Shown here: positions 1-64,000 of the stretch, piece after piece
Numbering within the stretch: position 1 is the first letter of the stretch
Layout of the letters: each line of letters begins with the position of its first letter
Virus record (IMG/VR): IMGVR_UViG_3300036715_004471
Coordinates: 248,001-312,000 of that record
DNA length: 64,000 bases
Strand: one strand, 5' to 3'
The notes under the pieces: model-generated
Seen by the model: only the letters and a program-made list of their open reading frames with translations
Told to the model about the DNA's origin: nothing
The model's database searches: none
Made by a program: the position numbers and the translations under genes

Positions 1-371
1 CATTTTTTATAAGCTTTTACTAATTCTTCTTCCGGAAAAATATCTCCATTAGAATTCTTATATGGCTTGATGCTTGGATCATTAGATGTCCAGCGCCAAG
101 TGCCACCTCTTTTATCCCAACCAACTTGTACTTGTTCTCCTCTAGCATTTAGCTTGAGAGTACCATCATCGTTGAGAGAAGATGCCTCAGCAGCATGCAT
201 CATAACAGCTGAGAAATACAAAAAGTCTTCAGCCTTAGGAGCTATCTTCTTAAGATTAGCGGCTGTTTTTCTAAAATTTTCCAATACTTCAGCACTGACT
301 GCCGGAATACAAGATTCTGTATTCTCAATTCTGCTGATTTCAATAAGTTCACCCAATTTGACAAATGGCAT
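1..371 (-). CDS. 5' part of a gene running off the left edge; probable prohead/capsid maturation protease
   Basis: Not in ORF track. My translation from ATG 371: MPFVKLGELIE...FRKTAANLKK...YKNSNGDIFPEEELVKAYKK(W), open to position 1. The NxNGDxFxxEEL motif resembles phage prohead proteases; lies in the portal/terminase module. Confidence 0.45.
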   Translation of the reverse strand, partial: MPFVKLGELIEISRIENTESCIPAVSAEVLENFRKTAANLKKIAPKAEDFLYFSAVMMHAAEASSLNDDGTLKLNARGEQVQVGWDKRGGTWRWTSNDPSIKPYKNSNGDIFPEEELVKAYKK

Positions 372-374
372 TAT

Positions 375-536
375 TTATCTCCCTGATTTCTTCTCTATTG
401 AAGTATCAGCACTGTCGTCCTCAGACTGCTTAGTTAATTTCTTTGACAAGTCATTAACAGATTGTTTTTGTTGTTCTGTTAATTCTTCTTCATCAAGAAC
501 AGTCATTATTTTTCCATCACCATGTTTTATAAACAT
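375..536 (-). CDS. small hypothetical protein (53 aa)
   Basis: ATG 536 preceded by GGAG; stop 3 nt before the next ATG. Confidence 0.6.
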   Translation of the reverse strand: MFIKHGDGKIMTVLDEEELTEQQKQSVNDLSKKLTKQSEDDSADTSIEKKSGR

Positions 537-640
537 CTTAACTCTCCGTCTGAGAGAATCATAATAAGTACAATTACTATAAGGAATTATTGCTATAACG
601 TGCAACTTACTCTCTCGTATACAACATTATTACCAAATTT

Positions 641-1288
641 TTAACCTACTTGTGTTCTCTCTTTTATTATTTCGTTTAGTTGATCTTGTCTTTTATTGAA
701 AAGATCTAGTATCAAAGGCGTTTTCTTCTGCACTCGCATTTGTAAATCGTCACTAACAGTATCAACCCAGCTTTTAGCCAAAATGTTGGATTGAATGTGA
801 GATTTGATTCTTTCATCAATGATCTCATCTATTTCTTCACACTGTTTTTGAATATTTTCAATTGAAGTTACTACAGTTTTGGCAAATTCTTTTGATTCCA
901 AATCATTAAAAACATCTGCAAAACTATTAACTTTTACTTCTAAATCATCAATTGAAGATATGAAAGACTTCATTAATTTTAGTGTTTGAGTATCTGAAGA
1001 AAAAACTTGCATTACATTAATACATTTGAATGCCGCAACCTTAAATTCATTAAAATTCTCAATTGATTTGTCTCTAAATCTTCTAATAGCTGCACGTGCC
1101 TTTTGAACATCATCGGGAGACATTTCTGGATTATCTTTGAATGGAGTTTTCATAATATCCAAATGATTGGATGCCATGTCTAACATTTTCAATGAATGAT
1201 TAAAACATAATAAGGCTCGTTCTGCCTGCATCTTTTCAGAATCAGAAACATCATATGTCATTTGAACAGAATAGCCCTTTTTAATCAT
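641..1288 (-). CDS. hypothetical helical protein
   Basis: Start MIKKGYS (1288) overlaps the upstream stop (ATGATTAA). Confidence 0.7.
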   Translation of the reverse strand: MIKKGYSVQMTYDVSDSEKMQAERALLCFNHSLKMLDMASNHLDIMKTPFKDNPEMSPDDVQKARAAIRRFRDKSIENFNEFKVAAFKCINVMQVFSSDTQTLKLMKSFISSIDDLEVKVNSFADVFNDLESKEFAKTVVTSIENIQKQCEEIDEIIDERIKSHIQSNILAKSWVDTVSDDLQMRVQKKTPLILDLFNKRQDQLNEIIKERTQVG

Positions 1289-2033
1289 AGAAAAACCCGC
1301 CATAATTCTCAGTTGGACCAAAACCTCTAGCACCAGCATCATTATCAAATGTTCCAACTTGAGGAATTGCGTCTTCTGAAGGATGTTCTTTTATTGGCTT
1401 ATTGGGATGGTAATTTTCTCTGGTAGGAGATTGGTCGTCAATATAATTATATACAGCGTCCATTGGATTTTGTCTAGTTTGACTTAAATATGGAGCAAAT
1501 GATCCTTGATGTCCTTCATCTAAAAAAGAGTCTCTATTATCACTCTTATATTCTCTCTCGTTCGAGACAATATCAGCTTGATTAACATCTTTAATAGGTT
1601 TGCAATTTCTAATAAGCTTTTTATAAGTATTTATTACATGTGGCGGTAACCCAACTCCAAATCCTAATGATTCTGCTTCTTGAATAGCCTTTTCAGAATC
1701 TTTACCCAAAAATTTACACTCTATAAGCGCACAAGCTAATCCCGTACGATCTTTACCATGTAAACAATGGATAAAAGTTGGACCACCTGTTAGAAATAAC
1801 TTATTAAAATCATGACTTAAAAAATCTAATAATGATTTACGAGTATAGTCTATTGGAACCATTACATGAATAATGCCGACCGCTTTACAAATACGATCTA
1901 TCTTGTCTCCCGATTCTTTATCTAGGGAAACAATCTTTTTGATACCAAATTTTTTTAGATTAGCTACATCTTGAGGAGAAGGGGCGCTGCCACGATATAA
2001 TTCATTTGTTACTTTCTTAAACCTATGAATCAT
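1281..2033 (-). CDS. protein-tyrosine/dual-specificity phosphatase family protein with C-terminal extension
   Basis: P-loop HCLHGKDRTG (CX5R); N-terminal LYRGSAP and GIKKIVSL typical of small DSP/PTP domains. Confidence 0.85.
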   Translation of the reverse strand: MIHRFKKVTNELYRGSAPSPQDVANLKKFGIKKIVSLDKESGDKIDRICKAVGIIHVMVPIDYTRKSLLDFLSHDFNKLFLTGGPTFIHCLHGKDRTGLACALIECKFLGKDSEKAIQEAESLGFGVGLPPHVINTYKKLIRNCKPIKDVNQADIVSNEREYKSDNRDSFLDEGHQGSFAPYLSQTRQNPMDAVYNYIDDQSPTRENYHPNKPIKEHPSEDAIPQVGTFDNDAGARGFGPTENYGGFFYD

Positions 2034-2770
2034 ATCAGATTCCTTGTAATGTTATTTAAGACCTTTCTAATATATTGAGCATCATGATTAAATAACACAT
2101 GTTTAATGAAAGTAATAGATTGACCCATAGTTGCAGTAGCCGGCATATTCTTTATTGCCATCTCTTGTTCATTCAAATGATAAATCTTTGTTCTTAATTT
2201 AGGTAAAACAAAATCCCTTTTTTCCGCAGGTAATTTATTCAAAGTAAATCTAACAATGTCTGCCAAATACTTTCCTACTAGTATCGGATCTCCCAATTCA
2301 CTGAGGGCAGCATTTTTAACTAGTTTCTTCTTTATTTTGATAGGATGACTTTTATTGAATTTAATCAAAGAGTTTTGTAAGGCAATTTTCTCCGGTTTTT
2401 GCAATTTCTTTTTAACAGCCTTATCAAATTCTTTTTTGAATAGTTGCAAAAAATATATAACTTGTTCTTTAGAAGCTTCTTTTCTTAAACGACGCATAAT
2501 AGCAGAATATGAAAAATCATCAATTTGAGTCAAATCAATAACTTTTTCGTCCTGAGCATCACTCTTGTCTTTGAAATATTCTACTTGCTTTAATCTTTTT
2601 TCTGCACCTGATCTAGAACCAGAAGTTCCCAAATTCTTTCCTTTACCAGAAAGAACACGATACTTACCACTAGGCAATTTTTTAATACGCCCCTCTTTTA
2701 TGGTCAAGCACAATTGTTCATATTGGCTTGCCATTTTGGTTATTTGTTCTAGATTGTATGTCATAGTCAT
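2030..2770 (-). CDS. hypothetical protein
   Basis: 246-aa ORF with 4-nt overlaps to both neighbours; basic segment IKKLPSGKYRVLSGKGKNLGT...AEKRLKQVEYFK. Confidence 0.75.
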   Translation of the reverse strand: MTMTYNLEQITKMASQYEQLCLTIKEGRIKKLPSGKYRVLSGKGKNLGTSGSRSGAEKRLKQVEYFKDKSDAQDEKVIDLTQIDDFSYSAIMRRLRKEASKEQVIYFLQLFKKEFDKAVKKKLQKPEKIALQNSLIKFNKSHPIKIKKKLVKNAALSELGDPILVGKYLADIVRFTLNKLPAEKRDFVLPKLRTKIYHLNEQEMAIKNMPATATMGQSITFIKHVLFNHDAQYIRKVLNNITRNLI

Positions 2771-3159
2771 TTCGCAAAAGCAGCTTTAACATCCAAAGAC
2801 TCTTTACTTCTTAATAACATGTCTTCCAAAATACCATTACCATCAACTTCTGTAAGAGCCCTGATGGCTCTTTCATTTATAAACAAAATATTGCCTAATT
2901 TAACTTTTTTGTTTTTGCCTTTTGAATCAACATAAGCGCCATTGATAACCAAACACTCTCTATATGCACTTATTACTTTTCCACAAAGAATAGCGGGATA
3001 AGAAGTAGAAATTTGTTCAGTGCTAACTTCTTCATAAGAATCTCCAAGATAGATTTCTATAAATCTATCCTTGAATAATTCGGCGAGAAATTCAGCAAAT
3101 GTTTTTCCTGATCCTGCTAATTTGCCAGCTAATTCTTGAACTTCTATTTCAGTTGCCAT
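2767..3159 (-). CDS. hypothetical protein
   Basis: 130-aa ORF, tightly packed in operon. Confidence 0.7.
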   Translation of the reverse strand: MATEIEVQELAGKLAGSGKTFAEFLAELFKDRFIEIYLGDSYEEVSTEQISTSYPAILCGKVISAYRECLVINGAYVDSKGKNKKVKLGNILFINERAIRALTEVDGNGILEDMLLRSKESLDVKAAFAK

Positions 3160-3166
3160 TGTTCCC

Positions 3167-4144
3167 TTAGATAAACTTAAGTAAGAATTTTTTATGTTGA
3201 TGTTCGGCAGACTTCAAATTTATTTGACTATGTATAGATTTTTGTTCTGCAAAACATTCAGTATTAACAAGGACTTTTCCAATTTTATTAGTAGCTACTT
3301 GAAAAGCCTCGACAACCGAATTAGTCAACTGTTTCGTAACTTCTAAACATTCTATAGATGGTCCTGGAATATTACATTCTATTTCAACTTCTTGACCATC
3401 TGTATGAGTATATGCGTTTGCCATCAATTCTTCTTCTAATGCTGAGCAAAGTATTCTTGCAAACTCTACTGAATTAGTATAACTATCAGAATTGACTTTC
3501 ACTAAGATGTTATTATATGGCAACATCTTTTTGTATAATCTTTTGTTTTTTCTTTCAGAGGCAGCAACCATTTGTAAATAGCTATCCAAAATATTGGTCA
3601 ATGAATTATCATTTGCCGGAACTTTAGGAACCATAGCTATACTACTTTCTGCATTAGATTTAGAATATTGAGAATATAATTTCGTCAAACTTTTGGTGTA
3701 AGGTTCTTCGTTGGCAGTATAATATCCGGCGGCTTTTAATGCTTTTGAAAATTTTACTGGATCAGGATTTAAAATATGTTGCCAAGCTTCAGAATATTTT
3801 TTTCCACTAATGAATTTCAAATAATCTTCTGCACCCATTTGTAAAGATGGATAAGCTCTATATTTAAGATTCATCTTTTTCCAGGACCCAGGTTTAACTT
3901 GTTCTTTTGTAGTCAAATCATCAAAATAATCGTATGGTCCTTTGCTATCCGTAGTAATATTACCTACGTTGTAATTCCACATACTTTTTCTATGACCTGT
4001 TTCAAGGGCATTCTGTGCCAAAACCATAGCAACTTGTTCTTTAGAGGGAGTATCTCCAAATAGTTTTCTCCATGCCCCCGAAATGGCTTGAGCCATTTGA
4101 GAAGCCGAAATATCTGTTTTGACACGGCGAACTCTGTTTCCCAT
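3167..4144 (-). CDS. GH73/FlgJ-like glucosaminidase (peptidoglycan hydrolase) domain plus unknown C-terminal domain
   Basis: AQNALETG (catalytic Glu), NYNVGNI, YRAYPS, KALKAAGYYTA match the FlgJ/glucosaminidase pattern. Confidence 0.75.
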   Translation of the reverse strand: MGNRVRRVKTDISASQMAQAISGAWRKLFGDTPSKEQVAMVLAQNALETGHRKSMWNYNVGNITTDSKGPYDYFDDLTTKEQVKPGSWKKMNLKYRAYPSLQMGAEDYLKFISGKKYSEAWQHILNPDPVKFSKALKAAGYYTANEEPYTKSLTKLYSQYSKSNAESSIAMVPKVPANDNSLTNILDSYLQMVAASERKNKRLYKKMLPYNNILVKVNSDSYTNSVEFARILCSALEEELMANAYTHTDGQEVEIECNIPGPSIECLEVTKQLTNSVVEAFQVATNKIGKVLVNTECFAEQKSIHSQINLKSAEHQHKKFLLKFI

Positions 4145-4145
4145 G

Positions 4146-5432
4146 TTATCCCTTGATAGATTTTACTATTTGAAATAGCTTCAAAGCTGTTTCCGGATCA
4201 GAGCCTTGAATAGATTTCGCATATCTAGCAATATGAACTGCTAAGAATTTTGGCGATTCCTCCCCTAATGTTTCTAAAGAATCAAAAAATTGTTTATGTG
4301 CCGGGGCTAACTTTGTCTGTGTAGTGCGTGTAGAATTTGGAGATGGTTGGGGAGCCGTAATAGGATCAGCATCAGGATCCTGTACGCCTTGATCTGTTAT
4401 TTCTCCTGTGATTGGGTTAACATTTCTCATTCTCCCCTGATCAATAACATGAGGCGGCATTTGTGGAATTTTTGGAAGAGGAGGTGCTATTTGTGGAACT
4501 TTTCCAAGAGGACGAGATAATGGTTTATTTTGAACTAAAGTGATTGTTTGATCAGGATCAGGATTAATACCGCTACCGCCACCAGCTGGTGGAGCTGTAA
4601 CTTCTTTTTTTCCTAATTCATCTGGCTTGGTAGTAGTATCAACTTTAGTTGGAGCACTAAACTCTGGTCTCTCAATAAATCCTTTAACATGCTCAGTATA
4701 GAATTTCTTAAATCCTTTATCGCCATTTTCGAAGACATTAAAATTATTGGTTATTTTGTCTGACAAATTAATATATGCATCAGGATTTCTGGTAGCTCTG
4801 GCTTTTGCCATATCTTTCAAACTACTTAAAATGATACTCAATAGTTTTTCTGATTGTGCCAATAGAGATGTCGCATCATCTTTTAATTTCTTTATCTTGT
4901 GTGGGTATCTTTTTTCCCAAGCAGCTAAAGCCCTTCCTCTTTCAGTAGCAATGTTAGTAAAGAAATCTAACAAATTAGCTTCTTTTACAAAATAAGGCTG
5001 TAGGGAAGCGCTTTTTAATCTTCCGTTCAAATCTTGTAAATGTTTCTTTGTCTCATCATCCATATCTTGGAAAAGAAATTTCTCATGAGTTTTGTCAACA
5101 TTACTTTTGAATAAACCTAATAGGTGAGCAATATCATAAACCTTCTTATGAAATCTACCTAAATCTGCAACAACCCTCATGTATTCGCGTCTGTTTAAAT
5201 TAGACTTGATAGACTTAAGAACATCTTTCAAACTAGTAGCATCAGATGGAGCAGAAGCATCACCAACTTGTTCACCAGCAGCAATAGCTCTAACTCCATC
5301 ATCTACATTACGTAGATGATCCATAATTTGTTTGAATTCTGGATTAAAGTATTTTTCAGTGGCAATACCACTGACATTTGTCATCTCTCTTAACTTGTTA
5401 AGAAGACTTCTTTTTTGGGCAGTTTTCTGCAT
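4146..5432 (-). CDS. hypothetical, probably virion-associated protein with Pro-rich linker
   Basis: Start MQKTAQ preceded by AGAGG; directly downstream of portal. Confidence 0.7.
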   Translation of the reverse strand: MQKTAQKRSLLNKLREMTNVSGIATEKYFNPEFKQIMDHLRNVDDGVRAIAAGEQVGDASAPSDATSLKDVLKSIKSNLNRREYMRVVADLGRFHKKVYDIAHLLGLFKSNVDKTHEKFLFQDMDDETKKHLQDLNGRLKSASLQPYFVKEANLLDFFTNIATERGRALAAWEKRYPHKIKKLKDDATSLLAQSEKLLSIILSSLKDMAKARATRNPDAYINLSDKITNNFNVFENGDKGFKKFYTEHVKGFIERPEFSAPTKVDTTTKPDELGKKEVTAPPAGGGSGINPDPDQTITLVQNKPLSRPLGKVPQIAPPLPKIPQMPPHVIDQGRMRNVNPITGEITDQGVQDPDADPITAPQPSPNSTRTTQTKLAPAHKQFFDSLETLGEESPKFLAVHIARYAKSIQGSDPETALKLFQIVKSIKG

Positions 5433-5529
5433 AATAAAAACCCTCTGCATATATGTACCGGAATCTGTAAAACAATACAAGATTATACATACGTAGAGGG
5501 TTATTAACTATTTTGGATTAAATTCCTTA

Positions 5530-7377
5530 TTATTTTGGTGGCGGTCCACTTGGAGGAGGAGGTGGTGCTGAAGGAGGCTCTCCACCCAAAGGTCCGGAAG
5601 GCATTGGTGGAGGCATTCCTCCGCCTGGAGGCGCGCCCAAATCTAATCCTGGCATTCCACCTGGAGGTGGAGCTCCCATTTGTCCTGGCACAGTTCCATC
5701 TGCACCTGGTTGTGCAGGATTTTGTGATTGAGGAATTTCATCTTCATCATCCAAAGCTCTCAAAGAATTCAGATCAAGAGTGTCCAAAGACATTTGTTCT
5801 TTCTTAGCAATAGCATTTTGAATGGCTTCTTTACGTATCTTTCTAGTTTCATCTTCAAATTCTAAACCCATAGAACGATATAAAGTGTGAACTGATGCTC
5901 TTTTTTGATCGGCAGTTCCTTGTGTCAAGGTAACTAAAGTATTTATATAATCACCAGCATCAAATAATGACATATGATTCCAATCAATCTCTGGAACAAT
6001 TAATTGTTTTTCTCCATTGGAATAATCATAAAATCCTTGAATCTTAGAGATTGGGGCAAAAATCTTTCTTTTCAACCAAGTTGACATCATATTACGAAAT
6101 TGCATGTAACGCTGTCTCAAAACATCTAATGCTACACCACCGTTTGCATACGTAGTATCAGCACCACCATCCATTAAGACTGGTGGAACTTGTAATCCAA
6201 CATATATTTCTTTGATTATTTGAGTGATATCTCCAGAAATATCATATATGCCTTGACCATATCCAACTCTTTCAACTGCCACTCCTGCATGAGTAAAGAT
6301 TTTGAAATCTTTATCATATTGAGCTTCTTCGAAAATGCTTCTCCAAGCTTCTAAATCAGCAAATGTAGGATGAAGAGCATCATTTCCTTCTCCACCAATT
6401 TTTACTAAAGTTAATGGATTGATCATGTTATCTGCTTGAGCATACTTAGATTCTCTCAATTTATCGAATAACATAAGCTGTCTAAAAATACAAACAGGAA
6501 GCCCCGTGCCCCTGATTTCATAAGGGCTGATTCTTCTGGCTAAATGAGAAACATGAAAATTATCCAAAGGAATATTTTCGCCACGCTTTACAGAATCAAT
6601 AATGTGTTGATTAAGTTGTTTACGTTGTTCAATATCAGTTGATTTATTGGAAAAAATGATTTTCTTTAAATTCTCATCAGGATGTAACATGATAATTGGT
6701 TCATTAGCCACCACAGTACGTTTTACCAACATATAATCTGGGTTTTGAATCAATAATCTACTCCACTTACCCCTGCTTTCATCCAATTCAGCATAAACAA
6801 AAGATTCTCCCAAAAGCCAATACTCTTGAGCAATCTGCACGCAAATATTCATTAAATCAATTTCCTCAATCATGTCATTGAAGAATTTCTCAATATCTTT
6901 ATTGGGACATTTAATATTCAATTTGCTAATTGGATATGTACTATGAAGGTTAATAGCATTATGTACGAATGGATTCAAAGCATAAAAACTGCGACACCAA
7001 GCATTAATAGTAGCTCTATCTCTAGGAAGATTTAAGTTGCTATTAAGCCAAAGTGGAGAATATACTTCGGGAGCCTGCTTAACAGTGTCTCCATTTCCAC
7101 CACGATAACCGCCACCACTAACAATTTGAGCATATTTTTTCATGCCCACAGAAGCGGTAACAAATGAATTATGAGTTAAGTCATTTTCTTTATTAGAAGG
7201 ACCCGAACCATCTCTGAAGAAACCTTGTTCTACCTCATCTGCTAATCCGTCTCTACGTACGCTAGAAACGCCTTGAGCCATTAGAGCACTAACTTGGGGA
7301 ACAGTTGATCTTTTTTGCATAAACTGTTCTGAATTAGATGGTCCAACCCACCGTTTTGAAGATTTATTTACAGCCAT
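5530..7377 (-). CDS. portal protein (putative) with Pro/Gly-rich C-terminal tail
   Basis: 615 aa, immediately downstream of the terminase; NPFVHNAINLH, HLARRISPYEIRGT and NPLTLVKIG segments resemble large-phage portals. Confidence 0.7.
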   Translation of the reverse strand: MAVNKSSKRWVGPSNSEQFMQKRSTVPQVSALMAQGVSSVRRDGLADEVEQGFFRDGSGPSNKENDLTHNSFVTASVGMKKYAQIVSGGGYRGGNGDTVKQAPEVYSPLWLNSNLNLPRDRATINAWCRSFYALNPFVHNAINLHSTYPISKLNIKCPNKDIEKFFNDMIEEIDLMNICVQIAQEYWLLGESFVYAELDESRGKWSRLLIQNPDYMLVKRTVVANEPIIMLHPDENLKKIIFSNKSTDIEQRKQLNQHIIDSVKRGENIPLDNFHVSHLARRISPYEIRGTGLPVCIFRQLMLFDKLRESKYAQADNMINPLTLVKIGGEGNDALHPTFADLEAWRSIFEEAQYDKDFKIFTHAGVAVERVGYGQGIYDISGDITQIIKEIYVGLQVPPVLMDGGADTTYANGGVALDVLRQRYMQFRNMMSTWLKRKIFAPISKIQGFYDYSNGEKQLIVPEIDWNHMSLFDAGDYINTLVTLTQGTADQKRASVHTLYRSMGLEFEDETRKIRKEAIQNAIAKKEQMSLDTLDLNSLRALDDEDEIPQSQNPAQPGADGTVPGQMGAPPPGGMPGLDLGAPPGGGMPPPMPSGPLGGEPPSAPPPPPSGPPPK

Positions 7378-7424
7378 GAAACCTCTGTCATATCCTATAC
7401 CTTAACTCTAATTCCATAAATAAC

Positions 7425-7432
7425 ATATATCA
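7425..7432 (-). promoter_or_regulatory. TGATATAT putative extended -10 element upstream of portal
   Basis: Intergenic copy of an octamer recurring at gene boundaries. Confidence 0.45.
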
Positions 7433-7437
7433 TTAGA

Positions 7438-9318
7438 TTAAAATCTACGTCCAATATGCCCAGTGGTAATCAGTGGCTTGTTGGCTTCTTGAAACGTTTG
7501 TTGTTGAATCATTGGATTATTATTCTTGAAACCTTTAGTTAAGATAAACTTATAAGCCAAATAAGCATTTAATAAAGCCATAAATCCATCGTTTGGAGTA
7601 CCGCCTTTTACATAATGAATACTATGATCTCCATATTTAGAAATAGAAGGACTAATTTCCATACTAGCACAATGCTCGATTAACCAAGCAATTTTTTCAT
7701 AATCTCCAAAAGGAAACTTAACGTTACCCTTTTTCATTAATTCATAAAATTCACCAATATAATGATCTCTTTCAAAAACAATCTCTTTAGGAAAAGCATC
7801 AGCAGTATATTTAACGTGACCATTGACTTTATTATGAGCACGGGAAACTAGATAACGATCTCCATAAACATTATGCAACATTGAAGAAAAATCTTGAGAG
7901 AAACCAATATCTCCAACCGCCAACTGCACACTATATTGTCTCATAATTTGGTCAATTAAACCTTTCTTACTTTCCATATCATTTCTTTTGAATTTTGTTG
8001 CAAATTCAATGGATAATAAGTTTGGTCCTTTTGCTATTAATACTACGGCTGTGCTATAAGATTGACCTGTTAATTTAACTTTTTCTGGATTTGCTAACTG
8101 CTCTAAATCTGAACGAGCACCATAATCGATCCCTAAAACAACCAATTGATCTTTACTAGGTTCTATTCTGGCTCTAAATTTTCTACCGGGCTCGCCGCAC
8201 ATTTCCCTAATTTCTTCTACTGAAATTGGAGAGGCATCACCTTGATAAAATTCTCCCAATACTTCATTTTGATACACGCGTTCAGTGTTGATAGGATGTT
8301 TGCCCGGCTTTTCATTAATCAAATCTTCTCTGGTAAACATGGGCATGTAAATCTGATTGATATGAAAACCTATCATTTGACAATCTGGATCTTGTTCTGA
8401 TTTCAAAGCAATCCACTTGCCTCTTTCAGCAGCTTCGCGCTTATCTTGTTCATGACCACAATGAACACATTTAACTATGAATCCATGTATCCATATTTTT
8501 TCCCAATCATCACTTCCAGGAGTATATAATGGAAAATGATTCTCACATTTTTCACATCCTAAATAGAAGTATTGCTGAGATGATGATTGCCACATCTTGT
8601 GAAAATCAGAGCCTTTACGACGCGGCGTTCCAAAGTATACTTGTACACCTTTAGTTGGTTTACCATACTTAGCCGTAGTTAATACCTTCAAAGAGTTACC
8701 AATAGCCATACTGGTAGTCTTCTGAACTTCATCAAAAAATAACACATCAGCCGTACGACCCATGATGCGATCTCCATCCAAACCTACAGATTCTACCCAA
8801 ATATGATTTCCATTTACAAATTGTTTGAAATGCAAAGAATCATTGGTTGCACTGGTTTGATCTAATAATGATTGCATGTATGATTTAGGTCTCGCTGCTT
8901 TTTTACTTTCTTCTGGATTAGCTGGAAGAGACGAAGAAATCATTTGATTCAATTTAGTTTTAGAATAGGCGGCAGCTAATTCTAATTGAGGAAAAGCATG
9001 AATTACTCTAATTGGCGGCTTATCACCACTTCCAAAAATACCAGAGCCCATGAAGTACATTTCTAAAGCACCTGCCATGGTTGTTCCTCCAACCTGACGT
9101 CCCTTTACCATAATAACTGGTTTGGCATTTGGCTCTAAAGCTTTTATTCCAATGTATCTATAGATATCAGAAAAAGGTTTATACCCGTTGCCACTCAGAC
9201 GAAATGGTTTTCCATCTAGAGTAAGATAGTGCTCTACAAAAGCCACGGGATCAAGCATTATAAGTTGTCTTTTTAACTTTTCAAATAGTTCTTTGTCATC
9301 AATATTTAATGTCGGCAT
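7438..9318 (-). CDS. terL: terminase large subunit (lambda GpA-like)
   Basis: Walker A region VKGRQVGGTT, Walker B LFFDEVQ, CxxC pairs CEKC/CVHC between the domains, nuclease LGIDYG. Confidence 0.9.
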   Translation of the reverse strand: MPTLNIDDKELFEKLKRQLIMLDPVAFVEHYLTLDGKPFRLSGNGYKPFSDIYRYIGIKALEPNAKPVIMVKGRQVGGTTMAGALEMYFMGSGIFGSGDKPPIRVIHAFPQLELAAAYSKTKLNQMISSSLPANPEESKKAARPKSYMQSLLDQTSATNDSLHFKQFVNGNHIWVESVGLDGDRIMGRTADVLFFDEVQKTTSMAIGNSLKVLTTAKYGKPTKGVQVYFGTPRRKGSDFHKMWQSSSQQYFYLGCEKCENHFPLYTPGSDDWEKIWIHGFIVKCVHCGHEQDKREAAERGKWIALKSEQDPDCQMIGFHINQIYMPMFTREDLINEKPGKHPINTERVYQNEVLGEFYQGDASPISVEEIREMCGEPGRKFRARIEPSKDQLVVLGIDYGARSDLEQLANPEKVKLTGQSYSTAVVLIAKGPNLLSIEFATKFKRNDMESKKGLIDQIMRQYSVQLAVGDIGFSQDFSSMLHNVYGDRYLVSRAHNKVNGHVKYTADAFPKEIVFERDHYIGEFYELMKKGNVKFPFGDYEKIAWLIEHCASMEISPSISKYGDHSIHYVKGGTPNDGFMALLNAYLAYKFILTKGFKNNNPMIQQQTFQEANKPLITTGHIGRRF

Positions 9319-9344
9319 ATCAAAATAACGTTATATGCAGGAAT

Positions 9345-10004
9345 ATGACTTCACAGAAAAATAGGGATCCAGTACAATGTATCAAATGCCACGTTATGTT
9401 AAAACTAGAAGAAAATTGGAAAGAGTATCTTAAAAAGAGGGGAAATTATATATGTGACACTTGTTTTTCGGACTATGGTAAAACATATTATCAAAAAGAT
9501 TCTGTATCAAATTCCAATAAACAATTGGCGCGCTCACGTGTTAAAAAAAGCGCTGTAATTTTCGCGTACGGTGACAAATGCGCTATTTGTCAAGAAGATG
9601 ATTATGACAAATTGACAATTGTTAATTTGAATGGTCCCAAACATAAACATGGAAATATCTATGATTGGCTGTATGATCATGTAACAAAAAAAGACAATTA
9701 TCAAGTACTATGTTACAACTGTGAAAAAAGCAAAATCTCTTATAAAGATAAGTATGCCTTGGAAAATAAGAAGATTGTAATGGAAAAATTTGGGGGATGT
9801 TGTATTGAATGTCAAGAAGATAAAATTGAAAAATTGATTCTACAAAAGACAATTGGCGGTGAGGATCACCGCCAATTACATTCTGGTTCAAATCTATATA
9901 GATGGTTAATTAAAAATCATTATCCGATTGAATTACAGGTTGTTTGTTTTAATTGTTATTTTAGTAAGCTCAATAGGAAAGTATTAGATCTTGACCGGAT
10001 TTAA
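9345..10004 (+). CDS. degenerate tandem HNH-like (His-Me finger) endonuclease, opposite strand
   Basis: Two copies of (Y/F)GxxCxxC...LYxWL...QVxC(Y/F)NC; start 9345 has AGGA upstream; canonical DH lost in both copies. Confidence 0.6.
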   Translation: MTSQKNRDPVQCIKCHVMLKLEENWKEYLKKRGNYICDTCFSDYGKTYYQKDSVSNSNKQLARSRVKKSAVIFAYGDKCAICQEDDYDKLTIVNLNGPKHKHGNIYDWLYDHVTKKDNYQVLCYNCEKSKISYKDKYALENKKIVMEKFGGCCIECQEDKIEKLILQKTIGGEDHRQLHSGSNLYRWLIKNHYPIELQVVCFNCYFSKLNRKVLDLDRI

Positions 10005-10637
10005 TCCGTGGAATGCATCCATATTTGATGGATCGATATCTGTGTCATTGGTATCATCACCTTTACCTAGATTATTATATTGTGCATCATCGGCATAATT
10101 CTTACTTTTTTCTTCTAGATTCATTCTACTGACAGCTCTAACCAAATTATCTTCTTCCCAATCACTAGCATCTGAAACGTCACCATCATGAATAGATTTT
10201 ATTTTTTGAATGATAGCCGGAACAGGTAAGTTACCTCTAGTGGAGGTAATATAATTTCTAGCAGTTTCTTTGGCTCTTGGGCACTTGGTAAATACTATAG
10301 GAGCCATAGGTACTTTTTTATCAATGGCGCCATTATTATCTGAAGCGGTTTTTTTCTTGCTTGAGCCTTCATTGCCTGAAGTTTTACTTATATTGTTTAA
10401 GTAATCAGTTAATCCGCTTCTATTTTTCATATCATCTACGGCTGCTTGTACAGAAGGATATTTTGGTTTACCATTCATAATAGTAGTGATTTGTTCAAAA
10501 ATAGATTGATCTACTTTTTTAGGCTGAACGGCATCTTTTTGCAAAGATTTTTCAAACCTATTTAACCAATTATCTTCATCAATATGAGAATCTGAATTTC
10601 TGGATATGACTGATTGATGTCTGGAGTATTTTGACAT
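9984..10637 (-). CDS. hypothetical protein
   Basis: Start MSKYSR with AAGGA upstream. Confidence 0.7.
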   Translation of the reverse strand: MSKYSRHQSVISRNSDSHIDEDNWLNRFEKSLQKDAVQPKKVDQSIFEQITTIMNGKPKYPSVQAAVDDMKNRSGLTDYLNNISKTSGNEGSSKKKTASDNNGAIDKKVPMAPIVFTKCPRAKETARNYITSTRGNLPVPAIIQKIKSIHDGDVSDASDWEEDNLVRAVSRMNLEEKSKNYADDAQYNNLGKGDDTNDTDIDPSNMDAFHGLNPVKI

Positions 10638-10642
10638 GATTT

Positions 10643-11551
10643 TTATCCTTTGTAATTGGCTGCCCAATCGAAATTATCTGATGATGCTGTATCAACATCT
10701 TCATCTGGCATGTATCCTCTATCACCGCGCATTGGATATCCCATATCATATAGGAACCATCTGACTTCTGCCTTCTCTCTATCGTTCAGGCTCCATTTTT
10801 TAACTTGTTCTGCATATGTATACTCTATGTCATGTCCGGCAGAGACCATGCTATTTATACAAATCCTACCAATGCCAGAAATTAACAAAGGCACGGTCAC
10901 AAAAACTCCCTGCACGCCAGTAATTTTTTGACCTTCTTTAACTAATCCACTTTCTACATTGTCTGCTCTCTTCTTACGACGACCCTTAGTACTTTTCTTA
11001 ACTTTATCTAATCTATCATGCAATCTAGATAAACCATCATCAATTTTTGATCTAACTTCTTCAATTTTGTTAGCATCTAATTCGCCATCCAAATCCAATC
11101 TCATAGCCTTGGAAATTTCGCTATCTAATCTTTCCATGTATGATACTGCTCTTTCCAAACCTGCTGAATCATATCCAGAGTGCTTTGGAACATCATCAAT
11201 TCTTGTTTTAATCCAAGCAACAAAGCCGTGTGGTCCGTGATACTCCCAATCCCATTTTTCATTCTTTTTTGGTTTGGCTTCATTTTGATCCTCAGCTGGA
11301 GCCTCATCTACAACTTCTAATTGTGGAAGCTCTGGATCTTTAGTTCCATCTGGAGCGCCTGGCAAATCACCAAGTGATATTTCTAATTCGCCTTCATCTC
11401 CAACGCGCAACTCACCTTCATCACCATGTTCCTGAGCAGACATATCTACTTCTAATGGAACAATAGGAATAACAGAATTCTGGCTACTCTCATGATGAAC
11501 AGAGCCGGGATCTACAACTATTAATTCTTGTGCTGTTGATTTTAGTGACAT
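10643..11551 (-). CDS. hypothetical protein (acidic N-terminus)
   Basis: Start MSLKSTAQ with GAGG upstream. Confidence 0.7.
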   Translation of the reverse strand: MSLKSTAQELIVVDPGSVHHESSQNSVIPIVPLEVDMSAQEHGDEGELRVGDEGELEISLGDLPGAPDGTKDPELPQLEVVDEAPAEDQNEAKPKKNEKWDWEYHGPHGFVAWIKTRIDDVPKHSGYDSAGLERAVSYMERLDSEISKAMRLDLDGELDANKIEEVRSKIDDGLSRLHDRLDKVKKSTKGRRKKRADNVESGLVKEGQKITGVQGVFVTVPLLISGIGRICINSMVSAGHDIEYTYAEQVKKWSLNDREKAEVRWFLYDMGYPMRGDRGYMPDEDVDTASSDNFDWAANYKG

Positions 11552-11604
11552 TTTCAATACCTCTGAAGAACTTTTGAAATACAATTATATGTAAGAATAA
11601 TCCG

Positions 11605-11997
11605 TTAAATCCACATTTCATTATAAAATGTGTTTCCAGAATCTGTCTCACCATATTGTGGTTGTTCGGGACTTGGACTATCCAAATCTTCTTGTGGAGA
11701 AATACCATCAGGTAAACCATAAAGAGATGGTTCGGCAGGACTTAAATACTTTTTTATTAAAGCATCAATATCAACAGGCTCATCTTCCACATAATCTCTT
11801 CCAAAATCTAATGTGCTTGGGTCTTTTCCTTCAAAATCATTTTCTAGCAAATATTCATCTAGATTCCCGCCAATTTGGGCGCCATCACTATATGAACCAC
11901 TTTCCCAATTGATAAAACTATCTCCTACTTGTTCATCTACCGGAAAATCAATAGCAGTTTTGACAATTGAATTTATGACCTCTGCTCTTACTCTCAT
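11605..11997 (-). CDS. hypothetical acidic protein
   Basis: 130-aa ORF in operon. Confidence 0.65.
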   Translation of the reverse strand: MRVRAEVINSIVKTAIDFPVDEQVGDSFINWESGSYSDGAQIGGNLDEYLLENDFEGKDPSTLDFGRDYVEDEPVDIDALIKKYLSPAEPSLYGLPDGISPQEDLDSPSPEQPQYGETDSGNTFYNEMWI

Positions 11998-12000
11998 GTT

Positions 12001-12324
12001 TTAAGAACGTTGCTTTCTATTTGAGTCATTATCTTCAATCCAAAAATCATCTGCTTTATATTTGTCCTGCATATGTTTACGTTTAGCATCTCTGAATTCT
12101 TTAATGCTTTTATATTTATGCATGTGATGCCATCCAGCACCAGGACCTAATTTAGGTTTTCCATCTACACCTTCAACATCATATAAATCAAAATTTCTGT
12201 AGAAAGGTTCTTTGAAACGAGGTTGAACTAAAATAGCCTTTTCTGCCTTATACTTTTTCTTTTTAGGGGTTGGCTCATTGCCGCCTCCGCCCCCTTGAAA
12301 ATATGCTGTTTTATTTTGAGACAC
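12001..12324 (-). CDS. hypothetical basic protein
   Basis: GTG start after AAGGTGG, overlapping the upstream stop. Confidence 0.65.
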   Translation of the reverse strand: MSQNKTAYFQGGGGGNEPTPKKKKYKAEKAILVQPRFKEPFYRNFDLYDVEGVDGKPKLGPGAGWHHMHKYKSIKEFRDAKRKHMQDKYKADDFWIEDNDSNRKQRS

Positions 12325-13084
12325 TTATTCCACCTTTAACATGTTTGTTATAATATGGATACATAATCTCAGTAATAGGAACATAATTCCATATATTCAT
12401 TTTAGTCAAATTATAACTAGCACGGTCGGCATCTCTTTTGAAAGCCTCGTTCAATTTATCATTCAATGATTTTTCGGTAGCAATTCTAACTGAATTTGGA
12501 TTCTTTTTAACGAAATCTACTATTGACTGATCAATATCAAAACCCAATTTAGAAGCCAAATACACTGCTCTAATAACTCTGTTCTTATTTGAAGTTAATG
12601 TTATCTGTGGACTCAGACAAGTTTTAATTTTCTTTTCTTTGATATCCTTAAATCCGGCACGTGTCGGATCAATAATATTTTTTAAATCCAAAGATAACAG
12701 TAAAGCATTACAAGTAAAATCTCGACTAAACATTTCTTTTTGCATTTCTGTTGGATTTGCAATACCTTGTTTATTCAAAATAACTTCAATGCCGGGCGCA
12801 TTGAAGTTTGAAGAAAAATCTATTTTCAAGTTTCCCACATGGATAGTGCTATGACCATCTTCCATGGTTTTCCTATTAATGTTGTATCTTTTCTTAAATT
12901 CTTCTGCAAACCGTTGTGATAACAAATCTACAGATTTATCTCCAGTAGTAACATCTAAATCAGAAATATTATCTAGTCTTTTTAAGTACTTATCTCTGGG
13001 CGTACCTCCGCAAATATAAGGCTCGGAAGCCTTAATCTCTTGTTGGACCGCTTTCATAGTAGAAAGTAACTCACGTAATTTCAT
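12311..13084 (-). CDS. class II tRNA nucleotidyltransferase / poly(A) polymerase family protein (short, atypical template motif)
   Basis: GGTPRD...DLD (D42/D44), third carboxylate D89, SRDFTCNA, NRVIRA...KLGF. EDxxR position reads SNKNR. Confidence 0.85.
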   Translation of the reverse strand: MKLRELLSTMKAVQQEIKASEPYICGGTPRDKYLKRLDNISDLDVTTGDKSVDLLSQRFAEEFKKRYNINRKTMEDGHSTIHVGNLKIDFSSNFNAPGIEVILNKQGIANPTEMQKEMFSRDFTCNALLLSLDLKNIIDPTRAGFKDIKEKKIKTCLSPQITLTSNKNRVIRAVYLASKLGFDIDQSIVDFVKKNPNSVRIATEKSLNDKLNEAFKRDADRASYNLTKMNIWNYVPITEIMYPYYNKHVKGGISVSK

Positions 13085-13086
13085 AA

Positions 13087-14913
13087 TTATCTAGCTGGTG
13101 CGGCTGTAGGTTTAGCTGGTTGAGGTGCTTCCGGTGGAGCAGGGGGCTTACTTAAATCTTCTTCGATATCAACTTCTGGAGTCTCTTTTGCCGGCTGCAT
13201 AGATTCTGCTAATTCACGATCAGCTTGCTCTGCTCTCATCTTTTTCTTAGTCTTATCCTTCTGTTCTTGCATTTCTAATTTTTGCCTAAATGCTTCATCT
13301 TCTGGAGATGTGCTTTTATTATCGCCTCTCAAATCTAAATCTTTTCCTTCTATTCCACCTTCCAATTTAGATAAAATATCATCTAAACGTGTAGCAATAT
13401 AGTTGTTTGATTCCAATGCTTTGTTAATAGCTTCTGATAAAGAAGGGAAGTATGCCGCCCAACCTTTACTATCTAACATCATATCAATGATTGAAAGTTG
13501 TCTTGGAATTTCTCTAGTTTTATAGACTTTGGCAATGTCTTTCAATTTGCTAATAATATCATTAACTGTTACATTAGCAAAAGCCGAATCAATGATTCTA
13601 TCAAAATCTCTTGATTCTGGTGAAGAACCTGCATCTACTTCGGCTACATTATCAGTAGAAGGTTTTAGTGTTTTTGATGGTTTTGGTGGAACCACTGGTG
13701 CGACTGGAGGTTTAGCCGGCATTTTAGATGCAGGTGGCGGAGGAACTTCTTGCGCTTCTGTAACCAATACCTCATCTTCAATATCATTAACATCTAAACT
13801 ATCGCTAACTTCTAAGATATCATCTTCTGATGCATGTTCATCATCTTTTTCACCTGGATCAAGATTCTTCAAAAATAAATCAATGCCTTTTGGTGTTGAT
13901 TCATTTGGTGCGCTTTCTGGAGGTGTTTGAGGCATTCCCGGACCAATAGATGGCAATCCTCCAGGAGCGCCAGTATTTTGTGTTGGAGGCGCTGGAGAAA
14001 CAGGAGTTATAGGCGCACCCACATCATTAGTTCCAGTTCCCGGAGGTGGCGGGTTATTGGCTTGAGAAATTGAAAATAGCAAATTAGCGGCTTTAACAAA
14101 ACCCTTCTTATTCATGATATTAGCCTCACGAATAATCATATCTTCATACAATTTAGTAGAGATACTAATCTTATTTACCATTTGAATTTTCTTTTTCAAT
14201 TGATAAATAATTTCCAATAGAGACTCAAATTCTTTTCCTGCAAAAATTTGTCCCTCATGTGTTCTTAATAATTTTTCTGCCGAATCTAATCTTCCAACAA
14301 TCTTATTTCTTTGCTTCTCTATAATACGTTTCTTTTCGGAAGCAGGAAGCTCGTCGGCAATAGAATCACGAGCCATATCAATGTCTTGTCCTTGGACAGA
14401 AGGCGTCTGTTCTTTTTGAGGATCTTGTTTGATATGCAAAAAATAACCTGGAGAACCATTTTCATACCATAATTGAGCCGTTTTGTATTTCAAATGAGTG
14501 TTTCCTTCGTAAAATTTCAACCAATTAAGAAAATCATAAGTTTCCATTGGATTCCAACCATTAGTGGCTTGTCTAATAGCGGCTATACGATTGGCACCAT
14601 TTCTTTCCTTATAATAAACTTCTCTAACTGTTTGTAACCATTTTGCAGTATCACGCGCTCCCGGAATATGAGAATATTGTTCATTATTTGGATAAGCTTT
14701 CTTATCTCCAACAATATCTCCTCTGCCTGTACCGTCTAAAAACTCTGAATCAAATCCACCATATGGATTTTTTATTTTTCCAAAGAAGTCCAATAGTTTT
14801 TGGATCTTAGCTTCCATTTCTGGTGTATAAACCTGATCTTGCTCCTCTGGAGCTACCCAAGTTTTATCTACCATTTTTGACCAAGGCATATCTGGTTTTA
14901 CTTTAATAGTCAT
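13087..14913 (-). CDS. large hypothetical protein with Pro-rich and acidic linkers
   Basis: 608-aa ORF in head module. Confidence 0.75.
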   Translation of the reverse strand: MTIKVKPDMPWSKMVDKTWVAPEEQDQVYTPEMEAKIQKLLDFFGKIKNPYGGFDSEFLDGTGRGDIVGDKKAYPNNEQYSHIPGARDTAKWLQTVREVYYKERNGANRIAAIRQATNGWNPMETYDFLNWLKFYEGNTHLKYKTAQLWYENGSPGYFLHIKQDPQKEQTPSVQGQDIDMARDSIADELPASEKKRIIEKQRNKIVGRLDSAEKLLRTHEGQIFAGKEFESLLEIIYQLKKKIQMVNKISISTKLYEDMIIREANIMNKKGFVKAANLLFSISQANNPPPPGTGTNDVGAPITPVSPAPPTQNTGAPGGLPSIGPGMPQTPPESAPNESTPKGIDLFLKNLDPGEKDDEHASEDDILEVSDSLDVNDIEDEVLVTEAQEVPPPPASKMPAKPPVAPVVPPKPSKTLKPSTDNVAEVDAGSSPESRDFDRIIDSAFANVTVNDIISKLKDIAKVYKTREIPRQLSIIDMMLDSKGWAAYFPSLSEAINKALESNNYIATRLDDILSKLEGGIEGKDLDLRGDNKSTSPEDEAFRQKLEMQEQKDKTKKKMRAEQADRELAESMQPAKETPEVDIEEDLSKPPAPPEAPQPAKPTAAPAR

Positions 14914-14918
14914 AGTGG

Positions 14919-15677
14919 TTACTCATTAATCTTTTTGTTTATGGTCTCATTGAGTAACTTAGCTTCTGCCAGCCTCATTTCTGAACTGGTACCAGACTCT
15001 TTATCTGGTGCTTTTAATTTAGCCATTTTCTCGTTAAAGACTTCCATGAAATATAAAGAAGTTTCCAAATCCATTTGAGAAAGAACTTCTTTGATTACAT
15101 CATGAAATACAGAAATATGCTGATCTACCACCTGCAAAGTAACGTTATGTTGTATTACTTGATCGGCGGCTGGTGTCTCTGTGAATTTATGACACTTATC
15201 TAATAGATTGCCTAGCACTTCTGCATAGTCAATCATTAATCTATCAATTCTAGTATTTATGTTTCGTGGATCTTCTTGAATCTCATCAAAAACTTGCGCA
15301 AAACGAGTTTCTAATCCAATTACCATTCTCTTGATAGTTTGTCTAATATCTAATTCTTCTTCTGCTGACTTTAACATAATAGTTTTGTAAGCAGGGGAAT
15401 TTTTAACAGTTAGTTGCAAATTATCTTCTGTAGAAGTGGCAAGAGCAACCTTGCTTTTGACAAGATCCTCCTGAATCAAACTATAAATATCTAAATAATT
15501 ATCTTGGAATGATTTAATAGATTTTTCAGCGATAACAAATTTTGCTTCGCTGACATTGGTGTATTTTGATTTTAACCAATCATAAATATCCTTAGATGAT
15601 ATTCCAAGGAATAGTTTAGAAATAATTTCATCCTTGTCGGGATGGTCCAATATTTTCTTGAGTGCTGTTTTGTTCAT
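14919..15677 (-). CDS. hypothetical protein; possible terminase small subunit
   Basis: N-terminal HTH-like ILDHPDKDEII..L..G.S...I..WL, central helical hairpin, head-module location. Function is inference only. Confidence 0.35.
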   Translation of the reverse strand: MNKTALKKILDHPDKDEIISKLFLGISSKDIYDWLKSKYTNVSEAKFVIAEKSIKSFQDNYLDIYSLIQEDLVKSKVALATSTEDNLQLTVKNSPAYKTIMLKSAEEELDIRQTIKRMVIGLETRFAQVFDEIQEDPRNINTRIDRLMIDYAEVLGNLLDKCHKFTETPAADQVIQHNVTLQVVDQHISVFHDVIKEVLSQMDLETSLYFMEVFNEKMAKLKAPDKESGTSSEMRLAEAKLLNETINKKINE

Positions 15678-15817
15678 TGTTCACTTTTTTCATGTTTCTT
15701 TAAAACATCTAATAAAACTTCACAATAACTAAGCATTAATTTGTCATTTTTTATGTCATGAGGGTTTGTTTGAATTTCATTGAAAACTTGACTAATTCTT
15801 TTTCTATACATATGCAT
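15674..15817 (-). pseudogene. disrupted mini-paralog of the central region of ORF 14919-15677
   Basis: Encodes RISQVFNEIQTNPHDIK and, past a stop/frame disruption near 15735-15755, SYCEVLLDVLKKH; aligns to RFAQVFDEIQEDPRNI...DYAEVLGNLLDKCH. Ends in an ATGA overlap with that gene. Confidence 0.6.
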
Positions 15818-15819
15818 AA

Positions 15820-15828
15820 ATTATAACA
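15820..15828 (-). promoter_or_regulatory. extended -10 promoter TGTTATAAT
   Basis: Perfect TGnTATAAT just after the endonuclease stop. Confidence 0.6.
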
Positions 15829-15829
15829 T

Positions 15830-16732
15830 TCATTTCTCATTTTTATTTTTCCAATCTGATTCCCAAATAGATACTAAATTATACCCGGCATTTTTTATCA
15901 TTTTCTCTCTTACCATAGTATCTTTATACAGATCACCACATCTTTTATTATTTTTGTGATTCATTGTTTCTGCATCGTAAATTTTCGGATTTCCGTGAAA
16001 ATAATCGCCATAAAATTCATAAATGGTATTGGTTTGTGGGTCAAAACCATCTGGTTTTATATACGAATCATTCATATAAATTCTACAATGTCTATGTATA
16101 TTATCATTAGATATACCCAAACTATCCAACCATTCCATTTCTGGTTTAGATGAATTGCTTGAACAGGTGGGGCATCCAACACCATTCAAATATGAATCCG
16201 GACATTGCCAAAAAGAACCATGCTTGCGGCATGATATTTCAATGTCAGTTCTGGCGTTTAAATATTCTCCTGGATAAGTGTATTTATCATTATGAATAGC
16301 ATTTGCTTCTTTAACAAATTGTAATTTTGTTTTCTTAACAGTGCCGGCGCATTTTGGACATCCATTTCCTTGTAGATGCTTATCAGGTGTTTGTAAAAAC
16401 ATGTCATGAATTTTACAATGTATTTTGATTTTGATTTTGGATCCCTTATAATCTTCCAAATATATATACTTGTTATTATGAATAATATTAGCTTTTTTTA
16501 TGAAATCTTCACTTGATTTTCTGAACAAATTCTTTCTGTATTCTATAGCACAATTAGGGCACCCACATCCTTGTAAATGACTACTTGGAATTTGTTCAAA
16601 AATTCCATGAATTGGACATTCAATACCTATTTTAATAGAATCACCGCAATAAGTATAAGGATATTTATACTTATTGCGGTGAATTTTATTAGCTTGTTCG
16701 ACAAATTGTAAATTTGTTTTCTTTAAACACAT
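15830..16732 (-). CDS. free-standing homing-type endonuclease: three Cys/His zinc-binding repeats plus C-terminal Vsr/PD-(D/E)XK-like domain
   Basis: Three repeats F..AN.IH..KY.Y...C..H..F.Q.P...L.G.GCP.C; C-terminal DGFD...IYEFYGDYFHGNP...SIWESDW. Paralog at 36856-37773. Confidence 0.75.
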   Translation of the reverse strand: MCLKKTNLQFVEQANKIHRNKYKYPYTYCGDSIKIGIECPIHGIFEQIPSSHLQGCGCPNCAIEYRKNLFRKSSEDFIKKANIIHNNKYIYLEDYKGSKIKIKIHCKIHDMFLQTPDKHLQGNGCPKCAGTVKKTKLQFVKEANAIHNDKYTYPGEYLNARTDIEISCRKHGSFWQCPDSYLNGVGCPTCSSNSSKPEMEWLDSLGISNDNIHRHCRIYMNDSYIKPDGFDPQTNTIYEFYGDYFHGNPKIYDAETMNHKNNKRCGDLYKDTMVREKMIKNAGYNLVSIWESDWKNKNEK

Positions 16733-16771
16733 ATAATAATGAGTTATTATTCCTAGAATACCTTCCCTAGT

Positions 16772-17482
16772 TTAATTATTTTGTCCCAAACGTCCGCTTC
16801 TAGTATCGAAAATTGCATGAGTAGGAACGCCTAAACCTTGAGTTTGTTGTGACACATCGCCACCAGGAACCTTGGTTCCATTATTTAACTCAAAACCAGT
16901 TTCAAAATTGTATGTTTTTTTATCCATTTCACATTGCCAAATATGCTCACCTACACGAGATATTTGAACACCCGCATGATCAGGACAATATCTTGTGCTT
17001 AAAGGAGCTTCAAGAATATTAAACTGTTTTATAAACTTGCTCTTATCAATTGCCTTTTCTGAGTCTGCAATTTTATTGGTTTTTGCTAATTCTTTACGAG
17101 GATCTTCATATTTCTTTTTCAACTCTTCTAATCTATTATCTTCTAGATCTTTTCTAGCAGCTAAAGCATTAGGTGGAGCAGCAATAGTCAACAACAACTC
17201 ATCAATTACAGATGCTTGTTTTTTTAATTCTGGATCGCCAGATGAATATAGCGCAGTAGCAAGAGCAGCCATGCCGTCTATCGAATCCGGAGTAATTACA
17301 GATTCAACAGGTTCAATAGCATCTACTTGCTCGGCGGCATTTTTTAACAATTGGGCAGCTAAAACACAAGATTCAGCCACTATGTTAGCGCAAGTGTCAT
17401 CACCTTCTGCTAACATAAGTGCTTCGTTGTTTGGACTCTCTAGCCAAGAAGCCATAGTATTCAATAATTCAGCTATTCTCAT
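16772..17482 (-). CDS. hypothetical protein with C-terminal Cys/His motif
   Basis: YCPDH...WQC near the C-terminus. Confidence 0.7.
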   Translation of the reverse strand: MRIAELLNTMASWLESPNNEALMLAEGDDTCANIVAESCVLAAQLLKNAAEQVDAIEPVESVITPDSIDGMAALATALYSSGDPELKKQASVIDELLLTIAAPPNALAARKDLEDNRLEELKKKYEDPRKELAKTNKIADSEKAIDKSKFIKQFNILEAPLSTRYCPDHAGVQISRVGEHIWQCEMDKKTYNFETGFELNNGTKVPGGDVSQQTQGLGVPTHAIFDTRSGRLGQNN

Positions 17483-18467
17483 AGGTACCCTTTAATAAAA
17501 GTTTGTCAAGAAACTTCAAAACACCGTCGCTTCGAATAAGGCGTTGACGATCTTCTTCAATTATTCTTTGAGCATGTGCATCATCTCTTTGTTGAATCAA
17601 TGGTTGCATACGCTCTCTTTCAAGCCTGGCAGCCTCTTCTTTACGCAATTTTGATTTCTCTTTTAGTTCTTTAATTTTAGCTAACTCATCTTCTGAAACT
17701 TCGGTTTCAGGCTCTGCTCCATGTTCAAAATAACTATCATTATCAGACAACCTTTGTCTGATAAGTTGAGCTAGATATTCTACCTCTCTGCTTAATTCGG
17801 GAGCATCCGCAGGACGATGACCTCTATCTATGGCATTGATAACAGTTGTTAGTTTTTGTCTTAATTCTGGATACTCCAAAACTTTCGTTACAATATCTAA
17901 AGTAGTTAACCCCATAGCTTGAGCTTCTGGAGTAATCAAAAATCTCTGTATTTTATCTTTACTTAATTCTTTTCTTTGAGGTTCAATTAAACCACCTGCT
18001 AATGACCCTTCTGGAACTAAGGTTTTTAATTTTATAGCAGCTTTTTCTAATAATCCAAAGATCCTGGTTAAAGCAGTTTCATACTTTGATTTTATATGTT
18101 CTCTGTATTGAATATCACTTTGTCTTTTGATTCTGATAGCATCATGAATAAAGTTTCTAACCTTTTTCTCTGGATCTTTTTTATATTCAGAAATGATTTT
18201 TAGAACTTCATTCACTTGTGTAAAAAGTGTGGGAGCATCGTAATCATTTATGTTTTTCACCAAATCTTCCATTATTTCAACTAATTTGGTAGTTTCTGGT
18301 TCATTAAACTCTTTTGATACTTTACTAATAACCGGTTCTTTTGCAGTTTCTGATACATGTAGCTGATAAGCTAGCTTAATTTCCTTCTTAGCCTCATCTA
18401 ATTTAGTAGAAGCTAATTTGAGAACATATTTAACCTCAACAGCTTTTGCTAGCCTCTCTGTTGTCAT
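17469..18467 (-). CDS. hypothetical coiled-coil protein
   Basis: 332-aa ORF overlapping the next gene. Confidence 0.7.
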   Translation of the reverse strand: MTTERLAKAVEVKYVLKLASTKLDEAKKEIKLAYQLHVSETAKEPVISKVSKEFNEPETTKLVEIMEDLVKNINDYDAPTLFTQVNEVLKIISEYKKDPEKKVRNFIHDAIRIKRQSDIQYREHIKSKYETALTRIFGLLEKAAIKLKTLVPEGSLAGGLIEPQRKELSKDKIQRFLITPEAQAMGLTTLDIVTKVLEYPELRQKLTTVINAIDRGHRPADAPELSREVEYLAQLIRQRLSDNDSYFEHGAEPETEVSEDELAKIKELKEKSKLRKEEAARLERERMQPLIQQRDDAHAQRIIEEDRQRLIRSDGVLKFLDKLLLKGTYENS

Positions 18468-18472
18468 TTGTA

Positions 18473-20080
18473 TTACCCAAAAATCTTGTAGTTGTTAAAT
18501 GTAACAGCTTCGTAACCTTCTTCCATACCTTTCCTATATAGAGGTCTGCAATTACCTTCTTTATCAATGTAAGTCTTATGAACCGGTAGTCCAGTGTGTG
18601 AACAAATTGGATGTTCACTGGAAGCACTTTTAATCATTTTGTTGCAAGTTGGTTCGGCAGAAGCGTTAGCGACCTTGCCTGATAATCCTTGAACAAAAGC
18701 TTGGAATCCAAAGGCATATGCTTTTGCATCTCTAGAATTTGCTAATACATTCAAAGCATCTTCAGCACCTTCATGATTTCCTTCACTTAGTGCTTTCTTA
18801 ATATTAGTAATTAATTCACTTGGTTTAAGATTATACACAGGTGAGGCGGAGGCAGCAGCTTTGAAGTCAGAATGGTTACTCTTAACTAGAGTGTTTATGG
18901 TTTCTTCGCTGAAAGAACCAACAGTTCCATTACATAGCATTACAGATGGTGAAGAGATCTTACCATTTGCAACCTTAATTGGCACAGTAAATCCTACACG
19001 ACCATTATTTAATGCAACGCTCAAATAAATTGCGCCCGGCTCTGATCCTGATACTGTAATTTGCGGATTTTTATATCCAAATCCAAGAATTTCACGAGCA
19101 ACACATTCGCGAGCTAATTTTACAACTTGTTCTCCAAATTGTAACATTGCCGTACCTTGTGGCGAAGCAAATTTCTCTTCAAATGATTGGAATTCATCAG
19201 ATTTTGGTAGTTCAACATCTTTTACAGATGCTTCTGCCATCTTTTGACCAACAATCTGATTGTGAAAGAATTCTGACTTTCCCTGTCTAGTAGCATTAAG
19301 TTTAGTCAATGCTAATTCAGCCGCACTAATTTCTCTATTTTCAGTAGATGCTTGAGTTAGTAAACTCAAGATAGATGTTCCGCTAGCTTTTAATTTGCTA
19401 CCAGCATTAGTGGTAACATACTTTTTAACATTAGTATGATCCAAATCTTGTGGACCAGTATTACCCATAAAAACAGATGCTTCTGAAAGTTTTCCGCGAT
19501 GAATTTCTACTGGAACATAAAATCCAGTAACACCTTTTGGAGTTTCGTATTCTGCTCTAATCATTAAAAACTTATCATTACCATCTTCCATTACTAATGA
19601 AGATGGTCTCAAGTTCCAAGAATCTAAAGTAGAAGCAACGGTTTTTATAGCTTGATTAGCCAAACTTTGATTATACATCTTAACAGGGGAACCATCAAAA
19701 ACACTATTTAAAGCATTTGATAAAATTTGATCTCCTACCTGATAAGGGTTAAGCATGGCAGCATCATCTCTTTCATAAGTCTTGATATTAGGCTCATTAT
19801 CAATGATACCTAACTCATCTTGAAAAAGCTCAGCCACTTTGTTATTACGTGAATACAATTTATTGTATAGTGATTTGAAATCAGCCTTTTTAATAAAAAG
19901 TGTGTTATTGGATGCCATTTTTTCGATTACTCTAGACATGGATCCCAAAGTCTGATCTTGGGGGTAGAGGTTCACGTACTTAGCCAATTTAGCCGCAAGA
20001 ATTGGTGTAGCCAATTTTTCATTGTCGTCTATTGATTTAGCTAGTGAACTTACTAATTGCTGAATTTTTTCGAGACTCAT
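18473..20080 (-). CDS. large hypothetical protein with C-terminal Cys/His motif
   Basis: 535 aa; CNK...CSHTGLPVH...CRP. Confidence 0.75.
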   Translation of the reverse strand: MSLEKIQQLVSSLAKSIDDNEKLATPILAAKLAKYVNLYPQDQTLGSMSRVIEKMASNNTLFIKKADFKSLYNKLYSRNNKVAELFQDELGIIDNEPNIKTYERDDAAMLNPYQVGDQILSNALNSVFDGSPVKMYNQSLANQAIKTVASTLDSWNLRPSSLVMEDGNDKFLMIRAEYETPKGVTGFYVPVEIHRGKLSEASVFMGNTGPQDLDHTNVKKYVTTNAGSKLKASGTSILSLLTQASTENREISAAELALTKLNATRQGKSEFFHNQIVGQKMAEASVKDVELPKSDEFQSFEEKFASPQGTAMLQFGEQVVKLARECVAREILGFGYKNPQITVSGSEPGAIYLSVALNNGRVGFTVPIKVANGKISSPSVMLCNGTVGSFSEETINTLVKSNHSDFKAAASASPVYNLKPSELITNIKKALSEGNHEGAEDALNVLANSRDAKAYAFGFQAFVQGLSGKVANASAEPTCNKMIKSASSEHPICSHTGLPVHKTYIDKEGNCRPLYRKGMEEGYEAVTFNNYKIFG

Positions 20081-20100
20081 TTAGCATCCTATAATGTTTG

Positions 20101-20556
20101 TTAGACCAATTCCGGATATTTGTTTAGAACTGCTTCCTTAGAAGCCGCTGATAATTCATTAAGCAATGCCTTTACCAATTTCTTGTTCTCAGCTAATCTA
20201 GTTGGTAAGTAATCTTTTACTTTACTGATCTCACTACTAGGTATCCCTAGCTTGGAAGATGCTACCCTTACTATAGGGTCACCTTTATAAGAAATCTGTA
20301 AATCACCAGCAGTCTTGCTAATTGCGACATCCCAAACCGCAGCAGTCTTCTCATCTTCTGGTTGGTAAAGTGATACAATGTATTCGCCATCATCAGAGCT
20401 TTGAACTTGCCATAAATCAGCGCCACTGTCTCCGTCCTTAAATCTTACAACATCGAACGCAACAGTTTCAAGGCGATCTTTCACATCTTCAAGTCTATAG
20501 GCTTTTTTGTAAAGTTTGTTCTCCAGCCTTGAGTAATCTATTGAAAATTTTGACAT
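20101..20556 (-). CDS. hypothetical protein
   Basis: Start MSKFS after GGGAG. Confidence 0.7.
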   Translation of the reverse strand: MSKFSIDYSRLENKLYKKAYRLEDVKDRLETVAFDVVRFKDGDSGADLWQVQSSDDGEYIVSLYQPEDEKTAAVWDVAISKTAGDLQISYKGDPIVRVASSKLGIPSSEISKVKDYLPTRLAENKKLVKALLNELSAASKEAVLNKYPELV

Positions 20557-20632
20557 TACGTCTCCCGTAAACACAATATACCTACCATAGATAAAGAAAT
20601 ATTGATAAATTCTCTACTTTTTAATAGAAGGG

Positions 20633-20755
20633 TTACAAATCCAATACCATAACATCCATTACACAGTGTAATAGATTTCTTTCAAATACCTTTGTGAAAT
20701 TATATTTCTTTAAAGGGTTTTTGGCGTAATTTATACAGGGTTTTACTAATTCCAT
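20633..20755 (-). CDS. possible 40-aa ORF (MELVKPCINY...)
   Basis: TAATG-coupled to the upstream stop; below the ORF-track cutoff; no recognisable motif. Confidence 0.3.
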   Translation of the reverse strand: MELVKPCINYAKNPLKKYNFTKVFERNLLHCVMDVMVLDL

Positions 20756-21195
20756 TACCAAAAAGCCCTTATCTTAAGTTTTCTCACTATTTCATTAAAT
20801 CTATTTTCATCTGAAAATATTTCATATAAATTAGTTATCTTCACAGTGTCTTCGCCACCCCGAACTGAATAAAATATTCCAAGTGCTGTTAACATCTCTC
20901 TTGATTTCTCTATTAACTTTTTACGATCTTCGACGGCTTGATTGATAGAGTTAATAGATTTGACTTTATCTTTTAATCTTTGTATATCTCGTCCAAGGAG
21001 TGAAAATATTTCGGTAGATTCTTCTTTAGTCAATTCATTTGCTTCGGATGCCTCAGTTGCCTCTTTCATAAGATTGCCTATATAAGTTATTGCAACTGTT
21101 AATCCTTTTGTGTCATGCCTGCTATGTGCAGGCATTTTCCATAATTTCTCTATGATTTCGCGAAACTTACTGCTCATTTCATGGAATTCACTCAT
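20755..21195 (-). CDS. hypothetical protein ending ...EIVRKLKIRAFW
   Basis: C-terminal motif shared with 21200-21385 and 26685-27104. Confidence 0.75.
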   Translation of the reverse strand: MSEFHEMSSKFREIIEKLWKMPAHSRHDTKGLTVAITYIGNLMKEATEASEANELTKEESTEIFSLLGRDIQRLKDKVKSINSINQAVEDRKKLIEKSREMLTALGIFYSVRGGEDTVKITNLYEIFSDENRFNEIVRKLKIRAFW

Positions 21196-21199
21196 CTTA

Positions 21200-21385
21200 T
21201 TACCAAAAGGCTTTCATCTTGAGTTTTCTAACTATTTCATCAATCTTACCCTCATCAAGTAAGATGTCATATAATACTCTAACGCTTATCGAAACGCCAT
21301 CATTAGGTATCTCTAATTTATCTAGCAATTCTGCTTTTTTAGGATCATAATGATAGTTTGAACTTACATATCCATCACTGAACAT
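21200..21385 (-). CDS. small hypothetical protein ending ...EIVRKLKMKAFW
   Basis: Shared C-terminal motif. Confidence 0.75.
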   Translation of the reverse strand: MFSDGYVSSNYHYDPKKAELLDKLEIPNDGVSISVRVLYDILLDEGKIDEIVRKLKMKAFW

Positions 21386-21388
21386 AAA

Positions 21389-21829
21389 TCACCATTTTGA
21401 TTCTCTTATCTCATCCATCTTTTTGAGAATATCTTTGATCTTCTCATCATTCTCAATAATCTTGCGAATTTTCTTCCTAGCTCCACCGTAAATCTTTTTA
21501 CCATTCTTATAGTCAACGTTTCCGTTCAAAGATTTGGTAATAGAGCTTTGATTGACATTTAGCATTTTGGCTATTTCCATTTGGGTATAACCATCAGCAT
21601 ATAATCTAATTACTTCTCTTTGTCTTGGTGTCAAAAGGGTATCAACTACTCTCCAAAATTCTTTTTTGAGTTGATCTTCAAGATTCATTAAATCCTCATT
21701 GTATTCAAATGGATTAAGCCTATTGTAAATACTATCTTCGTTACAAAAAGCCTCCATCATATCGTTTGAGCATACGGTTTCTAATAGAACCCATTGGTAT
21801 TTGTCTGATCTATTTTTTCTACGTTCCAT
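21389..21829 (-). CDS. sigma70 region-4-like HTH protein lacking region 2
   Basis: LTPRQREVIRLYADGYTQMEIAKMLNVNQSSI; GAGGAG before MERRK; 146 aa. Confidence 0.75.
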   Translation of the reverse strand: MERRKNRSDKYQWVLLETVCSNDMMEAFCNEDSIYNRLNPFEYNEDLMNLEDQLKKEFWRVVDTLLTPRQREVIRLYADGYTQMEIAKMLNVNQSSITKSLNGNVDYKNGKKIYGGARKKIRKIIENDEKIKDILKKMDEIRESKW

Positions 21830-21831
21830 AT

Positions 21832-22101
21832 TCACTCCTCGATTAAATCGTTTTCTGAAACTTGAACCCAAGTAGTTTCAGACATACCTTTATCAGTTAT
21901 TTCAAAACTTCTATCTTTTCCGCCCAGTGCAAAATGCTTCTCAGTAGTTTCAATTAGCCAACCTTTCTTTATTAATTCTTCGGCTAACTTATGTGTAGCA
22001 GGTCTACTGTCACACCATACTGATCCATTCATTTTGCACACTTTACACCCTGCAATTAAGTCTAGAAATACCTTTTGCTCTTCCGTCAATACATGTTCCA
22101 T
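21832..22101 (-). CDS. small winged-helix-like protein
   Basis: AEELIKKGWLIE...SFEITDKG wing pattern; GAGG before ATG 22101. Confidence 0.5.
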   Translation of the reverse strand: MEHVLTEEQKVFLDLIAGCKVCKMNGSVWCDSRPATHKLAEELIKKGWLIETTEKHFALGGKDRSFEITDKGMSETTWVQVSENDLIEE

Positions 22102-22133
22102 AAAACCTCGAACTATCATATACCAGATAGTAA

Positions 22134-22889
22134 TTACCCCCTGACAACAAAAGACAAAGATTCGTATTCATTCTTAGCGAAGAACTCGTCAATGTCTTTA
22201 TAATTATCAGGTAAGTAAAAATTTTGAATATTGGCATGCTTGCCAAATTTATCTATGATGCGTTTTCTCCCCTTCTCTCCCGCTTCATCACTATCTAATA
22301 GCAAGATTATATTATCAGTGTATCTGCTAATGACGGAAAATTGATAGGCAGTCATATTAGAATTACCTAAACCGACAACATTTTTCATTCCCTTCTCATG
22401 AGCCTTGATTACATCAAATTGACCCTCTACCACATACACTAGATCATTATCTATGATAGATTGCTTATTTTCATACATTCCAAACAAATAATTACCTTTA
22501 GTAAAAACAGTATTCTTATATTTAGAAATGTTTTTAACTTTTCTTTCATTATCTGGAAGTAGCGACCTTCCAACTATAGCTACGATATTTCCATAAGCAT
22601 CCTTAAAAGGCATTACTAATGGATAATCATCGAAATATGAAAAGTTTACTGTGCGAGGATAAAGAGAATCTTCAATTTCTCTTGAGTAGAAGATTTTCGT
22701 TTCCCTAAGTGAATCTTCTCCAACCAAAGAAGTTAAAGCTTTCAAATTATGAAGATTGGGGAAATATCCAAATTGAAACTTATCCTGACTTTCAGTACTT
22801 AAACGATAGTCAAGATAAGTCTTGCAATCTTGTGCTTCTGGATAGTTATGTAGTAAAAATTGACAAGAACTAATAATTTGATCAAACAT
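22134..22889 (-). CDS. dnaG: DnaG-type primase catalytic core (no zinc-binding or helicase-binding domain)
   Basis: YL..R...F.FGYFP, IVGR, KYKNT...KGNYLFG, TOPRIM VVEGQFDVI and LDSDEAG. Confidence 0.9.
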   Translation of the reverse strand: MFDQIISSCQFLLHNYPEAQDCKTYLDYRLSTESQDKFQFGYFPNLHNLKALTSLVGEDSLRETKIFYSREIEDSLYPRTVNFSYFDDYPLVMPFKDAYGNIVAIVGRSLLPDNERKVKNISKYKNTVFTKGNYLFGMYENKQSIIDNDLVYVVEGQFDVIKAHEKGMKNVVGLGNSNMTAYQFSVISRYTDNIILLLDSDEAGEKGRKRIIDKFGKHANIQNFYLPDNYKDIDEFFAKNEYESLSFVVRG

Positions 22890-22916
22890 AAGTTAAACTT
22901 TCTTAACACTTAGGTT

Positions 22917-23261
22917 TTAGAATTCATCATTTATATTTTTAAGTTTTTCTTTCAACATATTTTTGAATGGTAGACTTAAATGATCCAACGGTTTAGAACA
23001 GGAGGCGCAAACCACGTCATCATTAATTACTTTTGGTCTACCCTCACGTTCACATTTTTTGCATTTCACAGAATATGAGAGATTTTTCTTTTGCTTAAAT
23101 TGCTTTAAATTCTTCATTTGAATTTTAGCAAAATGACTGACATTATCTATTTCTCTATCGCACAAAGAACAATATACTTTATTATCTTTATCTTTGGGAT
23201 CCAGGTATGGTTCTTGTGTTTTTCCGCATCCCTTATTTGTACAACTCATAGCAAACGGCAT
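22917..23261 (-). CDS. zinc-ribbon protein
   Basis: Four Cys pairs (CTNKGC, CSLC, CKKC, CASC). Confidence 0.7.
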   Translation of the reverse strand: MPFAMSCTNKGCGKTQEPYLDPKDKDNKVYCSLCDREIDNVSHFAKIQMKNLKQFKQKKNLSYSVKCKKCEREGRPKVINDDVVCASCSKPLDHLSLPFKNMLKEKLKNINDEF

Positions 23262-23264
23262 AAT

Positions 23265-24272
23265 TTAATCCTTATCTAAATGATCTATGTCACTTGGATC
23301 GTAAGTTTGATGACCATTCAACACATTGATTAACCTAGATATTATCTCTACATCTTCTGGATAAGTAACATCTATTATTACTTTTTGAGATCCTACACCA
23401 TTAACACCTAGGTTAGGTATCTTTATTTCATCTTTGTTTCTAGAACAAGGGGGAATTATTAATTCTTTTTCTCCCATAATGGTTTTTACTTGAACATTAA
23501 TACCCTGTAACGCATCTAGAAAAGATAGATTTAAGTGTGAAACAACATCTTGTCCTTCCAACGATAATCCTTCTTCTGGAATAACTGTTAAATGAAGGTG
23601 TGCTTCTGAATATTGATCCATGCCCATAAAGCTATTAACATAATGTCCAAAACCATTCAGCCTCAAAATGTTTCCTGACACTACGCCAGGTGGCACATTG
23701 ACACTTCCAGAAACCTGAGTACTAATAGTACCTTTCGATGAACAAGTGCGACATTGATTAATAGGGATTCTTCCAAAACATTTATCACATGTCCTGGTAA
23801 ACATCATGTTTCCCTGTTTACCAATAATTTGCCCTTTTCCTCCACACTTATCACATCCATTATTAGATTGTATCTGTCCTTGACCATTACAATCTGCACA
23901 CTTACCATTTCTGGTAAAAGAAATTTCCTTTTGACAACCCAAAATAGATTCTTTGAATGATAAGGTGATTTGAAGTACAATATGTTCTATTTGTGTCTGC
24001 TGTCTTCCTCCAAAAGGATTTATATTGATTCCAGGAAATCCTTGAAATGGATTAAACCCAGATTCTTGTATCACTGGCTCAGGATCGGTGCCTTTTCCAT
24101 TAACAACACACCGATAAGCTTCATTAATCTTTTTGAATTTATTTTCAGCACCATCTTCTTTATTAACATCAGGATGATACTTTTTAGTAAGTTCTCTATA
24201 TTTCTTTTTAGCATCTTCCGGAGAAGTTTCCGGAGATAATTCTAATATTGAATATGCTTCTTGCAAATTCAT
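23265..24272 (-). CDS. dnaJ: DnaJ chaperone (type I)
   Basis: J-domain KYHPD, G/F stretch, four CxxCxGxG-type repeats, C-terminal domain. Confidence 0.92.
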   Translation of the reverse strand: MNLQEAYSILELSPETSPEDAKKKYRELTKKYHPDVNKEDGAENKFKKINEAYRCVVNGKGTDPEPVIQESGFNPFQGFPGININPFGGRQQTQIEHIVLQITLSFKESILGCQKEISFTRNGKCADCNGQGQIQSNNGCDKCGGKGQIIGKQGNMMFTRTCDKCFGRIPINQCRTCSSKGTISTQVSGSVNVPPGVVSGNILRLNGFGHYVNSFMGMDQYSEAHLHLTVIPEEGLSLEGQDVVSHLNLSFLDALQGINVQVKTIMGEKELIIPPCSRNKDEIKIPNLGVNGVGSQKVIIDVTYPEDVEIISRLINVLNGHQTYDPSDIDHLDKD

Positions 24273-24826
24273 TTGCGTTTACCTTTAGCCTTACCTGTTA
24301 ATACAAATGCATAATACAGAGCAACGGCAATACCGTCAGCCCTATCTCTATTTTCTTCTTTTATGCCACCCTTATTCTTACCCTTAGTGATTCTCTCATA
24401 GGGAAACGTAATTCCTAAATGTTTTGCCACAAGCTCCGGCATATCTTCTTTTTTTGGCAGCACTTTAGAAGTTTTCAATCCATGTCTGATTGTCATAACA
24501 TTGAACAACCCGGGATTGGATTTCAAATAGTCATAACTAGTTAAACAAACCATACGATTGAATGTTGTCAACATTACTACAGTTGTAGCCGTACTTTTAG
24601 GCATGAATTTTATTAAATCTTCTACGCCAATATAATCTGGTTTTGATTTATTGATAATCTCCTGAATTTTATCCCTAGTATCTACTATACGATCAACTAT
24701 TGAACCTATTTTCACAGGTTTGAAATAACCCGAATCAATATACTTGATAGTGTTATCTTCTTGAATTTCTAACTCACACCATCCAATTGTCGAACTAGAC
24801 ACGTCAAAGCCAAGCACTGTCTTCAT
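24269..24826 (-). CDS. RuvC-like Holliday junction resolvase
   Basis: LGFDVSSSTIGW, IGVED, C-terminal DRADGIAVA. Confidence 0.8.
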   Translation of the reverse strand: MKTVLGFDVSSSTIGWCELEIQEDNTIKYIDSGYFKPVKIGSIVDRIVDTRDKIQEIINKSKPDYIGVEDLIKFMPKSTATTVVMLTTFNRMVCLTSYDYLKSNPGLFNVMTIRHGLKTSKVLPKKEDMPELVAKHLGITFPYERITKGKNKGGIKEENRDRADGIAVALYYAFVLTGKAKGKRK

Positions 24827-25434
24827 TTTATCTCCTTACTTTTCAAGAACGAAACAATGCTCTCTAATTCTACAAGTGTAGCATTATTTTTTATTCTGTT
24901 GGCTTTATGAGATATAACGACAATATTACCTTTAACGTATCCTTTTTCTGGAACAATACGATCCAAAGATGGCGAATCATCTTTGGTTTTTCCTACATTT
25001 GTTACAAGTAACATACCAAATATGGGACATTTACCATCGCTCGGGTAAATGTCTACTACATCTTGTTTGGTAATATCAAATATTATGCCAGAAGCTTTAG
25101 AGCGCTGTTTAGCCGAGTAATAAATAAATCTACACGGATCTTCTTGTCTTTTTTTATGTATCCATTGTTTATGAAACGCTTTGCGCTCCAGACTACTATC
25201 GTAAATACGCAGTTTTTCTTTATTCTTTTCTCTATATTCTTTATTTTTCTTACTTATATCATTTTTGTATTGTTGATAGTACTCTTTTGCTTGCGCACTT
25301 TTTGCTTCTTTCCTGCGATCATTTTGTTGACGAGCATGGGCTCGACACAAAGAACATAATTTGAAATATTCACCATTTGGCTTTGCAAATGAGGAATCAT
25401 TAAATTCTCCACGACAAGTATTACATATTCTCAT
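24823..25434 (-). CDS. HNH-variant homing-type endonuclease
   Basis: N-terminal CxxC pairs; CPIFG...SPSLDRIVPEKGYVKGNIVVISHKANRIKN. Confidence 0.75.
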   Translation of the reverse strand: MRICNTCRGEFNDSSFAKPNGEYFKLCSLCRAHARQQNDRRKEAKSAQAKEYYQQYKNDISKKNKEYREKNKEKLRIYDSSLERKAFHKQWIHKKRQEDPCRFIYYSAKQRSKASGIIFDITKQDVVDIYPSDGKCPIFGMLLVTNVGKTKDDSPSLDRIVPEKGYVKGNIVVISHKANRIKNNATLVELESIVSFLKSKEIK

Positions 25435-25486
25435 GTCTGAATGATATAATATTGGTAGAAGTTTCGGCAAATATTACTATAGGTTA

Positions 25487-25494
25487 ATATATCA
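25487..25494 (-). promoter_or_regulatory. TGATATAT putative extended -10 element
   Basis: Directly after the SSB terminator, upstream of the endonuclease-ruvC-dnaJ run. Confidence 0.45.
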
Positions 25495-25496
25495 GG

Positions 25497-25537
25497 AAAA
25501 AGAAAAAGGGGTCCTGAGTTCGCTCAGGACCCCCTTT
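25497..25537 (-). terminator. rho-independent terminator after SSB gene
   Basis: Minus strand GGGGTCCTGAG-CGAA-CTCAGGACCCC followed by TTTTTCTTTTT. Confidence 0.9.
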
Positions 25538-25557
25538 GATGTTATTGTATCAGTTGA

Positions 25558-26283
25558 TTATGCTTGGTTATCATAATCTGGAAATGATTCTTCTAATTCT
25601 TCATCATCTGCCATGCTTACTGGAGCTGTTTTAGTGTTAGCTTTTACAACTGGTTTAGCAGCCGCCTTTTTTGCTGCTGCCGGAGCGGCAGTTGGAATAG
25701 CTTCGCCCTCACCAAAAATCTTATCCAATCTCTTTTGGACAACATCTGAAGTTGGAGGAGTTACTCTACGCTTCAAATCATCAAAGTCAACATCATCTTT
25801 GACCTTTTGATCTTCTGCCGAAAGAGGCTCTTTTGGAATTGGTTGTACTGAGTAATAACCAGTAGCTCCACCGTTTTTATCAACTACGATGTTAAGATCG
25901 TACTTGGTAGGATCGCCCCAACGGTCAGCTTTTCTGGCTAGTTTTCTAATTTGAGAGAAAACCGCAAAGGAAACATCCAAAATCTTGTAAGTACCAGTCT
26001 TACGGCTCAAGACACCATACAACCAACGAAGCTTGGCTTTATCACCAGAGGCACAAACAGGGCAGCTACCGTGAATGGCTGAGCATGGAACCTTTTGACC
26101 AAAATCTTTTGGATTTGAAGGGTCTTTCTTCACCTTATGTACAGAATATTGGAATGGATTGGTTAGCAATCTTAATTCGTTATCACCTTCATCCAATCTC
26201 ATGAAGAGGTCTTTGGAATTGGTGGTCTTTTTGTCACTGTAAATCTCGTCGTTATAAGAAATTTCACCGAATGTTGATGTCAT
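25558..26283 (-). CDS. single-stranded DNA-binding protein (T4 gp32-like)
   Basis: LDEGDNELRLL, C..IHGSCPVC zinc site, YKILDV, GDPTKYDL, acidic aromatic tail. Confidence 0.7.
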   Translation of the reverse strand: MTSTFGEISYNDEIYSDKKTTNSKDLFMRLDEGDNELRLLTNPFQYSVHKVKKDPSNPKDFGQKVPCSAIHGSCPVCASGDKAKLRWLYGVLSRKTGTYKILDVSFAVFSQIRKLARKADRWGDPTKYDLNIVVDKNGGATGYYSVQPIPKEPLSAEDQKVKDDVDFDDLKRRVTPPTSDVVQKRLDKIFGEGEAIPTAAPAAAKKAAAKPVVKANTKTAPVSMADDEELEESFPDYDNQA

Positions 26284-26365
26284 TTTGATCTCCTACTGTT
26301 ATCTATTTTGTACAAAACGTACTTGTTTCTTTTTAACACATTGATCGTATTTACGACCTTATCAA

Positions 26366-26671
26366 TTATCTTGATGCAAACTTGACGAAGCGGGTACGAG
26401 TACGATCGTTAGCTCTTCCGAATCTAACTGATACGCCTCTTGTGCGTAATCTATTTGCTATCCTATTTATAACCACTCTTAGTGCACTTGGCGAACCAGG
26501 GAGGTTATTTACTTTTGTCTGACTTCTGTTGTAAACTCTAGCTAGAATAGAGTCTAATTGTGTCATTGTGCCTCTCCAATTATGAGAGGTCTCAAGTGAC
26601 CTTAGAACGCCTTCTAGAACCAAGTTATCAACCGAATTTGTCTTACCATTAGATGTCATTTTATTGCTCAC
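26366..26671 (-). CDS. small basic hypothetical protein
   Basis: Arg-rich 101-aa ORF. Confidence 0.6.
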   Translation of the reverse strand: MSNKMTSNGKTNSVDNLVLEGVLRSLETSHNWRGTMTQLDSILARVYNRSQTKVNNLPGSPSALRVVINRIANRLRTRGVSVRFGRANDRTRTRFVKFASR

Positions 26672-26684
26672 TTTCCTATTTTTA

Positions 26685-27104
26685 TTACCAAAAAGCTTTC
26701 AAATTATTGAATCTTTTTATCAACTCTGGATCACAGAGTCCTAATGCAACATGCCTGTAATCCGCATAATCACATTCTTGATAGTTATCTGCAATTGCTA
26801 ACGTTTTGCCTTCCGAAATATCTCTTGTAAAAATTACGTTAGCGCCCCAAATACTTATGTTTTTATTGACGGTAATATTAACTTCTTCAAACATCGAAGA
26901 AACTTCTATTATTTGAATGGGATTCATTACCCAATAATCAACTACTAAGTCCCACCTATCAACTAGCATTTTGGTTTCGATTAAAAATCTTTTGAATCCC
27001 TTTTTATAATCTAATCCATTTGTATAATTATACAGAGTAATACTGTTTGTAGATTTGGTTTCGGCAGCTTCCAGCAAGATGCCGAGGTCTTTCAATACAT
27101 CCAT
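26685..27104 (-). CDS. hypothetical protein ending ...IKRFNNLKAFW
   Basis: Shared C-terminal AFW motif. Confidence 0.7.
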   Translation of the reverse strand: MDVLKDLGILLEAAETKSTNSITLYNYTNGLDYKKGFKRFLIETKMLVDRWDLVVDYWVMNPIQIIEVSSMFEEVNITVNKNISIWGANVIFTRDISEGKTLAIADNYQECDYADYRHVALGLCDPELIKRFNNLKAFW

Positions 27105-27106
27105 AA

Positions 27107-27427
27107 TTATTTTTGCTTAAATACCAGGCTGCGCATGTACGAGATTTTGTGCCACGGTACCAATACCTCCAATATTAAGTCTTTGGGGGTGGAAGTCAAG
27201 ATGTCGACAAAGTTTTTTATTATCTCGTCCTCCGTCGAATCAGAAAAAATTCCTTTAACCTGCACAAAACCCTGTAAAAGCTCCGGTTTATCCAGAGTAA
27301 TGAATTTTTTTACATTCTTATTCTTAGAAGAATCATCCATAATAATCAAATAGGACGGCTTCTTAGCTATGGCAACTGTACCCATTAATCCAGTTACTTG
27401 TATTGCAATATCACTAGGTCCTGACAT
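27107..27427 (-). CDS. hypothetical protein
   Basis: TAATG-coupled to recA. Confidence 0.65.
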   Translation of the reverse strand: MSGPSDIAIQVTGLMGTVAIAKKPSYLIIMDDSSKNKNVKKFITLDKPELLQGFVQVKGIFSDSTEDEIIKNFVDILTSTPKDLILEVLVPWHKISYMRSLVFKQK

Positions 27428-28623
27428 TATGATTTAGCCTTTCTTCCTCTTTTTTTAGGTTCTGAAGAATCATCTTCAACTTCATCAATTGCTTTTTGCA
27501 ATTTAGCGGCAGCTTGTTCAAGAAGCTTTAATTCCCACTTTGTGTTACGGGCTTCCGCAATTTTGTCTGCCAATTCTTGAGCTAAATCAGTGTCTTCTTT
27601 CAAGGCATCACAAAACTTATTATAACCTACCCACTTATGCTCGCCATATTCATGGGTAACTGAAGATGTTTTTGATACTACGCCATAATCAACAGATAAT
27701 TGTGCAATTTCTTCGTGCCTATCAATAACACCAATACCAAAATCAATTCTAAACTCGCACTTGCGTGGCCAAGGTCCAAATTTCGACTTTTCAATCGTAG
27801 CTCTTATGGTTTGACCAATCTTGTTTTCTTTTTCATCCAAAATACGAGCATCAGCACGATTGACTGGTTCAAAATATACGTTAGCACTCAAAAAATGTGC
27901 GTAAGTGTTACCACCAGAATATGTATGATCTGATGCGTATGGATCCATATTAGCTTTCTTGTGATTGATAATAATAAATGGAACCTTAGCCTTATTTACT
28001 TCCAAGGAAAGCTTACGGAAAGTGGTAGTCAAGAATCTTGCTAAAAGCGCCATATTCATTTTACCAACAGCAGAAATATCTTCTCCTGGAGGTATAATAG
28101 ATCCCAAAGAATCCAATACAATTAAGTTAATGTTGAAGTCGCCAGAAGCTACCTTATCCAATAACCCTTCTTTTGATTTACCTTTCAAAATATGTGTCTT
28201 GGTATCTTCTTTCGGAACACCCAAAACCATTTCAAAACACTTACGACCATTTACAGCCGTATCACCTTCTACAAGAATAATCTTAGTAGTATCTAAGCCA
28301 AGTGATGCTGCCCAAGTAGGATCAAACGTTTGTTCCGCGTCAATGAATACCTGTTGAGCTGATGGATCTTCTATTTGTGCTTCTTTGATAGCAATCATTG
28401 CCATCAACGTTTTACCGCTACCTGGCGCGCCATAAAACTGAATCAATCTTCCCTTAGGGAGACCGCCAGAAGATAGGGCGTCATCTAATAGTAAGGAACC
28501 AGAAGAAATTGCTGGAACCTTTTGACCCACAGTTTCATGAGCCATTCTGAAATCTAATTGTTCGTCTGAATCTGCAAAACTTTTGAAAAAGGCATCTAAT
28601 TTATTCGACATTTTATCTCCCAT
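27427..28623 (-). CDS. recA: RecA-family recombinase
   Basis: Walker A GAPGSGKT, FIDAEQ, Walker B IVLDS, IEKSKFGP; insertion before Walker B; basic tail KKRGRK. Confidence 0.93.
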   Translation of the reverse strand: MGDKMSNKLDAFFKSFADSDEQLDFRMAHETVGQKVPAISSGSLLLDDALSSGGLPKGRLIQFYGAPGSGKTLMAMIAIKEAQIEDPSAQQVFIDAEQTFDPTWAASLGLDTTKIILVEGDTAVNGRKCFEMVLGVPKEDTKTHILKGKSKEGLLDKVASGDFNINLIVLDSLGSIIPPGEDISAVGKMNMALLARFLTTTFRKLSLEVNKAKVPFIIINHKKANMDPYASDHTYSGGNTYAHFLSANVYFEPVNRADARILDEKENKIGQTIRATIEKSKFGPWPRKCEFRIDFGIGVIDRHEEIAQLSVDYGVVSKTSSVTHEYGEHKWVGYNKFCDALKEDTDLAQELADKIAEARNTKWELKLLEQAAAKLQKAIDEVEDDSSEPKKRGRKAKS

Positions 28624-29138
28624 TATTCGTAGCCTTCGGGAATTTTCTCCGTTGTTGTGGCGCCAAGACTATATCCAAGGATCGTCTTTCTGAGCCCGCT
28701 AGCAATATCTTTGAAATGATGATGAGATTTTATTAAAATCTCGTATTTTCTTTCCAATACTAACTTGCTGCCTTTAGCTTTTGCTAATTTTATTTGCACC
28801 GCTTCAACTTCTGGAGAAGATTCGCCAGCCCACTTTTTCATGTCCGCCGTAGTTCTAGAACCGTCGGGCGCATGATACTCTAATGATACTTTGTTTTTTG
28901 TACTGTTTACTTTTGCTTCTAAATAACCTACTGTTTTTACTATTTTCCCTAGATATCCCGTAATAACATCGGCGCCTCGTAAAGCCTGTTGTTGTAACAG
29001 TTCTGCGTGAGACAAATCTATTGCGTCAATATCTTGTAATTTCTCCAACACTAATTGAATTTCTGTTAGGTCGAAATTTGAAAAATCTTCTTCCAATTCA
29101 GATCCCATAAAATCCGAAAGTCTTACTTGTTGGCTCAT
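28623..29138 (-). CDS. helical protein, possible UvsY-like recombination mediator
   Basis: Coiled-coil protein coupled to recA; assignment by position and pattern only. Confidence 0.35.
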   Translation of the reverse strand: MSQQVRLSDFMGSELEEDFSNFDLTEIQLVLEKLQDIDAIDLSHAELLQQQALRGADVITGYLGKIVKTVGYLEAKVNSTKNKVSLEYHAPDGSRTTADMKKWAGESSPEVEAVQIKLAKAKGSKLVLERKYEILIKSHHHFKDIASGLRKTILGYSLGATTTEKIPEGYE

Positions 29139-29187
29139 ATTCTTTCCTTCTTAATCAATGTACAATATCTAACTATGTCTCGACAAA

Positions 29188-29487
29188 TTACTTCTTAATT
29201 TTTTCTTTAATCTGATCACATAAATCATCAATTTGAGCGTGCATTAATCTCAAATGTTGATGTTGCATCAAAGACATTAAGAACAAAAATACTTCGAAGG
29301 AAGTTTGTCTTTTAGAAGGAGGTTTCAAAAAAATGATAATTCCATTATTATCCACCTCAAATAAATCGATAAATAAGTCTTCTCCCTTGTTGGTGCCTAT
29401 TGTATAAGATTTAGCGATCTTCTCATACATTAACCACTCATCCTGGGTCATGTCAACCTTTTTATTATCTATGATTCTAAAAGACAT
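29188..29487 (-). CDS. hypothetical protein
   Basis: 99-aa ORF. Confidence 0.7.
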   Translation of the reverse strand: MSFRIIDNKKVDMTQDEWLMYEKIAKSYTIGTNKGEDLFIDLFEVDNNGIIIFLKPPSKRQTSFEVFLFLMSLMQHQHLRLMHAQIDDLCDQIKEKIKK

Positions 29488-29496
29488 TTTTAACCT

Positions 29497-30333
29497 TTAT
29501 GCTCTGGAGAAACCGCCGCCGCCCGATAAGAAATTCTTTCTGGAACCGGATACTCTATTCTGTAATTGTTGCAATTTTGCTAAATCAGCTTGAGATCCTT
29601 TGCCACCACTCTGTGCCATATTAGCCATTCTTAAAACAGATGCTGGAATTTCATCTTCTCCAGTGAATTCTGAATCAGGAAGCGCCGAATTAATCATATC
29701 GCCGCCGCCAATCATAGCTTGCATTTCTGCAACAGCACTAGGATCTGCTGACTCCATCATTTCTGGAGAAATGATTCCTGCCATTCCAGATTGGTTAACA
29801 ACGGTAGCGCCTTCTCTTCTAATTTGTTGTGCCATAGCCTTAAGATGTTGAGTCTTTTCAGTAACACTCTTGAAACCTTCGATATTTGGCTTAACAGCTT
29901 CGGCTCTACTATAAAATCCATTGGTTTTTTCTTCTGACTGAATTTTTTCAGCTACAATTTCTTGTTCACCAGCCTCAGTAGTTACCTTAACCTTGAATTT
30001 TTTGTTTTTACGTTTTTCAAAATCTTCCGTATCTAAATCAAGACCTTGCTTGAATTTTTCAACGGCTTCTTGTTTTAGAGAATCAAAATATTCTTGAGGA
30101 ATATAAGAAGCTAATTTATCAGAAGTTGTTTTGATGTAATTATGATTGGATAACATCCAATCATCTAATTGGTCCTGATAAGGAGTTAAATCGTCCATAG
30201 TATCACACAATGATGAAAATAATTCTTTCAATTCTTCATCCATTATGAATCTGCCACAGAAGGGGCACGTATTAATATCAATAGCGTGTTTCCATTTTGG
30301 ATCTATTTGCATTTCACAAGATATACACTTCAT
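29497..30333 (-). CDS. hypothetical protein with N-terminal zinc ribbon
   Basis: MKCISC...CPFC. Confidence 0.7.
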   Translation of the reverse strand: MKCISCEMQIDPKWKHAIDINTCPFCGRFIMDEELKELFSSLCDTMDDLTPYQDQLDDWMLSNHNYIKTTSDKLASYIPQEYFDSLKQEAVEKFKQGLDLDTEDFEKRKNKKFKVKVTTEAGEQEIVAEKIQSEEKTNGFYSRAEAVKPNIEGFKSVTEKTQHLKAMAQQIRREGATVVNQSGMAGIISPEMMESADPSAVAEMQAMIGGGDMINSALPDSEFTGEDEIPASVLRMANMAQSGGKGSQADLAKLQQLQNRVSGSRKNFLSGGGGFSRA

Positions 30334-30334
30334 A

Positions 30335-31015
30335 TTAATCCTTAACACTCAATACCTTCTGAGCATGTTTAACTATAGAGAAGAATATATCTCTTTTCTT
30401 ATTTTCCGCACGTGTTTTTATGAATGCAACTTTATCCTGCACCTTTTCTTTCCAAGTTTTCTTAACTGGCGGTGGTGGAGGCGCCTCTAATTGTTTCAAC
30501 AAAGCTTTAGTTATGGCATTGATATTTTGCAAAGCTTCTTGACGATGTTTTTTATTTTCATCCACAGCAATCTCCGTTGCGACAACGTTTCTTTCATAAG
30601 ATACCCCAGTCCTGTTAATACCTGACTGACAAGATCCATTAAATTGCTTAAAATGCTTATCAAGATGAGCTTTGGTATGAGGATTTAATTTGATTTTGTT
30701 TTTTTCTACCTCTTTGCTGGCTTTTTCTCTTACTTCGCGTAAATATTGATTACGAGTTTCCGCCTCATCATTAACAACTGGAACTGTTACATATACAGGC
30801 TCATCAACAGATTCAACACTATTTTCTAAAGCTTCAATATTGTAATCATTAAACTCACTATCATGTCTTTTAGTTACTTCTCTGGCTAGTTCCATTACTT
30901 TCTCTATAGACTCTTCTAACCTAAGAAGTTTGACAGGATCTTCTTCAAATTCAGACGCATCCACTTCAATTACAAATCCATCTTCATCAACACTTAAGAT
31001 TTTCTCATCACTCAT
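30335..31015 (-). CDS. acidic/coiled-coil hypothetical protein
   Basis: 226-aa ORF. Confidence 0.7.
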   Translation of the reverse strand: MSDEKILSVDEDGFVIEVDASEFEEDPVKLLRLEESIEKVMELAREVTKRHDSEFNDYNIEALENSVESVDEPVYVTVPVVNDEAETRNQYLREVREKASKEVEKNKIKLNPHTKAHLDKHFKQFNGSCQSGINRTGVSYERNVVATEIAVDENKKHRQEALQNINAITKALLKQLEAPPPPPVKKTWKEKVQDKVAFIKTRAENKKRDIFFSIVKHAQKVLSVKD

Positions 31016-31026
31016 AAATCTCCCAA

Positions 31027-31926
31027 TTACTTCTTTTTAGAAGGTTTTCTGCCTCTTCTTGCTTTAACCACTTGAGAATGTAATTGATTAGCCACTGTTT
31101 CCATAGCCTTACTGACTGAATCTAATTCTTTTTGTGTTGGCTTAAACGCCCTTCTGGCATCAACTGCTGGAGTTAAAGTTGGTGAAGCAGCGATTGTAGA
31201 AGATATCTTACTTGATACATCTTCTAAATTAAAAATTGGCAGGTCGCCAATAGTATTGTTACTAGAGTCGGTATAGTTTAATTGTGGAGTTAATTCAATT
31301 CTGTTAACAATACCATCGGCACCTGCACTGCTATATGTCTTAATAGAATTATTAAGACTTATCACACCACCTGTAGTGGTTGCAAAAGCAGCTGTTAAAT
31401 CTTTTAGCAAATCTTGCACTTCTATAGTGGGAGCCGTACCATCAGAAAGATGTTGCGCCAGCTCTTGAGTCTCTAATGATTCTGAAGCTTCTGCTAATTT
31501 ATCGAATTCATCATCGTCAGCAATCAGCATTGCTAGCTTAGGCTTCTCTCCTTTAGGTTTTAGGAACTTCTGAAAATGCTTTTGAACATCTTCTGGTTTA
31601 GGTTTGTTCCTAGAATATTTGGGAAGATCATTGACCATTGAATTCAATTTCAAAGAAAAATTAGATAGAATATAAGCGGCAAAGTCTTCTAGAGAAGCGT
31701 TGCTTTTACTAAATTCTACAGTTTTCTTAAGAAATGTAGACATTGCCTCATTAGGTTGGCTGATACTACCTGCCATGTTGCTATCCAAGTTTTCAGATTC
31801 ATCCTGCACAATTATTGTGCCAGAATCAGATTGATAAGCCTTGATTGGTAATTTGCCGTCTTTGAACCACCTATAAGCGGTCAAATAAGAAATGCCCTGC
31901 TTTTTTGCCCAATCTGAAAGTTTCAT
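31027..31926 (-). CDS. MerR-like (IS607 TnpA-type) HTH fused to an unknown region
   Basis: MKLSDWAKKQGISYLTAYRWFKDGKLP...SGTIIV; no serine-recombinase catalytic motif follows. Confidence 0.7.
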   Translation of the reverse strand: MKLSDWAKKQGISYLTAYRWFKDGKLPIKAYQSDSGTIIVQDESENLDSNMAGSISQPNEAMSTFLKKTVEFSKSNASLEDFAAYILSNFSLKLNSMVNDLPKYSRNKPKPEDVQKHFQKFLKPKGEKPKLAMLIADDDEFDKLAEASESLETQELAQHLSDGTAPTIEVQDLLKDLTAAFATTTGGVISLNNSIKTYSSAGADGIVNRIELTPQLNYTDSSNNTIGDLPIFNLEDVSSKISSTIAASPTLTPAVDARRAFKPTQKELDSVSKAMETVANQLHSQVVKARRGRKPSKKK

Positions 31927-32025
31927 AATCTTATTCCTTGTTATGCATATACAGATAATATCATTTATTTCATTTTTTGATTCTTAGCTGCTTTTGCGAT
32001 TCATTTTATTATTGATTACTATCTT

Positions 32026-32033
32026 ATATATCA
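32026..32033 (-). promoter_or_regulatory. TGATATAT putative extended -10 element overlapping the dnaE stop
   Basis: Recurring boundary octamer. Confidence 0.4.
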
Positions 32034-35000
32034 ATCATCTTGCTCTTCTTCAAGATCAATTAACCCCTCATCGTATAAAGAGTCTTCAATTTGTTCGAGT
32101 AAATTGCGAGTTTCGGTAAGTTTAGTGATAGCTTCTTGAACAAGTTTCACTTTCGAATCTTTCAGATTTACCTTTTTGGCTTTAAGGTCATCTGGCAAAC
32201 TTGGAATCATAGAAATATTGAACATATCTTCTAGAATAAGACCCATATCATCTTCATAGTTATTGGTATTTCCGCAAAAACTTAATGCAATACCCACATC
32301 AAATACTGCTTTACTATGAATTTCTTTAAGTCTATTTTGTACAATCTTCCATCTATCAGGAAAAATAGTACAAAAACACTGTTCGCCATAAGCATCTTCG
32401 ACAATTGCTTTGATCATAGATTGACCATAATATTTACTGGTTTCTTTCTTGACTTTGAATTCAAAGAAACTCCTAACCAAAGCTTTGATAGGATACAATC
32501 TGGTTTTGTCTTTTGCTCTTTTAACATCTGCTATTGTCTTATGCTCATCCTTAAAGAACTTGCCATAAGCTTCAGCAGGTTTACAAACGAAAGATTCTCC
32601 CAAATAATACTGTTCCAAAGCATACAACTCTGACAGCTTCCATTCTGCTTCTTTTGGCCAAGGATAAATAAATTCTTCTTTGTTAAGATCATGCTTCTTT
32701 AACCAAACTTGCAATTTCTTTCTATAATCTGAACAATATAGATAAATTGATTTTCTGGAAATTCCGAAATGGTCCATACTACCAGCAGCAGCTAATGCCT
32801 GAATAGCATTTGCTCTAACTTTTCTAGAATCTACTCTAACCATGAAATCGAAAAAGTTATTGAATGGTCTTTTTTCAATAATATCTTTGATTGCATCTTC
32901 GCCAACAAACTTCAAAGCATCCAAACCAGTTAACAACTTATTGTCTTTGGATATGGTGTAACTTAATTGTGATTTGTTAATATCTGGCGGAACAATCTTA
33001 ACATTATGTTGCCTTAACTCCTTCTTGATTTTTTCAATATTAGCCTTAGCATCAGGGGTGTTAGATTTAACTTCTGCCATTAAGTTTGCCATCAAGAACT
33101 CTACTGGATAATGAGCTTTTAAATAAGCTGTCTTATAACTAGTCATAGAATAAAGTACACTGTGGGACATATTAAAACCATAGCCCTGGAACTTATCTAC
33201 AACCTCATCCCAAATCTTCTTAGCGATTTCCTCACTAATATCATTCTTAACTGCATCATTAATGAATTCCAATCTCCATTGTTGAGCCTTTTTGGGATTC
33301 TTTCCTTTTTCTTTCGTTAATTTACGAAGACGATCTGCGGAATGCAAGTTCCAACCGGCAACATCTTGCGCTAAATACATTAAAGATTCTTCATACAAAC
33401 CAAATCCATAAGTATTATTAAACGCTCTTCCTAAGGAAGGGTGCAATAATGCGAATGGCTTTTTACCATCTTTGGTTGCAATAAAATCGCTACGCATATC
33501 TCTTGCAGACGGTCTTGCTAAAGAATTGACATAGCTAATATCATTGACGGATTTTGGTTTGATCTTACGACATAAATCAATAGTACCACCACTGGTACCT
33601 AATTGAAATACACAGAATGTATTTCCATGAGAAATTAAGTCGTAAGACAATTGGTCATATTCTTCATAATTCAAAGGATCTGGTGGGAGAGGCTTGCCAG
33701 ATTCCTTAATTAGTTGTAAGGTTTGTCCAATGATATCTAGAGTCGAAAGACCCAAAGTATCCATTTTAACTAAACCATTTTCTTCTGCTTTATCTTTATC
33801 GTATTCGATAGCCAAAGCACCATCTTTATCTTTTCTTAACGGAACTAATCCTGTCAATGGTCTAGCAGAAATAATAATACCACCAGCATGAGTAGACCAT
33901 GCCCTATATTTGCCACAGATTTCCTTATATCTAATGAATTCAGGATACTTTTTACAATATTCCGTGAACAAAGGTACTTTGTTCAAAGCGTCATCAATAG
34001 AATGAATATCTGCTGGAAGACAATCTGCAACATCATTTCCAATTCTAATAGCCTCCTCACGGGAGCCACCTAATTCACATGATCTTGCAATATCTCTAAC
34101 ATAAACTTTTGGTGTAATGGTATTAACGTTAGAAACGTGAGCTACGCTATCTTCGCCATATTTCTTTTTTAAGTAATCTTGTACTAATGCGCGTCCTGAT
34201 GGAGCAAAATCAGTATCAATATCAGGAAAACTTGATTTTTCTTTATTGTGGAATCTGGCAAAAATCAAGTTATACTTAATTGGATCTGCTTGATGAATTC
34301 CTAACAAGAAGGCAATTAAAGAACCTCCTACTGAACCACGACCTTCACCAACTGCTATATCATGGCGACGTGCCCAATCAATATAATCTGCCACAATTAA
34401 CATATAGCTAGAAAATCCATGATATTCTAGTACGTCCAATTCTTCTGCAATGCGTTTATTGTAAATATCACGTTCTTCGTCAGAAAGAATATTAACTCTA
34501 GAATCAAACTTAATTTCGCACCTATAACGAAGAAATAATTTGTCTTCATCTAGTTTTTGTAATTCTTCTGGCAGTTTAGATGCCCAAGTACGAAAAACTA
34601 AATAATCAACCTCATCTTTAACAGGGAAAATTGGCAATTCTTTTCCAGAAGGATTAGAGTATTTTGGATCTATCCAATTGGGGAATTCGCATAGAGAAGC
34701 AAAATGTACACTGTTGGCACAAACTTGTTCAGCAAATTCTTCACCGAAATTTCTAGAAAAGAAGTTTTTTACTTCATCACCAGACTTGAGATAAAAATCT
34801 GGAACATTATATTTAAGCCTGAAATTAGAATATGCCGGCTGATGCGATCCAATTGCTAAGAAAACATCATGGATATCATGATCTTCTTTCTTAAGGTAAT
34901 GAGCATTACAAGCAGCAACTAAACGAATATTATATTTCTTACCTAATTCAATTAATCTACGATTAAGGAATCTTTGATCAATTTTATCAGAATAGAAATT

Positions 35001-35546
35001 AGAACCTCGATCCATATTGTTTGGCAGAATTTCAATTCCTAAATTGTCTCCAAATATATCTTTTAGTTTGAGAAGAGTTTTTTCTGCCTCATCAAACTTA
35101 CCGTTGGTCAACAATTGTGAAACAATACCATTACCGCAAGCGGTCAAACAAATTAGACCTTCGCCGTAAGTCTCTAATAGTTTCCAGTCAACCACAGGAT
35201 AAACTCTTTTACCTAAAAAAGCACCTTGGTCGAAACCTTTTTTATTGATTGTTAATAGATTTTTGTAACCTATTGCATTCTTTGCCAATAAAATTACATG
35301 GCGGAATTTATCTTCCACATTATCAGAAGAATTTTGAAAATAGCATTCACACCCCATGATTAACTTAATCCCTGTTTCTTTGGAAGCCTTCAGAGCGTCC
35401 CATGCAGAAGCAAGTGTACCGTGATCTGTGATTGCAATCGCTGATTGCCCAAGCTCTTTAGCTCTTAAAAAGAGCTCCTTGGGAGAAATAAGAGAATCTA
35501 GAATAGAAAAATACGTTTGATTGTGTAACGATACAAAATCAGTCAT
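32031..35546 (-). CDS. dnaE: DNA polymerase III alpha subunit (family C)
   Basis: PHP (LHNQ, ITDHG, GCE), GRGSVGGSL, PDIDTDF, KMDTLGL, YGFNMSHS, C-terminal OB; no intein. Confidence 0.96.
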   Translation of the reverse strand: MTDFVSLHNQTYFSILDSLISPKELFLRAKELGQSAIAITDHGTLASAWDALKASKETGIKLIMGCECYFQNSSDNVEDKFRHVILLAKNAIGYKNLLTINKKGFDQGAFLGKRVYPVVDWKLLETYGEGLICLTACGNGIVSQLLTNGKFDEAEKTLLKLKDIFGDNLGIEILPNNMDRGSNFYSDKIDQRFLNRRLIELGKKYNIRLVAACNAHYLKKEDHDIHDVFLAIGSHQPAYSNFRLKYNVPDFYLKSGDEVKNFFSRNFGEEFAEQVCANSVHFASLCEFPNWIDPKYSNPSGKELPIFPVKDEVDYLVFRTWASKLPEELQKLDEDKLFLRYRCEIKFDSRVNILSDEERDIYNKRIAEELDVLEYHGFSSYMLIVADYIDWARRHDIAVGEGRGSVGGSLIAFLLGIHQADPIKYNLIFARFHNKEKSSFPDIDTDFAPSGRALVQDYLKKKYGEDSVAHVSNVNTITPKVYVRDIARSCELGGSREEAIRIGNDVADCLPADIHSIDDALNKVPLFTEYCKKYPEFIRYKEICGKYRAWSTHAGGIIISARPLTGLVPLRKDKDGALAIEYDKDKAEENGLVKMDTLGLSTLDIIGQTLQLIKESGKPLPPDPLNYEEYDQLSYDLISHGNTFCVFQLGTSGGTIDLCRKIKPKSVNDISYVNSLARPSARDMRSDFIATKDGKKPFALLHPSLGRAFNNTYGFGLYEESLMYLAQDVAGWNLHSADRLRKLTKEKGKNPKKAQQWRLEFINDAVKNDISEEIAKKIWDEVVDKFQGYGFNMSHSVLYSMTSYKTAYLKAHYPVEFLMANLMAEVKSNTPDAKANIEKIKKELRQHNVKIVPPDINKSQLSYTISKDNKLLTGLDALKFVGEDAIKDIIEKRPFNNFFDFMVRVDSRKVRANAIQALAAAGSMDHFGISRKSIYLYCSDYRKKLQVWLKKHDLNKEEFIYPWPKEAEWKLSELYALEQYYLGESFVCKPAEAYGKFFKDEHKTIADVKRAKDKTRLYPIKALVRSFFEFKVKKETSKYYGQSMIKAIVEDAYGEQCFCTIFPDRWKIVQNRLKEIHSKAVFDVGIALSFCGNTNNYEDDMGLILEDMFNISMIPSLPDDLKAKKVNLKDSKVKLVQEAITKLTETRNLLEQIEDSLYDEGLIDLEEEQDD

Positions 35547-35606
35547 GACTTATCCTTGTTAAGGTATTATGACAATAATACACATCAGGCTTATGTAAAA
35601 GCACTT

Positions 35607-35625
35607 TGCCCTAATAAATAGGGCA
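35607..35625 (-). terminator. short hairpin upstream of dnaE (possible terminator or processing site)
   Basis: TGCCCTA-TTTAT-TAGGGCA; U-tract weak and displaced. Confidence 0.35.
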
Positions 35626-35661
35626 CGTGTGTTTGTCAGGGAATACCGGTGAAAATGAAAC

Positions 35662-36327
35662 TTACCCGCACAGTATAGATTTTAGACTTTTTTCGTCAAG
35701 GTCATCGCCATTTTCGAAAATATAGTCAATGTTTTTAAATTGCGCTTTCCAAAATTCTTTATTTTCAGATTTTTTAGTTAGAATCTCTTTCAAATCTGAA
35801 AAGTAAAGTCTTTTCTTTTGGAAAAGAGCATGAGAAACTAAAACAACTGCTTCCCAATGTTGTTGAACCTCATAATGAGTTTCTTTAATTAACTTTTTTT
35901 TGAGATTATATCTTTTTCTGCCTGGTGTTGCTAATTGTTTAATCAACGCCGCAGCAGCCATAGTATCACTTGATGATCCATTTTTCCAAAATCCGGGAAA
36001 TTTATCGGATCCTGAAACATTTTTAAAATGATACTTTTCGGCAATCAAACCTGCGTAATTAACACAGATATCTGATTTCATTAATTGTTTTGATAGCTCA
36101 GAATCTTCTACTTCCATGGCTATTGGATAGTTAAAATGTGTAAAACCACATATTCTTTTTGATTTCTTATCTTCAAAAATATGCACCATATTAACCTTCA
36201 TATAGTGCAATAGCCCATAAATCGTATGACCAGCCTCATGATAAGCGGTAGATATCAATTCATGTGTGTGAGTGACTTTCTTTCTAATATTTTCTATGGA
36301 TCCTGAGCTATTAGCAGTCATATTCAC
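35662..36327 (-). CDS. stand-alone M41 (FtsH-protease-like) zinc metallopeptidase domain
   Basis: TAYHEAGH (HEXXH), YAGLIAE, GSSSD (cf. FtsH GASND). Confidence 0.75.
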   Translation of the reverse strand: MNMTANSSGSIENIRKKVTHTHELISTAYHEAGHTIYGLLHYMKVNMVHIFEDKKSKRICGFTHFNYPIAMEVEDSELSKQLMKSDICVNYAGLIAEKYHFKNVSGSDKFPGFWKNGSSSDTMAAAALIKQLATPGRKRYNLKKKLIKETHYEVQQHWEAVVLVSHALFQKKRLYFSDLKEILTKKSENKEFWKAQFKNIDYIFENGDDLDEKSLKSILCG

Positions 36328-36602
36328 CCTATTGTTTGAAGTAATGCCTCAAGATCATTAAGTTTTTGGTCGCATTCCGCAGCCTTACACTTTACTTGAA
36401 GTCGGTCCGAGCCGATCGGACCCGTCACTATAAAGTCCGAATTATCGGCATATAGGATTCCAGCTTTAGTAAAATGTTGATGCTCGTTGAATCCAACCTT
36501 GACCAACCCCGCCAAATGTACTTTGGTTAAGGGTTGGTCAGTCTTAAAGATTATTGACATTCTTCCACAACAGGATTGAATAGTAAACTTTTCAACCTTC
36601 AT
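36324..36602 (-). CDS. hypothetical protein
   Basis: 92 aa, Cys-containing, ATGA overlap. Confidence 0.65.
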   Translation of the reverse strand: MKVEKFTIQSCCGRMSIIFKTDQPLTKVHLAGLVKVGFNEHQHFTKAGILYADNSDFIVTGPIGSDRLQVKCKAAECDQKLNDLEALLQTIG

Positions 36603-36605
36603 GAA

Positions 36606-36851
36606 TTAATCCCAACTTATATACAATGTATCACATACAAAAGTAATTTTATAACCTTTAGATTCAAAATGATTCCGAATGGCTTTAAGATTATTCTTTA
36701 TGGTATGAGTAGATGATTTGTCTTCTAGTTTTTTTATTCCTTTATTAGAAAGATGTTCTATTTTCCTTTCTAAGTTATTAATAACTTTATTAGGTTGAGA
36801 GTTTTCTTCATTTATTTTATCGTCTATTTTTTTATTATCAGAGGCTGTCAT
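36606..36851 (-). CDS. hypothetical protein
   Basis: Start MTASD just after the endonuclease stop. Confidence 0.6.
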   Translation of the reverse strand: MTASDNKKIDDKINEENSQPNKVINNLERKIEHLSNKGIKKLEDKSSTHTIKNNLKAIRNHFESKGYKITFVCDTLYISWD

Positions 36852-36855
36852 ATAA

Positions 36856-37773
36856 TTATTCTTTCTTATTAAAATCAGATTCCCATATTGAAACGATATT
36901 ATACTTGGCATTTTTTAATGCCAACTCTCTGTCTACTGTTTTTTTATATAAACTACCAAAAGTTTTTTTAACTGTAAGATTCATTTTTTGTGAATCATAT
37001 TTTTTAGGATTACCATGCCAATAATCTCCATAAAACTCATAAATAGTATTAGTATTAAAGTCAAAAGCATCTACTATATAATTTTTACCATTAATCTTGA
37101 TAGTTTTATGTCTGAATTCTTCAGGAACAGATAAACTATCTAACCATTTAATTTCTGCTTTAGATATTAAATGGTTACATGTCGGGCAACCTTGTCCACA
37201 TAAATGTTTTACTGGTTGTTGCGAAAACAAACCATGTTTTTTACATGCGATCAATACTTTATCAAAAGAATTAGAATAAACAACCTTAGAGTAATCATAT
37301 TTATTATCATGAATGACAGATGCTTGATCAATAAATTCCTTAGTACTTTTAGATAACTTATTTTTTATTGATTGTATTGCGCAAGTAAAACATCCTTTAC
37401 CAAGAAGATGATTTTGTGGTGTTTGATTAAACTCGCCATGAATTAAACAAATTATTATTATTTTAGTATGATTATTTTTGTAATTGACTTTAGAATAATC
37501 ATATTTTTTATCATGCACTATTATGGATTGATCTACAAAATTTTTAAAACCTAATGATCTTGTAGTATTGCTACTTAATTTACCACATTTTGGACAACCT
37601 TGTCCACATAAATGATTGGTTGGAGATTGTTCGAATATACCATGTATATTACATATAATACTAACCTTAGTATGAGAATCTTTAAATACAACTTTTGTAT
37701 AATTAAAAGTATTTCCGTGTTTTAATTGGGCTTTTTTAATAAAACGTAACTCTTTAGTATCTATTTTAGACAT
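36856..37773 (-). CDS. free-standing homing-type endonuclease (three zinc repeats plus Vsr-like domain)
   Basis: Same architecture as 15830-16732; YEFYGDYWHGNP...SIWESDF. Confidence 0.78.
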   Translation of the reverse strand: MSKIDTKELRFIKKAQLKHGNTFNYTKVVFKDSHTKVSIICNIHGIFEQSPTNHLCGQGCPKCGKLSSNTTRSLGFKNFVDQSIIVHDKKYDYSKVNYKNNHTKIIIICLIHGEFNQTPQNHLLGKGCFTCAIQSIKNKLSKSTKEFIDQASVIHDNKYDYSKVVYSNSFDKVLIACKKHGLFSQQPVKHLCGQGCPTCNHLISKAEIKWLDSLSVPEEFRHKTIKINGKNYIVDAFDFNTNTIYEFYGDYWHGNPKKYDSQKMNLTVKKTFGSLYKKTVDRELALKNAKYNIVSIWESDFNKKE

Positions 37774-37808
37774 AATTAAAATATGTAATTATTAATAGAT
37801 ACTAAAGA
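37751..37808 (-). promoter_or_regulatory. 15-bp perfect inverted repeat enclosing the endonuclease start codon
   Basis: Arms 37751-37765 (tctttagtatctatt) and 37794-37808 (aatagatactaaaga); ATG 37773 lies in the 28-nt loop. Confidence 0.75.
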
Positions 37809-37814
37809 TGTTAT

Positions 37815-38141
37815 TTACTTATCTGAAATGTCCACACCCTTACCTTCAAGTAAAAATAATGCATACTTGATTTTTGCCATCTGAACTTTAGCAGCATCAC
37901 GATAAGGGGCTTCTAATTCCTTCTTGATTTCCTTAGCAGCATTTAACTTAATGTCGCCTTCTTTTTCTTTTTCTATTGTATAAATATTGCCTTCACAAGT
38001 CACAATGATCTTTTTCAATGATTCTGGACTGGCTGCATCAGCGGAATCTTTAAACTCAGGTATATCTTTAATTACCTTAGCCCACTTCTCTGGAAAAGCA
38101 AACATCTCATTATCGGCGCTATCATTTTGTTTCTTACTCAT
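37815..38141 (-). CDS. hypothetical helical protein
   Basis: 108-aa ORF. Confidence 0.7.
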   Translation of the reverse strand: MSKKQNDSADNEMFAFPEKWAKVIKDIPEFKDSADAASPESLKKIIVTCEGNIYTIEKEKEGDIKLNAAKEIKKELEAPYRDAAKVQMAKIKYALFLLEGKGVDISDK

Positions 38142-38152
38142 TTTATTCTTCC

Positions 38153-39400
38153 TTATTCAACAATATTAATCTTCTTAGCGATGAAATCCAATGCGTATTC
38201 ATCTTTGATTCTAGAGAATAGAATTTGTAAATAACCAGTTCTATTCATCTCTTTAATTGCATTATCTACTGAATCTTTTGTTTGAGTTTTCATTAAATTC
38301 TGTTTGATGACTTCAAACACTTCTTGATCTGTAATTTGTGCATCTAGTTCAGATTCTCTTACTTTATCCAAGATAAGAGCCAATTTTACATTTTTTTCTG
38401 CAATTTCAATGTATCTTTGTTTATCTTCTTCTGCCATGGCGTCCCAATCAGCCTTAGCATTATGTACTAAGTATTGAGCCTCTGACAAACTTAACCAATT
38501 TGGAACAGTGAAGTTATTATCAGCTACCAAACGAGCAGAAATAGCCTCTATGATTTGCATTTTGAAATTATTTGTCATTCTAGTCATTGACATACCATTG
38601 ACATGCTCTCTTAATTCTGCAAAATCTTTCTTGCCTAATTTGTGCGCCAGAGTATCATCTAATGGACACGGCTCCGTTTTTGAACCCATATTCAAAGTGA
38701 CTTTGAAATGAAGAGTCTTGCCAGCTAAAGATGGTAAACCATGTTCTGGAACTACCAAATCAAATTCTCTAGTTTCTCCCAATGTCATACCAACCAAACT
38801 GTCATCAAAATTCATTAATTGGCTGCGACCAACAGTTAACATCTCACCTTCGGCGGAAAGATTGTTAATCTTTTTTCCGTCGAGAGTTCCCTCATAGTCT
38901 ATAATGATATTGTCGCCAGGTTGAACCGTGTCACTTTCGGTATATGGAGAGACTTCACCAAACTTAACTCTAAGTTCTTGAAGTAACTTTTCGGCAAAAT
39001 CAACTTCTGTAGTATCAGAGTGTGGTTTTGGAATATCCATTCCCACATAAGAAGCTAATGTAAAATCTGGCTTAACATGAATTTCAAATTCACATGTGAA
39101 TTTGCCATCTGCCATCAAAACAGACTTAAACAGAGGGGCGCCGTGTGGTCTTAATTTCTTTTCGAAAATGGTATTGTGATACGCATCTTCTGCTAAACCT
39201 CTTTTTAGAGACTCTTCTATTTGGGATCTATAATGCATCTTAATAGCATCTAAAGATCCTTTACCGGGTCTAAATCCGGGAACAGGAGCTTTCTTAAAAG
39301 CTTGTAGAACTTGACCACGTTTGTCTAGAATTTCTCCAGCATCAGCCACATATTGTATGCTTAACTTGCATGACTCTAGCTCTTTAACTTCGATTTCCAT
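38153..39400 (-). CDS. tig: trigger factor
   Basis: Ribosome-binding loop VPGFRPGK, FKBP-like domain (GDNIIIDYEG), C-terminal domain; AGAGGA before ATG 39400. Confidence 0.92.
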   Translation of the reverse strand: MEIEVKELESCKLSIQYVADAGEILDKRGQVLQAFKKAPVPGFRPGKGSLDAIKMHYRSQIEESLKRGLAEDAYHNTIFEKKLRPHGAPLFKSVLMADGKFTCEFEIHVKPDFTLASYVGMDIPKPHSDTTEVDFAEKLLQELRVKFGEVSPYTESDTVQPGDNIIIDYEGTLDGKKINNLSAEGEMLTVGRSQLMNFDDSLVGMTLGETREFDLVVPEHGLPSLAGKTLHFKVTLNMGSKTEPCPLDDTLAHKLGKKDFAELREHVNGMSMTRMTNNFKMQIIEAISARLVADNNFTVPNWLSLSEAQYLVHNAKADWDAMAEEDKQRYIEIAEKNVKLALILDKVRESELDAQITDQEVFEVIKQNLMKTQTKDSVDNAIKEMNRTGYLQILFSRIKDEYALDFIAKKINIVE

Positions 39401-39427
39401 ATTTCCTCTTACCAAAATGTCTTTAAC

Positions 39428-40216
39428 TTAACCGTATGTTACTTCGCCATAAATATTCTGACCATAAGATTTAGCTTTGCCCTCTGGACAAAGATTCAAA
39501 TAATCGCAGAAATTACATAGAGCCGTTGGATTAGGCATATATTCTTTTTCTGTTAAAATCTGTTCAGCATATTCAAGATACTTATCTTGAATTTTCATAA
39601 TCTCTGGAACGGCGAATTCTGTAGTAATATATTCAAAATCATGTCTGAGCAAAATGTAAGATGCTCTAACTTTCTCAATTGAAGGATCTTCCGAAATTAT
39701 AACATAGGCATATGTTAACAATTGGAAAAAATCGTCTTTCAAGTATTTTTTATTTTTGACCGTCTTATAGTCGCAGACATGCACTACACCATCGTCATCG
39801 ATCTGGATTCTGTCAATCATCCCATTTAAGATAATTTTACCATCCACTAAAAATTCGAAATTCTTTTCGCACGCAATTACGTTGGCGGACAAATTATTTT
39901 TTTTATCTGTGGTAACAATCTTTAAATATTGATCAATAATCTTCCAACAATCCTTCTTCATCTCTGGAGTCATAGCTGACTTATATTCTACTACAGCATC
40001 TTTGAAAGATTTGGACATAACTACACTATAAGCTTCCTGAGAACCATTAAGATAAGCATTGTGAAAATCCTCTAATACCTTATGACAAAACTTTCCAAAG
40101 GTATGGAATTCCCAATCTTTTCTTGGCAATTTCTCAACATAAGCATACTTAAACTTAGCCTTACAATCCAAAAATGTTTTTGTTTTGGATACGGACAATC
40201 TTAATTCATTTGACAT
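39428..40216 (-). CDS. PD-(D/E)XK exonuclease with 4-Cys Fe-S ligands (AddB/Cas4-like)
   Basis: LSVSK..FLDCKAKF, GMIDRI, CDYKT, CNFCDYLNLCP. Confidence 0.85.
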   Translation of the reverse strand: MSNELRLSVSKTKTFLDCKAKFKYAYVEKLPRKDWEFHTFGKFCHKVLEDFHNAYLNGSQEAYSVVMSKSFKDAVVEYKSAMTPEMKKDCWKIIDQYLKIVTTDKKNNLSANVIACEKNFEFLVDGKIILNGMIDRIQIDDDGVVHVCDYKTVKNKKYLKDDFFQLLTYAYVIISEDPSIEKVRASYILLRHDFEYITTEFAVPEIMKIQDKYLEYAEQILTEKEYMPNPTALCNFCDYLNLCPEGKAKSYGQNIYGEVTYG

Positions 40217-40252
40217 GTCGTCACGCGTCTTTCAAATAATGTGTAATACGCA

Positions 40253-40260
40253 ATATATCA
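40253..40260 (-). promoter_or_regulatory. TGATATAT putative extended -10 element
   Basis: Intergenic, upstream of the nuclease-tig run. Confidence 0.45.
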
Positions 40261-40281
40261 TCACGAAAATACTAATAATTT

Positions 40282-41037
40282 TCAATGATAAACGAAATCA
40301 TTTACAATAAAATTATTCATAATGTTTAAACAAATAGTATTGTCATCTCCACACAAATATTGACAATTTGACATAAATGACAAATTATTAATTTCATTAG
40401 CAGTAAAATTTCTTTTTATTTGTTTACCTTTCATAGAATGAAAATCATAACAGCATAATAAATACTTATTATGTGTTAAAGGCATTATGTGATAAGTATC
40501 ATTTACATAATTTTTATCCCTCACGGAATAGATAATACTATCTGGACAAATTAATAGTTCATCTGTAGTTTTGATAAAATAATGATTGTGTTGCATATTA
40601 TAATAAAATATTGGAAAAAGTGCACGAATCAAACTATCAATAGTTTGATTTCTTATCATTTTGTCCTTAAAATTCTTCTTATTTCTTTTTAGGGCAGCAT
40701 CTAAATTATTTGGATTTCTACATATATTCATAGCTATGTATGTAGCCATGATCTTTTTTTCGTTATCTTCATTTATAAGATAACTTGATGATTTGATTCC
40801 TTCTAAAAAAGTATTAAAACTACATTCACATTTAGTAAACTCATTTTCTAATGATTTAAAAATTGATTTTTTTGTGCGATTCATACTCTCAGTAGAATAC
40901 TTCTTATCACTCCACCTATTTGATTTATTTTTATCCCAAAGATATAATTCTGTTTTTCTACAAGATTGAGCGGGTGTTTTAGAGAATTTAGAGGATCGTC
41001 TACATTCTACATGATGTGCATCAATAAGTTTATTCAT
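40282..41037 (-). CDS. hypothetical protein, DUF4238-like
   Basis: N-terminal HHV, LYLWDK, LENEF..CE, ICRNP, ICPDS loosely fit DUF4238. Confidence 0.4.
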   Translation of the reverse strand: MNKLIDAHHVECRRSSKFSKTPAQSCRKTELYLWDKNKSNRWSDKKYSTESMNRTKKSIFKSLENEFTKCECSFNTFLEGIKSSSYLINEDNEKKIMATYIAMNICRNPNNLDAALKRNKKNFKDKMIRNQTIDSLIRALFPIFYYNMQHNHYFIKTTDELLICPDSIIYSVRDKNYVNDTYHIMPLTHNKYLLCCYDFHSMKGKQIKRNFTANEINNLSFMSNCQYLCGDDNTICLNIMNNFIVNDFVYH

Positions 41038-41702
41038 CTTCTATTACCATCAATTATATTCTGTTTAGCCGAGTACGGTCTTAAGTTTTCTAATGCCCAA
41101 CATTTCTTAAAATTGTCGTCTTCCATAGAAGTATACATAAATTTTGAATGAGGAACAATATGATCAATTTGCCATGTCCAAGTAGACTGATCATCGTCTT
41201 TCCATTTATCTACACAATAAATACCATAATTGTTCCATGACATCCAAGATTCGAATTGTTTCTCTAAATGTTTTTTTAATTCATCAATTGAATATTGTAA
41301 AAATCTAAAAAATGATTGTCTATTCTTCTTGATACAAGAACGAATATTAGAAGATATACTTTCTTTCATTCTAAAAATTGAATCATTGCTGCGACGTGTA
41401 TATGTATTCTTTTTAACACGAGCCTTTACAGCTTCTTTATTATTTTGATACCATTGTTTCTTTGTATTTGAATCTTGTTCTTTATTTAATGCATGATATT
41501 TAGTTTGCTTAATAGCAATAGATTTTCTATTTTTTTCTTTATACTTGTGCGATTTTTTGTTCAGCCTATCTTTATCGCAATCTTTGCAAGTCTTATACCA
41601 ATATGAGCACAAGACTCCATTTCTTTTATTGCTGCCTTGAGAAAAATTATCTATTGTTAATTGCTTACTAAGAAGACAAACCTTACATATTTGAAATTCC
41701 AT
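41034..41702 (-). CDS. HNH homing-type endonuclease
   Basis: ELKKHLEKQF..WMSWNNYG, WQIDHIVP, LENLRPYSAKQN; N-terminal CxxC pairs. Confidence 0.85.
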   Translation of the reverse strand: MEFQICKVCLLSKQLTIDNFSQGSNKRNGVLCSYWYKTCKDCDKDRLNKKSHKYKEKNRKSIAIKQTKYHALNKEQDSNTKKQWYQNNKEAVKARVKKNTYTRRSNDSIFRMKESISSNIRSCIKKNRQSFFRFLQYSIDELKKHLEKQFESWMSWNNYGIYCVDKWKDDDQSTWTWQIDHIVPHSKFMYTSMEDDNFKKCWALENLRPYSAKQNIIDGNRR

Positions 41703-41750
41703 GATATCTCCAAATGGTAACCATTCGAAATATCAAACTATTGATAGATT

Positions 41751-42734
41751 TTAGAATAACACTCTACGTGTAAAAGGCAACCATTCGAAAATATATTTAT
41801 TTCCCTCACCACCGCCTGCCGTGGCAATATTGGAAAGATTGCCATTGAAAGTGCCAGTAGGCTGATAAGGTGCTTTGGAAATAATCCACCTATTAGTCCA
41901 AGTGTCTAAATAATAATAGGTAATTGTATTATCACGTGGATTATAATGTGATCTCAAGAAAGATCCACTAACTGGTGGAGCATCTAATCCACTCGTATAA
42001 AAAGCATTTCCATCACGTGCACGTTCAGTATTTTCTAAAGTGAAAAATTGCCTATTTATTTGTATTGGTCCATTAGGATCTTCTTTTGAAAAGTCTTGAA
42101 AAATTACGAACGCCCTTGGATCGAACACGCTTGTAAATTGTGTACTTTCTTCTGGGGCAGCAGGCTGATTTTCAATCTTAACTTGAGCTGGCAAATTACC
42201 AACAATTGCCTCGCCAGTTGCATTTCTAGTAGTGTAAACAATGTTATAATTTTCTGAAGTATAAGGTTTGTTAGTAAATGCGTTTGGATAACCATCTGCA
42301 TCAAAACCTGTTGATTTGGTTGACACCGCCGGGTCATTAACATTTGTACCAGCATCACCCGGATTTAAGAAATTCCCCACAGGTTGAGCGGGTGGCGTAC
42401 CAAAAGGATACAAACCCGGAATATTAGAGCCAGCGGGAGCATCTGTAGCTGAATGAGCTAATCTAGTGTTACTTAGTATATTGGTAGTATATTCGTCAAC
42501 AATAACAGGAGATGAATCTGCCCCATTGGTAGCCATTATACTTAAAATTACAGATAACTGATTAATAGGTAATAGTATTGGTCCAGTATATATATTAGAA
42601 AACAAAGTTGGCGTACTACCATTTAATGTATAAAAAATAGAAGAAGGAATATTAGAAGTGATTGTGACACTTTTAGGTATACCAGCAATTACTTGTTCTG
42701 CTGATTCAGTAATGGTTAAGTTAATTACAGCCAT
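41751..42734 (-). CDS. protein with N-terminal chitobiase/Fn3-associated beta-sandwich; probably structural
   Basis: IFYTLNGSTPT...YTGPI motif. Confidence 0.6.
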   Translation of the reverse strand: MAVINLTITESAEQVIAGIPKSVTITSNIPSSIFYTLNGSTPTLFSNIYTGPILLPINQLSVILSIMATNGADSSPVIVDEYTTNILSNTRLAHSATDAPAGSNIPGLYPFGTPPAQPVGNFLNPGDAGTNVNDPAVSTKSTGFDADGYPNAFTNKPYTSENYNIVYTTRNATGEAIVGNLPAQVKIENQPAAPEESTQFTSVFDPRAFVIFQDFSKEDPNGPIQINRQFFTLENTERARDGNAFYTSGLDAPPVSGSFLRSHYNPRDNTITYYYLDTWTNRWIISKAPYQPTGTFNGNLSNIATAGGGEGNKYIFEWLPFTRRVLF

Positions 42735-42735
42735 G

Positions 42736-43053
42736 TTAAACTACAACGTTTAGAAATCTTGGGTTTGGTTGGCTCATTCTCTTTTTTAACATAATTCTAT
42801 ATACTTTATGAGCAGCGCGGCGGAAGGTTTTGGCGATTTCCAAATAAAGCCCTTCACCCTCTCTTCTATATAAAATTATGAGTTGGTCGTAATAATCTAA
42901 TAATTCTAAATGGGGAGGAGTCCCCTTATAGGTACCATTACTTATTGCTACCAATTTATTGAGGGAGGCAATTAATAGGTTCTTATAGAACTTTTCCTGC
43001 CCTCCCGATACATATCTTGGAACAAATTCCTTCTTAAACAGCTCCACGTTCAT
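42736..43053 (-). CDS. hypothetical protein
   Basis: 105-aa ORF. Confidence 0.65.
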   Translation of the reverse strand: MNVELFKKEFVPRYVSGGQEKFYKNLLIASLNKLVAISNGTYKGTPPHLELLDYYDQLIILYRREGEGLYLEIAKTFRRAAHKVYRIMLKKRMSQPNPRFLNVVV

Positions 43054-43085
43054 GTATAAATGTTTAAATAACCATTATAGTGTAA

Positions 43086-43355
43086 TTATTTTTTGACTTG
43101 ACGAGAAATGCGCAATAAAACCAAATATCCAAGAAGGTCTAAAACTACATCTTCACCAGCGTTGTTTCCACGAGCCAAACGAGATAGTTTATCATCAAGG
43201 CGCACAAGTATTTGTTCTTCAGGAGAAGCTTTTGAAAAAACACGTACTGGTTCTAGAGCACTATTACCATAAGCACGGTTTTTTTCTATCAACATGTCAG
43301 CAAGAGCATTACATTCTTCACGAACCAATAATTCAAAATCATTATCTTTTTTCAT
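43086..43355 (-). CDS. DUF1599 / nucleotide-modification-associated helical protein
   Basis: KNRAYGNS...RLDDKLSRL...DVVLDLLGY. Confidence 0.75.
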   Translation of the reverse strand: MKKDNDFELLVREECNALADMLIEKNRAYGNSALEPVRVFSKASPEEQILVRLDDKLSRLARGNNAGEDVVLDLLGYLVLLRISRQVKK

Positions 43356-43357
43356 AA

Positions 43358-45565
43358 TTACCAACTATTAACTACTCTGGCTTTAGATATCATATTAAGA
43401 TCTTGCTCAACTAAAATACCATTAGCAAATTTGTTTTTTAATCTATCATTGTGTGTAATAACTAGAATTGTAAAATCTTTCTGGAAAAACTTTACAATAT
43501 CGGCAAATGAATCTACGCTGGCTTTATCTAAAGATTGATCAATCTCATCTAATAATAGCAGCTTGATATTAGTTCCAAATATATCTTGTAAAAGATAATT
43601 CAACCCAATTTTTAAACTAAAAGTCACAGCTAGCTTCATTGCTCCGGAAAGTTGTTCATAATACCTATCTTTACCATTCACATGGTAATGAATATCCAAA
43701 GTATCTGATTCTGTGCCATCCCCCTTTGTCTTTTCGATAAAAAAAGATAACTGTAATCCAGGTCTCAATTTATTCAACAAATCATTAGCTTTTAATTGTA
43801 AATCATCCAATACATTTTGTATTATCAGATTTGGAATTCCCGTGGTAGAAAATGCCTGTATCACGTTTGGGTACATAGCATGTTTCTTTTCTAAATCTTG
43901 CAATCTAATTTTCAAACTATTCATTCGAACTATTTCTTTATTCTTTTGTTCGATGTTATGCTTGATCACAGCCCTGGAAGCTGTCAAATGCGCAATTTCT
44001 TTGTTTAGAGAGGCAATTTCAGAATTTGTCCCAACGATCTTTGACCTCTGAGTATCTATGCGCGTCATGATTTCATTAGCTTCAGAAATGGATGACATAG
44101 CAATCATTGCTTTAATCTCATCTAATTCAGACAATTTATTATTCAAATCGTCCAAAAACTTATCATACAAACCAGAATAATCTGCATGAAGATTCTTTTT
44201 ATCTTGCAACTCTTTATTTTTAAGCGTAAGCTTATTGTTCAATTCATCTAATTGTTGCTTAGATCGTGTTAAAGAATTCATCTTTAATTGATAATTATTA
44301 ACTTCTCCATTGAGAAGTGCGATTTCTTTTTTCGCCACAGCAATATTGTGTTGACATTTTTCCATATTCTTAGCAACTTGCTCTAAGCAAACTTTCTTAT
44401 GTTCTTGTGTCATTGGCTGACGACAATGTTTGCATACGCTATCATCTGGAAATGGAATTTTCAAATCTTCATAATCAGCAATATTATTCTGCACCGAAAC
44501 ATTTAGATATGCCAATTTTTGTTTATGCTCGCTAATTTGTTCGGCTAAAGAATTGATTTCAGAAAAATCTATCTCACTTAAACTATTAGATAGTTCTTTA
44601 GATTTCTTTACCTCATCTATTAGTTCTTTTGCCTGCTTAACGGCAGCATTCTTTTTGCCTTGATAATCTTTTACTGATAATTCTAATCTTGATTTTTCTA
44701 CCAAAAGAACTTTTTCTTTTTCTATCAGAGATATGGATTTACTTTCCAAATCTTTATGAGTACGCAACAATTCGCTTAATTCACTGTTCAGCAGTGTTAA
44801 ATTTGCTGTTGGAGATTCTAGTGTTTTAATCAAAGATTCTATCTTAGTCTCTACTTCTAGAGACTGTTCTTGAAGCTCTTCTAGATCAACACCTGCGGAC
44901 ATTAGAGAATCAATCAATATTTTATGTTTATCTATTTCTTTTACCAAAACAGAAGAACGGTCTTTTGCTATTTTTTCCAGTTTTGAATAAATAGCAAGAT
45001 TCAAAGCGTCCTTAAAAAGGGCTTTTCTTTTTTCCGGAGTAGATGTAGTTAAACCTGAAAAATCATTTTGCACAAAATGCACGATACTTCTAAAGGTTTT
45101 GAAGTTAATCTTGATTAACTTTTCTAATTCTTTTTCTGTATCGGCTGCGCGGCGACCAGAAATATCCTTCCAGAATTTGTCATCTGATATCGGATCAGAT
45201 TTCAGATCGTGATATACTTCTATTTCGGAACCAACAACGGAATTTCTTTGTAAAAGAGTTAAATCAGTACTACCTTTTTTTGTTCTTTTACGAATTATTC
45301 TATATTCCTGCTCACCAATTAAAAAATCAAAAGTGATCATACAAATATTTGCATCATCTCTGATGATTTTTTCTAGATTGACATCTGCTTGATTAAAAAG
45401 AACATATTCTATAGCCTTAAAAATAGATGATTTACCTACACCATTAGAGAAAGAATCATTATTTTCCATTTTGCCGACAATTAGAGCCGATTGGAATTGA
45501 GAAAAATCCACAAAACTCTTTTCGTGACACATGAAGTTTTCAATGTATAATTTTGACGGAATCAT
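43358..45565 (-). CDS. sbcC: SbcC/Rad50 (gp46-like) ATPase
   Basis: NGVGKSS, coiled coil with zinc hook CKHC, signature LSGAM, LLLDE, ITHN. Confidence 0.92.
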   Translation of the reverse strand: MIPSKLYIENFMCHEKSFVDFSQFQSALIVGKMENNDSFSNGVGKSSIFKAIEYVLFNQADVNLEKIIRDDANICMITFDFLIGEQEYRIIRKRTKKGSTDLTLLQRNSVVGSEIEVYHDLKSDPISDDKFWKDISGRRAADTEKELEKLIKINFKTFRSIVHFVQNDFSGLTTSTPEKRKALFKDALNLAIYSKLEKIAKDRSSVLVKEIDKHKILIDSLMSAGVDLEELQEQSLEVETKIESLIKTLESPTANLTLLNSELSELLRTHKDLESKSISLIEKEKVLLVEKSRLELSVKDYQGKKNAAVKQAKELIDEVKKSKELSNSLSEIDFSEINSLAEQISEHKQKLAYLNVSVQNNIADYEDLKIPFPDDSVCKHCRQPMTQEHKKVCLEQVAKNMEKCQHNIAVAKKEIALLNGEVNNYQLKMNSLTRSKQQLDELNNKLTLKNKELQDKKNLHADYSGLYDKFLDDLNNKLSELDEIKAMIAMSSISEANEIMTRIDTQRSKIVGTNSEIASLNKEIAHLTASRAVIKHNIEQKNKEIVRMNSLKIRLQDLEKKHAMYPNVIQAFSTTGIPNLIIQNVLDDLQLKANDLLNKLRPGLQLSFFIEKTKGDGTESDTLDIHYHVNGKDRYYEQLSGAMKLAVTFSLKIGLNYLLQDIFGTNIKLLLLDEIDQSLDKASVDSFADIVKFFQKDFTILVITHNDRLKNKFANGILVEQDLNMISKARVVNSW

Positions 45566-46761
45566 TCCTTACCCTCGGATTTGAATGTCTGATAAATTTC
45601 CATTGCCAAATTAATAAACTCATCTTTCTGGGAAGGATGAATATAAGTTTCACCATATTTATTGATGGCAATAGGTACGTCCATTTTAGTATTCAAAGTA
45701 TTGGAAGTGTCCTTCTTTATAAGAACAGCTTTTTTAGACTCTGAAATGCCTGAAATATTGAATGCCCCCTGTGAAGTAAGGTATTTCTCAACTTTTGATT
45801 TATCAATTGATTTAAGATCAGATGATTCGAGTGCAATATCCACTTTAACAATAGATTTGTCCCACGTTTCTTCTAAGCTTTTAATTTGTGATAAAACATA
45901 AGCTGTTGTGTCTTTTGTATCTTTTGGTACAGAAATCGTAACTTTCTTCAAAGCACGTGTTGGAAGATATTGAGTTGTAAATTCCTTATCAGAATTCGTA
46001 TCTAACAAAACTATATATTTCTTTTGATCCGTTTCACCAAAATTAGAAATATCCATACTGCCAATATGGGCAACATACGGGTTATTCTTATTCATGACTT
46101 GAGGTTTATGAACATGACCCATCCAAACGTAATCATATCCTTTAAACATTTCAATTGGACAGAACAATTCATTGGTAATGTCATCAATTTCATCGCCAAC
46201 AGGTATAGAACCCTCTATTGCTAAATGTCCAATCAATACTTTTTTATAGGTCTTTGGCATAGCAGCTTGCTCATAAATCAAGCTATCTTGCAAAAGAGCA
46301 ATTGCTGCCTGATTTGATGGTGTTCCAAAAGATTTACGATCTCTGAACGGAACAAAAGTAAAAGCAGTGGTTCCAATAACAATCGTATCTATGTTTTTGT
46401 AGACATGAATTCCATCCATTTCAGATTCACTGATAATATCTAATGGAGATGAATACACAAACCCACTACGTAACATGTCATGATTACCTAAAATCAAATG
46501 AACATGGACGTCGTTAGCTTGACATCTTTTTAACCAAGAAATAAACAATGTTATCAATGCGGGATGTGGGCGAGGATCTTCGAAAATATCTCCAGTCACA
46601 ACGATATGCTCAGAAGATGATTCTACTGCTTGATCCAAAGTCCAATCAAGAAGATTAAGTTGATCAGCAATGCGACTATTTAAGTTTGAACCGATACCAG
46701 TTTTACCAATATTGACCCCTTTACCCAAATGTACATCGCCTAAAATTATAACATTGGACAT
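45562..46761 (-). CDS. sbcD: SbcD/Mre11 (gp47-like) nuclease
   Basis: GDVHLG, GDIFE, GNHD, GHL, GHVH. Confidence 0.92.
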   Translation of the reverse strand: MSNVIILGDVHLGKGVNIGKTGIGSNLNSRIADQLNLLDWTLDQAVESSSEHIVVTGDIFEDPRPHPALITLFISWLKRCQANDVHVHLILGNHDMLRSGFVYSSPLDIISESEMDGIHVYKNIDTIVIGTTAFTFVPFRDRKSFGTPSNQAAIALLQDSLIYEQAAMPKTYKKVLIGHLAIEGSIPVGDEIDDITNELFCPIEMFKGYDYVWMGHVHKPQVMNKNNPYVAHIGSMDISNFGETDQKKYIVLLDTNSDKEFTTQYLPTRALKKVTISVPKDTKDTTAYVLSQIKSLEETWDKSIVKVDIALESSDLKSIDKSKVEKYLTSQGAFNISGISESKKAVLIKKDTSNTLNTKMDVPIAINKYGETYIHPSQKDEFINLAMEIYQTFKSEGKE

Positions 46762-47378
46762 GGTACGTAATCTTTTATACTTTCTTTGAGTTGATCAACT
46801 ACTGAACGTAAAGCTTCATTATTAAGATTGTGCTTCGCATTTATAGTGTCATATACCATGCAGATATCTTCGATAAATGTACGTGATTTTTCATCATTAT
46901 TAAGTTGTCTAAAACTTCGTACACCATTTGAGAAATTCAACATAATCTCTAATTTTTCAGAGAAGTTATCCCTATCAATCACAACGGCATCTTCATCAGA
47001 ATCAGACTTAAAAATATCCAATATCTTGTATGCCGCTTTTACTCTAGATATTTTGTCCATGTTGGATACAAAATCACAACATCTTACCCCTGTTTTGCAA
47101 CCAAAACACCAAAAACTATTTGTTTGTGGATAAAAATAAAAGGAGGGCGAATTTTCTCGTCCTCCTTTATGAGATGAAAAGGGGCAGATTACTTTTCTAT
47201 TCTGTTCATCTAGCCTTAAACCATACAATTTAAATAGTTTAGTTAGGGGAACTGAATCTGCCCTTTTGATTAAGTCTTGGTAAAACTTCTTTCCTGCAAC
47301 AGTTTCTGAAGAGTTTCCATAATACCGAGATGTTTCGCTATCGCTAACGGATCCTGAACTATCTGATAATTTGTACAT
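46746..47378 (-). CDS. CHC2 (DnaG-type) zinc-binding domain plus unknown helical domain
   Basis: CPFSSH...NSPSF......FWCFGC...DFV. Confidence 0.85.
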   Translation of the reverse strand: MYKLSDSSGSVSDSETSRYYGNSSETVAGKKFYQDLIKRADSVPLTKLFKLYGLRLDEQNRKVICPFSSHKGGRENSPSFYFYPQTNSFWCFGCKTGVRCCDFVSNMDKISRVKAAYKILDIFKSDSDEDAVVIDRDNFSEKLEIMLNFSNGVRSFRQLNNDEKSRTFIEDICMVYDTINAKHNLNNEALRSVVDQLKESIKDYVPCPML

Positions 47379-47449
47379 AGCTGTGAATATTTGCTAAAAT
47401 TCTCTTTTTCCTCAGAAATTAAAAGCAATAATAATTCTTTGGTGATCAT
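47270..47449 (-). CDS. 59-aa helical protein overlapping the zinc-finger gene in another frame
   Basis: ATG 3 nt after the upstream stop; MITKELLLLLISEEKENF...RSFTKT*; below the ORF-track cutoff. Confidence 0.55.
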   Translation of the reverse strand: MITKELLLLLISEEKENFSKYSQLCTNYQIVQDPLAIAKHLGIMETLQKLLQERSFTKT

Positions 47450-47452
47450 AGT

Positions 47453-47947
47453 TTATTCACTGGCTTTTTTCTTGTCAAGAGCCTGTGTAATTTTCGTAGA
47501 AATTAGGGTGTCCATTTTTTTATCAATTTGAGATAGTGTGTATTCTAAATCATTGATTCTATCTCTTTGAGAAAAACAGGTTCTTAATAATAAGGTTATC
47601 CAACTCAAAGATCCCATATCATTTTGCTCAGCAGGATCATCATTAATCTCAATTGCTAATTGAATCATTCTTGTCAGAAGTTCTTTTTCTAATTCTGAAC
47701 TAAAAATGGTTTTATTAGTCTTAAGAGTCTTATCCATCATAGATTTATTGAATTGCAATGCCAATTCAGCAGCTTTAACTTTATGACCAGAAGCTCTTTC
47801 CTGAATTGTATTAACTTTCCTATCCAATTCTTCTTGCGTTGGTTTTTTTGGTATTGAGTCGAAAATAGATTTTTGAGTACTAACATTCTTCAAACCTATT
47901 TTTTTAGACTGTGTAGAAGGAACATCATCTTCTTCATCAAAAGGCAT
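47453..47947 (-). CDS. hypothetical coiled-coil protein
   Basis: 164-aa ORF. Confidence 0.7.
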   Translation of the reverse strand: MPFDEEDDVPSTQSKKIGLKNVSTQKSIFDSIPKKPTQEELDRKVNTIQERASGHKVKAAELALQFNKSMMDKTLKTNKTIFSSELEKELLTRMIQLAIEINDDPAEQNDMGSLSWITLLLRTCFSQRDRINDLEYTLSQIDKKMDTLISTKITQALDKKKASE

Positions 47948-47956
47948 GATAACTCC

Positions 47957-48298
47957 TTATTTCTTTACCTTAGGCGGAGCCAAAGTAACTGCAATAAATC
48001 TATCTACTTGCTCTGTTTGATACTTAGGTGAAACCGCAGTTTCTAATGCAGGTAATGCGGATGTAGCCTTAGTCAAAGCAGTTAAATGAAGTTTTGATGG
48101 ATCAATAAGAACTTGCTTATAATACAAGTGTACAAATTGATTATCCAACGCAAACATTTCTAACTTAAGATTCTTTATCTCATCCCAAATTTTATCAGCA
48201 TCAGACTTAACGGGAGCGGCAGGTGCAGGTGCCGGTGCCACTACAACAGGTGTTTCTACAACAGGGGCGACGACTTTTTTCTTAGCTTTCTTATCCAT
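47957..48298 (-). CDS. hypothetical protein
   Basis: Pro/Ala-rich N-terminus; GGAG upstream. Confidence 0.7.
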   Translation of the reverse strand: MDKKAKKKVVAPVVETPVVVAPAPAPAAPVKSDADKIWDEIKNLKLEMFALDNQFVHLYYKQVLIDPSKLHLTALTKATSALPALETAVSPKYQTEQVDRFIAVTLAPPKVKK

Positions 48299-48614
48299 TT
48301 ATATCTCCTATAGAATCACATATATCAGCAAACGCTTTCCTCAGCGCACTAGTTAAAATCAACCCGTTAATTCTACGTAATTCTTTTCCATTATTTAATA
48401 TGATAATAGTTGGAATAGATGTTACGTTGAATCTTTTACAAAAAACCTTGAAAAAATCCACATCAACGGCAAAAAACCCCATATCCTTGTACTTCTCTTC
48501 CATCTTGGAAAGCATGCTCATCATTTTTTTATGATGAGGCATCCATGAGGAATAAAAATACAAAGACTGGAGTCCTGTAATTATTATGTCTTTTTCTTGA
48601 GTTAAGAAAATCAT
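48291..48614 (-). CDS. thioredoxin-fold protein lacking both active-site cysteines
   Basis: YFYSSWMPHHK at the WCGPCK position; VDVD, SIPT cis-Pro loop, GKELRRING. Confidence 0.8.
   Translation of the reverse strand: MIFLTQEKDIIITGLQSLYFYSSWMPHHKKMMSMLSKMEEKYKDMGFFAVDVDFFKVFCKRFNVTSIPTIIILNNGKELRRINGLILTSALRKAFADICDSIGDING
48320..48327 (-). promoter_or_regulatory. TGATATAT putative extended -10 element in the 3' end of the thioredoxin-like gene
   Basis: About 20 nt upstream of the next start. Confidence 0.35.
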
Positions 48615-48832
48615 TTCAAATCTTCTACAATTTTATCCAAATCACCTGACACATTTGCTTTCTGCAAAAGAGTCATTGATAACACTTCGGTAATACTTCT
48701 AATTTCCCCTTGTAACTCAAGATCTGTAAATATCTTCTTAGCAAGTAATATATTTTCTATGGCTTTCAATCTTATTAAGACATCCGCCATCAATACATCA
48801 TTTGTCAATTGTTGTGCTTCTTGTTTTTCCAT
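48611..48832 (-). CDS. hypothetical protein
   Basis: 73-aa ORF, ATGA overlap. Confidence 0.65.
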   Translation of the reverse strand: MEKQEAQQLTNDVLMADVLIRLKAIENILLAKKIFTDLELQGEIRSITEVLSMTLLQKANVSGDLDKIVEDLK

Positions 48833-48858
48833 AAGTCCTCAAGGTAGCTATATAACTT

Positions 48859-49389
48859 TTACTTAGTGCAACATTTTTTATATTTCTTACCAGAACCACA
48901 AATACATGGTTCATTGGGTCCAACTTTTTTTTTGGATGAAACTGTTACTACTTGGGGAGCCAAGTGATCAATAAATAGCTTACTAGTAAGATGATCTATC
49001 TCATGTTGACAAACTACGGCTATCAAACCTGTGGCTATAAAACTATGGGGATAAACTAAGTTGTTAACTATATGAACTTCTTGAAATCTAATAGTATCTT
49101 CTACTCTTCCAGGAAAAGATAAACAACCCTCCTGTCTAAAGACAGTTGGGTCATATCCTTGAGCAATTTGACAATTGATTAAATTGAAATTTAAATCTTT
49201 ATTAACTCTAACTATTGCTATGTTTTTGGCAATACCTATTTGGGGGGCTGCTAAACCTATGCCCGGAACACCTAGTTTTGCAGAATGTTCTAACTCTTTT
49301 TCCAGAATAGAAACTAATTCTCCAACTTCATCTAGTACAACATCATCACACTTTACTCGAAGTAAATCTTCGTTATTCTTTATGATCAT
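48859..49389 (-). CDS. def: peptide deformylase with C-terminal SEC-C motif
   Basis: GIGLAAPQIG, EGCLSFPG, QHEIDHL; tail KVGPNEPCICGSGKKYKKCC. Confidence 0.93.
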   Translation of the reverse strand: MIIKNNEDLLRVKCDDVVLDEVGELVSILEKELEHSAKLGVPGIGLAAPQIGIAKNIAIVRVNKDLNFNLINCQIAQGYDPTVFRQEGCLSFPGRVEDTIRFQEVHIVNNLVYPHSFIATGLIAVVCQHEIDHLTSKLFIDHLAPQVVTVSSKKKVGPNEPCICGSGKKYKKCCTK

Positions 49390-49401
49390 TTAACTTTCCA
49401 A

Positions 49402-49599
49402 TTATTTACCCTTACATGCACAGCCTCTAGGTTGTTTGGTTGATAAAATGATTTTCTTCAAACAAACAGCGCATTTTTTTTCTATTGCAGAGCAAGAATC
49501 ACATAATACTGATAAATTGTTTAATACAATACTTTGGCACTTAATACAGTTTTTGGTTGTATGTAAAAATAATAGTTTTGAACAAGTAGGACATAGCAT
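49402..49599 (-). CDS. small Cys-rich zinc-binding protein
   Basis: Four CxxC pairs plus a CxC in 65 aa. Confidence 0.65.
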   Translation of the reverse strand: MLCPTCSKLLFLHTTKNCIKCQSIVLNNLSVLCDSCSAIEKKCAVCLKKIILSTKQPRGCACKGK

Positions 49600-49636
49600 A
49601 ACTACTATTCTAGTATATTCACTGGAGATTCAATCT

Positions 49637-49786
49637 ATGGAATTATTCTTTCCCTTTATTCACAAGAAGCAAGAAAAAGAACATGTAAAACAAATATCAT
49701 TGTATATTGATGACATTCCTGACATTATTGAACAAAAAACTGAAATTGAAGAACCAGAAAGAATTGCCATTATAGAAATACTTTAA
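49637..49786 (+). CDS. 49-aa plus-strand protein
   Basis: GGAG upstream of ATG 49637; MELFFPFIHKK...ERIAIIEIL; fills a gap between minus-strand genes. Confidence 0.55.
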   Translation: MELFFPFIHKKQEKEHVKQISLYIDDIPDIIEQKTEIEEPERIAIIEIL

Positions 49787-50044
49787 TCATTTCTTCAATG
49801 ATTTCAATATTTCTCTAGCTTCTTCAAAATATTTCTTGGCTTCAGCAGTTTTTAGATATGAATTAACAATACTGCGCACCTCACGATAATCATCGGTTGG
49901 ATCGGACTTATCTAAACAGGCTTTACAAATCTTAAATTTAGTGATATTTATACTTGACAAGGCTACAGAGTGTAGTTGTTCAGTATCTTCATCAGCAAAT
50001 TCTTCAGCACATACTATGCAATTGTAACTTACCTGTTGGGTCAT
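49787..50044 (-). CDS. small zinc-finger protein
   Basis: CIVC...CKAC. Confidence 0.7.
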   Translation of the reverse strand: MTQQVSYNCIVCAEEFADEDTEQLHSVALSSINITKFKICKACLDKSDPTDDYREVRSIVNSYLKTAEAKKYFEEAREILKSLKK

Positions 50045-50105
50045 GGTGCATCCTATATATCCATTGAGACTATATAGTATTCATAATTATTGAATGAAAA
50101 ATATC

Positions 50106-50145
50106 ATGAAAGGAGGTAATGGGACCCATTATTGCCTCCTTTCAT
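50106..50145. other. 40-nt hairpin pairing a perfect SD with an anti-SD; possible terminator or regulatory RNA
   Basis: atgaaaggagg/cctcctttcat (11 bp), 3-nt bulge, taatgg/ccatta (6 bp). Confidence 0.7.
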
Positions 50146-50163
50146 ATCAAATGACACCAAACT

Positions 50164-50676
50164 TTATATATTTCTTAAGAAATCGTCCCAATCATGGTGC
50201 CAGTGTTCCTGAGGATCAGCCAAATAATGATTTGCTGAAAATGAGGGATGCGTTGGTTTTTTCAACAAAATCATCGCCGCTTGTTCGGGGGTCCTATCAG
50301 CTTTTTTGTTGTTACAGATTTGGCAACAAACTACACAGTTGGTAAAAGAAGTAACACCTTTTTGTGCACGTGGTAAAACGTGATCAATAGTGATTTGAGA
50401 AGCGGTTAACTTCTTGTTACAATACTGGCAAGTACTTCTATCTCTTTTCACCAAAGCCTTGCGGCTAAAGTTAGCGTTAAAGTAGTTTCTTTTAACATGA
50501 GTCTTTAATCTTATGATAGAAGGGTGCTTAATGTGACCAGTACCCCAAATGATTTCATCATCCCAATTAGAAATAACTTCTACCTTATCTTTGATAAGGT
50601 GTTTAATAACTTTTCTTTCTGGAATGAAGTTAAGCACTTCATAACTTGCATTCAATAGTAACGTTTTCTTTGACAT
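50164..50676 (-). CDS. HNH endonuclease (McrA-like small bacterial type)
   Basis: LLLNASYE, RDRSTCQYC, TIDHVLP, NCVVCCQICNNKK. Confidence 0.88.
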   Translation of the reverse strand: MSKKTLLLNASYEVLNFIPERKVIKHLIKDKVEVISNWDDEIIWGTGHIKHPSIIRLKTHVKRNYFNANFSRKALVKRDRSTCQYCNKKLTASQITIDHVLPRAQKGVTSFTNCVVCCQICNNKKADRTPEQAAMILLKKPTHPSFSANHYLADPQEHWHHDWDDFLRNI

Positions 50677-50708
50677 AGCTACAACATTAGCCTCCGATAA
50701 TGCGGTTG

Positions 50709-51410
50709 TTACAGTTTGGCGAGTGACACCGCGATATCTTCGCCATTACATATTTCGTTTCCCAAACAAGTCCAATTGGGGCGAACTCTTCTAGCAAACA
50801 ATTCTAATTTTTCAGTGTTTGGAAACATGGTTTCCAAAGAAACTTGTAAATGTTCTGGCTTTGAAGAATGCTTCAAATTCTCACCAAAAGAAACAGAACG
50901 TTGGGACCTATTTGTTAATTTTTTATAAATACCAGTATTGTTAATACCAATCAAACAAATCTCATGTGTTTGTCTAAACAAACGACCCATACCAAAACTT
51001 AACAAATCATCCATAGGAATTAACTTAGATGTATCATTACATAATTTTGTTATGAGGGACCAATTTGGCTTACCGCCTTCTTTGAAGGATGTTTTCAGTA
51101 CTTTTACCAAATTTGTCACGATGGGTTTAAATAGATTTTTCTTATTTTTTACCCACACATACGTCTGCTTGTGCTTAAAACCCCAGGCAGACATAATATT
51201 CAGACCGTCTTGCAGCATGGATGATGGAACCCACAGCGCTAAAAGAGTTCCAGTAGGATCGGAATAATCTGAAATTGGTAACTCTTTAATAGACCGCAAA
51301 GACATAGTACTATAATTTGCTCTTGCTCCACGAGCTACATCGGACATTTTTAAGGAATCCTTAAAATCCCAGGGCGGGTCAGCCACTATAACTTGGTATT
51401 TTGATGACAT
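50709..51410 (-). CDS. MT-A70 family N6-adenine methyltransferase
   Basis: IVADPPW, LALWV, WGF, HSSKP, LELFARR; long insertion after WVKNK. Confidence 0.9.
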   Translation of the reverse strand: MSSKYQVIVADPPWDFKDSLKMSDVARGARANYSTMSLRSIKELPISDYSDPTGTLLALWVPSSMLQDGLNIMSAWGFKHKQTYVWVKNKKNLFKPIVTNLVKVLKTSFKEGGKPNWSLITKLCNDTSKLIPMDDLLSFGMGRLFRQTHEICLIGINNTGIYKKLTNRSQRSVSFGENLKHSSKPEHLQVSLETMFPNTEKLELFARRVRPNWTCLGNEICNGEDIAVSLAKL

Positions 51411-51467
51411 GTGATTGATTTCTCCACATGTCAATATATGGATCCGTTATTAAGTTGAATAACGTTT

Positions 51468-52220
51468 TCACGCTTTGATAATCATTGTTTGAAGTTCCAA
51501 TGGAGACTTTGATCCATCCACCTGAATATCTTGGACAATTTCCAACTTCTCTTTGTTTAAAGATTCTCTTTTACGAACAAAAACTCTATATGTGCCAATT
51601 GGCAAAGATTGCATCCATTTGCCCGCCCCATTTGTTCTAGTTTTAACTACTGTTTGCATATTTTCAGATTGTATAATCTCGACATCAGCTAAAAATACTG
51701 ACTTGCCATTTTTATCAACAATTCTTTGCATAACAGGAATGTTATTGCCGGAAGGCGCCGGTTGATCTGCCTTTTTCTTTGAAGGAATTTCCGTAAACTT
51801 TGTGGCTTGATTGGGGACCACTACTTCTGGCTCCATCAATTTAGGAATTTGTGTAGGAAATTTAGGAGCTACAACAGCAGTACTAGATGATCTCTTTAAG
51901 TAAGCGTCATCTCCCGAGTATGTTTCAGGTCTAGAAGTTCTTCTGAATCCTTGAGGTTCTCTTTCAATAGGAAGGGCATGTTCGGGAGCCACTGTAATCT
52001 GCCTATTGTCATCTGACAAAGGTCTTGTATCAACTGCCTCAACCTTAATAACTGGAGGAGAAATAATAGTAGGCTTATCAGCCTTTTCTAAAAGAGAGTT
52101 AACTTTGTTAGACAATATCTTGATGTTTAAGTCTTGTGTTCTAACAATACTCATTAATACATCAATTTTTGCCTCAAGTTCTAATAAAACTTCAGAAGCT
52201 TTTCTAGGTTCTTTTTCCAA
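51468..52220 (-). CDS. coiled-coil plus C-terminal transthyretin/prealbumin-like beta-sandwich protein
   Basis: IVDKNGK..LADVEI...TRTNGAGKW...LPIGTYRV. Confidence 0.5.
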   Translation of the reverse strand: MEKEPRKASEVLLELEAKIDVLMSIVRTQDLNIKILSNKVNSLLEKADKPTIISPPVIKVEAVDTRPLSDDNRQITVAPEHALPIEREPQGFRRTSRPETYSGDDAYLKRSSSTAVVAPKFPTQIPKLMEPEVVVPNQATKFTEIPSKKKADQPAPSGNNIPVMQRIVDKNGKSVFLADVEIIQSENMQTVVKTRTNGAGKWMQSLPIGTYRVFVRKRESLNKEKLEIVQDIQVDGSKSPLELQTMIIKA

Positions 52221-52229
52221 GGGAACTCC

Positions 52230-52928
52230 TCAATCCAAAAATACACCAATCTTGATCTTAACTTTTTTCAAAACTAATAGATCTTCAACTGGTACCGGAT
52301 TACCATCGCATATCTCATGCTCTCCAAAAATCAACGCTCTAGTTTCTTCTTGAATAACACTTAATGGTCCAAACGCGAATATGACACCATTAACTAATAG
52401 TATATGCTCATCATCTTCAATATTAGCCCGAGATAATGTTGATAAATCAGTGTCCTTTATAACTTCCTGTAAATCTTTTTCGGTCATAAAAGGCTTGGTA
52501 GGCTGAGGAACTTTTTCAACATGATTTGTTGAAAACCCCAAAGCTTGATCTGTAACAAATTCATTATTATCAATCATTTCATGCTGAAATGAAGAATCAT
52601 CAGACAAATCATCTATCAATTCTCCATCTACTGATGACCAGGTATGTTCCATATTGTTACCAACATTAGGAACTGGACCCCTTCCCCTACCGACTGGGGA
52701 AGGGATAACCTTAGCATATGGCTGTCTAATAGGAGGACGTGGTGCTCTTGGATTCGTCGGCGGAAGCTTAGTAGTAGATTGCTTAATCAATACATGATCC
52801 GGAACTACGGCACTTGCAAATTCTTCAGGTTCGATACCCCTTAATTGATATTGAGGAACATACTTCTTTGCAACATCAGGGGTTTCTCTATCAGAATTTT
52901 TATATACTTTTACGTTTCTATTAGACAT
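52230..52928 (-). CDS. hypothetical protein
   Basis: 232-aa ORF with Pro-rich segment. Confidence 0.7.
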   Translation of the reverse strand: MSNRNVKVYKNSDRETPDVAKKYVPQYQLRGIEPEEFASAVVPDHVLIKQSTTKLPPTNPRAPRPPIRQPYAKVIPSPVGRGRGPVPNVGNNMEHTWSSVDGELIDDLSDDSSFQHEMIDNNEFVTDQALGFSTNHVEKVPQPTKPFMTEKDLQEVIKDTDLSTLSRANIEDDEHILLVNGVIFAFGPLSVIQEETRALIFGEHEICDGNPVPVEDLLVLKKVKIKIGVFLD

Positions 52929-52935
52929 TTGATCC

Positions 52936-53280
52936 TTATTCTGCTTGAGAATCTTTTCTAGAGGAAGATCTTGGTTTATTTGAGTTTAATTCCATTATCT
53001 TTCTTTTCATCTCATTGCGCTTCCTTCTCCTCTTTTGAGAAGGTTTTTCATATGTCTGCCTTTCTTTATAAGCAGACAAAATTCTTTCTTTTTGCACCAA
53101 AGCCCTAAAAGCACGAAGAGCTTTGTCAAAATTGTTATTGTAAACTCTAACTTCTAATGGTTGAGCGAGAACTGCTTCGTTCTCTTTTGAATCATGGCTA
53201 ACGATTTCACCTCCTTTTTGAGCCTTTTTGAAGGTTTTTCCGCTTTTCTTAAATCCACTATCTTTTGACATAACTATCAA
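52936..53280 (-). CDS. rpsU: ribosomal protein bS21 with N- and C-terminal extensions (start 53280 or 53271)
   Basis: VRVYNNNFDKALRAF...ERQTYEKPSQKRRRKR. Confidence 0.88.
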   Translation of the reverse strand: MIVMSKDSGFKKSGKTFKKAQKGGEIVSHDSKENEAVLAQPLEVRVYNNNFDKALRAFRALVQKERILSAYKERQTYEKPSQKRRRKRNEMKRKIMELNSNKPRSSSRKDSQAE

Positions 53281-53293
53281 CTAACCTACTATT

Positions 53294-54610
53294 TCACTTG
53301 AAATACTTATCTGTGTCCACTATCTTACTGGCGTTAAGAATATTTTTATCCTTAACTAAACAACTCAAGGCACTTTCTATGTCTTTTTCTGTTGGAGCCT
53401 TACGATTATGAGCTAAAGCCTCAAACATTGCCGAAATATAAAGTTCCTTTAAGTAAGCATAAGAAAACGCTGACTTCTCTGCAAACTTAGCTAGTTCTCG
53501 ACACTTCTTAACAGACAAGAGTGCTCCGAACCATCTCTTAAGATATATATAAGCCATTTCTTGGTTTGGAAGAGGAATTTCGAATTTTCTATCAAATCTA
53601 GATGGTCTATCAGTAATATTAGATTTTAATTTCTTAACATCATTGGCTGTCGCAATAACTAACAAACCATTTTTTGCAGAAATACCATCCATCAAATTCA
53701 AAAACGAAGAAATATCTACATTCTTTTCTAACATAGAATCCAAATCCTCAAAATACAATAATGAGGGGCTTTGTTCTTCTGCATAAGAAAAGGCTTCTCT
53801 TACCGCCTCGTCATTTGCTCCAGGAACAATAGTAACTGGTTTGAAATTGTATAAAGACATAACTGTCTTTATAATAGATGTTTTACCGTTACCTGGTTTG
53901 CCATATAACAAAATACCACGCTTCCAAGGTATTTTGTTATCTATGTAAAACTGTTTAGAAGCCAAAAAATTCTCTACCAAATTCTTTAATTCATTCTTGA
54001 TACTATCAGGTAAGAATAGTCCATCCCAAGTATGATCTTTGGTATATGGCACATCTTCACCATCAACAACCCTAATATGAAGATTACTTCTATCTCTACT
54101 CTGAACCCATTTATCAAATGAATTTCTCAGAGCAACATATCCTTCATAATTTTTATTTGAACACACAACAAAGAAACTTACTTCATCTTCTTGTTGGTTT
54201 CCCTTATGAAATAAAGCGGCATGAATGAATTCTAAATTCTTATGCTTGATCAAGAAGACACCTTGAACGAAGAACTTTTCAAAATCATGCTCCGTTTGCC
54301 AAGAGATAATAGAATCTTTATACAAACATTCTACCTTGATATCGCTTTCCTCGCAAAATTTCATGAATTGACCATCAATAATAATTCTATTATGAATGTA
54401 TCTATTTATTCCTACAGTATCTTTGAGAGCAGATTTGAAATTATCCTCCACCCATTTCATTAGATCAATAAAATTAGCAGTAGGTCTCGTGTCCTCCAAC
54501 TTATTGAATAAGCCACTATCCATTAGAGCTAATAATTTCTCTTTAGATAGATGTTCTTGGCTTTCCAAATCAGAAGGGGTTAAGTAGTCTTTATTTTCTT
54601 TGACACTCAT
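53294..54610 (-). CDS. AAA+ ATPase (BCS1-like) with unknown N-terminal domain
   Basis: RGILLYGKPGNGKT, LYFEDLD, LNLMDG, DRPSRFDR. Confidence 0.88.
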   Translation of the reverse strand: MSVKENKDYLTPSDLESQEHLSKEKLLALMDSGLFNKLEDTRPTANFIDLMKWVEDNFKSALKDTVGINRYIHNRIIIDGQFMKFCEESDIKVECLYKDSIISWQTEHDFEKFFVQGVFLIKHKNLEFIHAALFHKGNQQEDEVSFFVVCSNKNYEGYVALRNSFDKWVQSRDRSNLHIRVVDGEDVPYTKDHTWDGLFLPDSIKNELKNLVENFLASKQFYIDNKIPWKRGILLYGKPGNGKTSIIKTVMSLYNFKPVTIVPGANDEAVREAFSYAEEQSPSLLYFEDLDSMLEKNVDISSFLNLMDGISAKNGLLVIATANDVKKLKSNITDRPSRFDRKFEIPLPNQEMAYIYLKRWFGALLSVKKCRELAKFAEKSAFSYAYLKELYISAMFEALAHNRKAPTEKDIESALSCLVKDKNILNASKIVDTDKYFK

Positions 54611-54634
54611 TTATATTTTGATTAACCCGGTCCT

Positions 54635-56416
54635 TCATTTACAAGATTTTGTATTCCTACACTTAGGAAATGCAGAGCATGCTAAAAACTTTTCGCCTGT
54701 TGACTTTGCCACACGAGTGCTCATAGGAGAACTGCATTTGTCACAAAGTGTACCACCATGTCCTAAATATGCCTTATCCAATTCAGATTTGAATCCTGGA
54801 TAAAACTTTTTCAACATGTCAATATGATTTATTTTTCCACTTTCAATTTCATCCAAAGATTTTTCCATCTTAGCGGTGTAATCATAATCCATGAATGTAA
54901 AATAATTTGATAAAACATTTGTTATTGTTTTGCCCAAATCTGTAGCATGAAAAACATTACCCTTCTTTTCAACATAATTTCTTGCAGAAATTTTACTTAA
55001 TAGATCTGCATATGTAGCCGGTCTACCAATTCCTCTTCTTTTAAGCTCACTCATTACTTTATTAATTGAGTAACGTGGTGGTGGTTGAGTTTGCTTTTTT
55101 TCCATACGTACTGGAATTTTACCAGACAGATAAACTAAATCTCCCACTTCTAAATTGGGAATCTCAATTTTATTCTTATCATCAACTCCCAAAATCTCAA
55201 GAAATCCTTTAGATTTTAGAGCCTTACCTGAAGCTTTAACTTCTGCTGATTTATCTCCAGACACATGAGCCGTTACTTTTAATGTATTGTATACAGCAGG
55301 CAACATCTGGCTAGCCACAAAGTATTTCCATATAGTGGAATATACTAGCTTTTCATTCTTATCTACAATTTCATAATTGTTGTTATCAATCACAAAATTA
55401 ACATCACACGGGTGGATACACTCATGTGCATCTTGAGTTTCGTCTTCATTTTTGAAGATATTAGGTTTACTGGGTCTGGAAAAATTGTTTTGATCTAACC
55501 AATCATGCGCCATTTTCATAGTTTCTCCTTCAATTCTCACCGAATCTGTTCTATGATAGGAGATGTACTTATTCTCAAAGAGAGATTGGGCTGCCTTCAT
55601 GGTTTCTTCTGGATCAAGATTATGAAGAGAACTCATTGCTTGTAATAATGTAGCAGTAATCAATGGCGGAGGCGCTGGTTTCTTTTCCTCTTCAGCTTTT
55701 ACTTCGGTAACTATATATTCTTTGTTTGCGGATAATCTATCATGCATTGCCTTCGCAACTTTGGCGTTGATTAACCTGCCAGAATATTTTGTAACGAAAG
55801 GCTCTTTACCGTTTTTATCAAGATTAACTTGAATCGTATAAAACTCTTCGGGCACAAATGCTTCTATTTCTAGCTCACGATCAATAATCATTCTTGTAAC
55901 TACGGACTGTACGCGACCAGCTGATAACTTGGGTCCGAAAAAATTCATTAAAAATGGTGATGCACTAAATCCAACTAAACGATCTAGAATACGACGAGCC
56001 TCTTGAGCATGAAAGATATTTAAATCAACATCTCTAAGTTCATTCAAAGATTTTAATAGTGCCGGTTTAGTTATCTTACTATAAGTCATCCTTTTAATTG
56101 GTTTACCCATATCTTCTAATCTTTTAGAAAGATGCCAAGCGATTGCTTCGCCCTCTCTATCAGGATCGCTTGCAATAATAATTCTATCACATTTTTTAGA
56201 CGCATTCATTAGGTTTTTCAACACTGAAACTTTATCATCCGATAAAACATAATGAGGTTTGAAATCATTATCAATGTCTACACCTATACCGTGACTGCCA
56301 CCGCTAGCTAATTCTGTTATGTGCCCTACGCTGGCTTCTACAAGATATTCTTGTCCAAGAATATCTTGGATACTTTTTGCTTTTGTTCCTGATTCAACTA
56401 TTATCAATGTTTTCAT
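54635..56416 (-). CDS. topA: type IA DNA topoisomerase
   Basis: LIIVES, ASDPDREGEAI, AGRVQS, active-site ISYHRTDS, GRPATY, C4 zinc ribbon. Confidence 0.95.
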   Translation of the reverse strand: MKTLIIVESGTKAKSIQDILGQEYLVEASVGHITELASGGSHGIGVDIDNDFKPHYVLSDDKVSVLKNLMNASKKCDRIIIASDPDREGEAIAWHLSKRLEDMGKPIKRMTYSKITKPALLKSLNELRDVDLNIFHAQEARRILDRLVGFSASPFLMNFFGPKLSAGRVQSVVTRMIIDRELEIEAFVPEEFYTIQVNLDKNGKEPFVTKYSGRLINAKVAKAMHDRLSANKEYIVTEVKAEEEKKPAPPPLITATLLQAMSSLHNLDPEETMKAAQSLFENKYISYHRTDSVRIEGETMKMAHDWLDQNNFSRPSKPNIFKNEDETQDAHECIHPCDVNFVIDNNNYEIVDKNEKLVYSTIWKYFVASQMLPAVYNTLKVTAHVSGDKSAEVKASGKALKSKGFLEILGVDDKNKIEIPNLEVGDLVYLSGKIPVRMEKKQTQPPPRYSINKVMSELKRRGIGRPATYADLLSKISARNYVEKKGNVFHATDLGKTITNVLSNYFTFMDYDYTAKMEKSLDEIESGKINHIDMLKKFYPGFKSELDKAYLGHGGTLCDKCSSPMSTRVAKSTGEKFLACSAFPKCRNTKSCK

Positions 56417-56450
56417 TTATTAACGTCTTTCAATATTTTCGTATATAAAG

Positions 56451-56855
56451 ATGGATATGCACAAAAATATCACTACTTTTTTTGATGAAATGCTTAAAGA
56501 TGTTAAGTGCCAGCAAGATACTCGCGCCTACATCGTTAGCATTTATGGGAAATACAAAAAATCGGACTGTGACTTGTCTAAAGATAGTGTCACTTTGCTT
56601 TTTGCGCAAGCCCGTCTAAAACAAGATTTTTCTGCCTACCAGAATTTAGGAGATTGGATATTTTTTGCAAATACTATGGCGCCCAATCATCTTAGATTTT
56701 CGAGTAAAGATTATTATGATACTATCGCTAGACTATCATACTATTCCTGTTACAAAATGATCAATAGACAATGGAAATTATTTGAAGAACTTTCAGATAA
56801 CTTCATTGAATTAGAATCTCAAGTTAAGAATAAACTCAAAATTATTCATCTTTAA
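56451..56855 (+). CDS. hypothetical protein, divergent from topA, resembling a bacterial family
   Basis: LGDWIFF...DYY...SY...LFEELSDNF pattern recalled from bacterial hypotheticals (unverified). Confidence 0.65.
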   Translation: MDMHKNITTFFDEMLKDVKCQQDTRAYIVSIYGKYKKSDCDLSKDSVTLLFAQARLKQDFSAYQNLGDWIFFANTMAPNHLRFSSKDYYDTIARLSYYSCYKMINRQWKLFEELSDNFIELESQVKNKLKIIHL

Positions 56856-57283
56856 AAGGCAAATTTGTTTTTGTGTTTATGTCTTGATTTTCTTTGAGAA
56901 ATCTCTGGTCTATTTGAAATAGATTTTTCAGCAAAAGACCAAACAGAAGATCCGCATTCACAAGTCAAATGCTCTACTAAATCAAAAACTGGGTTGGTAC
57001 CCCTTGTTCTGTGCAATTTAGGATTATATCCTTTATAAGCAACAGGATGGTTATAATAACCAATTTTGTTGGCGGATATAAAATCATCCAAAACATAATC
57101 TTCTGGAGACATTCTAGTCATATATTTTTTCACGAAATCAAATAATTCTCTATTCTTATATGGATCATACCACATAATAGGATTTCTAGAATAAAAATAG
57201 TATTTTGGTCTGCCGCCACACGCAATGCAACAGGTGCGACTTAAAAAGGAACTAGACAGGTTGATTGATTTTGTTTTTTTCAT
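56852..57283 (-). CDS. hypothetical Cys-containing protein
   Basis: CCIAC...CECG. Confidence 0.65.
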   Translation of the reverse strand: MKKTKSINLSSSFLSRTCCIACGGRPKYYFYSRNPIMWYDPYKNRELFDFVKKYMTRMSPEDYVLDDFISANKIGYYNHPVAYKGYNPKLHRTRGTNPVFDLVEHLTCECGSSVWSFAEKSISNRPEISQRKSRHKHKNKFAF

Positions 57284-58611
57284 GTATTATCTATCATAGC
57301 GGCAGCACGATCGACAATTTTTTTACGAAGTCTATTCACATAAACCATTCCGCCCATTTGATAATGTGGGGGAATTCTTAAATGTGTTACCACTATTTCC
57401 TTACCTGGTATTATATCCTTCATCTTAAGTTTGGAAAATCCATACTCTTCAACATTATTTATAAGAGATTCTTTAGTATTTTTATCATAAACCGACAAAA
57501 GTTTGCCAATATAATATGGTTTAGTATAAGCTGCCTTACGACCACCAATATAGAATTCTTTTGTATTGTTTTTAACCTCTAACTTGTCAGAAACAATTCC
57601 ATCAAATTCGCTAATACCATCAAATAAAGATAATTCATCATCCAACAAAGATTCTATTTTGTAGATTTTACCATTCTTCTTAAAAGAATACGGTAATGAC
57701 TTCTCTAAAATGTTAATATATTCTTGGAATATTTTTTGCTGAAACCCGCCACTCCTACTGGCATGCAATAAATAATCCACCATTTCAATAGGATATTTAT
57801 CTAATAGTTCCAAAAACGCTTGATAACAACACAATTTATTATGAACAGTAAACTCAGAACTGGAGTATGCGACACTATTCATTTGAGAATTAATAACATC
57901 TTTCAACAAGATAACCTTGCCATTTAACTCTTGCAAAACTTCAATTTTATTTAAAATATCAATATCAGGATCGATAATGTTATTTTTCATGGAGGTACTA
58001 TTATCAATAGTTGCGTCTAAAATCAATTTTTCTGGATTTGATTGTATTGTTGGATGATTCATCCTTTTCAAGGATGACCAATTACCAACAAAACAACAAT
58101 CTAAATAGGGGCATGTCACTCTCATCAAATTATCTAAAGGATGAGGAATGAATCTTTCACAGTCAGCACAACGATATCCGTGTTTATTATGGCTAGCAAA
58201 TGTTTTAAACAGCGTAACCTTCTTCTGGTCAGTTGTCTGTTCTATTTTATCTTCGCAATCTTTACAATTGAAAAGCGTGCCAGATGTCAATATATTCTTA
58301 TTTTTAAAGAAAAGACACCCAGGACATAAATATTCCGTTTTCTTCTTAAAAGAAACAAATGCTCTTTTTTGACAAAAAGCATTAACAATATAAAACAAAT
58401 ATGATCCTAAATCTTGTTGCGGATCTTCTTTATTAAAAAAAGAAACACATCCGGTTTTCAATTCATCCATAACCTCAGCGATCATAGCTTGAATTGACAC
58501 CGGATTATCATTATGAAAATGTGTTCGATGAACAGTAGCAATACCTTGCTTATGTTCATCCAAAAACTGATTAACTAATGTATCAATATCTAATAAATTA
58601 TTAACTTCCAT
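57280..58611 (-). CDS. hypothetical protein with central multi-CxxC zinc domain
   Basis: CPGC, CKDC, CADC, CPYLDC; TAATG-coupled to the FtsK-like gene. Confidence 0.75.
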   Translation of the reverse strand: MEVNNLLDIDTLVNQFLDEHKQGIATVHRTHFHNDNPVSIQAMIAEVMDELKTGCVSFFNKEDPQQDLGSYLFYIVNAFCQKRAFVSFKKKTEYLCPGCLFFKNKNILTSGTLFNCKDCEDKIEQTTDQKKVTLFKTFASHNKHGYRCADCERFIPHPLDNLMRVTCPYLDCCFVGNWSSLKRMNHPTIQSNPEKLILDATIDNSTSMKNNIIDPDIDILNKIEVLQELNGKVILLKDVINSQMNSVAYSSSEFTVHNKLCCYQAFLELLDKYPIEMVDYLLHASRSGGFQQKIFQEYINILEKSLPYSFKKNGKIYKIESLLDDELSLFDGISEFDGIVSDKLEVKNNTKEFYIGGRKAAYTKPYYIGKLLSVYDKNTKESLINNVEEYGFSKLKMKDIIPGKEIVVTHLRIPPHYQMGGMVYVNRLRKKIVDRAAAMIDNT

Positions 58612-59609
58612 TATAGATTACCAAAATACTTACATACCTCAGCTGCATCAGTATATGCAATCTGAAATCTTTCTAAGGAACGAAAATTATCTCTAAGAAG
58701 AGCATCGCCTTTTCCCATAAGGTTTTCTGCTCCAACCGCGTCTAATACTACTTTACTATCTACATGACTAGCTACTCTACAAGCAATACGAGCTGGAAAA
58801 TTAGCTTTAATGGTTCCATTGATAATATTTACTGAGGGTCTTTGAGTAGCTAATATGATGTGTATCTTAGCAGCTCTGCATTTCTGCGCCAGCTTACAAA
58901 GTTTTCCATAAAATTCATTATTAGAATCTTGCACGATCAGATCTGCAAACTCATCTACAATAAGAACAATTGGTGGAAACTTTCGTTTGCTATTATCATG
59001 CATCATAGAATATCTGAATTCCATAGTCTCAATCAACATATCAAGTACATCCAAAGCTTCATGATACGAATATGATACATTAATATCATTACTTATCTTT
59101 TTATCATACTCGATAAATTCTACGCTTTTAGGATCTACTAAGAAAAGTTTCACCTTATTGTAATTGAAAAGATTAGCAATCAAATTGTGAAGCAATGTGC
59201 TTTTGCCTGAACCTGTGGTACCAGAAATAATTAAATGTGGATTTTGAGCTAAATCCATCCACATCCTCTGTCCATTCAAAGACTGCCCCAATAAGCACAT
59301 AAGATCACCACTAGGAATATCTGTATTGGTAAAATAATCAAACAAATTCAATACTTTAGTGCGAGGGGCAGCAAACTCTAACCTTACAATTCCTTCTTGG
59401 TGAAGGATTCTTACATTAGGTTTACTGGGTGAACGCAGAGCCAAAGATATCTCATCTACAAACTTGCTAATATCTTTTACTTTTGCTTGAGGCTTGAGGG
59501 TCAAATCATAAAAGAAATAATTATCTATAACCTGATAGTTAACACAACTTGCCTGAATATTGAAATTACGCAGTATTTTGTTGAAATCCTGCACATAGGT
59601 ATAGCTCAT
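58611..59609 (-). CDS. FtsK-like motor (alpha and beta domains only)
   Basis: PHLIISGTTGSGKS, IVDEFADL, ATQRPS, GAENLMGKGD; no TM or gamma domain. Confidence 0.9.
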   Translation of the reverse strand: MSYTYVQDFNKILRNFNIQASCVNYQVIDNYFFYDLTLKPQAKVKDISKFVDEISLALRSPSKPNVRILHQEGIVRLEFAAPRTKVLNLFDYFTNTDIPSGDLMCLLGQSLNGQRMWMDLAQNPHLIISGTTGSGKSTLLHNLIANLFNYNKVKLFLVDPKSVEFIEYDKKISNDINVSYSYHEALDVLDMLIETMEFRYSMMHDNSKRKFPPIVLIVDEFADLIVQDSNNEFYGKLCKLAQKCRAAKIHIILATQRPSVNIINGTIKANFPARIACRVASHVDSKVVLDAVGAENLMGKGDALLRDNFRSLERFQIAYTDAAEVCKYFGNL

Positions 59610-59662
59610 TACTTAACCATGCCCTTATTCTTTGATGGGAGGCTCTCCGAATTTTGTTGAAT

Positions 59663-60055
59663 TTAAAATTTGTGTTGCGATAGAATTGTGCGCAATTCTC
59701 CGGAAGTTGGAGAAATTATTCCCACTTTATTGCCAATCATAATTCCAGAAGAATTTATGGTGCCATGTGGGAATTCAATTACTAAATCACTAGTATCATT
59801 TGGTCCGATGGCAGAAGTACTATATGGTTCACCCTTATGAATCGCAATGATTTTACCAGCCTTACAAAAAACAATATCTAATGGGCTTGGAGTATTTTTC
59901 ATCCAAAATTTATTGTTTTGTGGAGATGGATAAACAAATGACATGACTGGCGGTGGCCATTCTACATTCATTAACCCTTGTTGCTGTTCCTGCTGAGAAA
60001 TAGCAAAATAAGTAGGAAAAACACTATCATCGACATAAATATAACCTTTACGCAT
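59663..60055 (-). CDS. DUF192 family protein
   Basis: QQGLM...FWMKNTPSPLDIVF. Confidence 0.85.
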   Translation of the reverse strand: MRKGYIYVDDSVFPTYFAISQQEQQQGLMNVEWPPPVMSFVYPSPQNNKFWMKNTPSPLDIVFCKAGKIIAIHKGEPYSTSAIGPNDTSDLVIEFPHGTINSSGIMIGNKVGIISPTSGELRTILSQHKF

Positions 60056-61578
60056 TATCTTCTGCCTTGATAAATATCAGCCAAATCTCTGTAACGTCTT
60101 CTATCTATTAGCTGTTGAAGACGTTTACGTTGATCATCATTTAAGTTTGGTCCATAATTGGTTATCTTACCAGAATCCAAAAGATCCATGAAAGGTTGAT
60201 CAAAACCTTTTCCTCTTAAAGTTCCTTCTAATCCATTCATCAAATGAACCATTCTTTTTAACTTAAAATCTACATCTCCAGCTAATTTCATCAAATGATC
60301 AACATTCATTTCCTTTTCTAATGAATCCATCATTGTATCTATAATTTTTCTAGCAGCATCCGCCGCATTATAGATATCTAATCTGTGAGCAGAAGTTTTA
60401 TCGAGTGGACTTATCTGATGCTTTAATTTACTTATCCATCTTTGGATGGCTAATTGTCCTACAGCCTCAAGATGCTCAGCAATTACAAAACCCTTAGCTT
60501 TTTTAGCTTCAAAAATTTCCTTGAAAGATTGTCCATTAGTTCCGTTAGCTGCATTAAGTTGAGCCAATACATTAGCATATTCTGTCGTAAGAATATCTCC
60601 AGTTTGATCTCTATATGGTCCCTTTTCTACCCTATACTTACCGATCAATCTAATCAATTCTTTCATATTGATGTCGGTAAAATTAGCAGAATACTTCTTA
60701 TAATCATCTATAATACCATCTGGTCCAGATGGTGGAGGAGATGGTACAGAAGGTGCTTGAACTGGTGGAGTAGCTACAGCAGAAACCGTAGAAGCTGTGT
60801 CTGGTTTTTTTGTCTTTGGAGAAGCTGGTTTGGCTGTATCAGTAACAATGCTATCACGACCATCTTCTTTAGAAGAAATTTCGCCGCCAGATTCAGATAA
60901 TCTTTCAAAATAAGTTTCATTATAAGCTTTAATTCCAGTTTTGAAAAAATCCCAATTGCCCATAATTTTAGTTAATAATCTATTACTAGTAAAAATACTT
61001 TCTGGCGAGCTTTCAACGATATAAGATTCTAGTCTTACTAAATCTTTATAGATTTCAACCGCTGACTTTAACATAGCCATTCTATATTTTCTTGTTCTAG
61101 CGGCAGGGCTTCTACCAACACTTGGATTAAGAAGGTGGGCAAAAAATCTAGTAAAAACATTAGATCCTAATGCAACCATTTCATATACTTCTGCCTGAGC
61201 AGCCAACTGCTTACTCAAATCTGTAGGCGAAGTATCACCTGCTGGTGGAACCGAAGGCATTCGAACCAATGTTTGTTTTGGTTGTTTCTTTTTTCTACTT
61301 TTTGAATAGCTTAATTGTTCTTGAACTAACGCATTACCTTTTTGAGCAATTTCCTGAAAATCACCCGCAAGGGCACCAATGATAGTGACCGGATCACCAG
61401 GAATTGGTTCCTTAATGGATGATTTTTCAGGATAGAACTTAGAAGGTTTGCCATTCATCATATCTTTAAGACGGAATAAGTTATCAGCAAATTCTGATAC
61501 TTGCTTATTCCAGATCTTTTTATTCTGCCTCAATTTCTCTTGAACAGGATCGGATGATGGTTTAGCGGTTTTAATCAT
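60055..61578 (-). CDS. large helical hypothetical protein with Pro-rich linker
   Basis: 507 aa; starts MIKTAK like head-module proteins. Confidence 0.75.
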   Translation of the reverse strand: MIKTAKPSSDPVQEKLRQNKKIWNKQVSEFADNLFRLKDMMNGKPSKFYPEKSSIKEPIPGDPVTIIGALAGDFQEIAQKGNALVQEQLSYSKSRKKKQPKQTLVRMPSVPPAGDTSPTDLSKQLAAQAEVYEMVALGSNVFTRFFAHLLNPSVGRSPAARTRKYRMAMLKSAVEIYKDLVRLESYIVESSPESIFTSNRLLTKIMGNWDFFKTGIKAYNETYFERLSESGGEISSKEDGRDSIVTDTAKPASPKTKKPDTASTVSAVATPPVQAPSVPSPPPSGPDGIIDDYKKYSANFTDINMKELIRLIGKYRVEKGPYRDQTGDILTTEYANVLAQLNAANGTNGQSFKEIFEAKKAKGFVIAEHLEAVGQLAIQRWISKLKHQISPLDKTSAHRLDIYNAADAARKIIDTMMDSLEKEMNVDHLMKLAGDVDFKLKRMVHLMNGLEGTLRGKGFDQPFMDLLDSGKITNYGPNLNDDQRKRLQQLIDRRRYRDLADIYQGRR

Positions 61579-61607
61579 ACACTATAATGGTACATTATTG
61601 CTAACCA

Positions 61608-62330
61608 TTATAATTCTGGATAATTATCCAATAACTTCTTAATTTCTTGACATTTAACAATTGAAAATTGGTTGTTTTCTCTAACTCCAGATTCCATATC
61701 TATATAATATGGTATTTCATCTGAATTTTCTTTTTCAATCAATTTAACAATTTTGACCACATTATCTGGTTTTATTCCACCAGCAAAACCAGTAAAAATA
61801 TCTGGGTCAGGAGGCGCTACTTGTTCAATTTCTCTTCCAAACCCACCAGACGAATCATTTAACCAGGAAAGAGATATCTCTCCTGTCGCTTGCATACGCT
61901 CCAAAAAGACTTCATTAAACTTCTTTTTAGTTCCGTTTTTTTGCAAAATGATACAATAGTTGTATTTCGAAGCCACTCTCAAGATGGAATTTGATAGTTG
62001 TTTGTGATCAGTATACTTCTTAATATTCAAATTCAATTGAATACGATTTGACTTATCACACAATTCCAAAACATGTAGATCTTCTATCAAAAATCTGTCT
62101 ATAGAAGATCCACATAAATGGATAGAATGGTAAACTTTATTTTCATCTGCCCAAGATAAGAATTTCTTACAAAGATCATGACCCGGGTATCTAGTATGAG
62201 TATCATTCTTAGAATCACTGTATAGAACACTAAATTCATAAGGAACATTAGCGTCCTTAAATTCCAATAGATCCTCAAATTTTGTTTGACGGTCTACTCC
62301 AACAAATGATACTAAAACTAGATTTTTCAT
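61608..62330 (-). CDS. TrpF/PRAI-like TIM-barrel protein
   Basis: HLCG, RIQLN, DSSGGFG, FAGGIKPDNV, IDMESGVR. Confidence 0.65.
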   Translation of the reverse strand: MKNLVLVSFVGVDRQTKFEDLLEFKDANVPYEFSVLYSDSKNDTHTRYPGHDLCKKFLSWADENKVYHSIHLCGSSIDRFLIEDLHVLELCDKSNRIQLNLNIKKYTDHKQLSNSILRVASKYNYCIILQKNGTKKKFNEVFLERMQATGEISLSWLNDSSGGFGREIEQVAPPDPDIFTGFAGGIKPDNVVKIVKLIEKENSDEIPYYIDMESGVRENNQFSIVKCQEIKKLLDNYPEL

Positions 62331-62911
62331 AAAACCTCGTCAATTATTCCATATTCTAATGCTTGTTTGACATCCAACCAAACATCTCTTGTACAATCTT
62401 GTTTAATCTTTTCTAATGGGTGACCAGTGTGTTTTGCCAACATCTTCATAATATTATCATTATTGTCTTTTAAAAATTGATAATAGTTCTTTGAATTAGT
62501 CATATCATGACCGGGGATTGGGAATCCGGCTTGAATACCATGAATCATGATTTTAGAATGTTTGAAAGCACATCTTTCTCCAGGAGTGCCTGCGGCTAAA
62601 ATTACTGCTGCCGCAGAATAACATTTACCCAAACAAACTGTTCTTACAGGAGATTTAATCATTTGCATGACGTCGTAAATATTGGTTAGCCCAGCAGCAT
62701 CACCACCATTACAATGTAAGTAGATAGATATTTCTTCGTCAGAAACATTATCATAATACAACAATAAAGCGGCAAGATCAGAAGCAGACTGCTTAGTCAC
62801 ATTCTCATTCAAAAAGATAATTCTATCCTTAGATAGTTTAATATAAGTTTCTGCATATCCAGGAAACTTAGGAGGCATTGCGTGCGCATGTTCGTTAAAA
62901 TTGATTGACAT
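62327..62911 (-). CDS. clpP: ClpP peptidase, catalytic triad intact
   Basis: CLGKCYSAAA (Ser), IMIHG (His), TRDVW (Asp); AAAGG before ATG 62911. Confidence 0.92.
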   Translation of the reverse strand: MSINFNEHAHAMPPKFPGYAETYIKLSKDRIIFLNENVTKQSASDLAALLLYYDNVSDEEISIYLHCNGGDAAGLTNIYDVMQMIKSPVRTVCLGKCYSAAAVILAAGTPGERCAFKHSKIMIHGIQAGFPIPGHDMTNSKNYYQFLKDNNDNIMKMLAKHTGHPLEKIKQDCTRDVWLDVKQALEYGIIDEVL

Positions 62912-62924
62912 GAAACAATACCTT

Positions 62925-63509
62925 TCACTTATTGAAGGAAACAACTTTATCAATCAAACCATATTTGGCTGCTTGATGGCAAGTCATAAACACTCTTCTA
63001 TTAAAATCTTCTGTTACTTGTTTATAAGTCTTACCAGAAGTTTTGGCAATGATTTCCATCATTTTTTTGTTGTCTCCCATAAACTGGTCTAGAACTTTTT
63101 TGGCGTCTGTTAAATCTGAATAATTAACCCAATCGTGAGTCAATTGATTAATGGCAATTACCGAATTTTTCGTAGCAAATCTCATACCGGGAGTGCCCGC
63201 ACACAGAATGAGTGCAGCTTCATCCATCGCAGATCCAATACACACAGTTTCGATGGGTGCTTGTACTAAACACATCATGTCATAAACCATGAGGACATTT
63301 CTAATGTCACCGCCTTCTGAATTTATGAAAAGAGTTATTTTAGTATTAGGATCTTCTGCATCCTTCAAAAGCAAAGTGGCTACAATATCTGTAGCCAATT
63401 TATCATCTATCACATCACAAACAAATAATATTCTATCATTTGAAAGCTTTTGATAGATATCAATAGGGATATCCCCATGCTCCGTAGCTTCTGTTACAAG
63501 AGTATTCAA
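62925..63509 (-). CDS. ClpP-like subunit lacking the catalytic triad (ClpR-like)
   Basis: CIGSAMDEAA (Ser to Asp), IAINQ (His to Asn), NRRVF (Asp to Arg); INSEGG retained; TTG start. Confidence 0.88.
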   Translation of the reverse strand: MNTLVTEATEHGDIPIDIYQKLSNDRILFVCDVIDDKLATDIVATLLLKDAEDPNTKITLFINSEGGDIRNVLMVYDMMCLVQAPIETVCIGSAMDEAALILCAGTPGMRFATKNSVIAINQLTHDWVNYSDLTDAKKVLDQFMGDNKKMMEIIAKTSGKTYKQVTEDFNRRVFMTCHQAAKYGLIDKVVSFNK

Positions 63510-63511
63510 AA

Positions 63512-63865
63512 TTAAGCTCTCTTTCTTTGTTTTACTTCGGCTTCTCTTTCTTCAGCACACAAAACGCAGGTTTCAAAACAAGGATTTGTTAATAACCTTT
63601 TTTCAGGGATATCATCATCACAATCCTCGCACAAACCATAAGTATTACTTTCAATCTTCCTTAGAGCATTGTTTATTAATGCAACTTTAGCCAAGTCTCT
63701 TGACGATAATTGATTGGCTATTTCAATCAGCAAATTGCCCTGAACCTCATCGGTTTCGTCGCCATCAGTGTCTATATCTGGCAGTTGATTTGCTTTAATT
63801 AATAACTCATTCTTTTGATTTTGTAAATCGTTTTTTATTTGTTGCAAGAAATCTTTATTTTTCAT
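63512..63865 (-). CDS. dksA: DksA/TraR C4 zinc-finger RNAP-binding protein
   Basis: Coiled coil with DETDEV tip; ALRKIESNTYGLCEDC...RL..NP...CVLC. Confidence 0.88.
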   Translation of the reverse strand: MKNKDFLQQIKNDLQNQKNELLIKANQLPDIDTDGDETDEVQGNLLIEIANQLSSRDLAKVALINNALRKIESNTYGLCEDCDDDIPEKRLLTNPCFETCVLCAEEREAEVKQRKRA

Positions 63866-63998
63866 CTTTAATAAACCTCAAATCACTAATGGGTGCTGTA
63901 ATTGTTCCTTTGGGAAAAGGGACTTTTTTATCGTCTGTCCTTTTAATAAAAATCAAATATGCATGGTTGACTGGTTCTTCTAACTTGAAGGCATTAAC
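63855..63998 (-). CDS. 3' end of a gene entering from the right edge
   Basis: Open frame ...VNAFKLEEPVNHAYLIF...RFIKDEK* overlapping the dksA start. Confidence 0.55.
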   Translation of the reverse strand, partial: VNAFKLEEPVNHAYLIFIKRTDDKKVPFPKGTITAPISDLRFIKDEK

Positions 63999-64000
63999 TA

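What the first reader, a model, noticed from the sequence alone, without database searches (positions are those of the whole stretch)
20755..27104. Shared C-terminal [K/L]-x-[K/R]-A-F-W tag on otherwise dissimilar proteins: candidate phage degron or sorting signal
Seen: three ORFs of 146, 61 and 139 aa with no evident N-terminal similarity end NLYEIFSDENRFNEIVRKLKIRAFW*, VLYDILLDEGKIDEIVRKLKMKAFW* and LGLCDPELIKRFNNLKAFW*. Between the first two, several DNA differences are synonymous (GCT/GCC, CTT/CTC, GTG/GTT), pointing to selection on the peptide rather than a DNA repeat. Known: C-terminal basic-hydrophobic tails act as degrons (MuA RRKKAI for ClpX) and as PDZ/Prc or export signals. Inference: a portable terminal module routing phage proteins to a common partner, plausibly the Clp system (this window has ClpP and a ClpR-like subunit), an adaptor, or a compartment.
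Basis: partly seen in the sequence, partly recalled or inferred. Interest (0 to 1): 0.8.

Follow-up and report, generated by a model that had tools for sequence, protein, structure and literature searches.

The report
Clade-wide C-terminal phage protein tag
In a group of giant bacteriophages, about 40 to over 100 small, mostly unrelated proteins per genome end in the same few amino acids (…K-L-K-A-F plus exactly one more residue), which looks like a shared address label read by one still-unknown partner.

Summary
The window lies in a 446-kb IMG/VR jumbo-phage record. About 40-45 of its ~700 ORFs end in [KR]-Φ-x-K-Φ-K-[A/V/S]-F-x, or in the variant K-Φ-K-T-Φ-Φ-x-F-[S/T]. Fully fetched relatives have about 115 of 761 and 38 of 702 such ORFs. 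One sister lineage has none.

The Phe is always the second-last residue. [LMI][KR][AVSC]F is followed by exactly one residue 15, 67 and 8 times in the three genomes, and almost never by 0 or 2-8 residues. Synonymous codons follow genome usage and orthologs keep the tail while their bodies diverge, so selection acts on the peptide. With tails removed, most families show no BLAST or HHalign similarity. Two predicted bodies differ in fold. Some bodies occur with and without the tail.

The best reading is a portable C-terminal recognition motif that needs a free carboxyl end and is read by one common partner. An AAA+ unfoldase or protease is the leading guess, but the partner is unproven.

That pair is also present in the tail-less lineage, and no ClpX, Lon, PDZ or proteasome gene was found. 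No matching report turned up in the few literature searches run.

The parts
20755..21195 (-). ORF of 146 aa carrying the tag. Its last 30 aa form a module shared with the next ORF.
   Evidence: The ortholog in L012 also ends KIRAFW.
20758..20784 (-). Tag of the 146-aa ORF: RKLKIRAFW, followed by TAA
21200..21385 (-). ORF of 61 aa carrying the tag. It lies directly downstream of a sigma-70 region-4-like gene.
   Evidence: Orthologs in L012, L014, L026, L042 and L047 all end [KN]KAFW.
21203..21229 (-). Tag of the 61-aa ORF: RKLKMKAFW, followed by TAA
26685..27104 (-). ORF of 139 aa carrying the tag, lying between the RecA-like and SSB-like genes. The predicted body is alpha/beta.
   Evidence: Orthologs at 20-68% identity keep R131, K136, F138 and W139 invariant. 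AlphaFold2 gives pLDDT under 50 for residues 132-139.
26688..26714 (-). Tag of the 139-aa ORF: RFNNLKAFW, followed by TAA
3167..4144 (-). Possible variant member. A 325-aa glucosaminidase/endolysin-like protein ending HKKFLLKFI, with Phe second-last.
   Evidence: Pfam PF01832 and a PHROG endolysin family. Homologs in G003 and G005 end RKFLLKF[VI]; there is none in G004. Only 4 of 8 tail positions fit the second flavour, so membership is uncertain.
53294..54610 (-). Context only. A classic-clade AAA ATPase (438 aa) whose presence or absence matches that of the tag. Weak candidate reader.
   Evidence: Pfam AAA, E 7e-19. Best solved relatives are YjoB, VAT and Cdc48. Present in G001, G002, G003, G005 and G009; absent in tail-less G004 and G007. 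However, 63 other genes share the G003+G005, not-G004 pattern.
62327..63509 (-). Context only. Two adjacent ClpP-family genes, one with the catalytic triad and one ClpR-like. No link to the tag is shown.
   Evidence: Both are conserved in tail-less G004.

Best explanation
The KAFW endings are three local examples of a strictly C-terminal short peptide motif that is specific to one jumbo-phage clade.
- Flavour 1: [KR](-8)-Φ-x-K(-5)-[LMI](-4)-K(-3)-[A/V/S](-2)-F(-1)-x(0).
- Flavour 2: [KR]-[LI]-K-T-Φ-Φ-x-F-[S/T].

The motif sits at the end of a C-terminal helix on about 40 to 115 small accessory proteins per genome, and most of these have unrelated bodies.

I read it as a portable recognition tag. 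The invariant Phe, the free alpha-carboxylate exactly one residue later and the flanking lysines would dock into one common partner, giving many different proteins the same fate or address. The most likely class of reader is an AAA+ unfoldase or protease. In that case the tag would act as a C-degron that times the removal of early or accessory proteins, or as a tether that brings whatever the variable body binds to that machine.

Shown: the motif, its strict register, peptide-level selection, its presence on unrelated bodies, and its restriction to the clade.

Inferred: that a single reader exists, that it needs the free C-terminus, and that it is an AAA+ machine.
For: Register: [LMI][KR][AVSC]F is followed by exactly one residue in 15, 67 and 8 ORFs of G000, G003 and G005. 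It is followed by 0 or 2-8 residues only once in those genomes. The internal background is 23-30 per genome, the same as in tail-less G004.

Position-specific enrichment in G003: F(-1) z=19.8, K(-3) 11.8, L(-4) 10.7, K(-5) 11.4. Phe is second-last in 8.7%, 19.8% and 9.5% of ORFs, against 2.1% in G004.

Peptide-level selection:
- Synonymous codons track genome usage.
- AARGCNTTY is enriched only in frame at the end.
- Only 20-43% of tail genes have a 4-nt stop/start overlap, and the last-residue spectrum is the same in all junction types.

Orthologs keep the tag while their bodies diverge. Identity over the last 9 aa is 0.56 against 0.37 for the rest.

Unrelated bodies:
- About 141 BLAST clusters among about 190 tail proteins.
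- HHalign probability is under 1% for most family pairs once tails are removed; with tails kept, the only match is the tail.
- The two AlphaFold2 bodies differ: beta-hairpin repeats versus alpha/beta.

Portability:
- Homologs swap flavour 1 for flavour 2.
- A 348-aa G003 protein has the tag while its G000 and G005 homologs lack it.
- A 77-aa G005 protein is a fragment of a 1206-aa protein plus the tag.
- Outside the clade, the widespread repeat family (29,599 hits) has the capping helix but not the KAF-x end.

In the 139-aa protein the invariant tag residues lie in a low-confidence stretch (pLDDT under 50), as expected for an exposed linear motif.

Precedents from the literature:
- ClpX C-terminal degrons, including the basic MuA tag ...RRKKAI (PMC12723719).
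- The SspB C-terminal segment that binds the ClpX N-domain (10.1101/2022.11.06.515074).
- The hydrophobic-Tyr-X C-terminal HbYX motif (PMC12352868).
- The interchangeable C-terminal clamp-binding tails of T4 gp43, gp55 and gp33 (PMC2988020).

A Cdc48/VAT/YjoB-like AAA ATPase has the same presence/absence pattern as the tag.
Against: - No reader has been identified. The phage encodes no ClpX, Lon, PDZ or proteasome family member.
- The ClpP/ClpR pair does not co-vary with the tag.
- The AAA correlation rests on a single phylogenetic split and is shared by 63 other genes.
- In the 88-aa repeat protein the terminal helix is modelled with high confidence (pLDDT 80-94), so there the helix is probably part of the fold.
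- Families F2, F5 and F6 may be remotely related (HHalign 55-84%), and many members lie in tandem arrays. Part of the spread is therefore duplication rather than independent acquisition.
- No expression, stability or binding data exist. Only DNA runs were found to hold the region.
Confidence: 0.5

Rival explanations
1. The tail proteins form one hugely expanded, fast-diverging paralog superfamily. The tail is simply its last helix, kept for folding or self-assembly, with no external reader.
For: - Tail genes lie in tandem arrays with very short gaps (median 0-6 nt).
- Neighbours are often BLAST-level paralogs.
- F2, F5 and F6 show remote HHalign similarity without tails.
- The helix is confidently modelled in the 88-aa protein.
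- A strand-cap-helix pattern often precedes the tail.
Against: - Most family pairs show no similarity without the tail.
- The two modelled bodies have different folds.
- The tag appears on a fragment of a 1206-aa protein and on one member of an otherwise tail-less ortholog group.
- A purely structural helix would not forbid C-terminal extensions, yet almost none of about 190 members has 0 or more than 1 residue after the Phe.
- The tag is low-confidence in the 139-aa model although invariant among orthologs.
Confidence: 0.18
2. The tail is a peripheral membrane anchor, or an anchor to another polyanionic surface. It would be a basic, aromatic C-terminal segment comparable to the MinD or FtsA membrane-targeting sequences (comparison from my own knowledge).
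For: - Net charge of the last 10 residues is about +2.2, against +0.4 for other ORFs.
- The hydrophobic or aromatic end is A-F-[L/I/W].
- A possible member is a peptidoglycan hydrolase that must reach the envelope.
Against: - The helical hydrophobic moment of the tails (0.26-0.33) is no higher than that of other C-termini (0.28).
- A membrane helix does not explain why exactly one residue must follow the Phe.
Confidence: 0.1
3. One reading: the tag is a degron for a proteolytic system built on the phage's own ClpP/ClpR-like pair.
For: - A ClpP paralog with the Ser/His/Asp triad and a ClpR-like paralog lacking Ser and His lie at window 62327-63509.
- Basic C-terminal ClpX degrons exist, for example MuA (PMC12723719).
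Against: - Both genes are conserved at 51-53% identity in G004, which has no tagged proteins.
- The phage has no ClpX/ClpA-type ATPase; its only AAA_2 hit is also AAA_5/MoxR-like.
- The tag does not resemble LAA-type tags.
Confidence: 0.08
4. The tail docks its bearers onto a DNA-bound or cytoskeletal hub, as T4 gp43, gp55 and gp33 dock onto the sliding clamp. Candidates are a clamp or the phage tubulin homolog.
For: - T4 provides the precedent of interchangeable C-terminal tails on unrelated proteins (PMC2988020).
- The window's tag genes sit in the replication/transcription module: RecA-like, SSB, primase, a sigma-like factor, a weak clamp-loader hit and a DnaE polymerase.
- A conserved 535-aa core protein next to the clamp-loader-like gene ends KIFG in all four genomes.
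- A tubulin-family gene is part of the core genome.
Against: - T4 tails are hydrophobic and acidic, whereas these are basic.
- No DnaN family match was found in the phage.
- The candidate hubs are also present in tail-less G004.
- Most tagged genes lie in accessory arrays far from the replication module.
Confidence: 0.08
5. The conservation is at the nucleic-acid level. It would be a junction signal such as translational coupling, a ribosome-binding context, a terminator or a recombination boundary that happens to be read as K-A-F-x.
For: - Tail genes are tightly packed and 20-43% overlap the next start by ATGA.
- Terminator-like hairpins are in excess in one array region: 24 found against 9.4 ± 3.0 in shuffles.
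Against: - Synonymous codons at K, L, A, F and R positions match genome usage.
- Substitutions are conservative at the protein level (K/R, L/M/I, A/V/S), never to acidic residues.
- 38-43% of tail genes have no start within 15 nt downstream.
- Flavour 2 keeps the chemistry but not the nucleotides.
- The motif is not enriched in the other two frames.
Confidence: 0.03

Closest known systems
C-terminal sliding-clamp-binding tails of phage T4 gp43, gp55 and gp33
   Same: Short motifs at the extreme C-terminus of unrelated phage proteins that route them to one partner. They are interchangeable between proteins (PMC2988020).
   Different: The T4 tails are hydrophobic and acidic and occur on a handful of proteins. 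Here the tail is basic (+2.2), has an invariant second-last Phe and occurs on 5-15% of all ORFs. No clamp family was detected in the phage.
ClpX C-terminal degrons (C-motif 1, the ssrA ...ALAA tag; C-motif 2, the MuA ...RRKKAI tag)
   Same: Terminal peptides, portable to other proteins, read together with the free C-terminus. C-motif 2 is basic with a small or hydrophobic end (PMC12723719).
   Different: Those degrons have no invariant aromatic residue. The tag here ends A-F-x, not AA or AI. No ClpX is encoded and the phage ClpP/ClpR pair does not co-vary with the tag. Degradation has not been tested.
HbYX motif (hydrophobic-Tyr-any residue) of proteasome activators
   Same: An extreme C-terminal motif with an invariant aromatic residue at the second-last position and a nearly free last residue, read with the carboxylate (PMC12352868).
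   Different: Phe replaces Tyr. The bearers are small, diverse proteins rather than ring ATPases. No proteasome-family gene is in the phage.
SspB-type adaptor tether (a C-terminal segment binding the ClpX N-domain)
   Same: A short segment at the very C-terminus that links a variable cargo-binding body to an AAA+ machine (10.1101/2022.11.06.515074).
   Different: The SspB segment follows a long disordered linker. Here the tag directly continues a helix of the body. Binding has not been tested.
Poxvirus ankyrin/PRANC and other viral families that combine a variable body with a constant C-terminal hook (from my own knowledge)
   Same: Expanded, fast-evolving accessory gene families that share only a C-terminal element hooking them to one cellular machine.
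   Different: PRANC is a folded F-box-like domain of about 60 aa on one repeat family. Here the shared element is a 6-9-residue peptide on many unrelated bodies.

Membership tests
ClpX C-motif-2 degron (MuA-like) | Located at the extreme C-terminus | tested here: met
   All significant profile matches end at the C-terminus.
ClpX C-motif-2 degron (MuA-like) | A run of basic residues followed by a small or aliphatic end (RRKKAI) | tested here: inconclusive
   K(-5), K(-3) and A(-2) fit. An invariant Phe at -1 and interleaved Leu are not features of the MuA tag (PMC12723719).
ClpX C-motif-2 degron (MuA-like) | ClpXP-dependent degradation conferred on a reporter | not testable with these tools
   Needs experiment.
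ssrA-like C-motif-1 degron | Ends in LAA or AA-COOH | tested here: not met
   Tails end A-F-[L/I/W/T/S].
HbYX proteasome-docking motif | Hydrophobic-Tyr-X at the extreme C-terminus | tested here: inconclusive
   The pattern is small hydrophobic-Phe-X. Phe is 100% and Tyr is rare (one KAYI case).
HbYX proteasome-docking motif | A 20S or HslV-type partner is available | tested here: not met
   No PF00227 match in the phage genome. The host is unknown.
T4-type clamp-binding C-terminal tail | Shared by unrelated proteins at their extreme C-termini | tested here: met
T4-type clamp-binding C-terminal tail | Hydrophobic and acidic composition | tested here: not met
   Net charge about +2.2. No Asp or Glu from -5 to 0.
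MinD/FtsA-type membrane-targeting sequence | C-terminal amphipathic helix with a high hydrophobic moment | tested here: not met
   Moment of 0.26-0.33, no higher than other C-termini at 0.28.
PDZ class II ligand | Hydrophobic residues at -2 and 0 with a free carboxylate; -1 is permissive | tested here: inconclusive
   Position -2 is A/V and position 0 is hydrophobic in 79% of tails. But the invariant position is -1, which is atypical, and no PDZ_2 match exists in the phage.
Single homologous protein family (full-length paralogs) | Detectable similarity outside the shared tail | tested here: not met
   About 141 BLAST clusters. HHalign is under 1% for most family pairs without tails; the exceptions are F2 with F5 and F6. 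Pfam and PHROGs find nothing shared.

The most novel reading that the evidence does not exclude
These jumbo phages run their own proteome-wide C-terminal address code. A 6-9-residue tag with an invariant second-last Phe marks 5-15% of phage proteins for one phage-specified machine. A candidate for that machine is the Cdc48/VAT-like AAA ATPase, which is found only in tag-bearing genomes. This would give the virus a private C-degron or sorting pathway that governs the fate of its whole accessory, host-takeover gene set.
Probability: 0.2. Interest if true: 0.9.

Novelty: new variant of a known kind. Interest (0 to 1): 0.78.

Why it matters
Shared terminal tags are known for a few proteins, such as ssrA-type degrons, the T4 clamp-binding tails and HbYX. 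A single C-terminal motif on up to about 115 otherwise unrelated proteins of one virus, absent from a sister lineage and from sampled bacteria, would be a new scale of viral protein addressing.

It gives a handle on the "dark matter" of jumbo-phage genomes, because one pull-down with one peptide could reveal the common fate of a tenth of the proteome.

It could also supply a compact, portable tag for controlling protein stability or localisation in the still unknown host group. The motif is sharply defined and easy to mutate, so the hypothesis is directly testable.

Tried and rejected
Searches that found nothing useful:
- Pfam and PHROGs on 27 members and on the larger tagged proteins found no family.
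- A word-based homolog search with the 139-aa protein found only itself and one 68% relative.
- The tail profile against solved structures found nothing relevant.
- An ESM Atlas look-up of the 146-aa protein gave scores under 0.7, which is uninformative.
- VIA-align of the 88-aa model gave no match with Z of 5 or more.
- Foldseek of the 139-aa model gave weak HK97-capsid-like hits (TM 0.4-0.6, rmsd over 10 Å). I do not trust these.
- Literature searches for KAFW and for phage C-terminal motifs or degrons found no matching report.
- No RNA run holding the region was found.

The representative-library search with the repeat-family profile was swamped by long multi-repeat proteins. It was still useful for showing that outside homologs lack the KAF-x end.

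Explanations and candidates rejected:
- A DNA-level or gene-junction explanation.
- The phage ClpP/ClpR pair as a co-varying partner.
- Phage-encoded ClpX, Lon, PDZ, proteasome and DnaN as readers; none was found.
- An amphipathic membrane helix, on the hydrophobic-moment result.

A sigma-70 promoter scan gave no excess in array or structural regions, so expression timing could not be inferred.

The phyletic-profile search for a reader left 64 candidates, too many to name one.

Full report
**1. The observation**

The three minus-strand ORFs exist as described:

| Window coordinates | Length | C-terminus | Stop |
|---|---|---|---|
| 20755-21195 | 146 aa | RKLKIRAFW | TAA |
| 21200-21385 | 61 aa | RKLKMKAFW | TAA |
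| 26685-27104 | 139 aa | RFNNLKAFW | TAA |

The first two share a 30-aa C-terminal module at 50% identity. The third shares only the last 7-11 residues with them.

**2. Where the window lies**

The window is bases 248001-312000 of a single 446,541-bp IMG/VR virus record. Its genes are phage-like:
- a RecA-like recombinase, a gp32-like SSB, a primase, a RuvC-like nuclease and DnaJ;
- a DnaE-type polymerase and a sigma-70 region-4-like factor;
- two ClpP-family genes and a tubulin homolog.

No cultured phage is close; the best RecA match is about 29% identical. The RecA-like gene does find 40 related IMG/VR loci, many on contigs of 340-480 kb. The sequence occurs in microbial-mat, lake and sediment metagenomes.

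**3. Scale of the phenomenon**

In the window's own genome:
- AFW and AFL are the two commonest C-terminal tripeptides of about 700 ORFs.
- [KR][AVC]F[WL] ends 16 ORFs, against 0.045 expected from its internal frequency.
- A profile of the last 22 residues matches only C-termini.

Two flavours exist:
- Flavour 1: Φ(-14)...Φ(-10)-x-[KR](-8)-[YLIF](-7)-x-K(-5)-[LMI](-4)-K(-3)-[A/V/S](-2)-F(-1)-x(0).
- Flavour 2: [KR]-[LI]-K-T-Φ-Φ-x-F-[S/T].

Homologous proteins swap one flavour for the other, so both are versions of one element.

I fetched three relatives in full. Counts come:

| Genome | ORFs | Tagged ORFs | Phe second-last | [LMI][KR][AVSC]F + exactly 1 residue |
|---|---|---|---|---|
| G000 (window's genome) | 702 | about 40 | 8.7% | 15 |
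| G003 | 761 | about 115 | 19.8% | 67 |
| G005 | 702 | 38 | 9.5% | 8 |
| G004 | 750 | none | 2.1% | 0 |

- A few further G000 members were lost by my crude gene caller, so its total is about 40-45.
- The only G004 ORF that fits the pattern is a conserved 535-aa core protein that I do not count as a member.
- Phe makes up 4.0-4.8% of all residues in these genomes.
- G001, G002, G006, G008 and G009 also have matches to the tail profile. G007, of the G004 lineage, has none.

The register is strict. [LMI][KR][AVSC]F is followed by exactly one residue 15, 67 and 8 times. It is followed by 0 or 2-8 residues only once in these three genomes. Internal occurrences number 23-30 per genome, the same as in G004.

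**4. Peptide or nucleic acid?**

The evidence points to the peptide:
- Synonymous codons at the conserved K, L, A, F and R positions follow genome-wide usage.
- The DNA motif AARGCNTTY is enriched only in frame at the C-terminus: 52 times there in G003, against 44 internal occurrences over all frames.
- Replacements are conservative at the protein level (K/R, L/M/I, A/V/S) and never acidic.
- Only 20-43% of tail genes overlap the next start by ATGA, and 38-43% have no start within 15 nt.
- The last-residue spectrum is the same in all junction classes.

A coupling, terminator or recombination signal is therefore very unlikely.

**5. Conservation and distribution**

- Orthologs of all three window proteins in related contigs keep ...KAFW while their bodies drop to 20-36% identity. 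In the 139-aa family, R131, K136, F138 and W139 are invariant.
- Over 25 inter-genome homolog pairs, the last 9 residues are 56% identical and the rest 37%.
- No tagged G000 gene has a homolog in G004.
- A scan of IMG/VR for the back-translated KLKAFW-stop pattern found 84 stretches. Loci where it ends a called ORF carry ORFs with BLAST hits to the clade's proteomes. Loci without any such hit have no ORF ending KAFW.
- The same pattern in 80 prokaryote genome loci never ends a called ORF.

The tag is therefore specific to this phage clade as far as the data reach.

**6. One family or a portable module?**

*Evidence for a portable module:*
- With the tail removed, about 190 tagged proteins fall into about 141 BLAST clusters.
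- HHalign between eight family profiles without tails gives probabilities under 1% for most pairs. With tails kept, the only aligned stretch is the tail itself.
- Pfam and PHROGs find no common family.
- The two AlphaFold2 models have different bodies.
  - The 88-aa protein is a stack of beta-hairpin repeats with a terminal helix at 75-86 (pLDDT 79).
  - The 139-aa window protein is alpha/beta with a terminal helix at 126-136. Its last eight residues have pLDDT under 50 (pTM 0.70).
- The hairpin-repeat family is huge outside the clade (29,599 hits). Outside members carry the same capping helix (...SQEEFExWLK...) but continue or end differently. Only the last half-dozen residues are clade-specific.
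- A 348-aa G003 protein is tagged while its G000 and G005 homologs are not.
- A 77-aa G005 protein is a piece of a 1206-aa protein plus the tag.

*Evidence that duplication also contributes:*
- Many members are tandem paralogs.
- F2, F5 and F6 may be remotely related (HHalign 55-84%).

The tag is nevertheless not confined to one fold.

**7. Mechanism**

What needs explaining is the combination of several features:
- a strict C-terminal register;
- an invariant aromatic residue one position from the end;
- flanking lysines, giving a net charge of +2.2 over the last ten residues against +0.4 for other ORFs;
- exposure in at least one model;
- occurrence on many bodies.

This is the signature of a short linear motif read together with the free carboxylate by one binding pocket. 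Known readers of that kind are mostly AAA+ unfoldases and proteases or their docking sites. Examples:
- ClpX degrons, including the basic MuA tag (PMC12723719);
- the SspB tether (10.1101/2022.11.06.515074);
- HbYX (PMC12352868);
- in phage T4, the sliding clamp, which binds interchangeable C-terminal tails of gp43, gp55 and gp33 (PMC2988020).

I therefore favour a tag that gives the accessory proteins a common fate. That fate would be timed degradation, or tethering of whatever they bind to an unfoldase.

The phage offers no ClpX, Lon, PDZ, proteasome or DnaN family member. It does have three classic-clade AAA ATPases. The one in the window (53294-54610; best solved relatives YjoB, VAT and Cdc48) is present in six tag-bearing genomes and absent from both tail-less ones. 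That is one phylogenetic split, and 63 other genes share the G003+G005, not-G004 pattern, so it is only a lead.

**8.

The ClpP/ClpR-like pair is real. One paralog keeps Ser, His and Asp; the other has Asp and Asn in place of Ser and His. But the pair is conserved in tail-less G004 and has no phage-encoded Clp ATPase partner. A compartment signal is unlikely to be general, because the core replication and recombination proteins lack the tag.

**9. Other rivals**

- A MinD-like membrane helix is weakened by an ordinary helical hydrophobic moment and by the register argument.
- A purely structural last helix does not explain why extensions are forbidden.
- A clamp or tubulin hub is possible but unsupported by composition or phyletic pattern.

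**10. Verdict**

The portable-peptide reading is supported, the Clp link is not, and the partner is unknown. The motif is new. Its kind, a shared C-terminal recognition tag, is known, but its scale is unprecedented to my knowledge.

Noticed in passing
G000 bases about 20,000-127,000 (outside the window; loci L207-L212): GC content rises from 44% to 61% across this stretch, against 31-37% in the rest of the record. ORFs here are short and on mixed strands, yet a few have homologs in G003 and G005. IMG/VR classes the record as a provirus. This could be foreign or host DNA, a chimeric assembly or an unusual genome segment.
   Followed up: partly
G000 131157-132305 (-), locus L001:5157-6305: A phage-encoded class-I release factor of RF2 type, with SPF and GGQ motifs and PCRF plus RF-1 domains. 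It is embedded in an array of flavour-2 tagged genes. It is present in G003 and G005 but not G004. It may hint at a host that recodes TGA.
   Followed up: partly
G000 367305-368804, 382566-383477 and 384804-386192 (loci L005, L221): A PARP-like protein (WGR + PARP regulatory + catalytic domains), an ADP-ribosylglycohydrolase and a NAMPT-type nicotinamide phosphoribosyltransferase. Together they look like an NAD/ADP-ribose toolkit. All are absent from G004.
   Followed up: no
G000 344406-345338, 348403-349503, 389550-390164, 392323-392724 and 431735-433297: An RNA-repair-like set: a Pnkp-like kinase/phosphatase, an RlaP nucleotidyltransferase, an RNA ligase, a 2H phosphoesterase and a Ro60/TROVE-vWA protein.
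   Followed up: no
G000 169005-170414 (-), locus L214: A tubulin/FtsZ-family protein of 469 aa (PF00091, E 4e-17). It is conserved at 63-72% identity in all four genomes.
   Followed up: partly
window 18473-20080 (-): A 535-aa core protein without any Pfam or PHROG family, lying next to a weak clamp-loader-like gene. It ends ...K-I-F-G in all four genomes, including tail-less G004. I could not tell whether this is a coincidence or the original bearer of the motif.
   Followed up: partly
window 21389-21871 (-): A 160-aa sigma-70 region-4-like protein, 66-92% identical across the four genomes, immediately upstream of the 61-aa and 146-aa tagged genes. It ends ...ESKW.
   Followed up: no
L039:4264-6474 (IMGVR_UViG_3300036893_000036): Eight tandem genes of the hairpin-repeat family, all ending ...FERLM[RK]LKAFW. 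This is a striking local expansion of tagged paralogs.
   Followed up: partly
L006 (G000 388001-406000): Terminator-like hairpins are in excess in this array-rich region: 24 found against 9.4 ± 3.0 in shuffles. A structural region has 11 against 8.3 ± 3.3. Sigma-70-like promoters show no excess in either region.
   Followed up: no
window 32031-35546 (-): The replicative polymerase is a bacterial-type DnaE (Pol III alpha; PHP, alpha, finger and HhH domains; 1171 aa). No DnaN-family clamp was detectable in the phage genome.
   Followed up: partly

What the first reader, a model, noticed from the sequence alone, without database searches (positions are those of the whole stretch)
22134..47378. 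Split DnaG primase: catalytic core and CHC2 zinc finger about 24 kb apart
Seen: 22134-22889 is only the catalytic/TOPRIM core, while 46746-47378 is a DnaG-type CHC2 finger fused to a different helical domain and overlaps sbcD. Known: primase zinc-binding domains recognise the priming site and can act in trans (T7 gp4). Inference: a two-subunit primase, possibly tied to SbcCD for recombination-dependent replication.
Basis: partly seen in the sequence, partly recalled or inferred. Interest (0 to 1): 0.6.

Follow-up and report, generated by a model that had tools for sequence, protein, structure and literature searches.

The report
Two-gene DnaG primase of huge phages
In this 446-kb phage and all its relatives the DnaG-type primase is encoded as two separate conserved genes about 24 kb apart, a catalytic core and a zinc-finger protein, which most likely work together as a two-subunit primase; a similar split has been noted in passing in other jumbo phages but never tested.

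Summary
Window 22134-22889(-) encodes a 251-aa DnaG catalytic core (N-subdomain plus TOPRIM) with intact catalytic residues but no zinc finger and no helicase-binding domain. Window 46746-47378(-) encodes a 210-aa protein with a CHC2 DnaG zinc-binding domain and a conserved three-helix bundle; it overlaps sbcD by 16 nt. The window lies in a 446.5-kb phage record that holds exactly one copy of each half and no recognisable archaeo-eukaryotic-type primase. The split is old and stable. All 80 related viral loci have a stand-alone core, and all 15 large records tested carry one core and one finger 21-29 kb apart. Both genes are under purifying selection, and some finger homologues carry an intein at the zinc knuckle. 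A rate-covariation test was uninformative. The link to SbcCD rests on conserved gene order alone, inside a module that is syntenic throughout. A two-zinc-ribbon protein always sits directly upstream of the core and is an untested rival partner. Iyer et al. 2021 already noted stand-alone primase zinc ribbons in T4-like jumbo phages, so this is a new variant of a known kind.

The parts
22134..22889 (-). DnaG primase catalytic core (RNA-polymerase domain: N-subdomain plus TOPRIM), 251 aa. It has no zinc finger, no C-terminal helical subdomain and no helicase-binding domain.
   Evidence: Pfam DNAG_N and Toprim_2. phrog_6444 positions 131-359 of 577. Aligns to Aquifex DnaG 112-342. Invariant R108, K123, Y124, N126, E155, G156, D199, D201, D232 and D234 in 51 homologues. 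dN/dS 0.03-0.18.
46746..47378 (-). Finger protein, 210 aa: disordered N-terminus, CHC2 DnaG-type zinc-binding domain and C-terminal three-helix bundle.
   Evidence: Pfam Zn_ribbon_DnaG E 3.4e-10. AF2 model with mean pLDDT 77. dN/dS 0.09-0.27. More than 130 homologues of about 205 aa.
46995..47285 (-). Zinc-binding domain of the finger (residues 32-128). The CHC2 ligands are C65, H70, C91 and C94.
   Evidence: Ligands invariant in 60 sequences. VIA-align Z 9.1 to 2au3 residues 1-93 and Z 8.5 to 1d0q.
46773..46973 (-). Three-helix bundle of the finger (residues 136-202), specific to this family. D177 is invariant.
   Evidence: pLDDT about 90. A profile search of 1.84 billion proteins found it almost only at the C-terminus of finger proteins of about 200 aa, and never in a full-length DnaG. 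Only generic helical-bundle fold matches. No Pfam family.
45562..46761 (-). SbcD/Mre11-like nuclease. Its start codon lies 16 nt inside the finger gene.
   Evidence: Pfam Metallophos, phrog_100. Directly downstream of the finger in 16 of 16 genomes.
43358..45565 (-). SbcC/Rad50-like ABC ATPase.
   Evidence: Pfam AAA_23 and SMC_N, phrog_77 E 6e-73.
22917..23261 (-). p114, a 114-aa protein with two C4 zinc ribbons directly upstream of the core. It is a rival candidate partner of the core.
   Evidence: Seven Cys invariant and the eighth (C88) nearly so in 46 homologues. Upstream of the core in 74 of 80 loci. No family or fold assignment.
47453..47947 (-). up164, a conserved protein of unknown function directly upstream of the finger.
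   Evidence: Synteny up164-finger-sbcD-sbcC in 10 of 10 loci. No Pfam or PHROG family.
24269..40216 (-). Replication and recombination genes lying between the two primase halves: RuvC-like resolvase 24269-24826, endonuclease VII/HNH 24823-25470, SSB-like 25558-26283, RecA 27427-28623, Pol III alpha 32031-35546 and PD-(D/E)XK nuclease 39428-40216. Chaperone genes are interspersed.
   Evidence: Pfam and PHROGs.

Best explanation
The phage's only DnaG-type primase is encoded as two polypeptides. One is a minimal catalytic RNA-polymerase domain (core, 251 aa). The other is a separate CHC2 zinc-binding protein (finger, 210 aa). Shown: both genes are intact, single-copy, under purifying selection, and co-inherited across a large clade of roughly 360-490 kb phages. 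Inferred: at the fork the finger's zinc-binding domain recognises the template initiation site and hands it to the core in trans. This is what the zinc-binding domain of one bacterial DnaG does for the catalytic domain of another. The two proteins would be brought together either by the finger's family-specific three-helix bundle or by separate docking of each half on the phage DnaB-like helicase, as in the T4 primosome. The position of the finger next to sbcD is read as membership of one co-expressed replication and recombination module, not as a physical partnership.
For: There is exactly one DNAG_N/Toprim_2 gene and one Zn_ribbon_DnaG gene in 446.5 kb. No Prim-Pol or AEP primase was detected. 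The catalytic residues of the core and the CHC2 ligands of the finger are invariant. Both halves best match the same full-length primase family, phrog_6444, at complementary positions 27-90 and 131-359. All 80 related viral loci have a stand-alone core of about 250 aa and no zinc-binding domain within 3 kb. All 15 large records tested have one core and one finger 21-29 kb apart, down to 25-40% identity. dN/dS is 0.03-0.27 for both genes. Two finger homologues carry an intein inserted just before the third zinc ligand, as expected for a conserved functional site. A DnaB-like helicase with an IstB/DnaC-like loader is encoded elsewhere in the genome. From the literature: zinc-binding and catalytic domains of separate DnaG molecules cooperate in trans (PMC2978363). 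The zinc-binding and catalytic domains of T4 gp61 each bind the helicase through their own motif. Stand-alone primase-type zinc ribbons accompany DnaG-like primases in T4-like jumbo phages (PMC7824862).
Against: There is no direct evidence of interaction. Rate covariation between finger and core, corrected for shared phylogeny, was weak (partial r 0.19, permutation p 0.17). It was no better than finger-sbcD (0.26) and weaker than core-p114 (0.54) or core-DnaJ (0.59). The two genes are never adjacent. Each has its own tightly conserved neighbours: finger with sbcD, core with p114. Because the whole module is syntenic, co-occurrence within one clade is not independent evidence. The three-helix bundle has no identifiable relative, so its docking role is a guess. 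No expression data exist.
Confidence: 0.6

Rival explanations
1. The finger is an accessory subunit of the phage SbcCD (Mre11/Rad50-like) nuclease. It would be a single-stranded-DNA or DNA-end binding module, perhaps coupling end processing to priming in recombination-dependent replication. The core would obtain template recognition from elsewhere.
For: sbcD lies directly downstream of the finger in 16 of 16 genomes, down to 25% finger identity. Stop and start overlap or abut in 11 of them. RecA, a RuvC-like resolvase and a PD-(D/E)XK nuclease lie in the same module. In an unrelated small Helicobacter phage a full-length primase gene is also followed by sbcC.
Against: In 5 of 16 genomes 170-760 bp are inserted between the two genes, including decayed homing-endonuclease pieces, so translational coupling is dispensable. 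The entire 22-47 kb module is syntenic across the clade, so adjacency is not specific. By established knowledge, CHC2 DnaG-type zinc-binding domains are known only from primases and their relatives. SbcCD is reported as nearly universal in jumbo phages without such a partner being described (PMC7824862). Finger-sbcD rate covariation was not significant.
Confidence: 0.12
2. The functional partner of the core is p114, the two-zinc-ribbon protein encoded directly upstream, or the core primes with the helicase alone. The CHC2 finger would then have a separate role, such as regulating primer length or interfering with the host primase or helicase.
For: p114 sits immediately upstream of the core in 74 of 80 loci. 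Seven of its eight Cys are invariant and the eighth is nearly so. Core-p114 residual rate covariation was the strongest of the pairs tested that involve a primase half and a non-chaperone neighbour (partial r 0.54, p 0.005). By my own knowledge, the T7 primase uses a Cys4 zinc ribbon, so a C4 ribbon can serve a DnaG-type core.
Against: p114 has no detectable sequence or fold similarity to any primase zinc-binding domain. Its best hits are weak matches to ribosomal eL34 and to the RNA polymerase I subunit A12.2, with E above 1e-3 or Foldseek E above 0.1. Covariation of adjacent genes is expected from shared recombination history, and core-DnaJ is equally high. This reading leaves a bona fide, strongly conserved primase zinc-binding domain without a catalytic domain to serve.
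Confidence: 0.15
3. One of the two genes is a decaying remnant of a disrupted full-length dnaG and has no function.
For: The finger looks like an N-terminal DnaG fragment. BLASTP against a full-length Helicobacter phage primase runs from the zinc-binding domain through the three-helix bundle into the start of DNAG_N.
Against: dN/dS is 0.03-0.27 and the catalytic and zinc-ligand residues are invariant. Hundreds of intact homologues of constant length exist, down to 25-40% identity, and an intein is maintained in the finger.
Confidence: 0.02

Closest known systems
Stand-alone primase-type zinc ribbon plus DnaG-like primase of T4-like ('group 2') jumbo phages (Iyer et al. 2021, Viruses 13:63, PMC7824862)
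   Same: A DnaG Toprim primase is accompanied by a separately encoded primase-type zinc ribbon in a very large phage genome.
   Different: That report is a single sentence of comparative genomics, with no architecture, context or test. The present clade is not group 2: it has Pol III alpha and no family B polymerase hit. The finger carries an extra conserved three-helix bundle, is fixed next to sbcD, and has no close match in 50,697 deposited phage records; its best hits there are zinc-binding domains of full-length primases at about 25-39% identity.
Bacterial DnaG primase (E. coli, Aquifex, Geobacillus, S. aureus)
   Same: It has a homologous CHC2 zinc-binding domain and a homologous catalytic domain with the same catalytic residues. 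In DnaG the zinc-binding domain of one molecule acts in trans on the catalytic domain of another (PMC2978363).
   Different: DnaG is a single chain of three modules: zinc-binding, catalytic and helicase-binding. Here the first two are separate genes 24 kb apart. The C-terminal helical subdomain of the catalytic domain and the helicase-binding domain are absent from both proteins.
Phage T4 gp61 and T7 gp4 primases
   Same: These are minimal phage-type catalytic domains without a bacterial helicase-binding domain. In T4 the zinc-binding and catalytic domains each dock on the helicase through their own motif, which makes a covalent link conceptually dispensable. The gp61 zinc-binding domain is a weak structural match to the finger (Z 4.3-4.5).
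   Different: In T4 and T7 the two domains are joined by a linker that is proposed to set primer length. Here there is no linker.
'Fractured genes' joined by split inteins (Dassa et al. 2009, PMC2677866)
   Same: A replication gene is found in two pieces in a phage-like genome, and inteins occur in this family.
   Different: Neither half carries an intein fragment at the break. Pfam finds none in either, the finger ends in a helical bundle, and the core starts directly with DnaG-homologous sequence. The inteins seen in homologues are complete and lie inside the zinc-binding domain, not at the split.

Membership tests
DnaG-type (Toprim) primase | Catalytic RNA-polymerase domain: DNAG_N subdomain plus TOPRIM fold with the conserved Glu and DxD acidic residues | tested here: met
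   Pfam DNAG_N and Toprim_2 are over their cut-offs. E155, D199, D201, D232, D234 and K123-Y124-x-N126 are invariant. The profile aligns to 2au3 residues 112-342 at E 7e-30.
DnaG-type (Toprim) primase | N-terminal CHC2 zinc-binding domain on the same polypeptide as the catalytic domain | tested here: not met
   The core starts at the catalytic domain. The only Zn_ribbon_DnaG in the genome is in a separate gene 24 kb away. The same holds in 80 of 80 related loci.
[quoted passage not shown]
   Neither protein has a Pfam helicase-binding or helicase domain. The core ends about 5 residues after the TOPRIM match, and its profile alignment stops about 60 residues short of the end of the Aquifex zinc-binding-plus-catalytic construct.
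DnaG-type (Toprim) primase | Template-directed synthesis of short RNA primers | not testable with these tools
   This needs a biochemical assay.
Two-subunit (zinc-binding domain in trans) primase | Physical or functional interaction of finger and core | tested here: inconclusive
Evolutionary rate covariation was not significant (partial r 0.19, p 0.17). Co-occurrence was 15 of 15, but within one syntenic clade.
Stand-alone primase zinc ribbon plus DnaG-like primase of group 2 jumbo phages (Iyer et al. 2021) | Separately encoded primase-type zinc ribbon co-occurring with a DnaG Toprim protein | tested here: met
   description in PMC7824862.
Stand-alone primase zinc ribbon plus DnaG-like primase of group 2 jumbo phages (Iyer et al. 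2021) | Group 2 hallmarks: family B DNA polymerase and gp23-type capsid protein | tested here: not met
   There is no DNA_pol_B hit in 446.5 kb, and the replicative polymerase is Pol III alpha. The Gp23 search found nothing, but its control was silent too, so that part is inconclusive.
Split-intein 'fractured gene' | N- and C-intein fragments at the ends of the two gene pieces | tested here: not met
   Neither protein has an intein domain. The finger's C-terminus is a helical bundle. Inteins in homologues P0281 and P0344 are contiguous and internal to the zinc-binding domain.
SbcCD accessory factor | Binding to or modulation of SbcCD | not tested
   Only gene order is available. The single complex-prediction job could not be run.

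The most novel reading that the evidence does not exclude
The finger is a shared adaptor rather than a simple primase subunit. Its three-helix bundle would dock on SbcCD (or on the neighbouring up164 protein) at processed DNA ends, while its zinc-binding domain recruits the catalytic core. Priming would then be physically coupled to end resection, starting recombination-dependent replication. That would explain why the primase was split and why the finger has stayed fixed to sbcD over the whole history of the clade.
Probability: 0.1. Interest if true: 0.8.

Novelty: new variant of a known kind. Interest (0 to 1): 0.45.

Why it matters
DnaG zinc-binding domains are thought to work in trans on a neighbouring catalytic domain, and the linker between them has been proposed to set primer length. 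A natural, ancient and widespread primase whose two domains are separate proteins would allow several direct tests. One is whether the covalent link is dispensable. Another is how primer length is then set. A third is what replaces the tether, be it the family-specific three-helix bundle or the helicase. It also marks a large, uncultured clade of roughly 360-490 kb phages from aquatic and microbial-mat samples that replicate with Pol III alpha. It gives annotators a rule for these genomes: a 'CHC2 zinc finger protein' next to sbcD is probably half of the primase.

Tried and rejected

2. Is the finger's three-helix bundle the missing C-terminal helical subdomain of the DnaG catalytic domain? 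This is not supported. A profile of the bundle finds no DnaG among PDB sequences. Among 1.84 billion proteins it finds only finger-type proteins. Fold matches are generic three-helix bundles such as Hsp70 lids and designed proteins, Z about 7. By my own knowledge, minimal phage catalytic domains (T7, T4) lack that subdomain anyway.

3. Does the bundle derive from the first helices of the catalytic domain? There are only weak hints. The HMMER alignment to Aquifex DnaG and the BLASTP alignment to a Helicobacter phage primase both run on past the zinc-binding domain. However, hhalign of the bundle against the core family gives probability 0.1.

4. Split-intein trans-splicing of the two halves: rejected.

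5. Evolutionary rate covariation on 13-15 genomes: uninformative. It is dominated by gene adjacency.

6. Identity of p114: Pfam, PHROGs, a PDB profile search, an AF2 model and Foldseek gave nothing reliable.

7. Atlas look-alikes of the bundle: only generic helical proteins.

8. Expression: no RNA runs hold the locus.

9. Close relatives among 50,697 deposited phage genomes: none. The best core hits are about 24-33% identical full-length primases.
Full report
**What is there**

The window is G000:C1:248001-312000 of a 446,541-bp IMG/VR virus record. The GC content is about 34% and nearly all genes are on the minus strand. A gpA-type large terminase, Pol III alpha, RecA, SbcCD and a topoisomerase show that it is a very large phage.

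ORF 22134-22889(-) encodes a 251-aa protein. It matches Pfam DNAG_N (residues 18-141) and Toprim_2 (152-236) and nothing else. Its family profile aligns to Aquifex DnaG residues 112-342 (E 7e-30). That covers the N-subdomain and the TOPRIM fold of the RNA-polymerase domain. It does not cover the zinc-binding domain, the last ~60 residues of the crystallised zinc-binding-plus-catalytic construct, or a helicase-binding domain.

ORF 46746-47378(-) encodes a 210-aa protein with Pfam Zn_ribbon_DnaG at residues 32-128 (E 3.4e-10). The AlphaFold model has mean pLDDT 77. It shows a disordered N-terminus (1-28), the zinc-binding domain (29-122), a short linker and a confident three-helix bundle (136-202). 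The zinc-binding domain superposes on the Aquifex and Bacillus DnaG zinc-binding domains at Z 9.1 and 8.5 (Foldseek). The gene's last 16 nt overlap the start of sbcD (45562-46761), which is followed by sbcC.

**Is the split real and genome-wide?**

Searches of the whole record find exactly one DNAG_N hit, one Toprim_2 hit and one Zn_ribbon_DnaG hit. They find no Prim-Pol or AEP-type primase. A DnaB-like helicase (469 aa), preceded by an IstB/DnaC-like ATPase, is encoded about 107 kb away. This pair of genes is therefore the only recognisable primase equipment of the phage.

**How old and how stable is it?**

The core family has more than 700 clusters at 90% identity, all about 250 aa with the same Pfam content. 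The finger family has more than 130 such clusters, all about 205 aa.

- In 80 of 80 related viral loci (38-72% identity) the core is a stand-alone ORF with no zinc-binding domain within 3 kb. It sits in the conserved order DnaJ - p114 - core - sigma-region-4-like p160.
- In all 15 large records examined there is one core and one finger, 21-29 kb apart on the same strand. This holds down to 25-40% finger identity.
- Pairwise dN/dS is 0.03-0.18 for the core and 0.09-0.27 for the finger. Both the zinc-binding domain and the bundle are constrained.
- The CHC2 ligands are invariant, as is D177 in the bundle. The catalytic residues of the core (R108, K123-Y124-x-N126, E155, D199, D201, D232, D234) are also invariant.

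Both halves best match the same full-length primase family, phrog_6444, at complementary positions 27-90 and 131-359 of 577. This fits descent from one primase gene.

Two finger homologues, P0281 and P0344, carry a complete intein. One of them has a LAGLIDADG endonuclease. The intein is inserted immediately before the third zinc ligand. By established knowledge, inteins typically settle in conserved functional sites of replication proteins.

**The three-helix bundle**

A profile of residues 129-210 was searched against 1.84 billion representative proteins. It finds 233 proteins, almost all about 200 aa, with the match at positions ~130-205. Apart from fragments, the two intein-bearing proteins and one repetitive 1,079-aa zinc-finger protein (P0319), nothing else turns up, and no full-length DnaG. 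The bundle has no Pfam family and no PDB sequence match. Its fold matches are generic.

I tested two ideas about its origin:

- **It is the missing C-terminal helical subdomain of the catalytic domain.** This is not supported.
- **It derives from the first helices of the catalytic domain.** Alignments to Aquifex DnaG and to a Helicobacter phage primase run on beyond the zinc-binding domain. However, hhalign against the core family is negative.

The origin of the bundle stays open. Its conservation suggests a protein-docking role.

**Context**

The 22-47 kb stretch between the two halves is one replication and recombination module on one strand. It holds:

- a RuvC-like resolvase
- an endonuclease VII/HNH protein
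- an SSB-like protein
- RecA
- Pol III alpha
- a PD-(D/E)XK nuclease
- SbcC and SbcD

sbcD follows the finger in 16 of 16 genomes. The stop and start codons overlap or abut in 11 of them. In the other five, 170-760 bp are inserted. In L006 the insert contains decayed pieces of a homing endonuclease with NUMOD-like motifs; this reading comes from the translated sequence and my own knowledge. Because the whole module keeps its order across the clade, this adjacency alone does not single out SbcCD as the finger's partner.

The core has its own faithful neighbour, p114. This 114-aa protein has two C4 zinc ribbons; seven of its eight Cys are invariant and the eighth is nearly so. I could not assign it to any family or fold.

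**Tests of partnership**

Binding of finger to core is therefore untested.

As a substitute I computed protein distance matrices for seven genes in 13-15 genomes and correlated them after removing the shared background.

| Pair | Partial r | Permutation p |
|---|---|---|
| finger-core | 0.19 | 0.17 |
| finger-sbcD | 0.26 | 0.16 |
| core-p114 | 0.54 | 0.005 |
| core-DnaJ | 0.59 | 0.008 |

The high values belong to adjacent genes and most likely reflect shared recombination history. The test does not discriminate between the models.

**Mechanism proposed**

Shown: two intact, conserved, single-copy genes together contain the zinc-binding domain and the catalytic domain of a DnaG primase.

Inferred: they act together, with the zinc-binding domain recognising the initiation site in trans. 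Two published results support this inference. The zinc-binding domain of one bacterial DnaG cooperates with the catalytic domain of another (PMC2978363). In the T4 primosome the two domains of gp61 each bind the helicase through their own motif (bioRxiv 10.1101/2023.05.03.539249), so a covalent link is not needed for assembly in principle. I put the two-subunit primase at about 0.6, an SbcCD-accessory role at about 0.12, a p114-core pairing with a different job for the finger at about 0.15, and a dead remnant at about 0.02.

**Comparison with what is known**

Iyer et al. 2021 (PMC7824862) state that DnaG-like primases of T4-like 'group 2' jumbo phages tend to be accompanied by a stand-alone primase-type zinc ribbon. 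The kind is therefore already on record, as one sentence of comparative genomics and without a test.

The present clade differs in several respects:

- It has Pol III alpha and no family B polymerase.
- The finger has a family-specific three-helix bundle.
- The finger is fixed next to sbcD.
- The finger family has no close relative among 50,697 deposited phage genomes.

Full-text searches for a described split DnaG primase found nothing else. I rate this a new variant of a known kind and of moderate interest. It is a natural system for testing how a primase works without the linker between the zinc-binding and catalytic domains.

**Provenance and limits**

Near-identical DNA occurs in microbial-mat, aquatic and sediment metagenomes. 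No RNA runs hold it. All functional statements are inferences from sequence, predicted structure and gene order.

Noticed in passing
P0281 and P0344 (homologues of window 46746-47378): Finger homologues of 529 and 354 aa carry a complete intein, one with a LAGLIDADG endonuclease and one a mini-intein. It is inserted immediately before the third zinc ligand of the CHC2 finger. I did not find an intein at this site described in the papers searched.
   Followed up: partly
window 22917-23261 (-): p114 is a 114-aa protein with two C4 zinc ribbons; seven of its eight Cys are invariant and the eighth is nearly so. It always sits between DnaJ and the primase core. Its family and fold are unassigned. 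A weak profile hit to ribosomal protein eL34 (E about 1e-3) may be compositional.
   Followed up: partly
window 21389-21871 (-): p160 is a sigma-70 region 4 / HTH protein just downstream of the core. It is far more conserved (about 85-95% identity) than its neighbours (about 60-70%) in the same genomes.
   Followed up: no
window 23265-24272, 35662-36327, 38153-39415, 48859-49389 (all -): The phage encodes protein-folding and maturation genes inside the replication module: a full DnaJ (J domain, CXXCXGXG and C-terminal domain), an FtsH-like M41 peptidase fragment, a trigger factor, and a peptide deformylase with a C-terminal SEC-C motif.
   Followed up: no
window 32031-35546 (-); whole record G000: The replicative polymerase is a 1171-aa Pol III alpha (PHP, alpha, finger and HHH domains). 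No family B polymerase hit was found in the 446.5-kb record, so the clade is not one of the T4-like jumbo phage groups.
   Followed up: partly
L006:10618-11326 (relative G001, between finger and sbcD): A roughly 700-bp insert holds short broken ORFs with NUMOD-like repeats and an HTH. It looks like a decayed homing endonuclease. Four other relatives have inserts of 170-760 bp at the same junction.
   Followed up: partly
L120 (Helicobacter phage COL 23-PUJ, MW247147.1 5359-8554): In this unrelated 28-kb phage the gene order is helicase, full-length DnaG primase, SbcC-like exonuclease. A primase-SbcC neighbourhood therefore exists outside the huge-phage clade and may be ancestral.
   Followed up: no
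window 47453-47947 (-): up164 is a conserved 164-aa protein of unknown function that always lies directly upstream of the finger (order up164-finger-sbcD-sbcC). It has no Pfam or PHROG family.
   Followed up: no
G000 whole record; G001: IMG/VR labels the 446.5-kb record a 'provirus'. A 452-kb relative with the same gene order has direct terminal repeats and 100% estimated completeness, so the provirus label is doubtful.
   Followed up: no
window 54635-56416, 58611-59609, 7438-9318 (all -): Three other large genes were seen: a type IA topoisomerase with a C4 zinc ribbon, an FtsK/SpoIIIE-like ATPase, and a gpA-type large terminase.
   Followed up: no

What the first reader, a model, noticed from the sequence alone, without database searches (positions are those of the whole stretch)
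23265..63865. A distributed phage toolkit covering a protein's life from initiation to degradation
Seen in one window: bS21, PDF-SEC-C, trigger factor with intact GFRxGK, DnaJ, Cys-less thioredoxin, AAA ATPase, M41 peptidase, ClpP and ClpR-like, DksA, and a variant nucleotidyltransferase. Many are altered (fusion, truncation, dead site) rather than plain host copies. Known: several occur singly in large phages. Inference: a parallel proteostasis pathway that favours phage products, with the AFW tag as a possible address label.
Basis: inference. Interest (0 to 1): 0.7.

Follow-up and report, generated by a model that had tools for sequence, protein, structure and literature searches.

The report
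Huge-phage ribosome and protein-quality gene set
A 447-kb uncultivated phage, like every relative examined, carries altered copies of bacterial genes that act on ribosomes, new proteins and protein breakdown, and many of its small proteins end in one shared tail motif whose role is unknown.

Summary
Ten of the eleven listed genes are in the stated range and in the stated condition. They are bS21 with an N-terminal extension, a PDF-SEC-C fusion, trigger factor, a full DnaJ, a thioredoxin fold without CXXC, a YjoB-like AAA+ ATPase, a stand-alone FtsH-type M41 peptidase domain, an active ClpP next to a triad-less ClpR-like paralog, and a short DksA/TraR protein. The nucleotidyltransferase lies outside the range, at 12311-13084.

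All ten genes are present and collinear in 11 related phage records, at 43-95% amino-acid identity. Catalytic motifs are kept, or lost, in the same way in every relative. The genome also encodes MetAP and RF2. It lacks Hsp70, GroEL, and ClpX/ClpA-type unfoldases. I therefore read the set as plug-ins that redirect host machines, not as a parallel pathway.

The 'AFW tag' is real and broader than described: Φ-x-[KR]-Φ-x-[KN]-[LM]-K-A-F-[LWI]-COOH. It ends 3-9% of ORFs against about 0.2% expected, and it sits on small soluble proteins with unrelated bodies. In IMG/VR its exact form ended ORFs only on contigs of this clade. No toolkit protein carries it, and nothing links it to the proteases. The toolkit is a new variant of a known kind. 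The tag is the more surprising part.

The parts
23265..24272 (-). Type I DnaJ (J domain with HPD, Gly/Phe-rich stretch, 4x CXXC zinc centre, DnaJ_C)
   Evidence: Pfam DnaJ_C E 8e-19, DnaJ E 2e-15, DnaJ_CXXCXGXG E 1e-5. HPD and the four CXXC motifs are conserved in 5 orthologs. No Hsp70 in the genome.
35662..36327 (-). Stand-alone FtsH-type (M41) zinc peptidase domain, 221 aa, without AAA or membrane parts
   Evidence: Pfam M41 E 4e-7. A profile of 6 orthologs hits the E. coli FtsH protease domain, E 2e-4. AF2 model pLDDT 87; top PDB matches are FtsH, YME1, AFG3L2 and FtsHi, E 1e-5 to 1e-3, TM 0.5-0.58. HEAGH and the AE(K) Glu are invariant.
38153..39415 (-). Trigger factor (N, FKBP and C domains). 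The true start is probably the Met at 39400 (MEIEV...).
   Evidence: Pfam Trigger_N E 3e-20, FKBP_C E 1e-6, Trigger_C E 4e-8. GFRPGK is identical in four of six sequences (GCRPGK and GFREGK in the other two). Best PDB matches are Vibrio and E. coli TF, E 2e-23 and 2e-21. Over 1,300 homologs; the best 120 are 60-92% identical, on contigs up to 467 kb.
48291..48614 (-). Thioredoxin-fold protein without the CXXC redox site
   Evidence: Pfam Thioredoxin E 2e-12. WMP[HFY]H replaces WCGPC in all 6 orthologs.
48859..49389 (-). Peptide deformylase fused to a C-terminal SEC-C zinc motif
   Evidence: Pfam Pep_deformylase E 3e-26 and SEC-C E 3e-8. The three catalytic motifs and the C.C...KKCC motif are conserved in 6 orthologs. 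Nearly all of the 120 best database relatives carry PF02810.
52936..53280 (-). Ribosomal protein bS21 with a Lys-rich N-terminal extension of about 40 aa
   Evidence: Pfam Ribosomal_S21 E 8e-16 at residues 43-95. The extension is conserved in 4 orthologs. PDB bS21 matches E 2e-6.
53294..54610 (-). Classic-clade AAA+ ATPase with an N-terminal domain of about 200 aa (YjoB-like architecture)
   Evidence: Pfam AAA E 7e-19. Best PDB match is B. subtilis YjoB 7w42, E 6e-35, of similar length, followed by VCP/Cdc48 D2 domains; FtsH is not among the top matches. Walker A is GKPGNGKT and Walker B is LLYFEDLD.
62327..62953 (-). ClpP with an intact Ser-His-Asp triad. The likely start is the Met at 62911.
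   Evidence: Pfam CLP_protease E 2e-47. Ser and His are conserved in all orthologs; Asp is conserved in 3 of 4 and is Glu-like in G006.
62925..63509 (-). ClpR-like paralog that has lost all three catalytic residues
   Evidence: Pfam CLP_protease E 2e-46. Ser->Asp/Asn, His->Asn/Ser/Thr/Gly and Asp->Arg/Lys in all 4 orthologs, which are otherwise 57-81% identical. 35% identical to the neighbouring ClpP. PDB matches are ordinary ClpPs, E about 1e-33.
63512..63865 (-). Short DksA/TraR-family C4 zinc-finger protein (an RNA polymerase secondary-channel factor by family)
   Evidence: Pfam zf-dskA_traR E 2e-6. The GDE[TF]D[EL][VI]Q tip and the CxxC...CxxC finger are conserved.
26685..27104 (-). Tag-bearing 139-aa ORF (...NNLKAFW) whose body resembles a fragment of the phage's own capsid-like protein
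   Evidence: C-terminus. The G003 and G002 ORFs in the same slot keep the tag while the body is 21-38% identical. phmmer E 6e-4 to 2e-3 to the 337-aa capsid-like protein of three genomes. Atlas structure TM 0.6-0.7 to HK97-type capsid proteins.
20755..21385 (-). Two tandem tag-bearing ORFs (146 aa and 61 aa), both ending EIVRKLK[IM][RK]AFW. They lie just outside the stated range.
   Evidence: Within this pair, only the 61-aa ORF has a match, in G002 and G012. No Pfam match for the 146-aa ORF.
12311..13084 (-). Short class II (CCA-adding / poly(A) polymerase type) nucleotidyltransferase head domain. This is the probable 'variant nucleotidyltransferase', and it lies outside the stated range.
   Evidence: Pfam PolyA_pol E 8e-14. 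GGTPRD...DLD and RDFTCNA motifs; 257 aa.

Best explanation
The window lies in the conserved replication and early-middle core block of a 446.5-kb phage. The phage belongs to a large lineage of roughly 350-490-kb phages known only from metagenomes. Old, diverged copies of cellular genes are scattered through this block and fixed in the lineage. They act at three points.

(1) The ribosome and its exit tunnel. These genes are bS21 with a basic N-terminal extension, peptide deformylase carrying a SEC-C zinc knuckle in place of the usual C-terminal end, and trigger factor. A methionine aminopeptidase and an RF2 lie elsewhere in the genome.

(2) Folding. A complete DnaJ is present without any Hsp70.

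(3) Breakdown or remodelling. These genes are an active ClpP with an inactive ClpR-like partner, a soluble FtsH-type peptidase domain, and a YjoB-like AAA+ ATPase.

The most likely mode of action is a set of separate plug-ins, not one self-contained pathway. The phage supplies the parts that give specificity or capacity: a ribosomal protein, nascent-chain enzymes, a J-protein and a protease core. The host supplies the engines: ribosomes, DnaK, and Clp unfoldases.

Shown here: the presence of the genes, their domain make-up, their active or dead sites, their conservation across the clade, and the absence of the engines from the phage genome.

Inferred from what the families do: binding to host ribosomes, recruitment of host DnaK, formation of a mixed ClpP/ClpR ring, and any bias toward phage products.

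The C-terminal motif is a real, peptide-level, clade-restricted signal on small soluble proteins. Its receptor is unknown. Its connection with the toolkit is not established.
For: - Gene identities and motifs.
- Phage context: a 446,541-bp virus record rated 100% complete; portal and large terminase in the same window; 56 tRNAs.
- Clade-wide collinear conservation of all ten genes in 11 related records at 43-95% identity.
- Trigger factor in 13 of 14 terminase-selected records and in two more reached through the tag search.
- PDF-SEC-C and trigger factor each have over 1,000 database relatives, on contigs up to 492 kb.
- MetAP and RF2 are present and conserved in both complete relatives.
- No Hsp70, Cpn60, EF-Tu-type GTPase, ClpS, SecB or S41 peptidase was found, and the only AAA_2 hit does not look like ClpX or ClpA.
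- The toolkit genes sit co-directionally among RecA, Pol III alpha, SbcCD, primase and topoisomerase genes, with only one strong terminator-like hairpin in about 40 kb.
- Tag statistics, codon variation and clade restriction.
Against: - No expression, interaction or host data exist. No RNA run was listed.
- Conservation of the toolkit is no stronger than that of neighbouring replication genes, so it does not show that the genes work together or on phage products.
- The phage has three classic AAA+ ATPases. One of them could replace a host unfoldase, which would make the protease arm more autonomous than I assume.
- ClpP-family proteins serve as prohead proteases in some phages, so the ClpP/ClpR pair may belong to capsid maturation instead.
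- The host is unknown.
Confidence: 0.6

Rival explanations
1. One reading: the genes form one parallel, phage-owned proteostasis pathway from initiation to degradation. The pathway prefers phage products, and the C-terminal AFW-type motif is the address that sends proteins to the phage protease.
For: - All parts are fixed together in the clade.
- The motif is strongly enriched, restricted to the C-terminus, and selected at the peptide level.
- Its exact KLKAFW-stop form ended ORFs only on contigs with clade homologs among 2.9 million IMG/VR contigs.
- From my own knowledge: basic residues followed by a hydrophobic C-terminal end loosely recall ClpX C-terminal degrons (ssrA LAA, MuA RRKKAI) and the nonpolar tails recognised by FtsH.
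Against: - Hsp70, GroEL, elongation factors and Clp unfoldases are absent.
- DksA is a transcription factor.
- No toolkit or structural protein carries the motif.
- Co-conservation is shared with all core genes.
- Tag number varies threefold between genomes (22, 22, 65) that carry the same toolkit.
- The one complex prediction gave no answer, which is neither support nor evidence against.
Confidence: 0.1
2. A morphogenesis reading. ClpP/ClpR, and possibly the M41 domain, AAA+ ATPase, DnaJ and trigger factor, serve assembly and maturation of a very large capsid. The C-terminal motif is a capsid-loading peptide that packs many small proteins into the head for ejection with the DNA.
For: - The portal and terminase are in the same window.
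- One tagged ORF is a fragment-like relative of the phage's capsid-like protein.
- Tagged proteins are small and soluble: 1 of 105 has a membrane-like stretch, against 11-12% of other small ORFs.
- From my own knowledge: short C-terminal peptides load cargo into HK97-fold shells. Examples are encapsulin cargo-loading peptides, the C-terminal tail of the HK97 protease, and the basic C-terminal helix of the P22 scaffolding protein.
- The jumbo-phage review PMC7824862 ties most conserved phage peptidases to virion maturation and proposes BCS1-like AAA+ ATPases for loading proteins into heads.
Against: - ClpP here is a full-length canonical ClpP (E 2e-47). It sits next to a DksA-like gene, about 55 kb from the portal gene and over 70 kb from the capsid-like gene.
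- Neither ClpP nor ClpR carries the tag.
- No virion proteome exists.
- The capsid-like protein itself ends ...VVIGA, without the motif.
Confidence: 0.2
3. The genes are host DNA: recent passengers, or a mis-assembled or proviral host segment, with no phage function.
For: IMG/VR classes the record as 'provirus'. In GenBank 'phage' records, most trigger-factor hits lie on short or unannotated records that look like bacterial contamination.
Against: - The genes are interleaved with phage replication genes on one strand, at uniform G+C of about 34%.
- They are collinear in 11 independent assemblies at 43-95% identity.
- They are only distantly related to cellular homologs: trigger factor scores 86 bits against Vibrio TF.
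- The alterations are identical in all relatives.
Confidence: 0.02

Closest known systems
Translation-related gene sets of huge phages (Al-Shayeb et al. 2020, PMC7162821)
   Same: bS21 with basic N-terminal extensions, PDF, release factors, many tRNAs and CCA-adding enzymes are reported there as means to intercept host translation. A PDF-SEC-C fusion also occurs in LR745206.1, a 634,780-bp uncultured-phage record in GenBank.
   Different: That paper does not mention trigger factor, chaperones or Clp proteases (0 occurrences). None of the 15 jumbo-phage papers listed by my search mentions trigger factor. The terminase of this clade is only about 24% identical to any GenBank phage. Here the exit-tunnel trio PDF, MetAP and TF is fixed together.
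Phage-encoded bS21 (Mizuno et al. 2019, cited in PMC7162821; Chen et al. 2022, PMC9723584)
   Same: A single S21 domain carried by a large phage, proposed to replace host bS21 and favour phage mRNAs.
   Different: No expression data exist here. The extension is about 40 residues and conserved across the clade. The host is unknown.
Cyanophage peptide deformylase (Frank et al. 2013, cited in PMC7162821)
   Same: A catalytically intact PDF carried by a phage.
   Different: Here the usual C-terminal end is replaced by a SEC-C zinc motif in the whole clade. In SecA this motif binds SecB and, by published reports I recall, ribosomes. That is a lead, not a test.
ClpP/ClpR mixed protease cores of cyanobacteria and plastids (my own knowledge)
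   Same: An active ClpP is encoded next to a paralog that has lost Ser, His and Asp yet stays well conserved.
   Different: The phage ClpR-like protein matches ordinary bacterial ClpPs, and no ClpR entry stands out, so the loss is probably independent. Ring composition and the partner unfoldase are untested. ClpP alone is known in some jumbo phages (PMC7824862).
FtsH (M41 AAA+ zinc protease) and B. subtilis YjoB
   Same: The 221-aa protein has the FtsH protease-domain fold and zinc ligands. The AAA+ ATPase has the length and layout of YjoB.
   Different: The peptidase has no AAA module and no membrane anchor. The AAA+ gene lies 17 kb away and is not FtsH-like by best match, so 'split FtsH' is not supported.
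Phage J-domain proteins (RB43 Rki; DnaJ in 'moraphages', PMC12619734; sporadic DnaJ in jumbo phages, PMC7824862)
   Same: A phage J-protein without a phage Hsp70, expected to recruit host DnaK.
   Different: This is a full type I DnaJ with zinc centre and C-terminal domains, fixed in the clade. It is not a bare J domain or a recent host copy.
C-terminal sorting or degradation peptides: ssrA and ClpX C-motifs, encapsulin cargo-loading peptides, MinD-type amphipathic membrane helices (my own knowledge)
   Same: A short motif at the extreme C-terminus, shared by otherwise unrelated proteins.
   Different: The sequence Φ-x-[KR]-Φ-x-[KN]-[LM]-K-A-F-[LWI] matches none of them. A full-text search for the peptide strings found nothing relevant. 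No receptor was identified.

Membership tests
Trigger factor | Three-domain layout (ribosome-binding N domain, FKBP PPIase, C domain) | tested here: met
   Pfam Trigger_N, FKBP_C and Trigger_C are all above their cut-offs. PDB TF matches run over residues 5-360.
Trigger factor | GFRxGxxP-type ribosome-binding signature | tested here: met
   GFRPGK in the window and three of five orthologs; GCRPGK in G007 and GFREGK in G004. The trailing Pro of the E. coli motif is not kept.
Trigger factor | Binding to uL23 at the ribosomal exit | not testable with these tools
   Needs co-sedimentation or cryo-EM with host ribosomes.
Peptide deformylase | Motifs GxGxAAxQ, EGCLS and HExxH | tested here: met
   GIGLAAPQ, EGCLS and HEIDH are conserved in 6 orthologs.
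SEC-C motif | CxC...(K)xxCC/CH zinc-binding end | tested here: met
   CICGSGKKYKKCC; Pfam SEC-C E 3e-8; conserved in 6 orthologs.
Ribosomal protein bS21 | S21 domain | tested here: met
   Pfam E 8e-16. PDB bS21 chains E 2e-6. Incorporation into 30S subunits was not tested.
Type I DnaJ | J domain with HPD, zinc centre with four CXXC motifs, and C-terminal domains | tested here: met
   The third and fourth zinc motifs depart from CXXCXGXG, and the Pfam zinc-domain score (25.8 bits) is below its cut-off of 32.7.
ClpP (S14 peptidase) | Ser-His-Asp catalytic triad | tested here: met
   For 62327-62953: YSAA, MIHG and TRDVW align with the E. coli triad positions.
ClpP (S14 peptidase) | Ser-His-Asp catalytic triad (second copy, 62925-63509) | tested here: not met
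   Asp/Asn, Asn/Ser/Thr/Gly and Arg/Lys occupy the three positions in all 4 orthologs. The fold is kept (Pfam E 2e-46).
ClpR (inactive Clp core subunit) | Triad lost while the protein stays conserved and is encoded beside an active ClpP | tested here: met
ClpR (inactive Clp core subunit) | Assembles into mixed rings with ClpP; descends from cyanobacterial or plastid ClpR | tested here: inconclusive
   PDB matches are generic ClpPs. A genome-contig scan found no relative. Ring assembly is not testable here.
FtsH | M41 protease domain with HEXXH and a third zinc ligand (Glu) | tested here: met
FtsH | Covalently linked AAA module and N-terminal membrane anchor | tested here: not met
   The protein is 221 aa and consists of the protease domain only.
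Thioredoxin | CXXC (WCGPC) redox site | tested here: not met
   WMP[HFY]H in all 6 orthologs. Only the fold matches (Pfam E 2e-12).
DksA/TraR | C4 zinc finger and an acidic DxxDxA-type tip on a coiled coil | tested here: met
   zf-dskA_traR E 2e-6. DETDEV and CxxC...CxxC are conserved. The coiled coil is short (117 aa in all). Binding to RNA polymerase was not tested.
AAA+ classic clade | Walker A, Walker B and an arginine finger in the second region of homology | tested here: met
   GKPGNGKT, LLYFEDLD and RPSRFDR. Pfam AAA E 7e-19.
Class II nucleotidyltransferase (CCA-adding / poly(A) polymerase) | GGxxRD...DxD head motif and RDFTxNA | tested here: met
   Window 12311-13084. The body and tail domains are missing (257 aa), and the gene lies outside the finding's range.

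The most novel reading that the evidence does not exclude
The C-terminal motif Φ-x-[KR]-Φ-x-[KN]-[LM]-K-A-F-[LWI]-COOH is a lineage-specific protein-addressing signal. Dozens of otherwise unrelated small phage proteins (3-9% of all ORFs) would be delivered by it to one shared receptor. That receptor could be the phage ClpP/ClpR, M41 or AAA+ machinery, for timed removal. It could equally be the procapsid, for packaging and ejection. In either case a phage would run its own sorting code alongside its ribosome and chaperone plug-ins.
Probability: 0.3. Interest if true: 0.85.

Novelty: new variant of a known kind. Interest (0 to 1): 0.62.

Why it matters
Huge phages are already known to carry translation genes. 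This lineage goes further. It fixes the three factors that first meet a nascent chain at the ribosomal exit: deformylase, methionine aminopeptidase and trigger factor. It adds a J-protein and a mixed active/inactive Clp core, and it omits the ATP-driven engines.

That pattern gives a concrete, testable picture of takeover: the phage re-aims host machines through small specificity parts. Trigger factor is absent from the jumbo-phage papers my search listed, and bona fide GenBank phages do not appear to carry it. The lineage is abundant in mat, sediment and lake metagenomes, so the material for tests exists.

The shared C-terminal motif is the least expected part. If it is a sorting signal, it would be a simple handle for finding which phage proteins share a fate, and a portable tag for experiments.

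Tried and rejected
- Complex prediction of a 61-aa tagged protein against ClpP, ClpR-like and the AAA+ N-domain: no answer, score 0.02. This is neither support nor evidence against binding.
- AlphaFold2 on the tagged 139-aa ORF with 3 sequences: unusable, pLDDT 34.
- Pfam and PHROGs on ten tagged ORFs: nothing significant.
- Atlas look-ups of two other tagged ORFs: nothing usable.
- Homolog search with a tagged MORN-variant-like ORF: only three close relatives.
- Full-text search for the motif strings: nothing relevant.
- A DNA-level explanation of the tag (a repeat, terminator or promoter overlapping ORF ends): rejected. Lys, Ala and Phe codons vary, and the DNA after the stop is not conserved.
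- 'The tag marks unusually variable genes': rejected for G000 and G003, where 40-45% of tagged and 40-45% of untagged small ORFs have homologs in the other genomes. It holds only weakly for G008 (13% against 29%).
- 'Split FtsH' (AAA+ plus M41): not supported. The best AAA+ match is YjoB, then VCP, and the genes lie 17 kb apart.
- Descent of the ClpR-like gene from cyanobacterial ClpR: the genome-contig scan found no relative, and PDB matches are generic.
- RNA evidence: none was listed.
- Sigma-70-type promoter scan: no enrichment, 99 against 85±9 and 78 against 83±9. Transcription units could not be drawn.
- PHROGs on ten unnamed ORFs in the range found no nucleotidyltransferase.
- The 'moraphage' lineage (PMC12619734) was considered as the identity of this clade and rejected. 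That paper reports DnaJ/DnaK but has no mention of trigger factor, deformylase, ClpP or S21.

Full report
**What the window is.** The 64-kb window is positions 248,001-312,000 of a single 446,541-bp virus record rated 100% complete. Nearly all genes lie on the minus strand, and G+C is about 34%. The window holds a portal gene (5530-7377, PHROG portal E 2e-52) and a large terminase (7438-9318). Further along is a long co-directional block of replication and recombination genes. These are RecA, Pol III alpha, a PD-(D/E)XK nuclease, SbcC/SbcD, a primase split into two genes, topoisomerase IA, an FtsK-like ATPase, an MT-A70 methylase and HNH nucleases. The whole genome has 56 tRNA genes and no tmRNA. 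The phage occurs in microbial-mat, sediment and lake metagenomes.

**Checking the observation.**
- DnaJ (23265-24272) has the J domain with HPD, a Gly/Phe-rich stretch, four CXXC motifs and the C-terminal domains.
- The M41 protein (35662-36327) is only 221 aa. It has HEAGH and the downstream Glu that serves as third zinc ligand in FtsH, but no AAA module or membrane anchor.
- Trigger factor (38153-39415) has all three domains and GFRPGK.
- The thioredoxin-fold protein (48291-48614) reads WMPHH where WCGPC should be.
- Peptide deformylase (48859-49389) keeps GIGLAAPQ, EGCLS and HEIDH, and ends in a SEC-C motif, CICGSGKKYKKCC.
- bS21 (52936-53280) has its S21 domain at residues 43-95, behind a Lys-rich extension.
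- The AAA+ ATPase (53294-54610) has intact Walker A and B motifs and an arginine finger.
- ClpP (62327-62953) keeps Ser, His and Asp.
- The overlapping upstream paralog (62925-63509) has Asp, Asn and Arg at those three positions.
- The DksA/TraR-like protein (63512-63865) has a DETDEV tip and a C4 zinc finger.
- The only nucleotidyltransferase I found is a 257-aa PolyA_pol head-domain protein at 12311-13084, outside the stated range.

**Extra checks on two proteins.** A profile of six orthologs of the M41-like protein matches the protease domain of E. coli FtsH (E 2e-4). An AlphaFold2 model (pLDDT 87, pTM 0.85) finds FtsH, YME1, AFG3L2 and FtsHi protease domains in all but one of its 50 best PDB matches. 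Nearly the whole length aligns (E 1e-5 to 9e-3, TM 0.42-0.58 by the model's length). It is therefore a soluble FtsH-type peptidase domain. The best solved relative of the AAA+ ATPase is B. subtilis YjoB (E 6e-35), which has a similar length and layout. VCP/Cdc48 domains follow, and FtsH is not among the top matches. Reading the two genes as a split FtsH is not supported.

**Relatives and co-occurrence.** A scan of IMG/VR with trigger factor returned seven loci at 57-100% identity. A scan with an alignment of the large terminase returned 215 related stretches. The best 80 were at least 69% identical, on contigs up to 448 kb. I fetched two complete relatives (G003, 433 kb; G008, 448 kb) and the syntenic region of nine more records, then compared all window ORFs with them by tblastn.

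All ten toolkit genes are present in every record that covers the region. They are in the same order, at 43-95% amino-acid identity. Trigger factor is found in 13 of 14 large records chosen by terminase alone. The 14th has its terminase only about 10 kb from one contig end, so the region would lie beyond that end. Trigger factor and PDF-SEC-C each have over 1,000 relatives in the 5.8-billion-protein collection, on contigs up to 467 kb and 492 kb.

Alignments of orthologs show that each active or dead site is fixed.
- All copies lack the thioredoxin CXXC.
- All keep the PDF motifs and the SEC-C cysteines.
- All keep the bS21 extension.
- All ClpR-like copies lack the whole triad, yet stay 57-81% identical.
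- All M41 copies keep HEAGH and the Glu.
- All DnaJ copies keep HPD.

However, RecA, Pol III alpha, SbcCD, the primase parts and topoisomerase are conserved in just the same way. The result shows a conserved core block under purifying selection. It does not show that these genes form one pathway.

**What else the genome has, and what it lacks.** Family searches of the whole record gave the following.
- A methionine aminopeptidase is present (155429-156238, M24 E 4e-32, metal ligands present).
- A release factor with SPF and GGQ, that is RF2-type, is present (131157-132305). Both are conserved in G003 and G008.
- There are no hits for Hsp70, Cpn60, EF-Tu-type GTPases, ClpS, SecB or S41 peptidases.
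- The one AAA_2 match is a 370-aa protein that does not look like ClpX or ClpA.

So the phage owns the three factors that first act on a nascent chain at the exit tunnel (PDF, MetAP, TF). It also owns a small-subunit protein, a J-protein and a protease core. It does not own the ATP-driven partners of the J-protein or the Clp core. This is the main reason to prefer separate plug-ins into host machines over a parallel pathway.

By family knowledge, J-proteins choose substrates for Hsp70. ClpR-type subunits change the properties of the Clp core. bS21 sits at the mRNA-binding platform. PDF and TF dock beside the exit tunnel. Each of these steps is inferred here, not shown.

**Comparison with what is known.** Al-Shayeb et al. 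(PMC7162821) reported bS21 with basic N-terminal extensions, PDF, release factors and tRNAs in huge phages, and proposed redirection of host translation. They mention neither chaperones nor Clp proteases (0 occurrences each). Trigger factor is absent from that paper and from the jumbo-phage papers listed by my search. Iyer et al. (PMC7824862) note patchy ClpP, sporadic DnaJ and BCS1-like AAA+ ATPases in jumbo phages.

In GenBank phages, most trigger-factor matches lie on short or unannotated 'phage' records that look like bacterial contamination. Two Acinetobacter records annotate a tig gene. The terminase of this clade is only about 24% identical to any GenBank phage. The PDF-SEC-C fusion is not unique to the clade. 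LR745206.1, a 634,780-bp uncultured-phage record, encodes a 183-aa PDF ending CPCGSGKKYKKCC. That record shows no trigger-factor hit.

**The 'AFW tag'.** Three ORFs in the window end in ...[KR]AFW. Genome-wide, AFW is the commonest C-terminal tripeptide (8 ORFs), followed by AFL (6). Widening the pattern to [AVC]F[WLFMVIY] gives these counts:
- G000: 22 of 683 ORFs, against 1.4 expected from composition.
- G003: 22 of 682 ORFs, against 1.4 expected.
- G008: 65 of 743 ORFs, against 1.6 expected.
- The Poisson probabilities run from about 4e-19 to 3e-79.

Across the 109 proteins the consensus spans about 11 residues: Φ-x-[KR]-Φ-x-[KN]-[LM]-K-A-F-[LWI]-COOH. In G008, KAF[LIWVM] occurs 46 times at the very end and only 5 times anywhere else in 139,000 residues.

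The codons for Lys, Ala and Phe vary, and the DNA after the stop codon is not conserved. The constraint is therefore on the peptide. With the last 12 residues removed, the 109 proteins fall into 83 BLAST clusters, of which 72 are singletons.

The tagged proteins have these properties.
- They are small, with a median length of about 95 aa.
- The ten I scanned have no Pfam match.
- They are soluble. One of 105 has a membrane-like stretch, against 11-12% of other small ORFs.
- None of the toolkit proteins carries the motif.

An exact-pattern scan of IMG/VR for K-L-K-A-F-W-stop gave 39 stretches. About 24 of them end a called ORF, and all of those lie on contigs with homologs of this clade. The six stretches with no clade homolog have no tagged ORF, which fits the number of chance matches expected. 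The motif is thus real, terminal, modular and restricted to this lineage.

**What the tag does remains open.** Three readings fit the data.
- It could be a C-terminal degron for the phage or host proteases.
- It could be a capsid-loading peptide.
- It could be a basic amphipathic helix for a membrane or another common partner.

Two observations bear on this. First, one tagged family has MORN-variant-like W-x-x-G-x-x-HRxDGPA repeats followed by SQEEFEKLLKLKAFW. Second, the tagged ORF at 26685-27104 looks like a fragment of the phage's own 337-aa capsid-like protein. phmmer gives E 6e-4 to 2e-3 to the three orthologs, with shared DRWDLV and IWG blocks. The Atlas model aligns with HK97-type capsid proteins over residues 1-128, which leaves the tag outside the aligned part. 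The ORFs in the same slot of G002 and G003 keep the tag while the body drifts to 21-38% identity. A complex prediction with ClpP, ClpR-like and the AAA+ N-domain gave no answer, and I do not count it either way.

**Verdict.** The set is real, altered as described and fixed in a large phage lineage. The evidence favours independent parts that re-aim host ribosomes, Hsp70 and Clp unfoldases over a closed pathway. The tag's role as an address for degradation is untested. As a gene set this is a new variant of a known kind. The clade-wide exit-tunnel trio, the ClpP/ClpR pair and above all the shared C-terminal motif are the parts that deserve experiments.

Noticed in passing
G000:C1:155429-156238 and G000:C1:131157-132305 (outside the window): The genome also encodes a type I methionine aminopeptidase and an RF2-type release factor (SPF and GGQ). 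Both are conserved in the two complete relatives. With PDF and trigger factor, MetAP completes the set of exit-tunnel factors.
   Followed up: partly
G000:C1:15230-15303 and 320811-320884 (tRNA-CUA); stop-codon map of the whole genome: There are two amber-suppressor-type tRNAs alongside RF2. TAG ends 43 table-11 ORFs in the first 150 kb and none between 150 and 300 kb. Two frames with an in-frame TAG align across it to relatives; one relative also has a stop at that position, and the others have Q or F. This suggests TAG read-through or recoding in part of the genome.
   Followed up: partly
window 26685-27104, and G000:C1:234204-235217: A 139-aa tag-bearing ORF resembles a fragment of the phage's own highly conserved 337-aa capsid-like protein, by sequence blocks and by Atlas structure. 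It could be a decoy, an assembly factor or a remnant. The AF2 model failed.
   Followed up: partly
L235 463-1014 (LR745206.1, 634,780-bp uncultured phage): A PDF-SEC-C fusion (183 aa, ending CPCGSGKKYKKCC) also occurs in an unrelated, unannotated huge-phage record.
   Followed up: yes
window 46746-47378 and 22134-22889: The DnaG-type primase is split. The CHC2 zinc-ribbon gene and the catalytic-core/Toprim gene lie about 24 kb apart, and both are conserved in relatives.
   Followed up: no
window 15830-16732, 36856-37773, 41034-41702, 40282-41037: DUF4379 zinc-finger and HNH-type ORFs are present in some relatives and absent or relocated in others. This is the pattern of mobile homing-endonuclease-like insertions within the core block.
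   Followed up: no
window 25504-25537, minus strand: This is the one strong terminator-like hairpin in the block (15-bp stem with 8 G-C pairs, then a T run). It lies between the SSB-like gene and the next ORF.
   Followed up: no
G000:C1:2136-3350 and 388387-389541: Two further classic AAA+ ATPases have an 'ED' Walker B. They are paralogs of each other and lack orthologs in relatives (only weak 25-29% hits to the toolkit AAA+).
   Followed up: no
G000:C1: about 20-120 kb: Long open frames are about equally frequent on both strands here, unlike the rest of the genome, which is about 80% minus strand. The same part holds most TAG 'stops'.
   Followed up: no
L188 (G000:370838-371104) and eight G008 loci (alignment A4): A tagged family has W-x-x-G-x-x-HRxDGPA repeats of the MORN-variant kind, ending in SQEEFEKLLKLKAFW. 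The tag may have spread from, or into, this family.
   Followed up: partly
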